Shown here piece by piece: positions 1-64,000 of a DNA stretch of 64,000 bases (positions within the stretch are counted from its first letter, which is position 1; every line of letters begins with the position of its first letter). This DNA comes from Stegostoma tigrinum (Eukaryota). The translations under genes and the position numbers were made by a program. The notes beneath the pieces are model-generated. The model was not told the DNA's origin and did no database searches. It saw only the letters and a program-made list of their open reading frames with translations. The stretch lies in assembly GCF_030684315.1 (NCBI RefSeq), contig NC_081382.1, positions 33,862,620 through 33,926,619 on the forward strand, written 5' to 3'.

Positions 1-75
1 TTTGCTATCAAACACTCCTTCTTCAAAAAAGAATCGGACTTTGTCCCCACTAGTCAAGAAGTACTCTTTGCTCCC
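1..75 (-). CDS. PHYHD1: PHYHD1 (phytanoyl-CoA dioxygenase domain-containing 1) coding exon 3, cut off by the window edge
   Basis: Minus strand reads acceptor ttttattttag|GGG AGC... and translates GSKEYFLTSGDKVRFFFEEGVFDSK. This matches human PHYHD1 [25 protein letters not shown] and is in phase with exon 7592-7750. Confidence 0.93.
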
Positions 76-267
76 CTAAAATAAAATGTGGCAACAATTA
101 ACACTTAGTGCTCAACAAAGCAGAAATTCTTATGAATGACCCACTATCCAAACTCCAACACACTTGCTACCCGCATTTTTTAGGCCAACCAGGAATCATG
201 AGACGAAGAAAAACTAGTTAATTTCAACCTCTCATGGTCATTTAAAGTCGGGGAGTCAGAATACATG

Positions 268-505
268 TGTAATGATTTGTAACAAGGTCAGATAAATGGG
301 CCTCATTGAATATGGGTTACCTAATTGGGGCTATTAATCTGGTCTAAGCAGGAAGCCCTGGCTGACGGATAAGAACAGGAGTAGTAGACATCCTATTCAC
401 TCTGAAAGCTGGCTCTGAGGGAGCTGGATCAGTGTCAAGGACTCTCCATGTGTAAACAAAGGATGACATGGGGACGGGATACCGGCCTCTGTAGAGTTAT
501 TTCCA
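268..505 (+). repeat. 5' LTR of the Gypsy element
   Basis: Aligns by eye with 4082-4315 (shared caggaagccctggctgac, ggctctgagggagctgg, cagtgtcaaggactc, gagttatttc). Confidence 0.88.
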
Positions 506-2204
506 TGGCGGAGGGAGAAAAGCACGCTCCTTAAGAAATTAGCTTGCAACAGTTGTCTCTGAGTTAGGTTAAGTATTTCTATCATTGTGCCATTATTTGG
601 GAAGCTTCACACATTCAATTCTGTTGTCAAAAAACTGGGCTCAGTATGTCAAAATAATGCATTATTTTTTCTGGGCAAATGACAGTGGGGCAGATGAAAA
701 TCAATAAGTAATTCTCCTTACTGCTTGTGGACTTGCATTTTTTTGAATATTAGGATCCTAACTTTCCCTGAGGCACCAGATACTAAAACCTTTCAAGAGT
801 TGTTAGATTTAGTGAAGGAATATTATGAACCTAAGCTTCCTCTATTTGTGAGATGCTATAGGATTAACTTGGCAATTTGAGAACTAGGGAAATCCGTATT
901 GGGATTTTTGATTAGGTTAAGATGATTGGCAGAGACGTGTGACTTTGATTAACCCTTATTGAGATGCTGAGAGACCATTTCGTATATGGGCTGAATGGTG
1001 TAACTGTGCAAAACAGCCTACAAGCTGAAGCTGAACTGGACTTCAAGCAGGCACGACAACTGGCTTTACCACTGGAAAACATGGCAAGTGGAGCACATGA
1101 GTTGCATGTTATGCCGATGGAAGTGGACACCTTCACCAGCCAACTGAGCTTGGGGAACACTACTTGAGTGAAGGCAATTGCACAGCCTCACTCAGGACAT
1201 GAACAGACAGAGGGACTCTAGGTCAGCCCTACAGCAAAACCTCAAAACAAAGCCAAGCCTCAGCTTTCTTCATGATCCGGGCCAGAAAGCCATTGTAGTT
1301 GATGACAGTATGCAGACTTGAGGCAGCAAAAGCATCCCACTAGGCCTAAACTGAATAAGAGAATTCATAGGCTGGTATCCAGGAGACTGCACATCCTGGA
1401 AAGTTCACCTACATCCAGTTTGGAACAGTTAAATTGCTCAGCAACATCCAAATTATAGCCATCAAAATAAATGTCTGGTTAAAGAGTCACCTGGTTCTAA
1501 TGGAGGTCCATACTGACGCAGCTGTTTCAGTGGTCACAAAATCAGTCTTAAACAAAATTCACTCTGGACTCCAACCCTTAAGTTTGGACAAGACCTCAGC
1601 TAGACTGAGATCCTCTACTGGGGAGCCTTTACAAATTAAGGGTACAACTTCAGTTGCAGTCTCTTATGAGAAGCAACTAGTTCAGTTACCCCTGATTGTA
1701 GTAAAATGCTTGGGCTCAAGCTTCATGGGGCAAAATTGGTTGAGAAAGATTCACCTAGATTACATTAACATTTTTCAATTAGAAAACGGCTGCCTGAGTG
1801 AAGCCCTAATTAAATACCTGGACATTTTCAGGAAGGTCTAGAAACTATCAAAGCATCCAAGGCCACCTTGCATGTTAACCAGGAAACAATTCCATGACTC
1901 TGCAAGGTCCACCCAGTGCCATTTGCCTTACGATTAAAAATTGATGCAAAAATCAGGAGGCTTGAAAAAGAAAGAATCATCAAACCAGTCCACTTTGTTG
2001 TCCCTCACACAGCTGGAAATGAGCCATGAATACTTGCAATTGCAATTAAATAAGGATTTCCAGAAATATGCTACAATTAATGTCCTTAAGGGGTTGTACC
2101 AATGTACGAGACTGACATTTGCAGTATTGTCAGCATGTGCAATTTTTCAGCAGATGACTGAGAACATTTTACAAGGACTTCCCAGGTTACCAGTTATCCA
2201 GTTA

Positions 2205-2372
2205 GAGTCACTGAGTCATAGAGTCCTACAGCACAGAGACAGGCTCTTCGGCCCAAATTGGTCCATGCCAAGCAAAGTGTCCATCCATGCCCACCCCCAT
2301 TTCCCTGCATTTGGCCCATATCAGTCTGAACTTTTCCTATCCATGTATTCGTCCAAATGCCTTTTAAATGTT
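2205..2372 (-). repeat. CR1/SINE 3'-tail fragment nested in the Gypsy RT region
   Basis: gagtcatagagtc...acagcacagagacaggctcttcggccc is the reverse complement of the LINE tail seen at ~6780-6835 and ~27900-27957. It interrupts the RT near the YxDD region. Confidence 0.7.
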
Positions 2373-4081
2373 GTTAATGTTAATGACAGGCTAATAATAG
2401 GGAAGACCAATAAGGAACACTTCAAGAACTTGGACATAGTCCTTAGACATTTCTCCCAATCAAGTGTATACCTTAGAAGGGAAAAATGTATCTTCCAGGC
2501 ACCCCAAGTGTTACACTTGTTGCAAGATAATGTGAGGGCAATCAAAGGTGCCCCATCTACTACATCTGTACCAGAGCCTAGGTCTTTCCTTGGGTTAGCA
2601 AATTATTACAGAAAATTCATATGTAACCTGGCCTCCAGCCTGGCACTTTTGCATCAACTCTTTAAAAAGGGTCAGCCTCGGAAATGGTCACGTAGCCAAG
2701 ACATAACTTTCAGGGAGTTGAAGAAGCAGCTATCATCATCTAAGGCATTAGCACACCATGATCCCAAGCAAGACCTGGTGTTGACATGCAATAAGGCACC
2801 AGAGTGGTATTAGCTCATAGATGGCCTAATGGAGAGGAATATCCAATAGCATATGCATCCAGGACTTTGGCTATTTCAGAGTGTAAATATACCTAGATAG
2901 AGAAGGAAGGTTTGGCAGTCATATTTGAAGTCAAGAAGTTCCACCCATACCTTTAGAGACCTATATTTGTAATAATAACAGATTACAAACCCGGCAAGGT
3001 CTACCTAAAGAGGACAAAGCAGTGCCACTCATAGCTTTAGGCCGAATTCAGTGGTGAGCTCTAATGCCAAGTATGTGTAATTGCAAGTTAGAATACTGTC
3101 TGGGAGGCCAAGTAGCAAATGCAGATGCATTCAGCCACCTCAGTCTGGCAGATACACTACTGGTGGTACTGTCACTCGAAGACTCTGTAATGGTTTTACA
3201 TTTTCTGGACGCACTTCCAGTCACAGCTGACAATATCAGACTTTGGACACAAAAAGATCTGATCCTGGCAAAACTGAAACAGCTGGTGGTGATGAGCTAA
3301 ATCAAACGGCCATCACAACTGGAAACTGAAACCTTTTTGGACCAAGAGAGATCAGATCACAGAACAGGATGGCACATTATTATGGTGAGTAAGAGTGACT
3401 GTCCCAAGCACAGGTTGCAATTAGAGACTGGCTGAGATACACCAGACTCATCCAGGGGTTTCCCAAATGAAGATATTGGATAGAAGTTATGTCTGTTGGC
3501 CAGCTTGGATGCAATGCCCAGAGTGCCAACAAGGGCAAGGTGAAACAGCATCACAAATGCCAATGCTGGACACAAAACTCCACTAAGCGAGAGAGATTAT
3601 TTATTTCAGGAGTGAAGTTTGTGCAGGAACCACAGGAATGGCCTTGCATGGGTATGAGGCTTGGTCAATGGTAGGTCAGGTGCAGTGACGTCTAAAGTTC
3701 AGATAGGTGCAACAATCCTGAACAAGCACGTGGACGATATGAAAGTTGCAACCTCACATATGGTGTGTGTGCAAAATGTGCCCAGCTCCTCGACTGCCTT
3801 TCCAACTGCTCTGGAACGCATGGGTTCTCACACTCCATCAAGAGTTGAAGATACCTCAGAATCTGAGATGGACACAGCAGATGTCGCCACCTCAATGCCT
3901 TCGCTGCTTGAAGAAGAGAATGAATTTCTTCAAAGATGCTCTGGGTGCAAGAGGTGAGCTAACATGCATCACGTGCCGTCCGTATCAGAGGCAGAGTTAG
4001 ATGAACCTGGCCCGGTGCTAAAACGCCCCAGGAGAAGCTATAAAGAACAAGCCTAAGTTTTTACTCTCAGAGTGGGAGGAA

Positions 4082-4315
4082 TGTAGTGACTGTAATGAGG
4101 TCAGCCAAGAGGCCGACTCAGAATATGAGTTCCCTGATTGGGGCTGTTTATCTGGTCTGTTCAGGAAGCCCTGGCTGACAGATAAGAATAGGCGTGTCGG
4201 AGGTTCTGTTCACTCAGAGCAGGCTCTGAGGGAGCTGGGTCAGTGTCAAGGACTCACCATGTGTATATAAAGGGTGACTTGGCAACGGGATACCAACCTC
4301 TGTGGAGTTATTTCA
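4082..4315 (+). repeat. 3' LTR of the Gypsy element
   Basis: Starts TGT immediately after a polypurine tract, ends TTCA and is followed by the TSD ACATG. Confidence 0.88.
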
Positions 4316-4429
4316 ACATGTATTCATGAAAAATAACCTGAAAGCAACTACTGGGAAGAAGTTCTTTACTTAAAATGTGATAGACTTTTCGAATAATCTG
4401 CAAGGTAGAAAAGTTGTAATTTGTGTTCT

Positions 4430-6000
4430 AACAGGGCTTCTCAGCTCTTGACCTCATTACAACCTTGGCTCATGCATGGACAAAAGAGCTGAATTCCAGA
4501 GGTGACGTGAGAGTGACAGCCCTTGACATCAAGGTAACATCGAATGTAGAATCAAGGAGCCCTAGAAAAACTGAGTCATAGGTACGGGGTGGGGGAAATT
4601 CTCTACTGGTTGGAGTCCTGTCTTACACAAAGGAAAATGGTTATGGTTGTTGGACATCAATCATCTCAACTCCAGGATATTTCAGCAAGGATTCCTCAAG
4701 CTAGTGTCCTATGCCAACCAAATTCAGCTGCTTCATTGATGAGATTCTCTCTGTTATAAGGTTAGAAGTGGGGGTGTTCACTGGATTCAGTGGCAATCAA
4801 GCATGCTGTTTTGTCCTGGATGAGATCAAGCTTCTTGAATGTTGCTGAAACTGAACCCATCCAGGCAAGTGTGGAGTATTCATCACACTCCTGACATGTG
4901 CCTTGTAGATACTGGACAGGGTTTGAGGAGTCAGGCAGTGAGTTACTCGCTGCTGTATCTGATCTGCTCTTGTAACCAGTGTTTATGTGGTGAGGCCAGT
5001 TGAGTTTCTGGTCAATGGTAAATCCAAGGATGTTGGTAGTGAGGGATTCAGTGATGGTAACACTTTGAAGGTCAAGGGGTGATGTTTAGATTGATTCTTA
5101 TTGGGTAATGGGTCATAGCCTGTCATTTGTGTGGCATGACTGTTACTTGCCACTTGTCAACCTAAGTCTGAATTGTCCAGATCTTGTTGCACTTGAACAT
5201 GGACTGCTTCAGTATCTGAGATGTCACAAACGGTGCTGAACATGTTGCCATCATTGAGAAACAACCCCACCTCTGACCTTGGTGGCAGAAAGATCATTGA
5301 TGAAGCACATGAAGATGGTTGGGCCTAGGACACCACCCTGAGGAACTCATGCAGAGATGTTCTGAAGGTGAAATCTCTGACCTCCAACAACCATAACCAT
5401 CTTCCTATGTGTTGGATATGACTCCTCGTGGAGAGTTGACCCCTGATACCCATAGATTCCAGTTTTGCTAGGGGTCCTTGATGCCACATTCGGGTGAATG
5501 CAGTCTTGCATGTCACTCTCACCTCACCTCTTGAATTCAGCTCTTTTGTCCATGTCTAAACTAAGGATGTAATGAAGTCAGGAGTGGAGTGGCCTTGGCA
5601 GAACCCAAACTGGGTGACACTGCGCAGGTCATGGCTGAGCAGATACTGCTTGATAGCACTTTTGATGACACCTTCCACCATTTTACAGTGATCAATAGTA
5701 AACTGATGGGGCAGTAACTGGCAGGGTTGGATTTGTCCTTTTTTTTAATGTACAGAACATACCTAGGCAATTTTCCACACTGTTGGGTAAATGCCAGCAG
5801 TGTAACTGTACTGGAAGAGGCTTGGCCAGGGGAATAGCAAGTTCTGGAGCACAAATCTTCAGCATTATTGCCATAATGTTGTCAGGGCCCTTAGCCTTTG
5901 CAGTATGTGTATACAACGATTTCTTGATATCACATGAGTGAATCAAATTGACTGAAGACTGGTATCTGTGATGCTGGGGACCACAGAAGGCCCACACTGG
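4430..6000. mobile_element. Decayed non-LTR retrotransposon (LINE) RT fragments in opposite orientations (+ ~4430-4780, - ~4790-6000)
   Basis: ORF-track remnants KAKGPDNI, KKDKSNPASYCPISLL and AFTRMWHQG are typical of LINE RT domains. Confidence 0.75.
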
Positions 6001-6504
6001 ATGTGGCAGGATTAGATCTGATCTATTGGTTATGTCTTGTCAGCATATCCATATCAGTGAAGGAACAAATATCTTAAGATCTTCAAATCAATGCTTTTTA
6101 GGCATTAATGTCTTCTCATTTCCATTTACATGCAGTCCTCAACAGAAAGAGATGATGTGGAGTCATATTCCATTACATTCTTCTCACTTAATTAGGATTC
6201 TGGGTAATCCAAATTGGAGGATGGGAAAATGTCGTAGCTGTCAGAGCTGCTCCTTTGAGGTAATTTCAGTGTTGGATCTGATTTCCTTGAATTCTAGGAG
6301 CAGTACTTCCTGATTTATAAGCTGTTGCATTGTTTTGGAACTTCTGATTTTTTTCCCCCAAACAGTAGCAATTTAAGAAGGAGGAAGAGAGACAAAGCAG
6401 TGATCATATGGGAGGTGAAACAAACAGAAGTAAACCTGCACAGCTGTCTGACCGAGCAGTGAACTACACAGTTGACTGCCTCTGCTGTTTGGTTTCAAGC
6501 ATAA

Positions 6505-6838
6505 AAGCCAAGGTCTTTTCCCCAGGGTGGGAGAGTCCAAAACTAGAGGGCATAGGTTTGAGGTGAGAGGGGGAATATTTAAAAGATACCTAAGGGGCAA
6601 GTTTTTTTCACACAGTGAGTGGTGCGTGTATGGATTGAGCTGCCAGAGGAAATGCTGGAGCCTGGTACAGTTACAATATTTAAAAGGCATCTGGATGGGT
6701 AAATGAATAGGAAAGGTTTAGAGGTATATGGGCCAAATGCTGGCAAATGGGACTAGATTTATTTAGGATATCTGAGCAGCATGGATGATTTGGACCAAAG
6801 GGTATGTTTCTGTGCTGTACATCTCTATGACTCCATAA
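6505..6838 (+). mobile_element. CR1-type LINE 3' end fragment
   Basis: Contains ttttccccagggtgggagagtccaaaactagagggcataggttt and a 3' UTR ending in ctatga repeats. The same sequence recurs at ~27660-27957. Confidence 0.8.
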
Positions 6839-6901
6839 CTTGAAAACCAACAAGCCAACAGTTCTTGCAACTGAAAGGGAGAAGTTGAAAATACAAGTTG
6901 T

Positions 6902-7503
6902 GCAGCAGATTAACAGGGGGATTGAGTTTAAGAGTCGTGAGATCTTGTTGCAGCTCTATAAAACTTTGGTTAGACCGCACTTGGAATACTGCGTCCAGTT
7001 CTGGGCGCCCCATTATAGGAAAGATGTGATTGTTTTGGAGAGGGTTCAGAGGAGGTTTACCAGGATGCTGCCTGGACTGGAGGGCTTATCTTATGAAGAG
7101 AGGTTGACTGAGCTCGGTCTCTTTTCATTGGAGAAAAGGAGGAGGAGAGGGGACCTAATTGAGGTATACAAGATAATGAGAGGCATCGATAGAGTTGATA
7201 GCCAGAGACTATTTCCCAGGGCAGAAATGGCTAGCACGAGGGGTCATAGTTTTAAGCTGGTTGGTGGAAAGTATCGAGGGGATGTCAGAGGCAGGTTCTT
7301 TACGCAGAGAGTTGTGAGAGCATGGAATGCGTTGCCAGCAGCAGTTGTGGAAGCAAGGTCATTGGGGTCATTTAAGAGACTGCTGGACATGTATATGGTC
7401 ACAGAAATTTGAGGGTGCATACATGAGGATCAATGGTCGGCACAACATTGTGGGCTGAAGGGCCTGTTCTGTGCTGTACTGTTCTATGTTCTATGTTCTA
7501 TGT
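6902..7503 (+). mobile_element. Young 5'-truncated CR1-type LINE (ORF2 C-terminus plus 3' UTR)
   Basis: Open frame LYKTLVRPHLEYCVQFWAPHYRKD...RRRRGDLIEVYKI...WNALP, typical of the CR1 ORF2 C-terminus. Ends in a (TTCTATG)n tail at ~7482-7502. Confidence 0.92.
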
Positions 7504-7591
7504 TTAGATACAAGAGAAAACCAGATTTCTGTGTCACTCTTAAGCAACACATACACGCACCTCCCCCACTCCTCCCCATTGCTGTCCCAAC

Positions 7592-7750
7592 CTGTGCTTT
7601 AAGCTGCTCCGATGCTTGCGTTGTGAATTCGGTGCGAAGCTCTTTGGCGACATCCATCTCATCAATAATCTCTAATATCCGCTTTCTCAGGGAGTCACAT
7701 TCATCTTCTGTGAGAAATCCATCGATTTTAACAAAGCCATCTTTCCTGAG
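7592..7750 (-). CDS. PHYHD1: PHYHD1 coding exon 2 (159 nt)
   Basis: Acceptor ttttttccccatcttcag|, donor CAG|gttggg. Translates LRKDGFVKIDGFLTEDECDSLRKRILEIIDEMDVAKELRTEFTTQASEQLKAQ, matching human FQQDGFLVLEGFLSAEEC...[23 protein letters not shown]. Phase 0 at both ends. Confidence 0.95.
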
Positions 7751-7979
7751 CTGAAGATGGGGAAAAAAACAGCAAATGTGTAACAGACAAATGGGATCAG
7801 AACTTGATCTTATTAACCTCTTTATAAATGGTCAGCTTAACTTAACAATACCTTCACATTTTTGTGTTAGATAGCTACAGGTACAAACCTGATTAAGTGA
7901 CAAATCAGAAGAGTTCAGCACATTATCTTGCCTATAGATCAATGCATTACTGAGGCAATGCTACACACTCAGAGACAGA

Positions 7980-10265
7980 CACAAAGCAGGCCAATCAGCT
8001 CCTTGAACCTACTCTGTCATTTAATAAGATCATTGCTGATCTGTTTGTGTTTTGAATTCCACATTCACATATATGCCCAATAACCTCTAATTCCTTGGCC
8101 GAACAAGAATCTATCTATTTCTATTTTAAAAGTATTTAATGATATTACCTCCACTACTTTCTGAGGTAGAATTGCAAAGTCACTGAACCATCTGAGAAAG
8201 TATTAGCCTCATCTCTGTCCTAAAAGGGTGACCTCTAATTTTAAAACCATGCCCTATTGTTCTGGATACACACACAACAGGAAACATCCTTTCCACATCT
8301 ACCTTGTCAAAACCATTAAGGATCATATACAGTCACCCCGCACTCTTCTAAACATCAAAGGAAACAAGTCTAGTCTGCCTAAAATACCCATATAAGACAA
8401 CCACTCATTCCAGGTATTAATCTAGTAGACATCCTCTGAACTCCAACATGTATACATTCTTCCTTAAATGTACACTGTTTTTGAGATATGACTTCATCTG
8501 TGTCCTACATAACTGAAACAAAATTGTTACTTGTGTGTTCAATTCCTCCCATAATAATGGATAGCATTCCATTCGCCTTACTAATTAGCTTCTGTCCCTA
8601 CATACAAATGATTTGAAAAATCATGCTCTAGAACACCTAAATCCTTCTTCCACTCAGAATTCTGCAGTCATTCTATATTTAAGTAATTTCTGCTTTTTTT
8701 ATTCTTCCTGCCAACTTCATATTTTCTAATATTATACTCCAGGAAGGGTGTTATTAAATTAGAGCGATTTCAGCGGAGATTTACCAGGATGTTGCCAGGA
8801 ATGGACATCTGAGTACAAAAATAAGCTGGAACTTTTCTCACTAAAGCACAGGAGATTGAGGAGTGACCTTATAGAGATTTATAAAATCATGAGGGGTATA
8901 GATAAGGAAATAGCAATGATCTTTTCACCAGGCTGAAAAGTTCAAAACTAAGGGGACATATTTTTAAGAATAAAGTGCAATACAGCACTTGAACAGGCCC
9001 TTTGGCTTCCAAGCCTGCACCAACACATTTTGCCCTTCCATATTAAAAGTGTCTTCACTTACAGGATCCATATCCCTCTATTCCCTTCCTATTCTTGTAT
9101 TTTCAAGCTGCTTCTTGAATGCTGCCACCACCTCCTCTGACAACGCATTCCAGGCACTCACCACCCTTTTTGAGAAAAATTTGCTTTGCACATCTCTTTT
9201 GAACTTTACCTCTTGCACCTTGAACTTGCATCCCCTAGTAATTGACTGATCCACCCTGGGAAAAACCTGCATACTTTCCTCCCTATCTATGCCTTTCACA
9301 ATCTTATAAACTTCAGGCCAGCCCTTAACTTCCTGCGTTCCAGTGAAAACAAACCCAGACTATCCAAGGCACAGGATCACAACCCTCCATTCTGAAAAGC
9401 ATCCTTCCATCACTACCCTCTATCTCCTATGACTGACCCGGTTCTATATCCAACTTGCCAACTCACACCGATACCATGTGACTTCACCTTTTGTACCAAT
9501 CAGTCATGAGGGACCTTGTCAAAGGCTTTACTGAAGTTCACATAGACAACATCAACCGCTTTTTCCTCATCAATCATCTTCATCACCTCCTCAAGAAAAA
9601 CTCAATCAAGTTAGTGAGGCACGACCTCACCTGCACAAAACCATGCAGTTTATCATTAAGCAGTCTATTTACATCCAAATTCTTATAGATCTTGTCCCTG
9701 ATATTTTTGTTCCAATAATATCCCTACCCCAACATGAGGCTCACAGGCCTGCATTTTCCTGGATTATCCCTGTTACCCTTTTTAAACAGTGGGACAACAT
9801 TGGCTATTCTCCAGTCTGCTGGGGCCTCACATATGGCCAAGGAGGATGTAGAGATGTCTGTCAGAGCTCCAGCAATTTGTTCTCTTGCCTCCCTCAATAT
9901 TCTGGGATAGACCCCAGCAGGATCCAGGGACTTATCTATCTTAATACTTTTCAAGATGCTCAATACCTCTTCCTTTTTAATAGCAACTTGGCTTAGAAAT
10001 TTACACTGAGAGGAAAAAATTTTAAAAAGCACAAGGGCCAAATTTTGTACAAAGCGTGGTTAATATTTCAAAATAACTGCCAGAGGAAGTAGTGGGTGCA
10101 GGTACAGTTACAACATTTAAAAGACATTTGGACAGGTACATGAATGGGAACGGTTCACAAGGATGCAGGCCAAACACAGGCAAGTGGAGACTAGTTTAGT
10201 TTGAGAATATGGTTGGCATGGACTAGTGGATCAAAAGGCCTGTTTCCATGCTATATGACTCTATG
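7980..10265. mobile_element. Cluster of nested, decayed CR1-type LINE fragments on both strands
   Basis: Minus-strand remnants DWRIANVVPLFKKGNRDNPGKCRPVSL (9724-10041) and FFSKRVVSAWNAL (9078-9299). A plus-strand 3' end at ~8740-8965 resumes at ~10010-10265. Confidence 0.75.
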
Positions 10266-10579
10266 ACAGTGTTTGCAGGTTTCAGTGCAACCAGTGGCAG
10301 GGAACTACAATTTGCAACAGCACTTTCGTGGGTTGGGGCAGGGGAATGTATTTAACTACATTTTCTGCTCTAACTTCTTATTCAATAATCGCTTGAAGAT
10401 GGGAAATGAACACAGAAGGAACAGTGATAACGTTCCATATGAGGATGGTTTGTGGTTTTGGAGGGAAACATGCAAGGCAGATGCAAGTTTCCATGCATCT
10501 GCTTCTTTTGCCCTTTTGGGATGGTCGAAGCTATTGCCGTGGAAGGCGCAGTCAGATAAAGCTTTGTGCATACAAATCA

Positions 10580-12160
10580 AGGCACCGCAGGTGCTGGAGA
10601 TCTGAAACAAAAACAGAAAGTGCTAGAAAAACTCAGCAGATTTGGCAGTATCTGTGTACAGAAAAAAGAGTTAACATTTCAAAGCCACAAACCATTCATC
10701 AGAACTGAAAGCAGCTGGAAAAAGACGGTATTTATGCTTTTGATGGGACATGAGAGTGTGAAGGAATGAGATAGATAGTTGGACATGACACCCATAGAGA
10801 GAGAAAGAAAGGACACAGAAATGTGGATTGCTGACAGTAAGTCAGAGAGAAGTTAATGCTGAATCAATATTGACGAGGATTGTGAATAGTTGAAAATGGG
10901 TTGTTTGTGCTGGGAGCAGCCCTTAAACAACAGGACCTGAGAGTGTGGGGAGTGGTTAATAAACATTAAGGATGATGTTTACGTCCTGAAATTATTAAAC
11001 TCGATGTTTAGTCCTGAGGTCTAAAAGGACCCGAGGTGGAAGATGAGGGTGTTGTTCCTCGCACTCAACTTCATGGGAGCACTACAGTAGGCCTGAGATA
11101 GGGCTGGCATGGGAACATGGCAGTGTGTTGAAGTGGTAGTCAACTGGAAGCTCAGGGTCATTTTTACAGATACAGCGGTGGTGTCCAGCAAAGCAGTTAC
11201 CCAGTCAGCATTTCATCTTTCCAATGTTGAGAGGATCACATTGTAAGCAACAAATACAGTACACTTGATTGAATGAAGTGCAGGTAAATTGCTTATTCAC
11301 TGGGAAGGAGTGCTTGGGCCTTGGATAGTCAGGAATCAAGCGATTAAACAGGTAAATGCTGCATCTTCTGTAATTGCATGGGGAAGTGTTGTCGAGGCGC
11401 AGGAGGTTTTGGGTATAGAGGAGGAGTGAACCAGGTTATCCCAGAGGCAACGGTCCCTGTGGAATGCTGATAAGGGGGGGGGAGGTGGCTATTTATCTGA
11501 TGGTGGCACACCCCTAGAGGTAGTGGAAATTGCAGCTATTGTTCTTTTGTATGTAGAGGCTGGTGAAGTACAAAGTGAGAAGAAGGAAACTCCATCTGTG
11601 CTGTGTGAGGGAAGGGAAGGGGTATGGGTAGGAGTGCAGGAAATGAGTCGGATATGGCTGAGGGGATTGTCAACTGCAGCAATCAGGAATCTTCAGTTGA
11701 AGAAAATTATGAACATTCTGGAGACCCCCCCCTTCTCCTTCTCCTTCTCCTTCTCCCCACTGTCCCCACCCCCGCTGCGGAAGGGCATAATCAGAACAAT
11801 TGTGACAGAGATGAAGAAACTGGGAGAATGGAATGGAGTCCTTATAGCAAGCAGATTGTGAGGACATATAGTCTAGGCAAAATTGGTATGTTTGTAGCAG
11901 ATATCACTGTCCAGCCCCATGCTGCAAATGGAAACAGATGTCAAGGAAGGGAAGGGAGGAGTTGGAAATGAATCAGGTGAAGGCGAGGAAAGGATGAAGA
12001 TTGAAAGTAAAGTTGATCATTTTTTTCCAATTCTGGATGAGAGAGGGAAGCAGCAAAATCATGTCATCTTGTAACAGAAAAAGAGTTGTGGGGAGTTAGG
12101 GGGATTAAAGTAAGACTGGAATAAGGAATGCTCCACATATCCCATAAGGAGGCAAACATA
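10580..12160 (-). mobile_element. Old Penelope-like element fragment
   Basis: The minus strand near 11170-11300 gives a decayed GIY-YIG-like segment (FTCTSFNQVYCICCLQC..NIG...LGNCFAGH), collinear with the younger PLE copies at 15187 and 55800. The terminus at ~10580-10710 resembles the PLE end. Confidence 0.72.
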
Positions 12161-13022
12161 AGCCTTTGTGATATGTAGATAGTACACACTACTGCTTCTG
12201 TATATCAGTAATACAGAGTATGAATGCGAAATGTGGTGGATGGAGGGCCAATCAAAACTGGCTGGTTTGGCCTGAAAGGTGTTGAGCTTCTGAGTGTTGT
12301 TTGGAATTGTACTGATTCAGGGAAGTGCAGAGCATAGCATCACAATCCTTGTCCCTCGTACATGGTGGACAGGTTTTGTGGAGTTAGCAGGTGAGTTATT
12401 TGCTGCAGAATTCTCAGTTTCTAACCCGTACGTCTAAGTGTCGTAATTATTTGGCTGGACTAGGTCAATGGTAACCCCAGGATGTTGATAGTGGGGGAAT
12501 TTAGTAATGGTCACGTTTTTGAATGTCAACAATATGTGTTCAGGTTATATTTTGTTGGAGATGGTTATTGCTGAACCTTGTGTGGTGTAAAACTTACCTG
12601 CCAATTATCCACCCAAACCTGAATGTTGTTCAATGCTCACACTTATGGACACAGAGTGCTTCAGTACCTGCGGAGTTGCAAACAGTGCTGAACATTGTGC
12701 AATTATCAGAGAACATCCTATTTCTGATCTTATAATGGAGGAGAAGACACTAATGAAGCAGCTGAAGATGGATGCACCCAGGACATTAGCCTGAGGAATA
12801 CCTGCGTCATTGTCCCAGAACTGAGATGATTGATATTGAACATTTACTAACATCTTACTTTGTGCTAGGTAATGACATCCCTCCATTGGTATTGGAGAGT
12901 TTTCTCTCTGATTTCCATTTCCTCCAATTTTGCTAGGGCTCCTTGACACCATACTTGGTCAAATGCCGCCTTAATGTTTAGGGTAGTAACTCTCAAATCA
13001 TCAAATGAGTTCAGCCCATTTG

Positions 13023-13200
13023 GAGATAGCAAGAACTGCAGCTGCTGGAGTCAGTGTCGATACAGTGTGGAGCTGGAGGAACACAGCAGGTCAGACAGCA
13101 TCAGATGAGCAGGAGAGTCAACATTTTGAGCCCAAAACGTCCACTCTCCTGCACCTCTGCTGCCTGACCTGCTGTGTCCCTCCAGCTCCTCACAGTATCT
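13023..13200. mobile_element. Short fold-back PLE-derived element
   Basis: Inverted arms tgtggagctggaggaacacagcaggtcag / ctgacctgctgtgtccctccagctcctcaca. Flanked by agttcagcccatttg (13008-13022) and agttcagctcttttg (13201-13215). Confidence 0.75.
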
Positions 13201-13624
13201 AGTTCAGCTCTTTTGTCCATTTTTGGATCAAGGCTGTAATAGGTCAGGAGTGGAGTGGCTGTGGTGGAAATCAAACTGAACATCTGCTGTTAAAATGAAA
13301 CAAAGAACTGCGGATGCCTGCGACCTGAAACTAAAACAGAAACTGATGGCAACAATCAACAGGTCTGGTGATTCTTCATCAACTTTTTTTTACCAACAGT
13401 TTCTGTGGGAGGAAACCAGGGTCTGGTGACGTTTCATCAACTTTTTTGCCAGTAATTTCTGTTTTTATTTGTGAACATCTGCAGGCTGGTTATTGCCAGT
13501 AAATGTCACTTGGTGGTACTTTAGACAACACCAGTAATCGGCCAGGTTGAATTTGTCCTGTTTTAATCGGACATGACATACCTGAGCAACTGTTCACATT
13601 GCTGGCTAGATGTAACTGTCCTGG

Positions 13625-13801
13625 AATAACGGGAACTACAGATGCTGGACAATCTGAGATAAAGTGTGGAGCTGGATGAACACAGCAGGCCAAGCAGCAT
13701 CTTAGGAGCACAAAAGCTGATGGGCCCAAAACGTCAGCTTTTGTGCTCCTAAGATGCTGCTTGGCCTGCTGTGTTCATCCAGCTCCACACTTTGTTATCT
13801 C
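13625..13801. mobile_element. Short fold-back PLE-derived element
   Basis: Near-perfect ~60 bp inverted arms (aaagtgtggagctgg...aaaagctga / tcagctttt...ccagctccacacttt). Exact 14-bp TSD tgtaactgtcctgg at 13611-13624 and 13802-13815. Confidence 0.85.
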
Positions 13802-14410
13802 TGTAACTGTCCTGGGACAGTTTAGTTAGTGATACAGCTTGCTCCTGAACACAATTTCTGTACAACTATCGCCAGAACTTTGTTAGTGTTCATTGTCATT
13901 GCTATATCCAACACCTTCAGCTCTTTATCAATGGAGTGAATCGAACTGAGTGAAAACCAGAGTCTGTGATACTGGCAACCTCAGGTGGATGAAAAGATAG
14001 ATCCATTCAGCACTTCTGGTTCAAAGTGGCTGTAAACTGCAACTGAGATTACGATTTGCGATGTAGTGCCATATAAAATAGGAACTAAATTCAGTGAAAC
14101 ATGCTTTCAATATATATCTATGTCGTTTGAATCTGGAATAATGCAAAATTAATCTGATCTAACGTAATTTAAGACCAGTAAAACGTGGATTCAATAGTGA
14201 TATATTTAAATCTGATATAACATGATGTTATCGTAAAAGTCTTAAAATATTCGAAACAGATTGCTGAAAAAGCTGTGTGGAGCTAGAGGAACATAGCAGG
14301 CCAGACAGCATTTATGAAGAAAAAGGGTCTCAACTTTCCTGCTCTTCTGATGCTGCCTGGCCTGCAGCGTGCCTCCAGCTCCACACTTATCTCTGACTGC
14401 AGTATCGGCA

Positions 14411-14638
14411 GTTCTTACTATCACTTGCTGGAAAAGCTGGGCGGGTCGGCTAGCATATACGGAGAGCAAGAGTTAACGGCTCGGGTCTGGTGACCCTTCC
14501 TCAGAACATGAAAATATTCGGTCAGACACCATCAGATCACTTTTCGGAAAGATGACCACTTCCCAAATTCGGCCTGAAACACGCTTGAAATCTGTCACAT
14601 TACTGTCAGTGGATTTTCCCGCTTCGCGTTGTATCCCA
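14411..14638. repeat. Left arm of a 228-bp inverted duplication (partner 17063-17290)
   Basis: The reverse complement matches 17063-17290. The ORF track shows nearly the same peptide (GIQREAGKSTDSNVTDFKRVSGRIWEVV) on opposite strands. Confidence 0.9.
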
Positions 14639-15070
14639 CAAGTCGCGGTATTAAAAAAGATTCGACACAATTTCTAGTAACAAAGTAAAAAGAGCGCGCG
14701 AGGGCAACACAGTTTTCCCAGGGGACTTGCTAAAGTTGGCGAATTCCTTTCGACGGGGTGAATGTCACTCACCGCGGCGCTGACATCGACGCTGGCCATG
14801 TTTACGTCAAATCGTTTACTACAAGGTATACTTCAAGGTATTTTCTGAAGAAGGGTCTCGACCCGAAATGTCAGCTTTCCTGCTCCTCTGATGCTGCTTG
14901 ACCTGCTGTGTTCATCCAGCTCTGCACCTTGTTATCTCTTTTACTTCAAATCGTTTCGCTTCACAGAGCCGAGGAACCGAACTGAGAAAGAAATGGCGAA
15001 AGGGATAGAGTTCGGCTGAACAGCCTCGCCTACCACAGGGAGTCACTCACTCAAACTTGCTGCCACATCA
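14440..15070 (-). promoter_or_regulatory. CpG-enriched putative PHYHD1 promoter / first-exon region
   Basis: Local excess of CpG in non-repeat sequence (gcttcgcgtt, gagcgcgcg, accgcggcgc, tttacgtca) around the ATG exon, against a CpG-depleted background. Confidence 0.6.
14773..14799 (-). CDS. PHYHD1: PHYHD1 coding exon 1 (MASVDVSAA)
   Basis: aacATGG Kozak context, 9 codons, then a consensus donor GCG|gtgagt. Phase 0 fits exon 2, the length is similar to the short human N-terminal segment, and it lies in the CpG-rich region. Protein similarity is weak, so the call rests on splice signals and context. Confidence 0.72.
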
Positions 15071-15186
15071 CGTCTTTTTGTTCCAAAAACATTTTTGTAT
15101 GCATACACAGTCTCTGAAGCAGTTCCATTCAGCACAGCAGCTAATGAAGAAACAAACATTGGAGTTTGATTCTATCCAACAAACAA

Positions 15187-16575
15187 CATTGATGACTCTA
15201 TGAGCGCCGCGTCGTGCTCCCAAGAGGACCTCGAACAGTTCATCCACTTCACCAACACCTTCCTCCCCAACCTCAAGTTCACCTGGACCATCTCCCAACA
15301 CATCCCTCACCTTCCTCGACCTCTCTGGCTCCATCTCAGGCGACCACCTAGAAACCAATGTCCATTTCAAGCCCATCGACTCCCACAGCTACCTAGAATA
15401 CACCTCCTCCCACCCACCTTCCTGCAAAAATTCCATCTCCTATTCCCAATTCCTTCACCTCTGCTGCATTTGTTCCCAAGATGAGGCATTCCACTCCCGT
15501 ACATCCCAGATGTCCTAGTTCTTCAAGGACCGCAACTTCCCTCCCGCGGTGGTCGAGAACGCCCTCAGCCGTGTCTCCCGCATTTCCCGCAACTCATCCC
15601 TCACACCCCGCCCCCACAATAATGGCCAAAAGAGAAACCCCCTAGTCCTCACATACCACCCCACCAACCTCCGGATATAACACATCATCCTCCAACACTT
15701 CCACCATCTACAATCCAACCCCACCACTAAAGACATTTTTCCATCCCCACCCTTGTCTGCCTTCTGGAGAGACCACTCTCTCCGTGACTCACTTGTCCAC
15801 TCCACACTCCTCTCCAACCCCGCTACACCCGGAACTTTCCCCTGCAACCGCAGGAAGTGCTACACTTGCCCCCACACCTCCTCCCTCACCCCCATCCCAG
15901 ACCCCAAGATGACTTTCCACATCAAGCAGATGTTCACCTGCACATCTGCCAATGTGGCATACTGCATCCACTGTACCCGTTGTAGCTTCCTCTACAGTGG
16001 GGAAACCAAGCGGAGGCTTGGGGACCGCTGTGCAGAACACCTCCGCTGGTTCGCAATAAACAACTGCAGCTCCCAGTCGCGAACCATTTTAACTCCCCCT
16101 CCCATTCCTTAGACAACATGTCCCTCATGGGCCTCCTGCAGTGCCATAATGATACCACCCGTAGGTTACAGGAACAGCAACTCATATTCTGCTTGGGAAC
16201 CCTGCAGCCCAATGGTATCAATGTGGATTTCACCAGCTTCAAAATCTCCCCCTCCCTCCACTGCATCCCAAAACCAACCCAGCTGGTCCCAGCCGGCCTA
16301 ACTTTTTCTTCCTCCCACCTCAAGCCGCACCTCCATTTCCTACCTACTAACCTCATCCCGCCCCCTTGACCTGTCCGTCCTCCCCGGACTGACCTATCCC
16401 TTCTCTACCTCCCCACCTATACTCTCCTCTCCACCTATCTTCTCCTCTATTCATCTTCGGTCCGCCTCCCCCTCTCTTCCTATTTATTTCAGAATCCTCT
16501 CCCGACCCCCCTTTTCTGATGAAGAGTCTAGGCCCGAAACGTCAGCTTTTGTGCTCCTAAAGCTCCATACTTTGT
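15187..16575 (+). mobile_element. 5'-truncated Penelope-like element (RT C-terminal half, Cys-rich linker, GIY-YIG endonuclease), frameshifted
   Basis: Begins at an IDD RT motif remnant. Contains FHPNLKFT-like FLPNLKFTW, the linker FPCNRRKCYTCPH and NVAYCIHCTRCSFLYSGETKRRLGDR (GIY-YIG). The 3' end carries a hammerhead-like motif at 16516-16543. Confidence 0.9.
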
Positions 16576-16579
16576 TAAA

Positions 16580-16860
16580 TCACAGGCATTACTTACTTGC
16601 ACAGGAATATATTTACACATATTTAAGGTGTTGGGAGAGTTTGATAACTGAATGGATCCCCATTTAACTTCAGCAGAAAGACCTTCCTTAGACGGGGGGT
16701 CTTTCCCCACTGAGCTTTGGCGGCAGCTGCCCCAAGCTTTAGTGCGTTCCTCAGTACATCACCCTGGTCCTCTGGAATGAGCCACGCTGCAGCACTCAGT
16801 CAAAGTCACGCTGAGTGAGAGGATTAACCTGCGCTTAGCTTCAACTAATGTCCTTCAAAG
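16580..16860 (-). mobile_element. Probable L1/Tx1-type LINE ORF2 C-terminal fragment
   Basis: Minus strand translates VLRNALKLGAAAAKAQWGKT, recalled as resembling the C-terminus of fish Tx1-like ORF2. Not verified. Confidence 0.45.
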
Positions 16861-17062
16861 GGATTGTATGTTTGCGTGTAAAGATAAACACTTCATAGCT
16901 GTAACGATTCAATCCCACAACAGATATTTAAACTGGTATTGTGGTTACCATATGACCCAAACAAAGGTTACACATTTAACTGAGAGAGAAAAAAATCTAA
17001 GCTGATTAGTCATTAATAAAGGTCAATCCTTTGCAAAAACTAGGCAAGAAACCTTTGAACCT

Positions 17063-17290
17063 TGGGATACAACGCGAAGCGGGGAAATCCACTGACAGTA
17101 ATGTGACAGATTTCAAGCGTGTTTCAGGCCGAATTTGGGAAGTAGTCAGCTTTCCAAAAAGTGATCTGATGCTGTCAGGCCGAATGTTTTCATGTTCTAA
17201 GGAAGGGTCACCAGACCCGAGCCATTAACTCTTTCTCTCCGTATATGCTAGCAGACCCACCCAGCTTTTCCAGCAAGCGACAGTAAGAAC
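17063..17290. repeat. Right arm of the 228-bp inverted duplication (partner 14411-14638)
   Basis: Direct comparison: tgggatacaacgcgaagc...cagtaagaac is the reverse complement of gttcttacta...gcttcgcgttgtatccca, with scattered substitutions. Confidence 0.9.
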
Positions 17291-18787
17291 CTCCAGCTTC
17301 TAACAGAATGACCATATATTTGTTGCTGCCTGAAGGTAGCACGCGAATATGAACAGTGAACAGGCCACTGCCTAAAACAGAACCTGACAGCAGTGACCTT
17401 GGAGCACTATGGCACTGGAAAACCCACCGAGCAAAACACCCAGGCACAGAGGAACTCTGCCCAGACCACAATTTAAATATAGTCTACAAAAAGAACAGTA
17501 GTAGGCCACTTCACGCCTTTGGGCTTGCTTTTCATCTGATTTCTTTCAATACCTTTGGTAAACAGTCATTTATCAATTTCAGAATTAAAATTAATATCTG
17601 ACATCAAATGCCATTTGTAGAACTCCTATCACCCTTTGCCTATAGGTAGAACCATCTCCTCACTCCACTTCTGAAGATCTGGTTCTTTTTATGGGTGTTC
17701 GAAAAGGCCCACCTCCAACAAAGGAAATGGTCTCTCAGTGTCTAATATTCATGTTTTCCTCAATATCTTGAAAAACAAACTGGCACATTAACCTTTTTCC
17801 GAGAAATACAACCCTTGCTTGGGTTATATTTCTCTGTAAATTAGCCACTGGTGTTCAGGTATCATTCTGGTAAGTCTACATTATATTCTCTCCATAGGCA
17901 ACGTCCTTTCTAAGGTGTGGTTCCCAAACTAAACCTAATACTCCACTAGGGCATTGTATATTCAGAGACGTTATCACAACACCTCTGAAGCAGAGATAAC
18001 AAGGTGTAGAGCAGGATGAACACAGCAGGCCAAGCAGCATCAGAAGAGCAGGAAGGTTGATGTTTCAGGCCTAGTCCCTTCTTTAGGATTTGAACCTGGG
18101 CCTCCTGGTTCAAAAGTAGGAACACTGCCACTGTACTACAAGACCCTTCTTTTTGTAATTTTATACTTCCCTCTAGACCACTTACAGCACAGCCTATCTT
18201 TGTGCCAATGGCAAACTTGGAAATATGGCTCTCCATCTCTTCATCAAAATCTTGAACACATACTATGAAAAGTCAACATCATCAAGCTTTTGTAGGACAT
18301 CATTAATCACAGCCTGCTAATTAAGAAGACCTGCCCTTTATCCCCATTCTCTGCATCTTGCCAATTTCCGAAGCAGGCCAATGTTTTGTTGTCAATACCA
18401 TGAGCTTTAGCTTCTAACGCACTGTCTCTTCTAAGGGGTAAAAAGATAGAAAATTCCAGAAAATGCCCAACATGCCTGCTAGCATCTGTGAAGGAAGAAA
18501 TAGAATTAGTATTTTAGGTATTCTAATATTTTCACATTCCTGTTTTAATATTTCAGGCATCCCACTCAATCTTTCATTAGAACAGAAAATCAAATGCGCC
18601 CTTGAAGTCCATACAATAACATCCATGAATTTAATCACCTATTAAAAAATGTCAATCAAGTTTATCAGGGATAACCTATCTGTTTGCAAATCTAGGTTGG
18701 CTGTCTAAAGATGAGGACAAATCACAGACTCCTGTGGCCCCCACTGGCTAAATGCTGTCAATCTGAAAAAGACACGTTTATGTATAT

Positions 18788-18991
18788 GAGAGATAGCAAG
18801 AGCTGCAGGTGCTGGAGTCAGAGACAAAACAGTGTGGAGCTGGAGGAACACAGCAGGTCAGGCAGCATCAGAAGAGCATGAAGGTTGATGTTTTGGGTCA
18901 GGAAAAAATCCCGACTCGAAGCATCTACTTTCCTGTTCCTCTGATGCTGCCTGGCTGCTGTGTTCCTCCAACTCTACGCTGTGTTACCACA
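18788..18991. mobile_element. Short fold-back PLE-derived element
   Basis: Inverted arms. 11-bp TSD tttatgtatat at 18777-18787 and 18992-19002. Confidence 0.75.
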
Positions 18992-20910
18992 TTTATGTAT
19001 ATTCTCTGTTTTCTGGTAGCCTGTCAATCTTTGCTACAAATTGTGATGTTATCTCTTACACCATGAGCTCCTAGTTTATGCAATAACTTTGTATGTGACG
19101 CCTTGTCAAAGGCCTTCTGAGAATCCAATGACAGTACATCAAAAGCTGCCTTCCACCTGCAGTACATGTTACTTAAGAATTACAATAATTAGTTAAACAC
19201 CATTTCCAAATCACAAACCAATGCTGACTCTTTTGAATTATCTTGAGATTTTTTTTCCCAAGTGCCCAGTTATAACTTCCTTAATCATTGATTCTAAAAC
19301 AATCTCCATGTCTGCCAGTTACTATACTTACTCTTTTCCGATTTAGATACCTACACCTTATGCATTTCAGGACTCATAGTTTTCTCCAACAACCTTCAAA
19401 ACATTCAAGAAATTGGCTATCTTTCTGCTTATTCCAATCTCTATAAAAATTAAAATCTGCCCTTGAAATTATTCTGCTTTGTTACAAATTTATCTAATCT
19501 CTGCATTTGGACATTCTACCACATCACTGCAATATTCAATCCTTTTCTGTTTATCAATCCTATACCATAAAGTTTTTGTTATCTGCTTTCCTCTGATCAC
19601 AGTCTCTTTTATTAAACTAATGTCGTTGTTAATCCTTAAAGCTACACCTCTCCCAGATCACTCCTATAGACCTTCAATTCATGTTCTAAACAGAGGAGTA
19701 AAGCAATACATTTATTTTTCTAATTTATTCCTATGAGCTGTAATGTGGGACAATTTATTTCTTTACTTTTCTAATTTGTTTTTTTGTTTCCTAAGGATTT
19801 GATCTTAAGTATCTGTACCTAGGTAAATTTGTACCTGAGATGGCAATGTAATAAGGTGATTGTAAATGTTTCCACTGTAACCATTTGAGTACATGTGACA
19901 ATAAAGCTAATTCAATTCAATTCATAATTTAGGGAGGTAAAGCTAAAAAAAAATCGCTGAATAATCCTGGGAAACGTGGAAAATATTTTTAGTTCAATTA
20001 ACTGTATCAGTAAGTTGTACAATTTATTGTACGCTTGCTATGACACAGTGAGGACAACAGTCCCCTAACATTTTAAACTCAGTCAAAATTTGGTTTTAGA
20101 GGAACTTCTTGAAACATGAAACCACTCTTACATCACTTGTTGCAGTTTGAATAAATTGTGACCCATTGCATTTACGTTCCCTGTGATGATTATAAATAAA
20201 GGACACATGCTATGTTAATATAGGTGCAGTCAGTCAGTGTGAACCAACAAAATCCTAAAAAGTTAATACACTTACAACAATTTTCCACCTAGTGCCTGGT
20301 TTTAAACCAGTTGGTGTCAGGTTACCAAGTAGGAGCTAGCGCAGATCAGCAAACTACAAGACTTGATTGATGGTTTATGTTGACCTCAATGTGGCAGAAT
20401 GTTATACAATTGACCACAGTTCTGCTGTGATGTGAAATTGAAAACTCAAACATACATCTTCTATTGATAATGTTGGGAAAATGCATTTGAAGATAAAGAG
20501 TGGAAACAGAATGGTGGTTGCTGTATTCATAGATGATTTCTTTTCTATCACAAGGTCAGAATGTCTGTTTCCCAACAATTAGTTCAGCTTCATTTACTAC
20601 TCCTGTAATAATTAGCTAACCCATACCAATCAACAACAGAAGTTGGATAGTAGTCAGGCTAGCGTTTGACAAATGGTACATAATGTTGATGCCACTTAGG
20701 AACCAATGTCTTTCTAACCAACAAAAATAATCTTTAACATGTAACAATATTAGGCTGAATGAGAGGTATATGTTTTATTCAAAATCTTTCTGTGATACAA
20801 AAGCTAGATTTAGTTCAAATTGGTTGATTGCTTTTTCTACATCCAGAATCTTTACTCATGAGATAACAACTTCTTTACAACTAACCTACCAACAGCTGGT
20901 GCTTCTTGTT

Positions 20911-23325
20911 CTAACTACCACCCATTTTTTCTCTTACTTCTAAAGGAAGTGACTCGATAATATGAGGCTCTATCACAAGTCCATTTAACTTCAACATTGA
21001 GCATTGTCCTATTTCCACTGGAAGCTTTTCCATGTAGTTTCCTTGAAGTTCCAGCTGAGATAGTTGGCTGAGCTTTGAGATCTTCCCACTGATGTTCGAG
21101 ATTAAGTTGTTGCTCAGTTTCAGGGTCATGAGCTTGTTACATTTGAAAAGTTGATCTGGTAAAGTTTCTATTTTATTGTATCCCAAATCCAAATTATACA
21201 GGTTTTTGAGATTTCCAACATCATTTGGAAGCACAGAAATATTATTGTTGTGTAAATCCAAGTAACGCAGTTTATCAATTGTGAAAAGGACTTTTGGTAA
21301 AACCTCAATGTGGTTGTTATTTAAGTACAGATACTCAAGCTTCTTAATTAAACTAATAGTTGTGGGAATAGTCTTGATCATATTGAACCAGAATTTCAAA
21401 CAGGATAACTTTTGCAAATATTGTAAATTGGAAACATCCTCAATTTTGGTAAGGTTGTTACCTTTAAGATCTAAGACTTGAAGATTGGTTAAAGCATAAG
21501 TGGCAGTTGGGATTTTATCCAATTCACAGTTGTGAAGTTCAATTTGGTTCAGATTGATCATTTTCTTTAAGATACTCAGACTTGAGAGCTTGGTCTTATC
21601 ATTATGAATGCACAGCTTCAGCAGGTGTAATGCAACATCGATGAGGGCGGAGGGTATTTTAGAGAGACTTGATTTTAGGTAAAGGACTCTCAGAGAGCGA
21701 AGCCCCTTCATTGGTTCCAGTTCCACAGCTTTTTTTTCAATGGCTAGCTTTCCAGTGAGATACAGCTCCTTGAGGTCAATCAGTTTGTAGATCCAATCAG
21801 GGATTTCATCACGACTCACATATTTAACTCCCACCTTCTTCAGTTGATATTTCAGCCACATCAAAGCAGATGGTGTAACTTCAGTCACACAATGTGAGAG
21901 CCAGATTTCTTCCAAATGCTCCAGCTGAGTTATTTTATTAGATATTTTAACATTACTGCAAAGTTCCAACCTTAACACCTGCAATTCCGTAACTTCATAG
22001 ACAGATTCAGGAATTCCTGATAACATAAAGAGATACAACTCATACTGGTCCTTCTTAGTTTTTGTGACATTTTGTTTCACTTTCTCCACAGTCCAATCAT
22101 TATTTAAACTTAGCAATTTTAGTTTTTGCTCACTCACTTCTGAGAGGAATACTGTGAGACGTTTGCTGTATAGTGTGTCATATTGATCAATCAAATGCAA
22201 CAAGAAAGCAAAGTCATTTGTTACATCAGGAATATCACTGAACTGGCTTTCAACTTTTTTCTCAAAGGAGTACTTTCTCAAAGGATTTCTGAAAACCCAA
22301 CATATTGTGTGGATGCAAAGAATCCAGTAAATAATCACTAAACCTAGATACAGCAGGGCCATTTTACTAATAAAACGAGCAGTACTATAGGTACAATCAA
22401 AAGCCTTATAATAAACCAACTTTAGTGCATTAGGTTCGCATAAATTATTGAAGTCAACAACATAGATATAGGCTGGAAAGTATCCAATGATAATTAAACA
22501 ATGTATTGTTTTGAACAATGTTTGTCCAGCGTATAATTTATAAATCGTGTCTTTCTCTTCAACATGAAGTCTAAATTTCCTTACTTTCTCAAACAAAGCT
22601 TTGGCTTGCTCTGCATCCTTTTTGTCCAAACTTGAGCCAGATACTGAAACATTGGAGTGAATATGTGTGGGAATTTTAGCAAGAGATGAATCTCCTTTAA
22701 CACTGATTTCATCATTGTCATTTTCACTCGTTTTTTGTGATATTTTAGCTTCTTCCTGTTCTCCAGAATCTACACAGACTGCTGTGGATAGTGCTTTGGT
22801 TGTCCAGGGTGACTGAAAACATTTTTGAAGAATGTCAAGAAATTGTTGCAATTTGGAACTTGTTTTAGGATATGTGAAGCAGAAGTTACTGCAGATAATT
22901 AAGACAACCGTATGGAATAAAATCAGATAAGAGAAGAACCGAGTAAACCAGGGGATTTGACTATAGCACATTTGATTGACATACCAGTACTGCCAAATAT
23001 ACAATTTTGTAACCCTTCCAGTTTGGACAGAAATAGATGGATTAGATTTCGTATGCATATCTGAATTGGCACTATTATCAGATGTTTTTGGAGTATCTTG
23101 CAAGGTTGAAACTATCTCATGGTGTGTGTTTTGTTTGGCTTCATCATTCTCACTGTGAGGCAAACAGAAAGTTTCATCCATATAAAGTTGAATACTACAT
23201 CCGAAGATTGCTAAAAGCAACATGATAATCGTCAGATAATCCATGAAAGTGTCCCACCAAGGTTTAAAGACCCGGTAAGCTGGTTGCTTGTCTTCCAAAA
23301 TTGAAACATCACTGAACGAAAACAT
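20911..23325 (-). CDS. LRRC8 family (VRAC subunit) paralogue 2, LRRC8D-like, single coding exon, 804 aa
   Basis: Uninterrupted ORF. The true start is probably MFSFSDVS at 23325, preceded by the acceptor gcatttatttcag|GT ATG. Contains KPWWDTFMDYL, CLP, NQMCY, SPWTTKALS, LDKKDAEQAKALFEKVRKFRLHVEE, SDIPDVTNDFAFLLHLIDQYD and a full C-terminal LRR array. AATAAA at 20774-20779 (minus). Confidence 0.93.
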   Translation of the reverse strand: MFSFSDVSILEDKQPAYRVFKPWWDTFMDYLTIIMLLLAIFGCSIQLYMDETFCLPHSENDEAKQNTHHEIVSTLQDTPKTSDNSANSDMHTKSNPSISVQTGRVTKLYIWQYWYVNQMCYSQIPWFTRFFSYLILFHTVVLIICSNFCFTYPKTSSKLQQFLDILQKCFQSPWTTKALSTAVCVDSGEQEEAKISQKTSENDNDEISVKGDSSLAKIPTHIHSNVSVSGSSLDKKDAEQAKALFEKVRKFRLHVEEKDTIYKLYAGQTLFKTIHCLIIIGYFPAYIYVVDFNNLCEPNALKLVYYKAFDCTYSTARFISKMALLYLGLVIIYWILCIHTICWVFRNPLRKYSFEKKVESQFSDIPDVTNDFAFLLHLIDQYDTLYSKRLTVFLSEVSEQKLKLLSLNNDWTVEKVKQNVTKTKKDQYELYLFMLSGIPESVYEVTELQVLRLELCSNVKISNKITQLEHLEEIWLSHCVTEVTPSALMWLKYQLKKVGVKYVSRDEIPDWIYKLIDLKELYLTGKLAIEKKAVELEPMKGLRSLRVLYLKSSLSKIPSALIDVALHLLKLCIHNDKTKLSSLSILKKMINLNQIELHNCELDKIPTATYALTNLQVLDLKGNNLTKIEDVSNLQYLQKLSCLKFWFNMIKTIPTTISLIKKLEYLYLNNNHIEVLPKVLFTIDKLRYLDLHNNNISVLPNDVGNLKNLYNLDLGYNKIETLPDQLFKCNKLMTLKLSNNLISNISGKISKLSQLSQLELQGNYMEKLPVEIGQCSMLKLNGLVIEPHIIESLPLEVREKMGGS

Positions 23326-24049
23326 ACCTGAAATAAATGCAAAAATTTCAAACAATATTTGAAACGTACATTTTGTAAACATTTAAGTGAAGGGTAGCTT
23401 TGCAATGGTATTACAAGACTGTAGCAATAAAATTATTAGTACAGGTGGGACTAGTTTAGTTTCGGATTATGGTTGGACTGAAGGGTCTGTTTCCCGGCTG
23501 TATGACTCTATGACTACAAAGCAGAGGCCCAGAGATATTAATTAAAATCCTACCACCACTAACCGGGGGAATTTAAATTAAATGTGATTAATTAATAAAT
23601 CTGAAATTAAAGAGCCAATCTTATAAAGAGGATCATGGAATTACTGAAGTTAACACTACCCCAAAGGCAAACTGAGAAACAAGGATTATAATACACCAGT
23701 AAAGTCACTGACCTGCTTTTATAAGTATTATGTCATAACTTAAATGAAATTTCCTGAGTTACTGCGTTATACTGTCTCTTGTTGCCTAACGATTAAAGTC
23801 TGAGATCAAACAAATGAATGTTAGGATTTGAGTTTAAATTGTAACCGAAAACTAAAAACTTAAAAGGTGTCCATCCCTGGTTCAATGAGAACTGTGGGAG
23901 AGAATATCAGGATCAACATTAAGCACAGCTAAAGATTAGATGCCAACCTGTGGAAGCTGCAACGTGGGACTAAGCATGCTAAACTGGAAATGCCCCAGGT
24001 GTGCCTACTAAAAGCAGAACAAATCTAATTCAATCAATTACTGCTCTAT

Positions 24050-25330
24050 CAATCTACTGTCAATCGTCAAAGAAGTGATTGAAGGGTTCATAAACCATAC
24101 TATCAAGTGGCACCTATTTTGCAATAACCTACTCATCAATGTTCAATTTACATACACCCACCTCCAGATGTCTCAGTTGACAAGCTTTATTCCAAACATG
24201 AACAAAATAACTGAATTCCAGAGGTGAGTTGAGAATGATTGCTCTTGGCATCAAAGCAACTTTTGAATGAATGTGATACCTAGAAAGACTGCTAGAAAAT
24301 TGACGGCAGTGGACATCAGGGAAATCTCTACTAGTTGGATGTATATCTAATATGAAAGAAAGTGGTTCTAATCATCGAACATTAATCATTTCAATCCCAG
24401 GACATCTCTGCAGAAGTTCTTCAGGTAGGCCCAAACATCTTCAGCTGTTCGTCAATAATGTTTTCTCTGACCTAAGGTCAAGAATGCTGGTCTTTGTGGA
24501 GAGTTGTGCAATGCTTTGAATGATTCAGAAATCTACAGATTTTGAAGCAGTCCATTAAAGTAGTCTAGCTTTAGTTGACATGTGACAAGTAAAACATTCA
24601 CCACACAAACACCAGGTAATGACTTTCTGCAGAAGAGATAATCTCACCATCTCCTCTTGACATTCGCTGGCATTAACATCGATGAATCCTCTAATATCAA
24701 CATTCCCATCTCCTGTGGTTCCGCACATTGATGACCCCATTGATCTTTAAGGGGCCCTATTCTTACCCTAGTTACTCTTTTGTCCTTAAAGTACCTGTAG
24801 AATCTCTTTGGATTCTCCTTTAACAATCTGCCAAAGCTGTATCATGACCCCTTTCTTGCCCTCCTGATTTCACCTACTGACCTTATAGTCCTCTAAGGAT
24901 TTACATGATTCCAGGTGTCTATATCTGACATATGCCTTCTTCTTTTTCTTGACCAGAGCCTCAATTTCTCTAGCCATCCTGCATTCCTACACCTACCAGC
25001 CTTGCCTCTTACACGAACAGGAACATACTGTCTCTGAATTCATATTTTTAAAGACTGCCCACTTTCCAAACATCCCTCTATCCGTGAACAGTCTCCCCCA
25101 ATCAACATTTGAAAATTCCTGTCTAAATCCATCAACGCTGGCCCTACTCCAATTTAGAACTGCAACTTTTAAATCAGATCTATCCTTTTCCATAACTATT
25201 TTGAAACAAATAGAATTATGATCACTTGGCCCAAAATGCTCCCCCACTAACATTTCAATCACTTGTCCTGCCTTGTTTCCCAAGAGAAGGTTAAATTTTG
25301 CTCCTTCTCGAGTTGGTTCATCCACATACT
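24050..25330. mobile_element. Decayed LINE fragments (+ ~24050-24695; CR1-type ORF2 - ~24700-25330)
   Basis: Minus-strand remnants EPTREGAKFNLLLGN, EHFGPSDHNSI (endonuclease) and KENPKRFYRY. Confidence 0.7.
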
Positions 25331-26999
25331 GAATACACAGAAACTTTATGCAATACTGGAAGAAACTATTGTGGCAGATATTTTTACTTACTCAAGACAG
25401 GCGTTTGAATTTGTCTAAATGTAAAGACTGAAGCTAGTGTTTTCAATAAACATCAGAATTTAATCTAATGGTTTAAAAAAAACAACATATGTTAACTTAA
25501 AATTGCAAAGTGAGTAAGACATGTTCAGACCATTTTGAAACTTGAGTGATATCTACCTCAGAAAAATAGATGATGTTCTAACGAATAGACTTAGAATGTT
25601 TCTATTGATAATGTTGAATTTTGAACTTTTGATTGTTTTCAATATTCCAATTCTTTAAATTCCGTTTGGCTGGCCTAGCTAACAATGCCCTCATCACATG
25701 AATGAATAAAAAAAATCAGACTTTGACATTAATAACAGATGGTTATTGATTGTCATCTGTCCTTTGAACATAGGACTGATCTGAATTTCACATTGCAGAT
25801 ACCCTGGTGTCATTAACCAATTGACATATTTTGTTATTTTGTTAAATGTATAAAATAGTTTAAAATAAGTGGGAAGACTGGTAAGAGAGACCAACATGCA
25901 TTTATTGTTGGATCTGACCTGAAGCAAGAAATATTTAAGGGAACTCTTGTATTTATGAGTACCTATGATCAGATATATTTGCATATTTGGACTACGTCAT
26001 TGTGGAGAATTAATTTGATTAATAGTAAATCATGATCTAAAATGGACAGGCTTGGTGAATGCACTAATATCGTTGTACATCCAGAAAACCAGGAAGCAAT
26101 GCCAGAGGAGCTCTGCTGTTAGGTTAACAAAATACAACAGGCTTTAAAACAGTTTATTTGAAATATCATTTTATGCAGCTAAAAGAAAGTGTGTTGCATA
26201 ATTCAAGGCATGAAGATTTTTCTTTTTTTAAAATACCATAGTGGGTACATATCCCATTTGGTATATTACTAAGCAATAGAGCATACTGCAGATAATTAAA
26301 GCACAGATCAATAGTCATAGCATTGTACAAAGTCCAACTTACACACTATCCTGCCTTGAAATTATATCACCATTTCTTCAAGTCATGAGATCAAAATCCT
26401 GAATACCCTTCTTAACAGCACTGGTTCAGGGGGGCAATTGATCATCATCTTCTCAAGGGCAGCTAGGGATGGACAATAAATGTTGGCCTATCCAGTAACA
26501 CATATATCCTATAAACAAAGAAATTATAATCAATCATACATTTGAACTAGGAACAAGAGTAGGCCATTCAGCCCTATGATCCTGCCTGACTTTCAATAAG
26601 ATGATGGCTGACCTTTCAGTAGCCTCAAATCTCGTGTATTCTTGATAACTTTTCACCTCTTGCTTAAATAGAATCTAACTACTCCTTAAAAATATTTAAG
26701 GACTCTGCTTCCAACATTTTTTAAGGGAAGTTCCAAAAATTCATAACACACGTAAATAAAAGATTTTGCCTTATCTCTGTTTTAAATGGGCAATTTCTGA
26801 TTTTTAAATAGTGACCCCGAATTCTGAACTATCCTTCAAAAGGATAAAAAAACCTCTGCACATCTATCCTGGCAAGACCCTTCAGGATTTTTAATCAGGT
26901 TTCTCTTACTCTTAACTTAGTAAATTACAACTAGCTTTTCCTTAGAGGACAATATCCATTTCGGGTACTAGTCCAGTAAACCTTCGCTAAACTTCATCC

Positions 27000-27958
27000 C
27001 TGATTGGTGCTGGGTTCATTGCTTTTTGTCATTTCTATAAATAATCTGGATGTGAATATAGGAAGAATGGTTAGTAAGTCTGCAGATGACACCAAAATTT
27101 TGTAGTGGACATCAAAGAAGGTTACCTCAGAATATAATGGAACCTCAATCAGATGGGTCAATGGGCTGAGGAGTCACAAATGGAGTTTAATTTTGGTAAA
27201 TGCGAGGTATGGCATTTTGGAAAGGCAAATCAGGGCAGGACTTATAGAGTTAATGGTAGTGTCCTGGGCAGTGTTGCTGAACAAAGAGACCTTGGAGTGC
27301 AGGTTCATAGTTCCTTGCAAGTGGAATACCAGGTAGACATGACAGTGAAGAAGGTATTTCGTACACTTGCCTTTATTGGCCAGTGCATTGAGTATAGGAA
27401 TTAGGATGTCATGTTGCAGCTGTACAGGACATTGGTTAGGCCACTTTTGGAATACTGTGCACAGTTCTGAACTCCCTGTTATAGGGAAGCTGTTGTAAAA
27501 CTTGAAAGGGTCCAGAAAAAATTTACAAGGATGTTGCCAGGGTTGGAGAGTTTGAGCTATCGGGAGAGGTTGAATAGCCTGGGCTATTTTGTCTGGAGCA
27601 TCGGAGGCTGAAGGTTGACCTTATATAGGTTTATAAAATTATGAGGGGCATGGATAGTGTGAATAGCCAAGGTCTTTTCCCAGGGTGGGGGAGCCCAAAT
27701 CTAGAGGAATAGTTTTAGGGTGAGAAGGGAAAGATTTAAAAGGCAGCTAAGAGGCAATATTTTCATTCAGAGGGTAGTACATGTATGAAATGAGCTACCA
27801 GAGGAAGTGATCGAAGCTGGTACAATCACAACATTTAATAGGAAGGGTTTAGCGGAAATGGGTCAAATGGGACTAGATTAATTTAAGATATCTGGTCAGC
27901 ATGGACGAGTTGGACTGAAGGGTCTGTTTCCATGCTGTACTGCTCAATGACTCTATGA
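27000..27958 (+). mobile_element. CR1-type LINE 3' fragment
   Basis: SADDTK RT motif remnant, WAEESQMEFNFGKCEVWHFG, RDLGVQVH and a CR1 3' UTR with a ctatga tail. Confidence 0.85.
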
Positions 27959-28736
27959 CAATGAATTTGCATCCTTCCTTGAATAAGGTGACCAATACTG
28001 TGCTGATTGCATCAGCCACAGTCTCACCAGCCAATACAGCGTGGAGCTGGAGGAACACAGCAGGTCAGGCAGCATCACAGCAGCAGGAAAGTCGACGTTT
28101 CAGGTCAGGACACTTCATTATGATTCTTTCTTATTCTCCCTGCTAAAATGGACAATTTCATGTTTTCTCACATTATATTCTATTTGTACAATCAGCCTCT
28201 AAGCCAAACATCCATCACTTTTTGGAAGTACCTGAGATCCAGGGAAATCATCACCTGATTGACAACTCTGACTCACTGATCTTTTCTGTCAATTTTATTG
28301 ATACAAGTTTAAAAGGATTCAAAATGCTTGAAGTTTCTGCTATTATACATTAATTATTTTGGATGATGGACGCATTTATTAGCATTTGATCTAAACAGTT
28401 TATTTTAAGAAGGTGGAAAATAATAAATAATTAACTTCTTCTACAGTTTTACTTACTAAAACTGCAATCGCTGTAGGTAAATGTTTCTCTATAGTGGCTG
28501 AATGAGCTTGGAAATACCAACATCTGGGGTAGGGTTCTTGAAGGGCCAAAATGGGTGGTTGGCAGGTATAACTCAGTATCGGAGTGGGGAGACATTGCTG
28601 GGATGTGGGGGGCTTGAGGAGGAGCTTTTGATGTTATTTTTCAAATGTTCTCCTCGTGCAGACTGTGGCTCACAATGTAGAATGGATTGTGAGCTGTGAG
28701 TTTAATAAAAAGCTGGACTGTCTCCATACACATTTG

Positions 28737-29097
28737 GGGTGGCACGGTGGCTCAGTGCCAGGGACCCGGGTTCTGGGGCGACTGTCTGTGTGGAGTTTGC
28801 ACATTCTTCCTGTGTCTGCGTGGGTTTCCTCCAGGTACTCTGGTTTCCTCTCACGGTCCAAAGATGTGCTGGTTAAGTGGATTGGCCGTACTTAATTGCC
28901 CATAGTGTTCAGGGTGTGTAGATGAGGAGGTTTGTAGGGGATGGGTCTGGGTGGGATGCTTCAAGTGTAGGTGTGGAATTGTTGGGCTGAAGGGCCTGTT
29001 TCCACACTTCAGGGATTCTGTGAATTAATGAGTGTGGACTTGTTGGGCCGAAGGGCCTGTTTCCACACTGTAGGGATTCTATGATTCTATGATTCTA
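28737..29097 (+). mobile_element. tRNA-derived HE1/V-SINE-like SINE with a duplicated 3' tail
   Basis: A-box-like tggctcagtg, V-domain-like gtgtggagtttgcacattct...tgggtttcctcc, and a LINE-like tail present twice (~28972-29022 and ~29032-29097) ending in (ATTCTATG)n. Confidence 0.75.
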
Positions 29098-30709
29098 TTT
29101 CTGAGACAAAAAGGCAAGATTACCAAATTCATACTACAAAACAAAATATTGCTGATTCTTGAAATATGAGATAAACACTGAAGATGTTGGAAATACACAA
29201 CAGGTCAGGTAGCCTCTGTGGAAACAGAAATAAAGTTTGTGTTTTAGATGTCATGTCCTTTCATCAGAACTAGAAAATTATGTGGGTTTTATGTAAGTGA
29301 AGGAGGGAAGAGGGAATATGACAAAACGGAAGATCTGTGATAGGACAGAGGGCAGTAGAGATTTAATTGCAAAAAGTGCAAGTCCAAAGGGAGGGTTAGT
29401 AAGACATAGAAAGAAATGAAGGATGACAGGATTTTCAAGGGCCAGTGGGCAACTAGATTAAAGGATAGCAGGCCTGCAATTTCAAATTAGCATGTTGATT
29501 TGTGCATATCACCCCATTCACAAGCCATTTTCACAAAGGCTGGTTAGGGGGTGGAATGAGTACCTGGCTGCAGGTTAGATAAAGTTGCCATAGTCCCAGA
29601 GGCCGAGCTACTGACTCCTAACATTGCCATTGTCTTACTAGAGCACAGGGCTGCTGACTCCATTAGAGAGAGAATTGACTGCTGCTGGTTTAAATAGGGG
29701 GACACCACACGTCAGGTAAGGGGAGATATTGGGAAGAAGAGTTCTTCCTGGTAACCTCGGCCATGCAGGAATTGAGCCCTGGCTATCAGCATCACTCTGC
29801 ATTGCAAATCAGCCATCCAGAACAACTGAGCTAACCCCTGCCTGTAGGTTACAGCTTACTAACTAAGGTGATTAATGTGTCTATCAAGGTTTCTCCAGAA
29901 GAGTCACACTGGACTCAAACATAAACTCATTCTCAGTCTCAAATTATGCTGCCAGACCTGCTGAGTTTCTCCAGCACTTTTTTTGTTAATTTATACGTTT
30001 TGAAAGCAATACAAAAGTCCTTTAAAGCCTTTTAAATAGAATTCATTGCAGATTGGAGTTGTACTCCACACCAGGTGAAACTTATTTGGTGTTAGAAACC
30101 TTCTGCTGGGGTGTCCTATTATCCACCTTAGCAGTGAGGTTAGTATCTGATTTCTGAATTATCCAGCAAGTATAATATCACTGTGAAGCAGATACATTCT
30201 ACTTTGAAGCTAGACACCTTAATGCTACTCCTGATAATGTGAAATGTGGATTACTGATTAAAATTCAAACACAAAATATACCTCAATACCAGAAAAATGG
30301 ACTCTTCTTCTTTAAAATTTTATTTGAATTGTATTTATGTTCAACTGTGACTAGCTTGTATAAGCTAAAATGTTTCAGGATGCATCTTGTTCAGAATTTC
30401 ACCAACAGCTATTGAATCCCAATGTTGGATATTGCATCGACTGGGTTGTATCTTCTCTCATATTAGTTGTTTAACATACAGAAATGGCAAATCCTTCTTT
30501 TATTTTATTAATAGTGTCTTGACAGGATAGGCCACACTAAATTATGTTCTAACACAAACTTGTGAACTAATATTTAATCTTAGCTGAGTCTGTCTGCTTG
30601 TGTTCGGATACATTTTCAGAATATGTCGCTGTTGCTACAGTTAAAGTGGGTTTTGTTTTCTTTGGATTACCATGGGAAAAAGAATATTTGGTTAGTCACA
30701 TTGTTTGTT

Positions 30710-33199
30710 TTATGCAAGGTGCTCCAATTCAGCATGTGACATCTTGTTGGGGGTTAATAGCCTGATGTCACTCATGGGTTCAGGATTAGTACTAATGCCT
30801 ATTTTGATTTGCATGGGAAGTGCCTCAAGCAAGTATTCATCTATTATCAGACCACTCTGTTTCAGCTTGCTACACTGGGTTATCTCAACTGGGAGTTCGT
30901 CTAGGGAATTTCCTTTCAGTTCCAGTCTGGTCAGTTGGGAACACTGCTGAATCTTCCCACTGAGGGACGACAGCAGGTTATTGTTCAGCTTCAGGGTCTT
31001 GAGCTTTTTGCACTGGAAGAGCTCATCTGGCAAGGTTTCCAATCGATTGGAGCTTAAGTCGAGGTATTTGAGGTTTTTGAGATACTTGATGGACGAAGGA
31101 ATGGCAACCAGGCGATTATTACTCATGTCTAAATGTTGCAACTTTGGAATAGTGAACATACTGTTGGGCAACGTCGCAATCTGATTGTTGGACGCGTTGA
31201 AGCGTTCGAGGCTACTGATGAAATTGAAGGAATCCGGAATGGCTTTGATTTTGTTGAAGCTGAGGTTGAGGGCTGACAACTTGCGCAGGCGTTGCAGGCT
31301 TTCGATGTCCTCGATTACGGTGAGCTCGTTGCCCTGGAGGTTCAGCTCCTGCAGGTTGGAGAGGCCGAAGACGCCGTGCGGGATGGCCTCCAGGTCACAG
31401 TTCTGCAGGTCCAGGCGGGCCAGGTTGAACATGCTGCCCAAATTGTGCAGCATCTCCAGCTTGTTCTTGTTGTTGAGGATGCACAGCTCGATCAAGTGCG
31501 GCGCCACGTACAGCACGTTGAACGGCACCTTCATGAGGTTGCTGTTGATATGGAAGGTTTTCAGGTAGCGCAGCTCCTTCAGGAATTCCAGCTCCAACCT
31601 CTTGTCGCCGGCGTTGACATTGCCGATCAGGGAGAGGGCTCGGAGGCGGGTCAGTTTGCCGATCCACTCGGGCACCTCCTCGTGGTCGGAGAAGGTAACG
31701 GACAGCAGGTGGAGCTGGTTGCCGAGGAAGAACAGGGCGGCGGGTTTGATGGTGACGATGCAGTTGACAATGCGGAGCTCTTCCAGGTGAACGAGCTGGG
31801 TCACCTTGGTGCTGATGTTGATGTCGGTGCAGAGCTCCATCTTGAGGGCCTGGATCTCGGTGACATCGTAGACCGCCTCGGGGATGCCGGTGAGCATGAA
31901 GAGGTGCAGTTCCACCTTGCTGCCCCGGATGAGCTGTTGCCTGACCTTCTCCGCCGTCCAGTCGCTGTTCAGGCTCAGCAGCTTGAGCTTCTTCTCACTG
32001 GCCTCAGACAGGAAGGTGGAGAAGTGTTTACAATACAGGGGGTCATACTGGTCAATGAGGTGCAGCAGGAAAGCAAAGTCATTCTTCACGTTGGGAATGT
32101 CACTGAACTGACTCTCGCGCTTCTCGAAGGAGTACTGTTTGAGGGGTGTACGGATGATCCAGAATAGAGTGCGGACACACAGTAAGACATAGATGGCCAC
32201 CAGGCATAGGTACAGTAGCAACAGCCTCCGGAGTAGGAAGGCAATGCTGAATGTACAGATAAAGACTCCATATCCGGTGACCATCTCGGTGCCAGGCCGG
32301 CAGATGATGTCAAACGATACTGCCTCCACAAAGATGGCGAAATAGCACAGGATGATCATACACTGCAGAGTTTTCAACAGCAGCTGGCCCACGTACAGCT
32401 TGTAGATGGTGTCCTCTTGTTCCACATGCAGCCGGAATTTCTTCACCTTCTCGAACAGAGCCTTGGCCCGTTCCCAGTCCTTCTTGTCCAGCAGCTCGTT
32501 CTGCCTCTGGATGACTGGGATGTTGCGGGTGGTGCCACGGCTCGAGTCCCTGATGCCCGGCGACACTGGCTTGAAGCTCGCCGTCATGCTCTTGCGCTTC
32601 TCCTGTGTCTTGACATTGACATTGCTGCTGTGTTCGGTCACAGCGAGGGACAGTACGTCAGAGGTCCATGGGGACTCGAAACACTTCTCCAGGATGAAGA
32701 TCAGATGCTCCATTTTGGAGCTGGTCTTCGGAAACCGAAACCAGAAGTTGCTGCAAATCATCAAGGCCACTGTGTGCACCAAAATGAAGTAGGAGAAATA
32801 TTTGGGAAACCAGGGTACTGCGTGAAAGTAGCATGCCCGGTTGACATAACGGTACTGCTGAATGTCCAGGTTGGTTTTGCCCTCGGTGACTGCATAGACA
32901 GCATCTCTATGTGAGAGCCGAGCGAAATCGCGAATGCCTGTAACATTATAGGCAGCAAAAGCTTGCTCTTCCATGGTTGAGTTGTCTTCGGGATATGACT
33001 GGCTACTGTTGTCTGAGGAAGTATCCTCGATTGGCAGACAAACCGTTTTGTCCTTGTATATCTGCGTGGTGCCTCCAAACACAGCAATCATCAACATGAT
33101 TATGGCCAGATAATCCATGAAAGTGTCCCACCAGGGCTTGAAGATTCGGAAAGATGGAGGGGCTTTGCTCACTGAAGAAAGTTCCTCGAAGGAAAACAT
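30710..33199 (-). CDS. LRRC8 family (VRAC subunit) paralogue 1, LRRC8D-like, single coding exon, 829 aa
   Basis: Uninterrupted ORF. The true start is probably MFSFEELS at 33199, preceded by the acceptor tcttcttctgtgtgttcag|GT ATG. Contains KPWWDTFMDYL, KTNLDIQQY, KCFESPWT, AKALFEKVKKFRLHVE, NDFAFLLHLIDQYDPLY, VAPHL and a full LRR array. AATAAA at 30499-30509 (minus). Confidence 0.95.
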   Translation of the reverse strand: MFSFEELSSVSKAPPSFRIFKPWWDTFMDYLAIIMLMIAVFGGTTQIYKDKTVCLPIEDTSSDNSSQSYPEDNSTMEEQAFAAYNVTGIRDFARLSHRDAVYAVTEGKTNLDIQQYRYVNRACYFHAVPWFPKYFSYFILVHTVALMICSNFWFRFPKTSSKMEHLIFILEKCFESPWTSDVLSLAVTEHSSNVNVKTQEKRKSMTASFKPVSPGIRDSSRGTTRNIPVIQRQNELLDKKDWERAKALFEKVKKFRLHVEQEDTIYKLYVGQLLLKTLQCMIILCYFAIFVEAVSFDIICRPGTEMVTGYGVFICTFSIAFLLRRLLLLYLCLVAIYVLLCVRTLFWIIRTPLKQYSFEKRESQFSDIPNVKNDFAFLLHLIDQYDPLYCKHFSTFLSEASEKKLKLLSLNSDWTAEKVRQQLIRGSKVELHLFMLTGIPEAVYDVTEIQALKMELCTDINISTKVTQLVHLEELRIVNCIVTIKPAALFFLGNQLHLLSVTFSDHEEVPEWIGKLTRLRALSLIGNVNAGDKRLELEFLKELRYLKTFHINSNLMKVPFNVLYVAPHLIELCILNNKNKLEMLHNLGSMFNLARLDLQNCDLEAIPHGVFGLSNLQELNLQGNELTVIEDIESLQRLRKLSALNLSFNKIKAIPDSFNFISSLERFNASNNQIATLPNSMFTIPKLQHLDMSNNRLVAIPSSIKYLKNLKYLDLSSNRLETLPDELFQCKKLKTLKLNNNLLSSLSGKIQQCSQLTRLELKGNSLDELPVEITQCSKLKQSGLIIDEYLLEALPMQIKIGISTNPEPMSDIRLLTPNKMSHAELEHLA

Positions 33200-34024
33200 A
33201 CCTGAACACACAGAAGAAGAGGCACATTATTCTTAGGATTCATTCTTGAATTTGGGTAGGGAAATTGTCAAACACAGAATGGAATGGACCAAATCTGTCA
33301 CCAACCACAAGGAAATGGAGAAATGAGAACCAGGTTGCCCCAGCTGTGGTGATACTCTTCCCTGTTCTGAGTCCTAAAGTTAAGTAACACTGCAAAACCT
33401 CAGCACAAAAATAATCAAGACTGGTATGCCAGTACCGAAGGAGTGCTGCACTGTTGGAGATGCTACGTTTTGGATGTGGCATTAAACAAAGGTCCCATCT
33501 GCTAACTCCAGCAAATGCAAAAGATTCAAAGGCATTATTTCAAAGAAGAGCAAATAAATTCTTCACTGTGTCCACACCCATTTTTATCCCTAATCTAACA
33601 GCACAAAAACAGATTATCTGGTTACTCTCACATTTTGTTTGTGGTATACAAATTGGCTGTTGCATTGTCTAAATTACAAGTGACTTCAGTTCAAAAGTTC
33701 TTCATTGGCTGTAAAACATTTTGAGATGTCCCATGGTTATGAAAGGTTATACAAATGCAAGTCTTCTTTTCAATACCTAAAATATGATGCTTTTTACAAA
33801 TTATAAAGTTTGCTTGGCTAGTATTTTTCTTAAAAGCTAATACAGCTATCAATAACAATTTATAATTATGTTTATGTAGTGGGTCTTAAAATAGAAACAA
33901 AAACTAGGGTGGTCCAAAGAAGGGTTACCAAACAAAAGCCAACACTGAACCTGCTAGGTAAAGGTAAAGTCACCATTGTTTTAGCAGACCATAGCGTGGC
34001 TCTCTCTCTCATTACAGAGAGAGA

Positions 34025-34282
34025 GTGAAAAAGCTATGCATAGATACTTTGATATTTCAGAGTTATGTGATTTGAACAAGTTATTTGGATTCTGTCACTG
34101 AACGAGGTCGGTGTGGTTGAGAGAACATTGGTCTCAAAAATTACGTTAAAGAAATCAACTCTTTCTCCCAGCAGAAACGCTAGAAACATACCAACACAAA
34201 TTTGTATCTTTTAAGAATGAAAAGAATCACTTTGTCTCATTTTCAACCAAAAACACTAACCTGGATGTCAGTAATCCATCCT
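34025..34282. repeat. Left arm of an older inverted duplication (partner 35195-35683)
   Basis: The reverse complement aligns with 35195-35285 plus 35503-35683, e.g. aaagaaatcaactctttctccca / tgggagaaagagttgatttcttt. Confidence 0.85.
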
Positions 34283-35285
34283 ATCTACTCCATAATGAAT
34301 GTTTAATTTGTCGTTTAACCAGAGGGTCACCACACATCAAGTGAGGGGCAAGGTTGGCCTTCATGTGAACTGCAGTTGGTACTGGAATCGCACCCACAAT
34401 GTTGGGTGTCACTTTGCATTGCAAACCAGCTAATCAGCAACTGAGCTGACCAATCACCTAACCTGATAAGGAGCTACTAAGATGATCAAAATCTTGGTAA
34501 AGAAATTGGTTTCAAGGAGCATCTTAGATGAGGCCAAAGATACAGAGAGGCATAGAAGTGAAGGGAAACAATTCCATAGCTTACAACCTCAGCAACTGAA
34601 AACACAGACACCAATGATGAATTGATGAAAATCTGAAAAGCGTGACAGCCAGACTTAGAAGAGTGTAAAGATCTTGCAAGGATGCAAGTTACATGACTAG
34701 GGAGGCATGCAAGGGCCATGGAGAAACCTGGCTCAAGAATGAGAATTTTAAAATGAAGGCAGCAATCATAGGTCAACTAACATGGGGATCATGGGAAACT
34801 GGGACTTAATGTGAATTATGATAGCGCAGCAGAATTTTAGATGAGCTGAAAATTATGTTGAGTGCAAAATGAAGGCCACCTAGGAGCTCATTGAATTAGG
34901 CAAATCTACAGGTGTTAAAACAAAGACATAGATGAGGGTTTCAGCAGAAGATGAGCTGAGGTAGGGGCAGAGATGGGAACTATAGAAGTGGAAATATGTG
35001 GTTTTGGTCATGGGAAGAATATGGGCCCAGTTGCTCAGTTAAGGTTCAAAGAAGACACCAAACGTTTGATTCAATACCAGTGCCAAGGGATCGGATGGTG
35101 TCAGTGACTAATGCATAAGGGTTAGTTGTGGAGGTCAAAGATGATGACTGTTCTTAAAATATGAAAATACCACTGACTATGCAGTAGCTAAGACAGGATG
35201 TATTATTGACATCATCATAGTGTTTTTGTTTGAAGATGAGACAAAGTAATTCTTCTCACTCTTAAAAGATACAAGTTTGCATTGA

Positions 35286-35502
35286 GAAAGATAGCAGGAA
35301 CTGGAGATGCTGGAGAATCTGAGGTAACAAGGTGTAGAGCTGGATGAACACAGCAGACCAAGCAGCATCATAGGAGCAGGAAAGCTGATGTTTCGGGTCT
35401 AGACCCTTCTTCAGAAAGGGTCTAGGCCCGAAACGTAAGCTTTCCTGCTCCTATGATGCTGTTTGGCCTGCTGTGTTCATCCAGCTCTACACATTATTAT
35501 CT
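35286..35502. mobile_element. Short fold-back PLE-derived element with a hammerhead-like motif at its centre
   Basis: ~85 bp inverted arms. Degenerate 14-bp TSD caagtttgcattga / caaatttgtattga. Minus-strand CTGAAGAAGGGTCTAGACCCGAAACATC at 35387-35414. Confidence 0.85.
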
Positions 35503-36648
35503 CAAATTTGTATTGATATGCTTTTAGAGTTTCTACTGGGAGAAAGAGTTGATTTCTTTAAGTTAATTTTTTGGGTTCAATGTCGATTCATCCACATGGA
35601 TCTTGTTTAATGACACAATTTGAATAACTTGTTTAAATCACATAACTTTGAAATATTGAAGTATTTGTGCATACCTTTTTCACATTTTGACACTGAAGTT
35701 CTGAAATGTAACTGATTGTACAGTAAGCCATATTTAATCATCCTATTTTTCCTTTAGTGTTTATAATTCAACAGCAGTATCACCTATTGCACTTTTCAAA
35801 CCATTAAACTTCAGATTTTCTGTTCCTTATCTGATAAAAGTCATCATGTTCTTAATTCATTTGACTCAATTAATTTCAATGTAATCTCTAAATATGGATT
35901 CTTTGTAAATTTTGGATTGATATAAGTATTTTAAAATCATATCTATTATCAACAGTGATGATAAGGAAAAGGGAAACATTTGAGGTTGATAATCCTGCCC
36001 CCTAATAAAACATCTGATAAGTATGGTTTCATAAATTGCTGAGTAAATACAGACTAAAGTGTGAAACAAGAAAAAGTAAATATTTATCAGCACATTCATT
36101 GTAATTAGAAATATAATTACCTTCTTGTCTCTGTTTTTTTTAACTTCTCTGTTTTTGTCTGAATGTTGACTGTCATGGAAGTACAATTCTATTGGTGTCT
36201 ACAACCTTTTAGCACCTCATCCATATGGTCTTTCTCAACATTGAATGTTGGTAGACTATTTGACTGTGGCAGTATCACATCCTGTGTCTGCCTTTTGTCG
36301 AATCACCAAGTTTGACCAATACTCACCCTCTTCCATACAAATAAACTGCTTATTTTTGTGAATTTTTCAAAATTGTTTTAACATACTTCTGGTCTCCTAA
36401 AATTTCCTGTTTCTGTAACTCAGTATATTCCTCTTTCCTAACCAAATATTTGTAAAGTGTTCATCTATGTGAAGGGCATTATGATAAGTTGCTCTTAATT
36501 GCACTGTTGAGCTGAAAAAGGTCTTATCTATCTAAAGAATTCTGCCTGCATTCAAAGAACTTTACATACATGCTCAAACCTATTGTATTTAGAATGCCTT
36601 TTATGACATTGACATAAGAAAATTAGAATCAGGAAATGAAGTAGGTCA

Positions 36649-36774
36649 GAGATAATGGGAACTGCAAATGCTGGAGAATCCAAGATAACAGTGTGGAACT
36701 AGATGAACAAAGCAGGCCAAGCAGCATCTCAGGAGCACAAAAGCTGAGGTGAGGGTCTAGGCCTGAAGATTCAG
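36649..36774 (-). mobile_element. Short PLE terminal fragment with TSD
   Basis: PLE terminus gagataatgggaactgc... flanked by the 12-bp TSD tgaagtaggtca at 36637-36648 and 36775-36786. Confidence 0.75.
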
Positions 36775-38013
36775 TGAAGTAGGTCATTTGGTTCATTGAA
36801 CTTGCTCTAACATTCAACAAGATCATAGCTAATCTGAACTTGGTCTCATCTCTAATTACCTGGCCATCTCCCATAACCTTTGAGTCTTTTGTAGTTCAGA
36901 AATATGTTTATCTTAGCGTGAGTTGAATGAGCCAGAGTTGTCAATGTTTATGTTCTTGTGTATTTTTCTGCTTTCTTGCTGAAGGTACAAGTCTGTTTTA
37001 AGTTATTGTCTTCCTATTTACTTGTTACTTGCTGGGACTAATACAATGTCTGATCAACAGCACAGGTGGGAGGGAGCCCTGCTTTTTCCTTCATGGTCCA
37101 ACCTTACTGATCTGTAGCAGTCCTTAGAAGGTTTACTTTTTCCTAATTCTTTCCCATGGGAAGTGCCTCAATGCCCATCGGTCTTTTTCTCAACAGTATG
37201 GCCAACCATTGGAAACTTGGTGGTGACCTCCATTACCCCTAAGGATTACTATTCTATTTTCAATAGTCTTACAACTTCACATTTGCAGAAACAAAAATTA
37301 TAATAGCAATTTGTCTCACTTTTTTATTTCAAAAGGATCCCCTAGCTCACTGGATATAAAATTACATGCATGATATTCACTTAACACAATTCCATTTGAT
37401 CTTTCACCTGCTTTTCATGAAAGGGAAAATGCAGTGTTACAGGGCAAAAGGCAAGAAATGGAATCATTCAGAGAGCCAGTGCAGACACAACAGATCAAAT
37501 GCCCTCCTGTGTTGCACTGTGGTATTTCGTCCCCTTATTAAACTTCTTTCTGGAGTATTAACACAGCATGATAATTGAGTCTGATAGACATAGGTAATTT
37601 TTCTCTGCCTTATTTTGAGGATGTTGGTGTAGTTTGGGGTGTAGTTCTGTCAATGCCAAATGCCATCCAGTCTTATCCAAAAGTCCATTCTTCAAGCATC
37701 AGCCTAGATGGTATCATAGCAAGCTGTTGAACCATGAGGAGTATCAAAGGTCTCTATTTCCAGCTTAAGCTGATGATCATACACATACAGTTTGTCAACA
37801 AGGTCCCTTAAGGAATGAAAATGGTTGATTTTTACTCTCACTAGTCTAGTAACTTTGAAGCTAGTTGTAGTATGCCATGGAGTTGTTTTGCCTGAGATCA
37901 GATAAATCAGCCCTCCACTGGCTTGGACCAGGGATCTCCAAGCTTTTGTAGACTAGGTGATGCATATGCCTCACAGTAGTTAGGCAGAAGAAGGCGGCTA
38001 AACCAACACTAAT

Positions 38014-38330
38014 GGGCGGCATGGTGGCTGAGTGGTTAGCATTGCAGCTTCACAGTGCCAGGGACCCAGGTTTGATTCCAGCCTCAGGTGACTGTCTGTA
38101 CAGAGTTTGCACATGCTCCCTGTGTCTGCATGGGTTTCCTCTGGGAGCTCTGGTTTCTTCCCACAGTCCAAAGATATGCAGGCTAGGTGGATTGGCTATG
38201 CTAAATTGCCTGTAGTTGTTCAGGAGTGTATAGGTTATAGGGGGATGGGTCTGGGTGAGATGCTGCAAGGGTCCATGTGGACTTGTTGGGCCAGAGGGCC
38301 TATTTCCACAGTGTAGGAATTCTATTCTAT
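38014..38330 (+). mobile_element. Full-length tRNA-derived HE1/V-SINE-like SINE
   Basis: A box TGGCTGAGTGG, B box GGTTTGATTCC, V-domain-like core and a LINE-derived tail ending attctattctat. Confidence 0.82.
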
Positions 38331-39009
38331 GTGAAAGCACTGTTAAGCCAGACATTCACACCAAAAACCAAGGGAGTATTCTGATCACTGTTTTACAATA
38401 GTACACTCATAAATCCAACAGCTCTGACTGACATAGATTTAAGGACTGAAAACTAGGGATATTCAGAAAGATGCTGTCATTTGAGAGCTGGACAACAAAA
38501 GATATATACCTCAATGGGCTTTTGTCATCTATAACTTTTCCATGTTCTGCAATGTACCAAGCTTACGTGGTAAAGATACAGAATGTAAAATAGAATGGCC
38601 TATGTCCTGGATTCTCAGAATCACAGAATAATGATGGCACAGAAAGAGGCCAATCAGACCATTGCTCCTATATCTGATCTTCAAACGAGCATTGAACCTG
38701 CCTCTATCACATTTCCAGGGTAATGTATTCCATACCTGATACTAATTTGTGTCACTCCATCAGTTCCCTGTTTTAGGTTTTGGTTGGGATTTGGTTAATT
38801 ACTGTCCAGAGTTGACATTAAAATTCTTATCATTGCCTTCTGATGCCTTTGGCTTTTAGTGCTCCTGAACTGTTGTGGCAATTCGGAGATCTTCATTATG
38901 CAAATGTGGCTTTGTAGACCAATTGAAGTGCTTCTAATATTTCAACAGTACCACTTTTTGCACTTTTAACAATTTAACATAAATAACACTATTACCAGTT
39001 TGCATGAAG

Positions 39010-39282
39010 TGGTATAGTGGATCAGGGATTAGCACTGCTGCCTTGATCACCGCCTTAGGTGGCCATCTGCATGGGTTTTGTCCACATGCTCCCACAGTTC
39101 ATAGATGTGCAGGTTAGGTGGATTGGCTACGCCAAATTGCCCATAGTGTCCAGGGATGTGCAGGCTAGGTGGCTTTTCTGTGGGAACTGTAGTGTTAAAG
39201 GGAAGGAGTGAGTGTGGGTGGAATGCCTGAGAGAATCGAATTGCTGGGCCAAATGGCCTGCTTCTGTACTGTAGGGATTCTA
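39010..39282 (+). mobile_element. Degenerate HE1/V-SINE-like SINE
   Basis: Shares gatgtgcaggttaggtggattggctac..aaattgcccatagtgt and the tail gtagggattctat with 28737 and 38014. Confidence 0.6.
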
Positions 39283-40069
39283 TATACTGATAATGTTGTA
39301 ATTCTGGTTTATTTCCTAAAAAGTTCAAAATTAAAAGGTGACTGACAATTATAACTTAATTGAAGGACAGAACAGGTTAGATACTGACCTTTTACTACTG
39401 GAATCTAGGTTCAAATACAGCCCATGTTTGTACGGCGAAAGCTTCCTTTCACTGTTGCTTGTTTTTGATAATTTCAATACAGTTCATAATGGGCGGAGAC
39501 TTATAGTTCGAAGTCACTCTTAATTCAACATGAAATTAGTAGTGTGGGAAATGGGGAGAAAAGTCTACAGTGTGCAGTAGGAGTGTAATATCAAGAAGAT
39601 GTAACAAATTAAAGGAAGTGTTACACTCATGGCATTGTAAAATGATGCTAACAAATGGGTAAAATAGTCAGGAAAAGTGTAATGTTACAAATCTTTTCAT
39701 GCCTCTGAAAAAAATTAAAACAACTTTTATTAAGCATTACTAGATTCAAGTACAGTCAGACATTTCATTCTTAATTGGTCTACCAAGTACGTAAAAGTTT
39801 GAATAGGCATTCGTAATTGACATTTACACAACCAGTCACTTCCTGGTGGGATTGTCTGTACTGTTTTTGGAAACAGAATAATGAGACAGGGAAGCGTCCA
39901 TTTTTTTAAAAAAAATCAATACTCAAAGTGGTTTCCTCATGGGCCAGCCTATGGATAACATGAACACTGTTCAAAAAAATTTATGATCTGGCACTTTCTG
40001 CCTTGGACTCACGAAGAATGATTTTGCTGAGGACAGAAAACAAAAATTTAAGTTGTGCCTTAAATGATT

Positions 40070-40405
40070 TCCTTTATTCATTAATGGAATAAGGGTGTCA
40101 CCGCAAGGCAGCATTTATTGTCTATCTCTAAGCTGCCTAGAGGGAAGTTATGAGTCAACCAAATTACGCATGTAGGCTAGGCCGGGTAAGGATGGCAGTT
40201 TCCTTTTCTAAACGACATTAGTGAACCAGATGGGTTTTTCTAACAGCCAACAATAGATTCATGGTCATCAACAGATTCTTAATTCTAGATATATTATAGA
40301 ATTCAAATTCCACCATCTGACATGGCAGGATTTGAACCCGGGTCCCTGGGCTGTTATCTGGGTCTCAGGATTAACAGACCAGCGATAATACCAGCAGGCC
40401 ACCAC
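40070..40405 (-). mobile_element. tRNA-derived SINE (possibly Deu-domain type)
   Basis: Minus strand shows a tRNA-like head with B box GGTTCAAATCC, then ctggttcactaatgtc...aaggaaactgccatccttacc and a ...ataaatgctgcc tail. Confidence 0.55.
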
Positions 40406-43339
40406 CTCTTCTTTTCGACTTTGAGATTCCCAAAATGACAAAAAATAATGAGGGGAACATATGTTGCAGAAGTCAAAAATAAACACACTTTTTTCCCCCC
40501 CTGTATAATAGCATAATTTTTAATATAAAAATGTGACTTGAGCAGTTAAAACAATTCAAACAATAAAGGTAGTTTAACACCATTTCAGATAACAAAATGA
40601 AATGATCTTTGCAAAATCTGCTTTGGCCAGTATTGTCAAAATATACATGGAACTGAAAGGTTCTTTAAAATTCCCAATCTCCTTAATAAACAATGTTCCT
40701 GTGTAAATGCACACATTATTTACATTATGCAGTAAAACATCAATCCTGAAATCTTGAGTTAGCACAGTTCCACTTTGAGCAAGACTCTTAATAATTGTCT
40801 AACTTTTCTTTAATCACAAAATACATTGCTTTTTAAACAATGACGTAATCAATACTGTTTTAGGACTTATCAAACTAACAACTAATGAAAATGTGTGACT
40901 GTGGCAGTAATAATTTTTTGACTGTTGCTATTTAATTGTAGCTTCTATTCTTCATATTCTATTGTATTAATGGCCCTCAGTATGAAATTATCCTAATTTA
41001 CCATTTTATTCTTCTAATGATAATTCAAAACTTTAAAAAATTGCCAGCAAGTGGAAACATGGTTCATACACCCTCTGAAACCTTTCAAACACTTCAAAAT
41101 TATATCACCTAAAATTCATCTACATATTAAGTTGAGGACAGAAAACAAAAAGTTAAGTTGTGCCTTAAATTTCCGGAAATGCTTTATAGTGTTCTGATAC
41201 TACAGCTTACTCAAGTTACGTCTTCACCTTACTATAAAAAAATTTCAATCTGCCACTGTAGAGGATTAAAATGGAGGGGAGAAGGTTTTGAAGACAGGGT
41301 GCATTGAGTTAATGAAAGGATTTATGGATGAGGACAACTGCTTTTGGATGATGTGTCAGCAAGGCTCAGCAATTACATGGACAGAACTTAGTTTGAGCTA
41401 GAATCCAGGCAACTGAGTTCGGAATGAATTGGGAGTTAATGCAAATTAGACTCAAAATTAGTAAACACACAAATGGAGATTTTCAGTGGTGGAAAGGGAG
41501 CTAGAGGAGGCATATGACATCAATGGCAATCTACCAATATGCATTTAGTTATGTACAATTGGGGATGAAATTGGAAGGATTTCTATAAATAAAGCAACAT
41601 GTATCCATCACAGATGCAGTATTGTCTTATAATTTCACACAGATATTTTTGAGAGGACAGTGCCAGCATTTTGACTTTAGTTCTCACAGTTACGGCCAAA
41701 TCATTCCTTAGTGTTAAGGCAGTGCAGTGAGGTCAGTAGTAAATTTTTAATTTTTGTATTGAATCTTCCAATACCATGGAATATTGTCAGTTTCAAACCA
41801 AATCAAATCAAAGCAAGTAGTCTAAGCACTAGCAACATTTGAAAAAGGTTGGAAGAAAGATCCCGGGGAATTTATAAATTGATGAGTAAAAGGGAAGCAC
41901 GTATGCAAATCTGGAAAGAGAATTAGATCCACATTCCAGGTAGATATCTGTCATCATAGGACCATAGACTATTGCACATAAATGTTCAAATGTTGTATCT
42001 GTTTTTGTAATTTTTAAAAAGATGTACAATATTATAACAAGGTGCCTTAGGCATGAATGAGAAACTAGATTGATTGCAGTTTGCCAAAACAGAAGAGTAA
42101 TACTTTTGATATTGGAATACTTAGATACAAAAGACTAAATTAAATACAAATTTTTGCACACAAGTTAGATGACTTCATGTTATCCACAATTAAAAAGCAT
42201 TTCCTTTTGTTTAACATTGACTTTTTATTTCTTTAGTTATCTCCATCTCTTCTCCCAATTTTGCTATTGAGTTTCATATATTTGCATTTTTAGGGGTGCT
42301 TCTGAGTAAGAGATGCCACCAAAGAGTTTTACATTGAAGGGAAAAGTTCTCTTTTCACTGACACAAAGTCAATGAAGTAAAATCTTATCAACATTCACAA
42401 CTATTCAACTTGAAATGCTTTTTGACTATTTTGAGAAATGTGCCTAATTGTTTCAGAGGTTTTTGGATTTAAAAATGCTCCCTACTTTCAGACTTGCATT
42501 TGGTTCTGATTATTATTTAAAAAGAAACTTTTTTCATTTATTTTCCAGATGTAAACAGTATATTCAAATTTTAAGTAATTAGTTCATTCAGTGTTGTTGG
42601 GTCAAAATCCTGAAACTCTCCTCTGAACAGCACTGTGGGTGTACCTGCACACAAAGGACTGGAGCAGCGCAGCACGACCTTCTCCAGGACAACATATGCT
42701 GACCCAGCCAGTGACAGCCACACCCACATCTGACGAATGACTAAAAGAACAAAAGAAGCCTGTCAGGATTTGCTTTGAAAGTCAACCCCTCTCATTCAAA
42801 ATTTTAAAGCAAAAAAGGCTTTAAACTTGTCAACTGTGATAAATCGGGTGGCCAATCGAGGTGTGCTTGTTCAGTTGAAATATTCAGAGCAGAAAAGTTA
42901 CTAATTTAATTCCATGCTACTACTAATCTGGTTCATCTCAATTAAGATGGCAGAGGAGGTGCCTCAGAACCTGAATTATGGAGGCAAAAGTTAACTGGAG
43001 TCTCAACACAGAGTTCTTGTTGGAAGTGTGTACATGAAGGTGCCAGATGCAAGACAAGTTCAGGCTTGGCTGCAGCACTGGTTGAAATGCCTGCAGACGA
43101 TCATTTTCATGACACATAAAAGATTGGGAATTCTCATATTTTGACTTGGGCTCTCAAACTCTAAACAAGAGAGAAGCATACCAAACCATGGGAACATCAC
43201 TCCAAGTTCCTTGCCAATCCACACGTGATATCAATTTGGACATACATTCCTGTTCCTTCCATCATTGCTAGGCTAAATTTCTGGAATTCTCCACCCAACA
43301 ACATTGTGTGGGTATCAGTACATGAGACATAAAAACAGA

Positions 43340-43702
43340 CTGTAAAGACTGGGATGTTTTTCAGTGGAGTATAGAAGTTTGAGAAGTGACCTTACTGAGG
43401 TTTATAAAATCATGAGGGGCATAGATAATATGAATGACAAGGATCATTTTCCTCGGGTAGGGGATTTCAATGTGAGGAGGCTTATACTTAAGATGAGAGA
43501 AGAAAGATTTAATAAGGATGACAGGCAACTAGCGTGTGGAATGACTGCCAGACAAAATAGTGGATGCAGGTAAAGTTGCAACATTTAAAAGACTTTTAGA
43601 TAAGGGCAGGCAAGTAGGACTAACTTAGCTTGGGAACACGCTAAGTGTGAACTAGTTAGACTGAAGCAGTTGTTTCCAAGCTGTATGATTCTATGACTCT
43701 AT
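43340..43702 (+). mobile_element. CR1-type LINE 3' fragment
   Basis: LRSDLTEVYKIMRGID remnant and a ctatga tail. Confidence 0.7.
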
Positions 43703-46492
43703 AATTCACTAGTACTTTTCCCAAGTGAACTAGAAAACAGTTATGAATGTGTTAGCGTTTCTACACTTCCCAGAACATTTTTAAAATAAATGACAACTTG
43801 GGAAGTGTTCCAGAGAATGAGTGAACAATTGTAAAACCAAATGCCAGTAAGGAGGAGAAGAAATGGAAACAAAGTTGATCAGAAATATGTCAATTGAAAG
43901 CCAATCTATATATACATACTGGTATATTCATAACTCATTGATCACTAACCATATATCCCACAACATTTGCTTTTGTTGCCAAATCTTTCCTGCCAACGGT
44001 AGTAAAACTCTGACTGTGGGTAGCCTTCTAACACTGCAGCCCACTGGCTTTTTCAAAAATGAAAACCTAGACAGTGATGTAGTAGAGACATTTGTTTACA
44101 GAAGACAGGCCAGGCATCAGCTAAATCCAATCTTTGCCCATACATACCCACTTTCCAACCGAAAGCACTAGATAATAACCAGGTTCAGAAGCATCGGTTG
44201 ACATTTTCCCTCCCTAGCCCATGGAAAATCAAGTGCAGTGTGTATGCTGCCTGTTGTCCTGATATCAGCTAACTCAGCACGAATAGTGAATCAAAACTAG
44301 TATCCAATTAAAGAAAAAAACTAGATTCTTAAAATTTTAGTTTCTTTAAATAGCACTTCAATTTCTATCTAACTAACTCCATGGTGTTCCCACTGGCTTT
44401 GCAATGAATATTGTACAACGCAAGATGAATCAGTTAAAATAATATTGGGTTTGAAAACATGTACATCTTAGAAAAAAAAAGATCACTTATGGCAGGAGAG
44501 AAAATTATGCCTCATTTGTATGATGTTGCCATGTTAGAATGGAAAAAAGGATTTCAATTAATGACCTGGTTAATCAAAAATGCTAACATCAACAAGAATT
44601 ATTATACTTGAGTAAAGATGTTCGAAAGAAGAGACATAACAGACGTGAAAGGTGAGCTGTTTCTCTCTGCACAGATGCTGACAGAACTGCTGAGTTTTTC
44701 GAGTATTCATTGTTGGTTTAAGAACTATTCTATTTTTCATTAGTTCATGTCTCACAGCACCAGTGAAACAAATCAGCCCAAACAATTTGGTGACAGAAGT
44801 ATGGAATTCGATCCTTTGTCATGCATTGCATGTTCCCTCCTATTTAACTGTCACCACTCTTCTAATAATTCAGCTGCCTGAAGTCTTCACACATTAAAAT
44901 AGCCTCAAGCAGTGGTTGATATAACAAGATTAAAATTATAAATTACTGAGTAACTCTATTAGTCTGTCATACTGTGTTGGGGGTCTCCTTGATCACACAG
45001 CTGGCATTAACTATGGATTTACTCAAGTGTATGTCTCATTTTATTTATCTGCTTTCTAATCTTACATTTGTTTCTCCACACACTTTCCCATTGTTAAAAA
45101 AAATTCCAGCCTATTTTCTTGTCGATCCCAAAATTTTTTTAAAAATGCAGCAAGTCAAACACCAGGAAAGAAAAAAAAATACGGTTCTGGCTTAGTTATT
45201 TACACTGCTGGCATCTGAGTCAGGGACTGTGGATTCAGGTCCCATGATGGATGCAAGCACATTGTCTGATGAATAATATTTAAGTTGACAAAAATAAATC
45301 ATAGCATATTTTAAAAAACATGGAAATTTCCTTTATTTAGCCAACATCTTCCCTCCCACCAAATTAAATGTCAGAAGATACGGCTGTGACAATGTGCACT
45401 AATATGCATCATTAACAGGTAAACCGGAGGGACAGTCAAATGATGGTGGAGTGATTGTAGAAAAAAAAGTTACATTTACACGTAAAGATTTATACCGAAT
45501 TTTAGATAATCCTACGAAGTCAACAGGAGGAAAAAGAAAGAATGGTATATTATGGTCAATTAATAATCTTGGGCCCTCCCATGAAATTGAAAGTTCCACT
45601 CATTAACTGGACATTCATGCTGTGCATAATTTGGCTCCTGCATTCACTTCACTTTAATTGAATTACTGTTCCAACGATTATAAAGCTTGTTTAGACATTT
45701 TAAAGAGATGCTGAGACATCAGATAAATTCTCTCTTCTTTGTGGAGTGAATTCTCCATAGTTGACTATGTATTTAGAATCTTAACATTCTTGGTTATCTG
45801 TAGGTCAATGACATTTTTCCAAATATTATTGACTGCAGAGATGGGTGGGACGAGCAGGGAAGTCAACTTATTCACTTAGCAGGCAAAATGACTATGTGTG
45901 GAGGCAAGCAACATCAGAAACAAAGACATTAAAAGTCAGAGCAGCAGTAATATGCAGTAAAATACATCACTAAGGTAAATGGCGAGTCTACAGATGCTAG
46001 AAGGAGAAAAGATTACAGTGAAAATCACACTATGTAATGATTTATGTATAACTTTATACAACTTTATAATTTACACACAGATTTACATAGGTACTTATAA
46101 TACATATTTGTAATATATCTATTCTGAAATTGCATATTTTGTACATTCTTGATGCTTATTTATTCATTTTCAATGGCAATGGACAGGTAACTAACAAACA
46201 TATTTGTAAGGTTAGTGTGGCATAGTCGGAATTCATCTTTTAATTCTTCATCATGTTAAATTTAAGAACATATAGCAGATCCACGCTTTCATTTTAAAAA
46301 TGTATAAACTCAATGTAAAGTTTGTTAATACTTTGATTTGGGAGCCAAAAAGGTCGGGAAGTCATTTTAGCATTAATTAGTAATCCTTACTGATGTTTTC
46401 TTTTAAAAAAAAAAGACACAATATATAAATATGGTTTACTATTTGCTTTTGTGCAAACAAATGGGGATGAAGAAAGAAGTGGGTGCGGGGGG

Positions 46493-46493
46493 A

Positions 46494-46528
<35 letters not shown>

Positions 46529-46556
46529 GACTGAGAGCGAGAGAGAGCAAGAGAGA
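46493..46556. repeat. (GA)n microsatellite, interrupted
   Basis: A pure GA run at ~46495-46520 followed by imperfect GA units. Confidence 0.9.
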
Positions 46557-49500
46557 AATCAATGCTAAAGCAAATGCAAGAGACCAATTAAATCCCTTTC
46601 CAATTGTATTTGAATAGCTGTCCAATTAAAACACACAAATAATTACAAATCAACAAAATATGAATAATTTTGTAATTTATTCCTAGCAATTCAACTGCTC
46701 TAGGTAAAAATGTCAGATTTTACTGTTCTGACAAGAGGTAAATTCCAAATGGATGGGTTTATTATTAAGATATCTTATGACATTTTGATTGAGATGCTGA
46801 CCATTGAAAAACACTGCAGCTTTAAAATAGGGCTGTTAAGACATGAAATTAACAACATTTCTGGTTACATTTAAAGAGAAATAAAAGTAGGCTTTCAACA
46901 TGAAAATTGTAAATAAAGCCTATTTCACGGCATTGAGTAATACTTTCTACTGCTTTGAAAAAATGTGTAAGCACACTAGTATAATTACAGTCACTTACAC
47001 ATGTAAGAATTCAACAATCAAAATAACAAACCTGAGAAAAGTGTTGCTACTAGTTTGAGGTTTTAATGACCCCTGAGGACACAGAACTGAAGTCTTAGCA
47101 TCAATGACAATTCAGAAATAATTAAATCTTATACAGCATCCAACGTGGGTACAAGGCAGGCCAATCTCATTAAAAGCACACTGCAATAATTATTTCTTTC
47201 TTGAGTGAGTAAATAGGATAATTGCAACTTTTTTTAGTCATTTGAGCATTAACAAAAATAGAAACTTAGCATTACAGTTTCTTAAGAAAACATTAAAACA
47301 GAGCCAACAATGGAAATCTACCTTTCCTTTACCCTGATTGAGGGATCGTTGCATCAGTATCAAACTGCTGCATTCAGGCATATCTAGATAAATCAAAGTT
47401 CCCTCTAGTTTGCCCCAGCCTTGTTAGAACAGTATGACTTCAATGGTGTGAATTTTTTTTCAACCCATGCCTATCAATGTGACATTGACAATTAGTATGC
47501 AATTAAATGTACGTAATTTTGTGCAGATAGCCCAAGTCTACTGGAAACTGTCTGAAGGGCAAGCAGATGAAAGACACTTTGGTCTGACCATTTCTGGTTG
47601 GATTTGAACCTAGGTACCTTAGATGACAGACATGCTGATCCAGGGCCACCACTATTCGAAATGCCATTTCTTCCAAAAATTATGCCACACAGTACTCTTA
47701 TAATCCACATATTATCCATGTACCCGCCAGCATAGAACTCACATAATCACAAGGAATTGGAAATAAGAAAATTTGGTGAATGTTTGCAAAAGGAGCAGAA
47801 AATACTGGAAAATCACGAATTGCTGAACAGTATTTCAGGGACGTTTATATGGATCCCACCCAAACCGCTCTCACTTTACTGACTGATTATGAATTTTTTG
47901 AAGAAAAATTATTCCTTTCCCTACATGCCTTTGATATCCCTACTTGCTTCTCAATACTACTTCTGCCCTTTTCTCACTCTGATCTTCATCTTTAATTGAT
48001 CTTTTTCAAATTGCCTTTTTCTAAAAAAAAAGTCATTTGATTGTTCAGATTCTGGCGGGATGAGGGCAAAGTGTAGAGAAGTGCAAGGATGACAGATAAT
48101 GAGCAGGAAAGCCAACAAAGCACTCACAGAACAGATGTCTGTTCTGTAAGTAAAAGTATGGCAGCAAAACCAGGACTCTAAAACACAGAACCTGATTTAG
48201 AAGAGAAATGGCACAGAAGAAAAACATTATAGGATTAAAAGTTGGAATGGTAAGAAATCAGATAGTAAGGGCAATTCTCATGGGCAGTAGCCAGAGTGCA
48301 GCATGTAGGTTCAATACATTGCTGTTACAAAAGTTAACCACTGGAGCATATACAGAACATAAAAGATACAAAACACTATGGATGAGGGAAATATTTTGCA
48401 CAGAAAAATATTTAAGTTCCTCAAGTGAACAGTTCAATTTCAAATTTTTACTGTTCAAGTGCTGGGGTACAATGATTTCTGGATATTATCGCCAAATACC
48501 CTTTGTTCCTCTGTGAACCTTGACAATCACTGCAGGCTGGATGTCTGTAGAAGTATCCCAACTAAGCCTGATTCCATTCGTAACTGTGGTTCATACAAAT
48601 ACATTTCCAGCAGGGGTCACTGAAGAGTAAACAAGAGTAGGAACCCTCAGCTCAATTTCACCACTTCTGCCCTTTCAACAGTGCCTTCTGCACTGCAATC
48701 CCACTTCCCACCCCCTACCCATTTCCTTACATAAGCTGTTGAAATCAGTGTTTAGCACAAACTAGGTACTGAACCTGTATCACATTACCCAAAGTTAAAT
48801 GGCTTATGATTTACAATAAAAGTTAGAAACTAACTGGTCTCTTCCCTCAAATGAGTAAAGGAGCATTTCTCATGTTTATACCTTATCTTAAGTATTGTAA
48901 TTTGAAGTATCTTTGAAGCACAGTTATGTGTCATGGAAAATAGGCTTTATTTCCTCAGTATTTTTAAATGAAGGGAAGTGCCCCAACAACTTAATTAAAT
49001 TGAACCTTTCTTTAAAAAAAAAACTAACCTTTTGCTATTTAACAGTTTTTATAAAAAAAACCTGACCAAACAGTCCCTAAAGTTGAATACTCACTCCTCT
49101 CAGAATATTGCATATATCTGCAAAAGAGCGGTCATGAAAACAGCTCCTCTCCTCAAATCTTTTGCCAGCAAAACTCAAGAGTAGTGTTTTGTTCTACTTG
49201 GAAGGGATTGATGGCAGGGATGTGAAATTGAGAATTCAGTTCAGTCACCATGCTTCAAAAAAAATCAGCTTAATGAGAAATTAGTATTTTATTTGGCCTA
49301 AGATGATCAAAAAGGGACTTCTTTTTCTTAAAAAAGTATCATGCAAAGATTGTACTGCCTCTTTGGGGCAGCTACAGTACCGGTCCCTCATACTGTACCA
49401 GCTTAATTAATAAATAACAAGGCATTGGCAAATTTGGTCTGTTGACAGGCCATGGCTATGAACATATTAGCTTTTTGTGATTCATTAAAGCAGAAATACT

Positions 49501-49743
49501 AATTGTGTTAAGATATTTAACCCAGCTACTTCTTTAAATGATTCTTTTAGTTACTGGCAGGCATTCCTTTTTGTCTATTGCTCTGCTCCACTTGGACAGC
49601 ACCAGTTGCCGGAACAGAAAACAAGATATATTTCCTGTTTATACCCAATAGGAGATCTGCTCAATCATTCCAGTACAGCAGGCCTCAAAATCTGCTGAAA
49701 ACTTGGCAACATATGTATTTCCTCCTTACAACATTGATAAAAT

Positions 49744-50019
49744 TCAGGCTTGTTCCTTGTCTGCTCGCCACAGTTGCTCCTTAACCTCAGATGGGAGTGT
49801 ATTGAAGAGATCATCTTCCACCACGAGGCCACTTCGTTTCAGCAGTCGGCATTCTCCCAGTTCTACAGGGAGACACTCCAATCTGTTTCCTCGAAGCTCC
49901 AGTTGCGTTAAACTCGTCAGTTCACCGACCCGTGATGGCAGTGATATCAGGCAGTTATTCCCTAGGTTTAGAGTTCGGAGCTTACGACATTGAAACAGTT
50001 CAGGTGGCAGAGTTTCAAT
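49744..50019 (-). CDS. LRRC8A: LRRC8A last coding exon (91 aa plus stop)
   Basis: Acceptor ...cataccatgcag|ATT GAA. Translates IETLPPELFQCRKLR...EVKEQLWRADKEQA*, the characteristic LRRC8A C-terminus. Confidence 0.97.
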   Translation of the reverse strand: METLPPELFQCRKLRTLNLGNNCLISLPSRVGELTSLTQLELRGNRLECLPVELGECRLLKRSGLVVEDDLFNTLPSEVKEQLWRADKEQA

Positions 50020-50979
50020 CTGCATGGTATGACAGGGAAAATAAGAGATAAAGAACAATAATGTTAAATATTTTAACTGCTGCACATGCTGGCTGAAGTA
50101 GCATTTATCAAGAAAATGCTTGTTATTTCAGAGAATACCAAAGACAATTTTGGGAACTCTCCAAGTTTTAATTTATAGTATAAACATTTGAATTTTGGAG
50201 GAAATAATTTTCACACTGGCTACAGAAGACATACAATTAAACATGCAGTATCCTCCAGCAAATTATTTGCAAATTTATGCCTATATTTGGCTCTTGGGCT
50301 TTATGCATCCACAGAATACCAACTAAAATTAAAGTAATATTTTTACGATATCCACTTTTATAGCATACATCCCCAGTTGTCCAACATAACTTTTGAATAG
50401 TATGATTTAAACTGAATGGCTTGGGTGATTTATTTAGAAAAATGTAAACTTCAGAGAATTTTTCTTTGGAAGTAATTATTTCTAATGCTTATTTCATTTT
50501 AGGCAGCCGGGTGTCATTCCATCTTTCTGCTGGTGAGAGCGCGGAGCTGGGTGAGCATTCATCTGTTTCCTAGAACTGTTTTGATGAGCAGGCTTAAGAT
50601 TATGTACTGAAAATTAAAAATAAACAGAAACAAAAACAAAATCAACTTCACCTATAGCATGTGCAAGAACATGTTACAGCCATGTTTAAAAAGGCTTTCA
50701 TCATTGTCATACTAAGGGCAAATCTCAACTGCTGTAATTACAAGAAAAATGCTGCCCAGAGTAATCTAACAGCCTTATTTTTAAGGTTCAAGGAACCACA
50801 GCACTAAGTAGTTGAGGGGAAGCCTAAAAGGCCTCAACATCAACCACTTAAAGAAAACACAAATAATTCAGTTCTTACTTGGAAACTAAAAGGTGAATAA
50901 ATTAAAAAAGGGAAATTGTAAGATTAAAAAAAACATACTGTAAACCATATAAGCATTTATATTAGATATCAAAACCAGA

Positions 50980-51160
50980 ACTCTCCTCCTATCCTCTTTT
51001 CTCTCCATCTTCGGTCCGCCTCCCCCTCACTCCCTATTTATTCCAGAACCCTCACCCCATCCCCCTCTCTGATGAAGGGTCTAGGCCCGAAACGTCAGCT
51101 TTTGTGCTCCTGAGATGCTGCTGGGCCTGCTGTGTTCATCCAGCCTCACATTTCATTATC
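50980..51160 (+). mobile_element. Short PLE 3'-end fragment in the last LRRC8A intron, with an intact hammerhead-like motif at 51069-51096
   Basis: Matches the PLE termini at 16430-16570 and (reverse) 55840-56000. Motif CTGATGAAGGGTCTAGGCCCGAAACGTC. Confidence 0.85.
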
Positions 51161-52228
51161 AAGGCTGAAGAGATTTGATCCCAGTTAAGTTTCCTTCAAA
51201 ATTTGTTACCTTCATGGTAGTGGAGGCAAGGTCTACTTAGCAGACATTTTTACAGGGTTAGCAAACAATAATATTAGTGATATATGTACATAAGATATTT
51301 AGATTGTTCTATGATAATGATTAGAAGACAGCATTCACGATAGGCAGAACAACAACTTTAATTTATGTACTGCCTTTAATATAAAAAGTGAGCCAAGACT
51401 CCTCACAAAGACAATAAGAGGCAAATTATATAATGAGTTATGCCGAGAGAGACAAGGGTAGCTGGAAGAATGCTTGGTCAAAGAGGCAGAATTTAAGGAG
51501 TCACTTAAATAAAGAAAGAGCAGAAAGGGGAGAGATTTACCAAAAGAATTCCAGAGTTTGAGGCCTACTGAAGGCACAGCCTGCAATGATTAAGTGACTA
51601 AAATCAGGGACTCCAAAAAGGCAGGAATTATAGGAGAACACAGATATTGCAGAGGTTTTTTTGGGCAGGACGGTATTTCAGAGACCAGCATGTGGAAGGA
51701 TTGGAAAAGAAGGATAAGAATTTCTAAAAATCAAGACATTGCTCGATTAAGAGCTAACAAAGAACACAGAGTGGCATGCTGAATGGGACTTGGATAGAGT
51801 CATGACATGGGCAGCAGAGTTTTGGATGACTCCAACTTTTTGAACAGTAGAACATGGGAGACCAGCAGGTCTGTATTTTAATAGTCAAGTCTACAGCGAC
51901 GAAAGGCATAAATTTTGGTTTCAGCTGATGCACGGGGATAGGAGTGCGACAGAATAATGTAACAAAAATGGAAGGTGGATATCTTGGTGGATGGCACTGA
52001 TGTCAGGTAGGAAGTTCATCTCAGGGTCAAATGTGACACCAGATTGCAAACAGACTGGATTAGTCTCATACTACCGCCAAACAGTGGGATGGAGTTAGCA
52101 GCTTGGAAACAGAGTAAGGTGCAGTGACTTCAGATTTTCCAACATTTAATTGGGAAGAGGGCAAAAGAGATGAAAATCTAGTCTAATAGTGAACATATAT
52201 TTATTAAGACTTGAATGTGCACACTCAC

Positions 52229-54373
52229 CCGGTTTGCAGTGACTGCAAAATACTGCAGATTCTGAAGGAACCCGATGTCCTGTGGTATAGATGTCAGGTT
52301 ATTATGACTCAAATCTAAGTACCGCAACTTGCGACAATAGAACAGCTGAGCAGGAATCTTTTCAATTTTGTTCCGGTTCAGGTAGAGCCTTTCCATGTTG
52401 GTCAAAGTGCCAACCTGAATGGGGATATAGGCAATATGGTTATACCACAGCTTAAGGCAGACTAGGCGCCGTAGGTGCTGGAAACTGATAATTTCCTCGA
52501 TTGTCTTCAAGTTGTTGTCTTTGAGATCGATTTCCTGTAAGTTATGGAGACTGAAGATGGAGTGTGGGATTCGTTCCAGATCACAACGGATTAACTCCAA
52601 TTCTGTCAGATTAACCATCTTCTTCAGGCTATTGAGGACCATAAGCTTGGTGCCCTCATTGTTGATAGACAATTTCTGCAGATGGACTCCAACATCTGTG
52701 ACAACCTGTGGCAACTTTGTTAGGTTGCTCTTCAACCTCAAAACTTTGAGGCATTTGAGTTCCCGTAAGCCATCAATCACGATGTAGCGATTATTCTCTG
52801 CACTCAGGTTCCCAGTTAGGTGAAGCTCTTCGAGGTTCTTCAGGCTGTAAATCCACAGAGGAATCTCTTTGATGTCTGTAAACTTGATATGTAGTGACTT
52901 CAGGTGCTCTCGTAAGAAGGCAAGAGCTGGTGCCTCAATCTTTGCTGGCGTGTGGTACAACCAGAGTTCTTTGAGGTTAGTAAGTTGGGCAATAATTGGA
53001 GGAATGGTGACATCCAAGATCATCTCCAATTTGAGCACTTCCAGTTCAGTCAGGTCAAAGATGGTGTCTGGGATTCCACTCAGCATGAAGAGGTGGAGTT
53101 CCAGTTTGTCCTGAGAGTTTTTCATGATCCTCTGGCGGAGTTTTTCTAGGGTCCATTCATTATTCAGATTGAGCTGTCGTAATTTGTTCTCACTGACTTC
53201 AGACAGAAAGACAGCAAAACGTTTGGAGTACAATGGATCATACTGATCAATGAGATGCAACATAAAAGCAAAATCATTCTTGACATCAGGAATATCACTG
53301 TAGCTACTCTCCTCTCGAATTGACTCGAATGAATACTTTTTCAAAGAAAGGCGTACCATCCACCAGAGTGTGTACATGCAAATAAGTCCATAGACAATCA
53401 CTAAACTAATGTAAAAGGATGCAAGGATCTTGAACAGTGTAGCTAATGGATGAGCACATTGATACACATTGTATCCTGTGAGGTTCTGAATGTTCACTAT
53501 ACAGGACACATCAAATTTTATATCATCAACATAATAAAGTGAGTAGCTAATAATAAGAGCAAATTTGATTACTTTGATAATAGTCTGTCTCATATAGAGC
53601 TGGTAAACTATATCCCCTTCCTCTACATGGGTGCGGAATTTCTTTACTTTTTCAAACAGAGCTTTAGCTTGCTCTCCCTCCTTCTTATCCAATACACCTG
53701 TTTCCGAGTGATCGACTATTCCCTGCTCAATGCGGGATTTTGTTCTTTGCAGCATGGGTACACTGGCCTCCACATCCTCACTCACTGTAGAGGATTTCTT
53801 TGCCATTGAACCATTCATTTTAGCAAAAGACTGCTTTGGGTCAGTTTCTTCTGCCACAGTTTCAGATAGTGCCCTTGTTGTCCATGGTGAGTCAAAACAT
53901 TTCAGAAGGATCGATACAAAGTGTTCCAGCTTTGAGCTGGTTCGAGGATATTTGAACCAGAAATTGCTACATACTAAGAACACCAGCGTGTGTAGAAGTA
54001 CAAGGTAGGGAAAATATTTTGCAAACCAATGAAGTTTATTCTCATAGCATACTGCATCTACGTAGTTGTACTGGTGGCGGTCCAAGTCATACTGGATACC
54101 TGTGGGTTCACTGGAAAACGGGGGAATGACTGAAGATGACGGGAGTGTTGCATTTGGGTAATCAAAGGGTTCAAGACATGTATCATTTGCAACCCACTTG
54201 CAAGGTAAGCAGATCATTTTGTCTTGCGTGACCTGCAGTGTGCCACCAAATACTGCTATCATTAGCATTACAATGGAGATGTAGTCCGTAAACACGTCCC
54301 ACCATGGCTTCAAAATGCGGTATGCAGGCTGAGTGTCAGCAAAATATCGTAATTCCGTTACTGGAATCATCAT
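52229..54373 (-). CDS. LRRC8A: LRRC8A (SWELL1) main coding exon, 715 codons
   Basis: MIPVTELRYFADTQPAYRILKPWWDVFTDY, CLPCKWV and YDLDRHQYNYVDAVCYEN are near-identical to mammalian LRRC8A. Acceptor ttttcag|GTGC ATG at 54378, donor AAC CGG|gtgagt at 52228. Spliced product about 805-806 aa. Confidence 0.98.
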
Positions 54374-55359
54374 GCACCTGAAAATTAGAAGAAATAAGTA
54401 ACAGAAAGAGCTTTAATAACTAGGATCTCACAAGGATAATAGTAAGCATTGTAAATCTTTACACCACATACACAGGTGCATAATTATAGATTTTACTCTT
54501 CGTAACTTGGTTTATGTCTTCATGGAAAAATTATTTTAGATAATATAAAACAAAGCAAAAACAAATTAAGGTGTTGAATGAAGAACAGGTAAATGCATAA
54601 AAGTGAACTGAGGTTTGTTCATAAAAGCTGGGGAAATGCCACTATGTAAGGATAGAACCATTATGCAATGTGTTTATACTATTTCTAAATTGTGCATAAT
54701 CTGAATGCTCCTCAATGCCAACTTTTTACAGTGGATTATGTACAAGGACCACAAACCACAAGTGAATGGCTCACACGATGAAAATGTTTCTTCCTCAAGC
54801 ATCACAATGATTAAATATCAAATGCAATATAATAATTTTGATAAAAGCACTCCCACGTTAAATGAAAAAGAACAAAAAACTGTTTAAATCAAACATGGTA
54901 CTTTTAAAATTCACAGCATTTATAGCTGTTAACATAAGTATTCAATGTGCTTACTGACACTCAATAATAAAAAGACATACAAATAGTAATCTGGTGGTAC
55001 AGAACTTGAAGCGTTTTATCTTGCACTGATTAGGACAATTCACAAAAATATCAATGTAAAGAGTAAACAACTTTTATACTGTATGAGAGGACAGTGCTGA
55101 GTTATTGGCAGGTGGACTCTAGATGGCAGAGGCATTGCCATGGAGAACAAGCCACGCTTGCTATAATGCGCAATGTTAGATGTGATTCAGAGTCTGGACA
55201 GCATTGGCTAAATAATCCTGAGCATGCAAAGAATGACAATGACCAAATTATTTAGAATTGCAAACTTTGTATTGGCAAACTTGCTTACACTAGAAGTTAC
55301 ATATATTAGTACACACCTTCTTCTTTGCAAACAAAAAGAACATGTATATACATTGAGTC

Positions 55360-55500
55360 TTCCCCTCCCCCATTTCTGATGAACGGTCTAGGCCCAAAAT
55401 GTTAGCTTTCCTGTTCCTAAAATGCTGTTTGGCCTGCTGTGTTCATTCAGCTCCACACCTTGTTATCTCGGATTCTCCAGCATCTGCAGTTCCTACTGTC
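55360..55500 (+). mobile_element. Degenerate PLE terminal fragment
   Basis: ctgatgaacggtctaggcccaaaatgttagc (mutated hammerhead core) followed by the usual PLE terminus. Confidence 0.7.
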
Positions 55501-55798
55501 CCTAAATGACAGCATTTTTTGGTTCATTTCTCCAGGCAAAGTCTTAGCCAATCTGATTCAACCTACCTTGTTTAAAATTTAAATAAAGTTTGGTGATTAA
55601 CTGTCAGTCATCTTTATTGCATTATTCATGGCAACAGAGTCCACTGCAAACTAATCCATTGTCTCCTCTCATATGCAGTGTTTTCTCTTTATGTTGGTAA
55701 TCCATGTGTATTGGCCTGATGAGTTTAAGACAAAAAGCTTTGATAAAATGGATCTTTTTCACAGCAACACTGAAAAGACAGATGCCTGACTGTAAGGG

Positions 55799-56628
55799 AG
55801 AGATAATGGGAACTGCAGACGCTGGAGATTCCAAGATAATAAAATGTGAGGCTGGATGAACACAGCAGGCCAAGCAGCATCTCAGGAGCACAAAAGCTGA
55901 CGTTTCGGGCCTAGACCCTTCATCAGAGAGGGGGATGGGGAGAGGGAACTGGAATAAATAGGGAGAGAGGGGGAGGCGGACCGAAGATGGAGAGTAAAGA
56001 AGATAGGTGGAGAAGGTGTGGGTGGGGAGGTAGGGAGGGGATAGGTCAGTCCAGGGAAGACGGACAGGTCAAGGAGGTGGGATGAGGTTAGTAGGTAGCT
56101 GGGGGTGCGGCTTGGGGTGGGAGGAAGGGATGGGTGAGAGGAAGAACCGGTTAGGGAGGCAGAGACAGGTTGGACTGGTTTTGGGATGCAGTGGGTGGGG
56201 GGGAAGAGCTGGGCTGGTTGTGTGGTGCAGTGGGGGGAGGGGATGAACTGGGCTGGTTTAGGGATGCAGTGGGGGAAGGGGAGATTTTGAAACTGGTGAA
56301 GTCCACATTGATACCATATGGCTGCAGGGTTCCCAGGCGGAATATGAGTTGCTGTTCCTGCAACCTTCGGGTGGCATCATTGTGGCAGTGCAGGAGGCCC
56401 ATGATGGACATGTCATCAAGAGAATGGGAGGGGGAGTGGAAATGGTTTGCGACTGGGAGGTGCAGTTGTTTGTTGCAAACTGAGCGGAGGTGTTCTGCAA
56501 AGCGGTCCCCAAGCCTCCGCTTGGTTTCCCCAATGTAGAGAAAGCCGCACCGGGTACAGTGGATGCAGTATACCACATTGGCAGATGTGCAGGTGAACCT
56601 CTGCTTAATGTGGAATGTCATCTTGGAA
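55799..56628 (-). mobile_element. Young 5'-truncated Penelope-like element with an intact GIY-YIG endonuclease frame
   Basis: ORF 56151-56648: NVVYCIHCTRCGFLYIGETKRRLGDRFAEH...GTLQPYGIN. Followed by a 39-bp tandem repeat, a C-rich tract, the hammerhead-like motif at 55899-55926 and the PLE terminus. Confidence 0.93.
55899..55926 (-). ncRNA. Minimal hammerhead-ribozyme-like motif of the PLE terminus
   Basis: CUGAUGA-A-GGGUCUAGGCCC-GAA-ACGU-C: the conserved CUGANGA and GAAA boxes, a self-complementary stem II, and palindromic ACGU in place of stem III followed by a UH cleavage site. Activity is not shown. Confidence 0.7.
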
Positions 56629-57899
56629 TGGATTTGCGACTCATACATTTAAACAAGAATTTAAACCCATATAAAATTAGTTAAAATTGCTCGCTCGGAT
56701 GTTTCTGCTCTATTTCCTCAGTTTTTTTTGTGCTGCACATCCCAACTTCAGCGGGCACTCTACTTCCCAACTTTGCACAGCTTTTATCTGCTGCCTGATG
56801 TGTTTTCATTTAGTACACCATGTACTCTGCTTACGTATGTCAATATTTAATCAATGAAGTTCCTGGAGGAAAAAGAAACATTTGGGATCAGGGTCAAACA
56901 ATAAGCAAGAGCTGTTCTTCTATTAGGCTGAATCCCCTAAAATAAGATCATAAGACTATGAGAGGGGGGATCAGGAGTAGGCCATTCAGCCCTTCATGCA
57001 CGCTCTACAATTCAATGGTATCATGGCTGATCCAATATTCCTCAAATCTAATTACCTGCCCTTTCCGCATTGCCCGATTGATCAAGAATCTAACCACCTC
57101 AGCCTTGAATACAGACAAGGACTCTGCTTGCACTGCTCTCTGTGGCAAGGAGTTCCAGAGAATCAGAACCCTCTAAAAGAAGAAACCACTGCCCCCCCCC
57201 CAACTTCATCTCAATGTTAAATTGGTACCCACTTATTTCTGGAGATCCTGCTAGACCAGTGGTGCATAGATGGGATCTCCTCTTCCAGGACCAGCATTGG
57301 ACTCCCTGAAACCAGACCACACCATTCTGGCCTGAGGTAGCACCAGAGTTAAAGCTATCTGGAGGAATACATCATATTGTAGGAAAGGCTGATGACCTGC
57401 ATCAATCTGCCAGCATAAGTGCCACTATCTTTTCTCCAATACCTCACATTAACACAATCATTGCTACTGTACCCTCCTTATCAGGCTCATGCCCTATTAC
57501 TCTCACTACTATCAACAGCATCCCTCACTTGCTTTCATTTTTCCCAATCTCTGTCAGCAAGAGCCCTGTGTGCCCTCTGTGTTGCCTACTCACTTGCTCA
57601 AGACACCTTCCAATTTTCACCAAAAACAGCAGCTGTACCACCAACTTTCGCCTTCTTTAATAACTGCCTCTCTCTCATTAAATGAGAGAAACAACTCACA
57701 ACAGGGCAGAAAATGTGAAAACTGTTGGGCGCTGTGCAGGTCACGGACTGATATTGGAGACCACTCTAGACTTAATGTGCCAGGATCTCTTGAGCAATTG
57801 CTATCCTCCTTGACTTGATTAAGGCATACTGGCAATTATGACAAGCTTTCTTCCTGTGCTAAATAGCAAGGCAAGACAGAAATAACACGAGTCTATCTC

Positions 57900-60830
57900 T
57901 CGCTGAGCGAGCGGCATATAAAAAGGCAAAACAAGTTGGTGCAAAGCAGGGATGCTGTGAAGAACAGAGGGAGGCAGTGAGAAACGACTAAGGAGGATTC
58001 TGGGAGATGTTGGTTCAGTCACCACAACTGCAAACGGGATCATGGAGGACCCAGAAGAACAGCAGGTAAAAAGGGAGATTTGGTGCACGAGTCTTGGTCA
58101 AAGATGGTGTCAATGTCCTTCAGCGAAAGGCAATTCTGGAACTAGAATTTACATGCTTGGGAGGTGAGAAACAGGGAAGGGAGTGATGACCTTTTTAGGT
58201 ATTTATTATGGACTCCAAATAGTCAGAAGTTGAAGAAAGCATTTGTAGGCAGATAACAATCATCTGCAGGACAAGCACGGTTGTGATAGTTTGTGCTTTC
58301 AATACCCTAGGTAGACTGGGAAAGAGGCAGTGTATGGGGTACGGAAGGGAAGAAATCCCCACAGTGTGTACAGGGGAAATTTCTGGAACAGTATATTACC
58401 AGTCCAATCAGGGAGGGAGTAGTGCTGGATTGGATCCTACAAAATGAGGCAGGTGAAGTCGAGAATGTCAGAGTGGGGGAGCATTTGGGAAATAGCAATC
58501 ATAATATAATAAGGTTTAATATTAAGTTAGAAAAAATAAAAATCAGTCAACGAGTAAGATCCAAGACTGGAACGGGGACATTTTAGGGATCTAAACTGGC
58601 GCAGGTTGATTGGAATCACATTTTGGTGGATAAAACAGTGGATGAGAATTGGGAAAATTTCAAAAGAGAGGTGAATAGGGTATGAGCTAGGTACATACCC
58701 ATGAGAAGTCAACATAGGGTATCCAAAGCTACAGGACCTTGGATGACTAATGATATTGATGAGAAAATAAGGAAGAAAAGGGAGGCATATGATGCATACC
58801 AAACTAATGTCAATACAAATCAGGAAGAATATCTCAAACGCAGGAGACAGATTAAGATTGGAATAAAGAAAACTAAGAGGAGGCATGTTGAAAGGATGGC
58901 AGCCTGCGCTAAAATAAATGGTAAAATATTCTTCAAACATATTAGCAGTAAAAGATTAGTGAAGGATAGAGTCTAGACCATAAAGAACAAGCAGGGTCAA
59001 CTGCTCACTAAAGCAAAAGGATATGGGTGAGGTACCAAATGAATAGTTTGCTTTTGTCTTTACCAAATTAGAAGACAGTGACAATGGCTCAGTTGGAAAT
59101 TTGACTTTTGAGGAAGTGAGCATTATAGTGATAGATAAAGAACAGGTACTAAAGAGGCAGGCAGCACTCCAGGTACAGAAGTCACCAGGTTCACGTGGAT
59201 GCATCTTAGATTACTGACAGGGATAAGAAAACAAATTGCAGAGTCATTGACAGAAATTTTCCAAGCCTATCCAGGGGACTGAAGATTGCAAACGTGACAC
59301 CATTGTTTAAGAAAGCGGCAAAGGATAACGCAGGAAACTATAGACCTGTCAGCTTGAAATCAATGGTGGAAGGCCATAAAATGAGATAGATAAATATACA
59401 TAGAGAAAAATAAGTTAATACTCGAGTCAACATGGCTTTATCAATGCTTGGCTATCTCTGACAAATTTAATTATGTTCTTTGAAAGGGTGACACAGGCAG
59501 TGGATGAGGATAGTATTGAGGATGTTGATTATTTTGAATTTCAGAAAGCATCCACTTCAGTGCCGCATGGCAAATCAGAAATGTTTGGGATTGTTGGGTA
59601 TTTCTTAGATTGGAGACGAGTTGAAAGTGGTGTTCCGCAGGGATCAGTATTGGGACCTTGCTTTTTCTTATTTATATAAAACCATTTGAGATGAGTATTG
59701 AGTGCAAAATCTTTAACTTTGTAGATGATACAAAGCTGGGGAGAAGTTAATTGTGAGGAATAGTTGAGTGACTTCAGAGAAACATGGGCAAAATTGGCCA
59801 AATGGGTAGACAGCTGGCAGATGAAATTCAATGCAGAGAAATATGAAGCAATGCATTTTGGCAGAAGAAACACAAAGAATATAGGCTCAATGGTACAACT
59901 TTGAGAGGGGTACAGAAGTAGAGGGAACTTGAGGTTCATGTACACAATTCCCTGAAGGTGACAAGGCAAGTTGAAATTGTTGTTAAGGCGGCTTACAGGA
60001 TCCTTAGGTTTAATGAAAGCAGGACACCGAGTACAAAAGAACAGAAGTGATGTTACATCTCTACAAATCATTGGTCAGACCACTTTCTAAGTATTCTGTT
60101 GAATTCTGGGCACTTATTTAAGGAAGAATGTTAAGACCCTGGAGTTCAAAAGAGATTTTCTAGAATGATACTAGGAATGAGGGATTTTAGATGCAAGGAA
60201 AGATTGGAGAAATTGAGCTTTTTCTCCTTGAAGCAGAGAAGACTAACAAGTGATCTTATTAAGGTTTCAAAATTATTAACAATTTTGACAGGGTAAAGGA
60301 AGATATTCTATTTCCACTAGTTGGCATGTCAGTAACTAGGTTTTTTGATATTGTAATCCCATCAGCAAGAGAGCTAGAAGAAAGATGAGGAAAAACTCCT
60401 TTACTCGGAGTTGATAGGATTTGGAATGCTGCCTGTAGAGTGGTGGAGGCGGACTCCATAAAAAGTTTCAGAAGAGAGCTAGATATATATTTAATAGTGA
60501 TGAATTTAGATGGTTACAGAGATAATGGGAGCTGCTGATGCTGGAGAATCCAAGATAACAAAGTGTGAAGCTGGATGAACACAGCAGGTCAAGCAGCATC
60601 TCAGGTGCATAAAAGCTGACATTTCGGGCTCTCTGATGAAGGGTCTAGGCCCGAAACATCATCTTTTGTGCTCCTGAGATGCTGCTTGGCCTGCTGTGTT
60701 CATCCAGCTTCACACTTTGTTATCTTAGATGGTTACAGATACAGGGCTCGAGAACTGGATTGCTCTTTTGGGAGTTGGTACAGACACGATGGGTCAAGTG
60801 ACTTCCTTCTATGCTGTAAAATTCTATAAG
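57900..60830 (+). mobile_element. Long decayed CR1-type LINE (most of ORF2)
   Basis: In-order remnants: endonuclease (EHLGNSNHN), PWMT, DYFEFQKA, SGVPQGSVLGP, VDDTK, WQMKFNA and a 3' UTR ending attctata. Many stops and frameshifts. Confidence 0.88.
60521..60724. mobile_element. Short fold-back PLE-derived element nested in the CR1 3' end
   Basis: ~75 bp inverted arms. Exact 15-bp TSD ttagatggttacaga at 60506-60520 and 60725-60739. Hammerhead-like motif at 60633-60660. Confidence 0.88.
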
Positions 60831-61552
60831 TCTCTATCTTCAGAGTGAGTGAACACAATTACAGTGAGTGAAGAGCCGAGAGATGCAGTCTGGTGCAGTC
60901 CATGAGCTAAATACATATCTCTAAGCGCAAAGTGTCCTTACTGTAGCATTACAATAATAGTTTCTGGTGCAACCCAAATGCTGGTGCAGCAGTGAAGTGC
61001 AGAAGCATCCAAAAAGTGAATCACACATGTGCCATTAGGATTCTTAGAGGCTAACACATGTCAGCTGCCAATGTCTCTGTGGCCACTGCCCGTGGATTTT
61101 GCTGCCTGGTATTTAACACGGTGGTTGTTTGGAGCAAGCAGCAAACTTAATCTGCAAAGTACCTGTGGGTTTTCTATGTTGCACTTTCGTCTAGCCTGTT
61201 TGGCAAGTTTGGTAACTAGGAAGCTGAATATTAACAAAATGATTTGGGCCACCAACAAGGCATTTAATCTGCTTTAATCACTGTCAATTGGCAACTCACT
61301 GCTGCCTAGCAAGACACTTGCCATGCCACTTGTCAAAAGAATAAAAGATATGCAATATGCATCTGGCCAGACTTCTCAACTGAATCTGCCCAACATCTCA
61401 CCATAGCACACGTCGCTTAGATTGCTATGAGATTCCAACTACAGAATGCATGGTTATAAATGTGATGTCTGACTGTTCATTTGCATGTCCATTTATCCTC
61501 AATCTACAACTCCATTTCACATAACAGACTACATGATACAACATGGTACAAC

Positions 61553-61742
61553 CCTCCTCCCTCTGGACCAACCTCAGGGAATTTCTCTCCCACTTCGGTC
61601 TGCCTCCCCCCTCTCCCTATTTATTCCAGAACCCTCTCCCCATCCCCCTCCCTGATGAAGGGTCTAGGCCCGAAATGTCAGCTTTTGTGCTCCTGAGATG
61701 CTGCTTGGCCTGCTGTGTTCATCCAGCTTCACACTTTATTAT
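61553..61742 (+). mobile_element. Short PLE 3'-end insertion with TSD
   Basis: 11-bp TSD catggtacaac at 61542-61552 and 61743-61753. Hammerhead-like motif at 61652-61679. Confidence 0.85.
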
Positions 61743-64000
61743 CATGGTACAACAGGAAATTGCCCAGTTGTTATATGGAGACACGCTTACTTCCTGTAGC
61801 ACTTCTCAGAATTTACTTGTTCCAGAGTCCTAACTCACTGGAGGATCTACTAGATATCAGTGCTATATCCAGTGTGTCACATTACAACTATGTGCATGCA
61901 AGTATGTTGCATTTAAGATGACTAAAGGCTGAAATGTACAAATCCCCATAACAAGTGAAAATATCTTAATTGATGCATTAACTATAATGTCAACAACCCA
62001 GTATTGACCTTAACAACCACACACTAATTCCAATTGTATCGGTCTCAAGCATGCTCTTAGGGGTAGTACATTCCAGATCATTTTAAAAGTAAGGCAGGGT
62101 CCTGAACTATAACTGGAGCAGCAAATAAAACTGTTGTCTTCACTACCTTTTCCTATGATACATGAGTATACCTGTGCTATTGAAGTTTTTGTTTTGACAG
62201 GGTCAAAATGTACCCTTTGTATACCCATAATAACGGCTGGTATAACGAATTTAATTTGACATCAAATCAAAACATTAACACCTTCAAGCCTGGGTCACAA
62301 AAAAAGTACTGATCAGCCAAATGAATGGATGGCATGAACAATCCCGTTTATAGTGAAGCATACAGTCAATCAATGCAGATGGCTGTGAAATTATACAATA
62401 AGACAATCACCTAGTCTGCAAATCTCACAGAAGTGAACTTATGCACCATCCATACGTCAACACACCAGTGGCAACCTATTTTACATCAAGAATTTTCATT
62501 GATAGTGATCTGTATTGCTGACAATGACCTATTTCAACTCTCTTTGTATAGAGAAGAGAACAAGGAATTTTTTCCCATGAATATAACATGTTTCTTAAGA
62601 CAAGTATCATAAATAATACTGTACTAACAGTATATAATTTACTAAACTTGAACATAGAAAGACACTATGACTCAATTCTATCTTAAAGGAGTAGAATGAG
62701 CTCATTTGTTAGTGCACAACTTGCAGCTGCTCTGCTTAAACTTCAGTTTTACATAAAAACAATTCAATTTCAACATTGTTTTCTTCCATCAAAAAGCATC
62801 TGCAAAGAAAAATCAATTTCACAGCAATACATTAAGACAAAGTGGACAAGCAACATCAAAGTATCTTCGGGACAATGCAGGAATTCTTTCAATTAAGAGA
62901 TGTAACTGATCAAGATACATAACTTTAGAATTGGCACTCAAAACAGAGTTACTAACCACAATCACCGATCAATCAAATTCTCTTTTGTGACAAAATAACA
63001 TATTTCAAAACCATGTTAATTACAGCAGTTTATTCACTTCTCTTTCAAACACTGAATTTTGGATAAAGTTGAGACAGTTGCCTCAGAATTATGTCATAAG
63101 GGTCTAGGACCAGCATTTTGTTGTGCACATAACAGAAAAGATGATGTCAGAAAGGTAACTAGATTTGTTTTCCATCGTGGAATTGCTCCCTACTGAAATT
63201 TTTTGTTACACTTAATACTTTGTCATCTATGATGCCAAAATTACAGCTCTTACTTTACAAAAAAAGCATTGAACACAGAGTTCATCAAATATTTCAGTCA
63301 CGTAGCCCAGCAAAACAAAGAAGAAATGTTAGTTGTGCAACTGGTATTGAAATGAGATTCAGAGTCAGTCAAAATCCATGCAGCTCTCGTCTCCGAGATC
63401 ATGGATTCTTACCAAAACTTAACTATAAGTTTACGACTGCACTTCTTTGATTACCTTCCTCTGTTACTTCAGTTGAAAGAGCTTGTATTCAAAATAATCT
63501 GGTGGTTTATTTTCAATGTTGGCATGGTTAGTATCAAAGTGGAGTTTAAGGTTGATTTCATACCACCTTGAGCAAGAAAATAGCATACCATGGTTGACAA
63601 TTTTTTTGGCAGATCAGGAAGCATGTATTCCAAGTCTAAGCAGACAAGACTATTTTCCATATCTTTCTTTTGCCTGCCTCCAATAGCCTCTACATGGAAT
63701 TCCTTATCCTCAACTTTTAGCTTCAACTAAGTGTGTGGCATTCTTTCACAAATATGAAACACCAAAAGTCATAGCCACATTAGTCATACTGCATGTTGCA
63801 AAGTAACATCACGTACAATACCAATAGTAAGTCCTGTGAGTAGTACAAAAGTCAAAACAATACATAAAAAGTGTATCAGTAGAAGCTCAGATTGGTCCAT
63901 TTTCTACTTCTAGAAACCACCAGAATTTCAGACATTTCATGCTGTTACCAGGTCACTCTATGTCAATCTGTTAAACTTAAGCTTGCTCAATGCCTTTAAA

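Follow-up and report, generated by a model that had tools for sequence, protein, structure and literature searches.

Two intact D-type LRRC8 genes beside LRRC8A in the shark Stegostoma tigrinum, likely derived from an ancient ohnologue of LRRC8D

Results

LRRC8A, two further LRRC8 genes and PHYHD1 share one locus

The window, that is the whole stretch of DNA analysed here, covers 64,000 nucleotides. A first-pass annotation had described three co-oriented LRRC8 genes lying beside PHYHD1, and this arrangement was borne out: three long LRRC8 frames, all on the minus strand, were found where they had been placed, in agreement with the sequence far above chance, and PHYHD1 exons follow beyond the last of them (Table 1). 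The order of transcription is LRRC8A, X2, X1 and PHYHD1, the names X1 and X2 being used here for the two additional genes. LRRC8A had been read as one full-length frame, but its coding sequence is split over two exons, which join (54370..52229 to 50019..49744) to encode a product of 805 aa. The large exon shows 90% identity to P0151, a representative of the LRRC8A type, with which it pairs in the tree (support 99/99). The single coding exon ascribed to each of X1 and X2 agrees with our gene models, and both start codons lie 2 nt past a splice acceptor (CAG|GT ATG), at 23327 for X1 and at 33201 for X2. An in-frame ATG at 23382, upstream of the X1 acceptor, is probably intronic. Within the window, tblastn detected no other LRRC8 remnants, and a short-motif scan for KYAT1 in the 30 kb upstream of the window gave nothing convincing.

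Table 1. Coding features of the locus.
Feature	Position	Strand	Remarks
LRRC8A, large coding exon	52229..54373	-	ATG ATG at 54373/54370; GT donor after 52229
LRRC8A, last coding exon	49744..50019	-	CAG acceptor; ends ...DKEQA stop
X2, D-type LRRC8 gene	30710..33199	-	829 aa, single coding exon; GC3 0.73
X1, D-type LRRC8 gene	20911..23325	-	804 aa, single coding exon; GC3 0.38
PHYHD1, coding exon of the N-terminal part	7592..7750	-	match to human PHYHD1, E 2.4e-12
PHYHD1, next coding exon	1..75	-	runs off the window; further exons beyond the window edge

The genome holds ten LRRC8 genes

Ten LRRC8 genes were found in this genome, on three contigs, in the arrangements B-C-D1-Y1, E-D2...Y2 and A-X2-X1. 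The canonical B-C-D cluster expected elsewhere in the genome is thus present, on contig C10, where D1, 78% identical to bat LRRC8D, fills the role of the LRRC8D orthologue. Because this separate D1 sits in the B-C-D cluster, X1 and X2 are not a relocated LRRC8D; they neither nest with mammalian D nor stand behind LRRC8C. Neither D2, which lies next to LRRC8E and is the third gene of the D type, nor the additional class Y figured in the earlier interpretation. PKN-type HR1 genes occur on the same three contigs, and both Y1 and Y2 have AKAP95-family genes at their sides. For these shark matches, names such as PKN1/2/3, ZNF326 and AKAP8 are given by position alone; HR1 exon identities are 42-43 for each pair and do not separate the order of the contigs. 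Two other candidates, P0011 and P0013, were rejected as X genes since their best matches are D1 and C/E; they score highly against X because each carries two LRRC8 copies.

X1 and X2 are intact D-type genes

X1 and X2 both contain the PF12534 pannexin-like domain at full length (profile 1-346 of 346; E 1e-106 and 6e-112), followed by the LRRs, and the four extracellular cysteines C54, C113, C295 and C310 are kept in all X1 and X2 rows covering these sites. The best match of X2 among solved structures is LRRC8D, with 811 bits; A reaches 719 and C 708. Like LRRC8D (PDB 6M04, 9DX7, 9T5M), with which they share a clade, the two genes have a single coding exon, an MF start and motifs of the FMDYL, CLP, KT and FAFLLH types; the D-type motifs quoted in the first-pass annotation are present with small differences, X1 having VALHL rather than VAPHL. 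D-diagnostic columns are retained at only 6/21 positions in X1 and 11/21 in X2. Neither the A/B intron near codon 714 nor the C/E/Y intron that follows codon 46 is present in D1, D2, X1 or X2; all four share the acceptor 2 nt before the ATG, which is found in the Y genes too.

They differ from LRRC8D on several points. They are only 45-48% identical to D1 of the same genome, and they have a shorter EL1 and a deletion of 1-2 residues in the second intracellular loop. As had been claimed, they are not copies of LRRC8A either. Although LRRC8A is the adjoining gene and has the same domain layout, its identity to X1 and X2 is 43-45%; they show 0/5 of the A/B-diagnostic columns, and lack Arg103, the second disulfide C57-C65 and the 3' intron.

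X1 and X2 form the sister group of D1 and D2

The main tree comprised 40 proteins with an invertebrate outgroup and was computed under LG+G4. It supports X1+X2 (100/100), D1+D2 (100/99) and a group of all D-type proteins (99/97), in which X1+X2 are sister to (D1,D2) with support 99/97. Quick trees under a mixture model gave the same topology, with an SH-aLRT of 100 for the D-type group. The X stem branch is long (0.37-0.41 changes per site). AU tests, which carry the model's long-branch pull as the tree does, reject X+D1 (p 0.0093), X+D2 (p 0.0010), X+Y (p 0.0012), X+C/E (p 0.00035) and X+A (p 1e-51). In these trees, X nests neither within LRRC8A nor within canonical LRRC8D.

Both genes are kept across cartilaginous fishes

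Orthologues of X1 and X2 are intact in chimaera, rays and sharks, and none was found in bony vertebrates among the matches listed. Over this range, identity is 64-67% outside two variable loops and 14-30% inside them; shark-chimaera identity is 60-62% for X versus 87% for D1. The little skate carries both genes, and Logan contigs encode skate X1 and X2, one of them, P0009, appearing genomic because its start matches intron acceptor sequence. A look-up of sequencing runs for X1 listed five, with no RNA run among them, which speaks neither for nor against expression. In the supplement of a skate paper, Lrrc8a-1 and Lrrc8d-3 appear only as chromatin-contact rows. RefSeq holds 'LRRC8D-like' models, XP_007900957/8 (Callorhinchus) and XP_055516023/30 (Leucoraja), that are orthologues of X2 and X1, but this automatic label is common to X1/X2, D1 and D2. 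Teleosts also possess extra D genes, lrrc8da and lrrc8db, as described in PMC6994961; however, the Db-named and other teleost D proteins nest within canonical D1 and are not X. In the literature searched, outside of which stands Abascal and Zardoya 2012, possibly showing some of these fish paralogues, we found no description of X as a separate clade.

The pore residues depart from those of LRRC8D

Pore positions were taken from the alignment, in LRRC8A numbering. Position 48, already varied in the other paralogues (A, S, M, L), is Tyr in 11/11 X1 rows and 10/10 X2 rows covering the site. At filter position 103, which corresponds to F143 of LRRC8D, X1 and X2 of this shark both have Ile. F143 is the residue credited with the permeability of LRRC8D; as this D-defining Phe is replaced by Ile in both proteins, a D-like taurine permeability does not follow. 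An aromatic residue occurs at this site in X2 of chimaera (Phe) and, as Phe, Tyr or His, in X2 of sawshark, ray and sevengill, as well as in chimaera X1 (Tyr). The filter loop of X1 reads TKLYIWQY, with an aromatic residue at 102 and a Trp104 present in 12/12 X1 rows, and X1 has lost Glu6 (Asp/Asn). Helix residues around the intracellular loops are kept in both proteins. In the AlphaFold model of X1, pLDDT is mostly 80-95 in the LRR solenoid and mostly <50 in the pore domain, and the model is therefore not used for statements about single residues; a complex predicted for the pore domains of A and X1, run without alignments, scored 0.02.

Discussion

On balance, we favour with fair confidence the view that X1 and X2 are D-type subunits, likely derived from the first round of genome duplication (1R) and duplicated before the chimaera-shark split, which likely partner LRRC8A in swelling-activated channels whose pore is predicted to be wider and less selective for anions. 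Concerning their origin, the supplements of PMC10972751 assign PHYHD1 and PKN3 to CLGM alpha2, GTF2B, PKN2 and ZNF326 to alpha1, and PKN1 and AKAP8 to beta1, with no beta2 among them. With PHYHD1 placed on alpha2, and the genes around D1 and D2 on alpha1 and beta1, the topology ((D1,D2),X) is predicted, as in our tree. The X locus lies amid alpha2 genes, PHYHD1 adjoining it, and paralogous neighbours (HR1 and AKAP95 matches) are spread across the three contigs. The earlier proposal of a whole-genome-duplication counterpart of D on the LRRC8A paralogon is supported by the tree and the paralogon map. X1 and X2 likely descend from a 1R ohnologue of D on the LRRC8A/PHYHD1 paralogon, the 1R date being based on the topology, from a tree for which no cyclostome D-type sequence was retrieved, and on the published map.

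The ancestral cluster was likely [A/B]-[C/E]-[D]-[Y], and would survive as B-C-D1-Y1 (alpha1), E-D2...Y2 (beta1) and A-X2-X1 (alpha2). The D-type gene on alpha2 would have duplicated in tandem before the chimaera and shark lineages separated, giving X1 and X2. The first-pass annotation had seen A followed by a D-like gene as a mirror of C followed by D; this does not hold, as A pairs with B and a C/E-type gene is missing at the X locus. It had rightly recognized a tandem pair, but the duplication is older than supposed, and while mammals have no X, the loss it had placed there appears to span all bony vertebrates.

How could such subunits work? LRRC8A requires a partner subunit (PMC6363415), and LRRC8D raises the permeability of A heteromers to taurine, inositol and cisplatin (PMC13586245). 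According to PMC6451053, charge selectivity is determined by R103, a position occupied by L in C, F in D and L in E. Each X subunit would similarly swap one filter-ring Arg103 for an uncharged residue. With fewer Arg103, the filter would discriminate less by charge, to the advantage of neutral osmolytes or organic cations. Pore lipids are contacted by V40, T44 and T48 (PMC12182595), and the invariant Tyr at T48 may change lipid-mediated gating. The aromatic residue 102 and Trp104 would give X1 a filter unlike that of any mammalian subunit. From these residues, we infer that X1 and X2 could be LRRC8A partners favouring neutral osmolytes or cations.

On the other hand, X1 and/or X2 could share this origin but do another job: instead of conducting together with LRRC8A at the plasma membrane, they could be inhibitory, intracellular or self-assembling. 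The bulky, pore-facing Tyr48 of all members, like Trp104, the aromatic 102 and the loss of Glu6 in X1, could obstruct the pore or change the contacts between subunits; X1 and X2 evolve far faster than D1, and solved structures of LRRC8C and LRRC8D homomers exist (PMC13586245). However, all mammalian non-A subunits are described as working with LRRC8A (PMC6451053, PMC6363415), and both the disulfide cysteines and the helix residues next to the intracellular loops are kept. We regard such a different role as unlikely, though worth keeping in mind.

Two other scenarios for the origin appear improbable, to a similar degree. X could have arisen when D was duplicated in tandem ahead of 1R, as a fifth cluster member later lost from alpha1 and beta1, with D lost from alpha2. 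This would yield the same ((D1,D2),X) tree and fits with cluster growth by tandem duplication, which Abascal and Zardoya proposed according to PMC12182595, but it demands at least two more losses than a 1R origin, and D and X stand side by side in no genome examined, C10 carrying only D1 between C and Y1. Alternatively, X could be a fast-evolving copy of D1 or D2 moved beside LRRC8A in the cartilaginous-fish stem, its deep position then being a long-branch artefact. The long stem branch, the intronless coding region and the restriction of X to chondrichthyans, for which no loss in bony vertebrates would be required, are consistent with such a move. Nevertheless, the AU tests reject both placements and the mixture model concurs, the kept acceptor before the ATG speaks against a retrocopy, and the copy must have inserted downstream of A and in the same orientation, at a place where a D gene is expected under the cluster model. 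Finally, it is barely credible that X1 and X2 are tandem duplicates of LRRC8A or decaying, unexpressed genes: despite the physical adjacency to A, the low identity, the diagnostic columns, the missing A/B intron and the AU test refute the former, and frames that stay open from chimaera to rays and sharks, and that change mainly within the loops, stand against the latter.

Returning to X1 and X2 as 1R-derived partners of LRRC8A, a parallel can be drawn with the VRAC of skate hepatocytes, for which PMC6363415 gives a PNa/PCl of ~0.2 and a Pcholine/PCl of 0.55, versus the usual 0.02-0.04. X1 and X2 are named candidates for this cation-permeable channel; D2, Y, other subunits or a different channel could account for the cation leak equally well. 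A bolder and rather doubtful extension would be a ten-subunit VRAC toolkit of cartilaginous fishes derived from a four-gene ancestral cluster, in which X is an ancient, otherwise lost class whose Tyr48 and rebuilt filter let A channels pass neutral and cationic osmolytes such as TMAO, betaine and choline. If true, X-containing LRRC8A channels would explain the cation permeability of skate hepatocyte VRAC and tie it to urea/TMAO osmoconformation.

VRAC is regarded as a family of five genes (A-E). Ohnologue retention in sharks is familiar, and X gene models already exist in RefSeq under their automatic label. The locus described here points to four ancestral vertebrate LRRC8 classes, from which sharks retain ten genes, including two of a lineage that was not found in bony vertebrates. 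With their fixed changes at filter positions 102-104 and at the lipid-gate position 48, X1 and X2 may serve as natural probes of substrate choice and gating.

The LRRC8A-PHYHD1 interval

The first-pass annotation had placed extra full-length LRRC8 genes, each with a single coding exon, between LRRC8A and PHYHD1, which in human we presume to follow LRRC8A directly. Both genes, here termed X1 and X2, were indeed found, the three LRRC8 frames all lying on the minus strand, and the PF12534 and LRR domains are complete in each. X1 and X2 share 48% identity, against 45-48% with LRRC8D of the same genome and 43-45% with LRRC8A; their identity to Hemiscyllium and Chiloscyllium proteins is 92-93%, which marks the host as a carpet shark. 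GC3 is 0.73 in X2, 0.38 in X1 and 0.49 in LRRC8A, and CpG-rich windows fall within the X2 coding region. Long antisense ORFs inside the X2 span (31277-32914) are regarded as by-products, since the high GC of X2 explains them. Near position 31940 (residues about 420-425, IRGS--KVEL), this X2 is without two residues that all its orthologues keep, including that of Chiloscyllium (IRGSKEQLEL). Inspection of translations by eye also revealed broken retrotransposon pieces (1371-2813, 6831-7412, 15934-16404, 55882-56648 and 58500-60500), namely gypsy-like pol, CR1-type LINE and Penelope-like endonuclease fragments, which are ordinary shark repeats.

Coordinates of LRRC8 features and PHYHD1 exons (window positions unless a contig is named; G000, this genome)
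Feature	Locus	Position	Strand	Remark
LRRC8A large exon		54370..52229	-	coding
LRRC8A last exon		50019..49744	-	LRRC8A total 805 aa
X2		33199..30710	-	829 aa, single coding exon, start 2 nt past acceptor
X1		23325..20911	-	804 aa, single coding exon, start 2 nt past acceptor
PHYHD1 exons		7750..7592 and 75..1	-	after X1; further exons outside window
Y1	L024/L025	G000:C10:88.87-88.89 Mb		first exon 46 codons
Y2	L029/L030	G000:C45:10.38-10.41 Mb		first exon 46 codons
D2	L028	G000:C45:1.38-1.39 Mb		directly behind LRRC8E
Second Y2 first coding exon	L031	G000:C45:9,784,595-9,784,741	opposite to Y2	identical translation, about 600 kb off

Searching the genome with the N-terminus of LRRC8A gave 17 matches (32 candidates scored), which resolve into ten LRRC8 genes and one extra first exon. 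The gene order is A > X2 > X1 on contig C37, B > C > D1 > Y1 on C10 and E > D2 on C45, with Y2 9 Mb off. The names B, C, E, D1 (canonical LRRC8D) and D2 (a second D gene) rest on grouping with named database proteins, and X, Y and D2 are labels of our own. A canonical B-C-D cluster is thus present on C10, and X is therefore not a relocated D. An intron near codon 714 is found in A and B and another after codon 46 in C, E and Y; D1, D2, X1 and X2 have neither.

Phylogenetic placement and origin

Forty proteins, hand-picked from about 330 to cover each class, were analyzed under LG+G4, the outgroup being four invertebrate-type proteins including Exaiptasia. X1 and X2 form separate clades (100/100 each) with a chimaera member in each, and nest in neither LRRC8A nor canonical LRRC8D. 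X1 groups with X2 (100/100), D1 with D2 (100/99) and X with this D pair (99/97). Quick mixture-model trees of 56 and 26 rows gave the same placement of X. Against this placement, the X stem branch is long, long branches were flagged as meeting in one of these trees, and X1 and X2 keep only 6/21 and 11/21 D-diagnostic columns, respectively. In the LG+G4 tree, a lamprey protein groups within Y and hagfish proteins with A/B.

Assignment of X1 and X2 to canonical LRRC8D is rejected by the AU test (p 0.0093); D1 already sits on C10 behind C. Grouping with Y (p 0.0012; 4/27 columns in X1, 1/27 in X2), D2 (p 0.0010) or C/E (p 0.00035; 2/17 columns in each) is rejected as well. Recent copying from LRRC8A is dismissed by an AU p of 1e-51, 0/5 A/B-diagnostic columns in both proteins and the lack of the A/B intron.

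The first-pass annotation had also proposed a genome-duplication counterpart of LRRC8D on the LRRC8A paralogon. This proposal agrees with the available parts of the hagfish genome paper (PMC10972751), which describes copies 1-alpha, 1-beta and 2-alpha of the linkage group CLGM and no 2-beta. The supplement rows listed assign PHYHD1 and PKN3 to alpha2, GTF2B/PKN2/ZNF326 to alpha1 and PKN1/AKAP8 to beta1, to which one Xenopus dolk-like row is also assigned; none of these rows is an LRRC8 gene. The map predicts ((alpha1,beta1),alpha2), that is ((D1,D2),X), the topology obtained independently by our tree. HR1-domain (PKN-type) genes are present on C10, C37 and C45, and both Y genes have AKAP95-family neighbours, at a distance of about 40 kb (Y1) and 14 kb (Y2). 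We propose that the genes of the ancestral cluster were ordered [A/B]-[C/E]-[D]-[Y]; X would be the counterpart of D from the first vertebrate genome duplication (1R); that X is a 1R ohnologue of D appears highly probable. This 1R date is drawn from the tree topology and the published map; no cyclostome D-type protein was found among those retrieved.

Distribution and novelty

Searches returned 11 clusters for X1 (61-92% identity) and 10 for X2 (59-93%), all chondrichthyan (by name, or by cluster members for two). Both genes are present in 11 other species, where the two lie on contigs of equal length, with consecutive accessions in three. The best 120 of 866 matches to a profile built from 23 X sequences comprise 21 X proteins (1239-1479 bits), 2 double-copy gene models and 97 proteins at 1078 bits or less; among the 217/334 proteins passing a pore-domain filter, just the same 21 match X best. 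The best 150 of 57,339 matches in a 50%-cluster search include divergent D2-like and Y-like bony-vertebrate proteins and no X-like one. On these searches X is likely absent from bony vertebrates, a grade short of proven because the profile comparison covers those best 120 matches.

The X gene models are already in RefSeq under 'LRRC8D-like'. In the available text of earlier papers, LRRC8 is described as five paralogues plus teleost duplicates (PMC6994961, PMC6028502, PMC6679542, PMC7269912, PMC6363415, PMC6451053, PMC13586245, PMC12182595). We found no description of extra chondrichthyan subunits in the full-text literature, subscription journals, including the 2012 Abascal and Zardoya phylogeny, lying outside the search. 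X is well supported as an ancient and undescribed lineage within a known family.

D2, the Y class and distant relatives

D2 has relatives in lungfish, gar, bowfin, perch, poison frog (accession two apart from its LRRC8E, on a contig of identical length) and, as a fragment, a lizard; a rattlesnake gene model combines a D2-like piece with a C/E-type copy. D2 is likely the ohnologue of LRRC8D from the second duplication (2R, beta1). The Y clade (100/100) contains newt, painted-frog and lamprey proteins labelled LRRC8C-like or LRRC8A-like, or unlabelled. The Y1 filter position is Arg, as in A and B, so that Y1 is worth considering as a candidate second A-like subunit, and the Y class is arguably of the same interest as X. 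The extra Y2 first exon, for which no second exon was found, is either a segmental or an assembly duplicate.

LRRC8-like proteins were also observed in a sea anemone (P0254, Exaiptasia) and metagenomic contigs (P0192, P0202, P0205, P0269), one model being joined to a caspase-like domain, whereas a review calls LRRC8 a vertebrate innovation.

Pore residues and possible channel role

X1 and X2 retain the four extracellular cysteines. Position 48 (LRRC8A numbering) is Tyr in 11/11 X1 and 10/10 X2 rows covering the site and in 0/28 other tabulated LRRC8 rows; a separate motif check also matched one anchovy C-like protein. Position 103 is never Arg in X: both proteins here have Ile, basal X2 sequences carry Phe/Tyr/His, and X1 sequences vary among Tyr/Asn/Val/Ile. 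Further features of X1 are Trp104 (12/12 rows), an aromatic side chain at 102, and Asp/Asn replacing Glu6. Both proteins evolve faster than D1 (shark-chimaera identity 87%), with 64-67% shark-chimaera identity outside two variable loops and 14-30% within; as judged from the alignments, such loop-concentrated change is typical of proteins on which selection acts.

According to earlier papers, LRRC8A requires a partner subunit (PMC6363415), the tightest constriction lies at R103, which controls charge selectivity (PMC6451053), LRRC8D has a wider filter owing to F143, presumably to accommodate osmolytes (PMC13586245), and V40, T44 and T48 touch pore lipids, their mutation raising basal activity (PMC12182595). 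X1 and X2 are predicted, with fair probability, to be partners of LRRC8A: they would enter its hexamers, where they would dilute the Arg ring and alter the lipid gate. Any selectivity of X for particular osmolytes would be a guess. One lead on X function may come from the little skate, which carries both X genes: for skate hepatocyte VRAC, PMC6363415, quoting Jackson 1996, gives PNa and PCs of about 0.2 and Pcholine of 0.55, relative to chloride.
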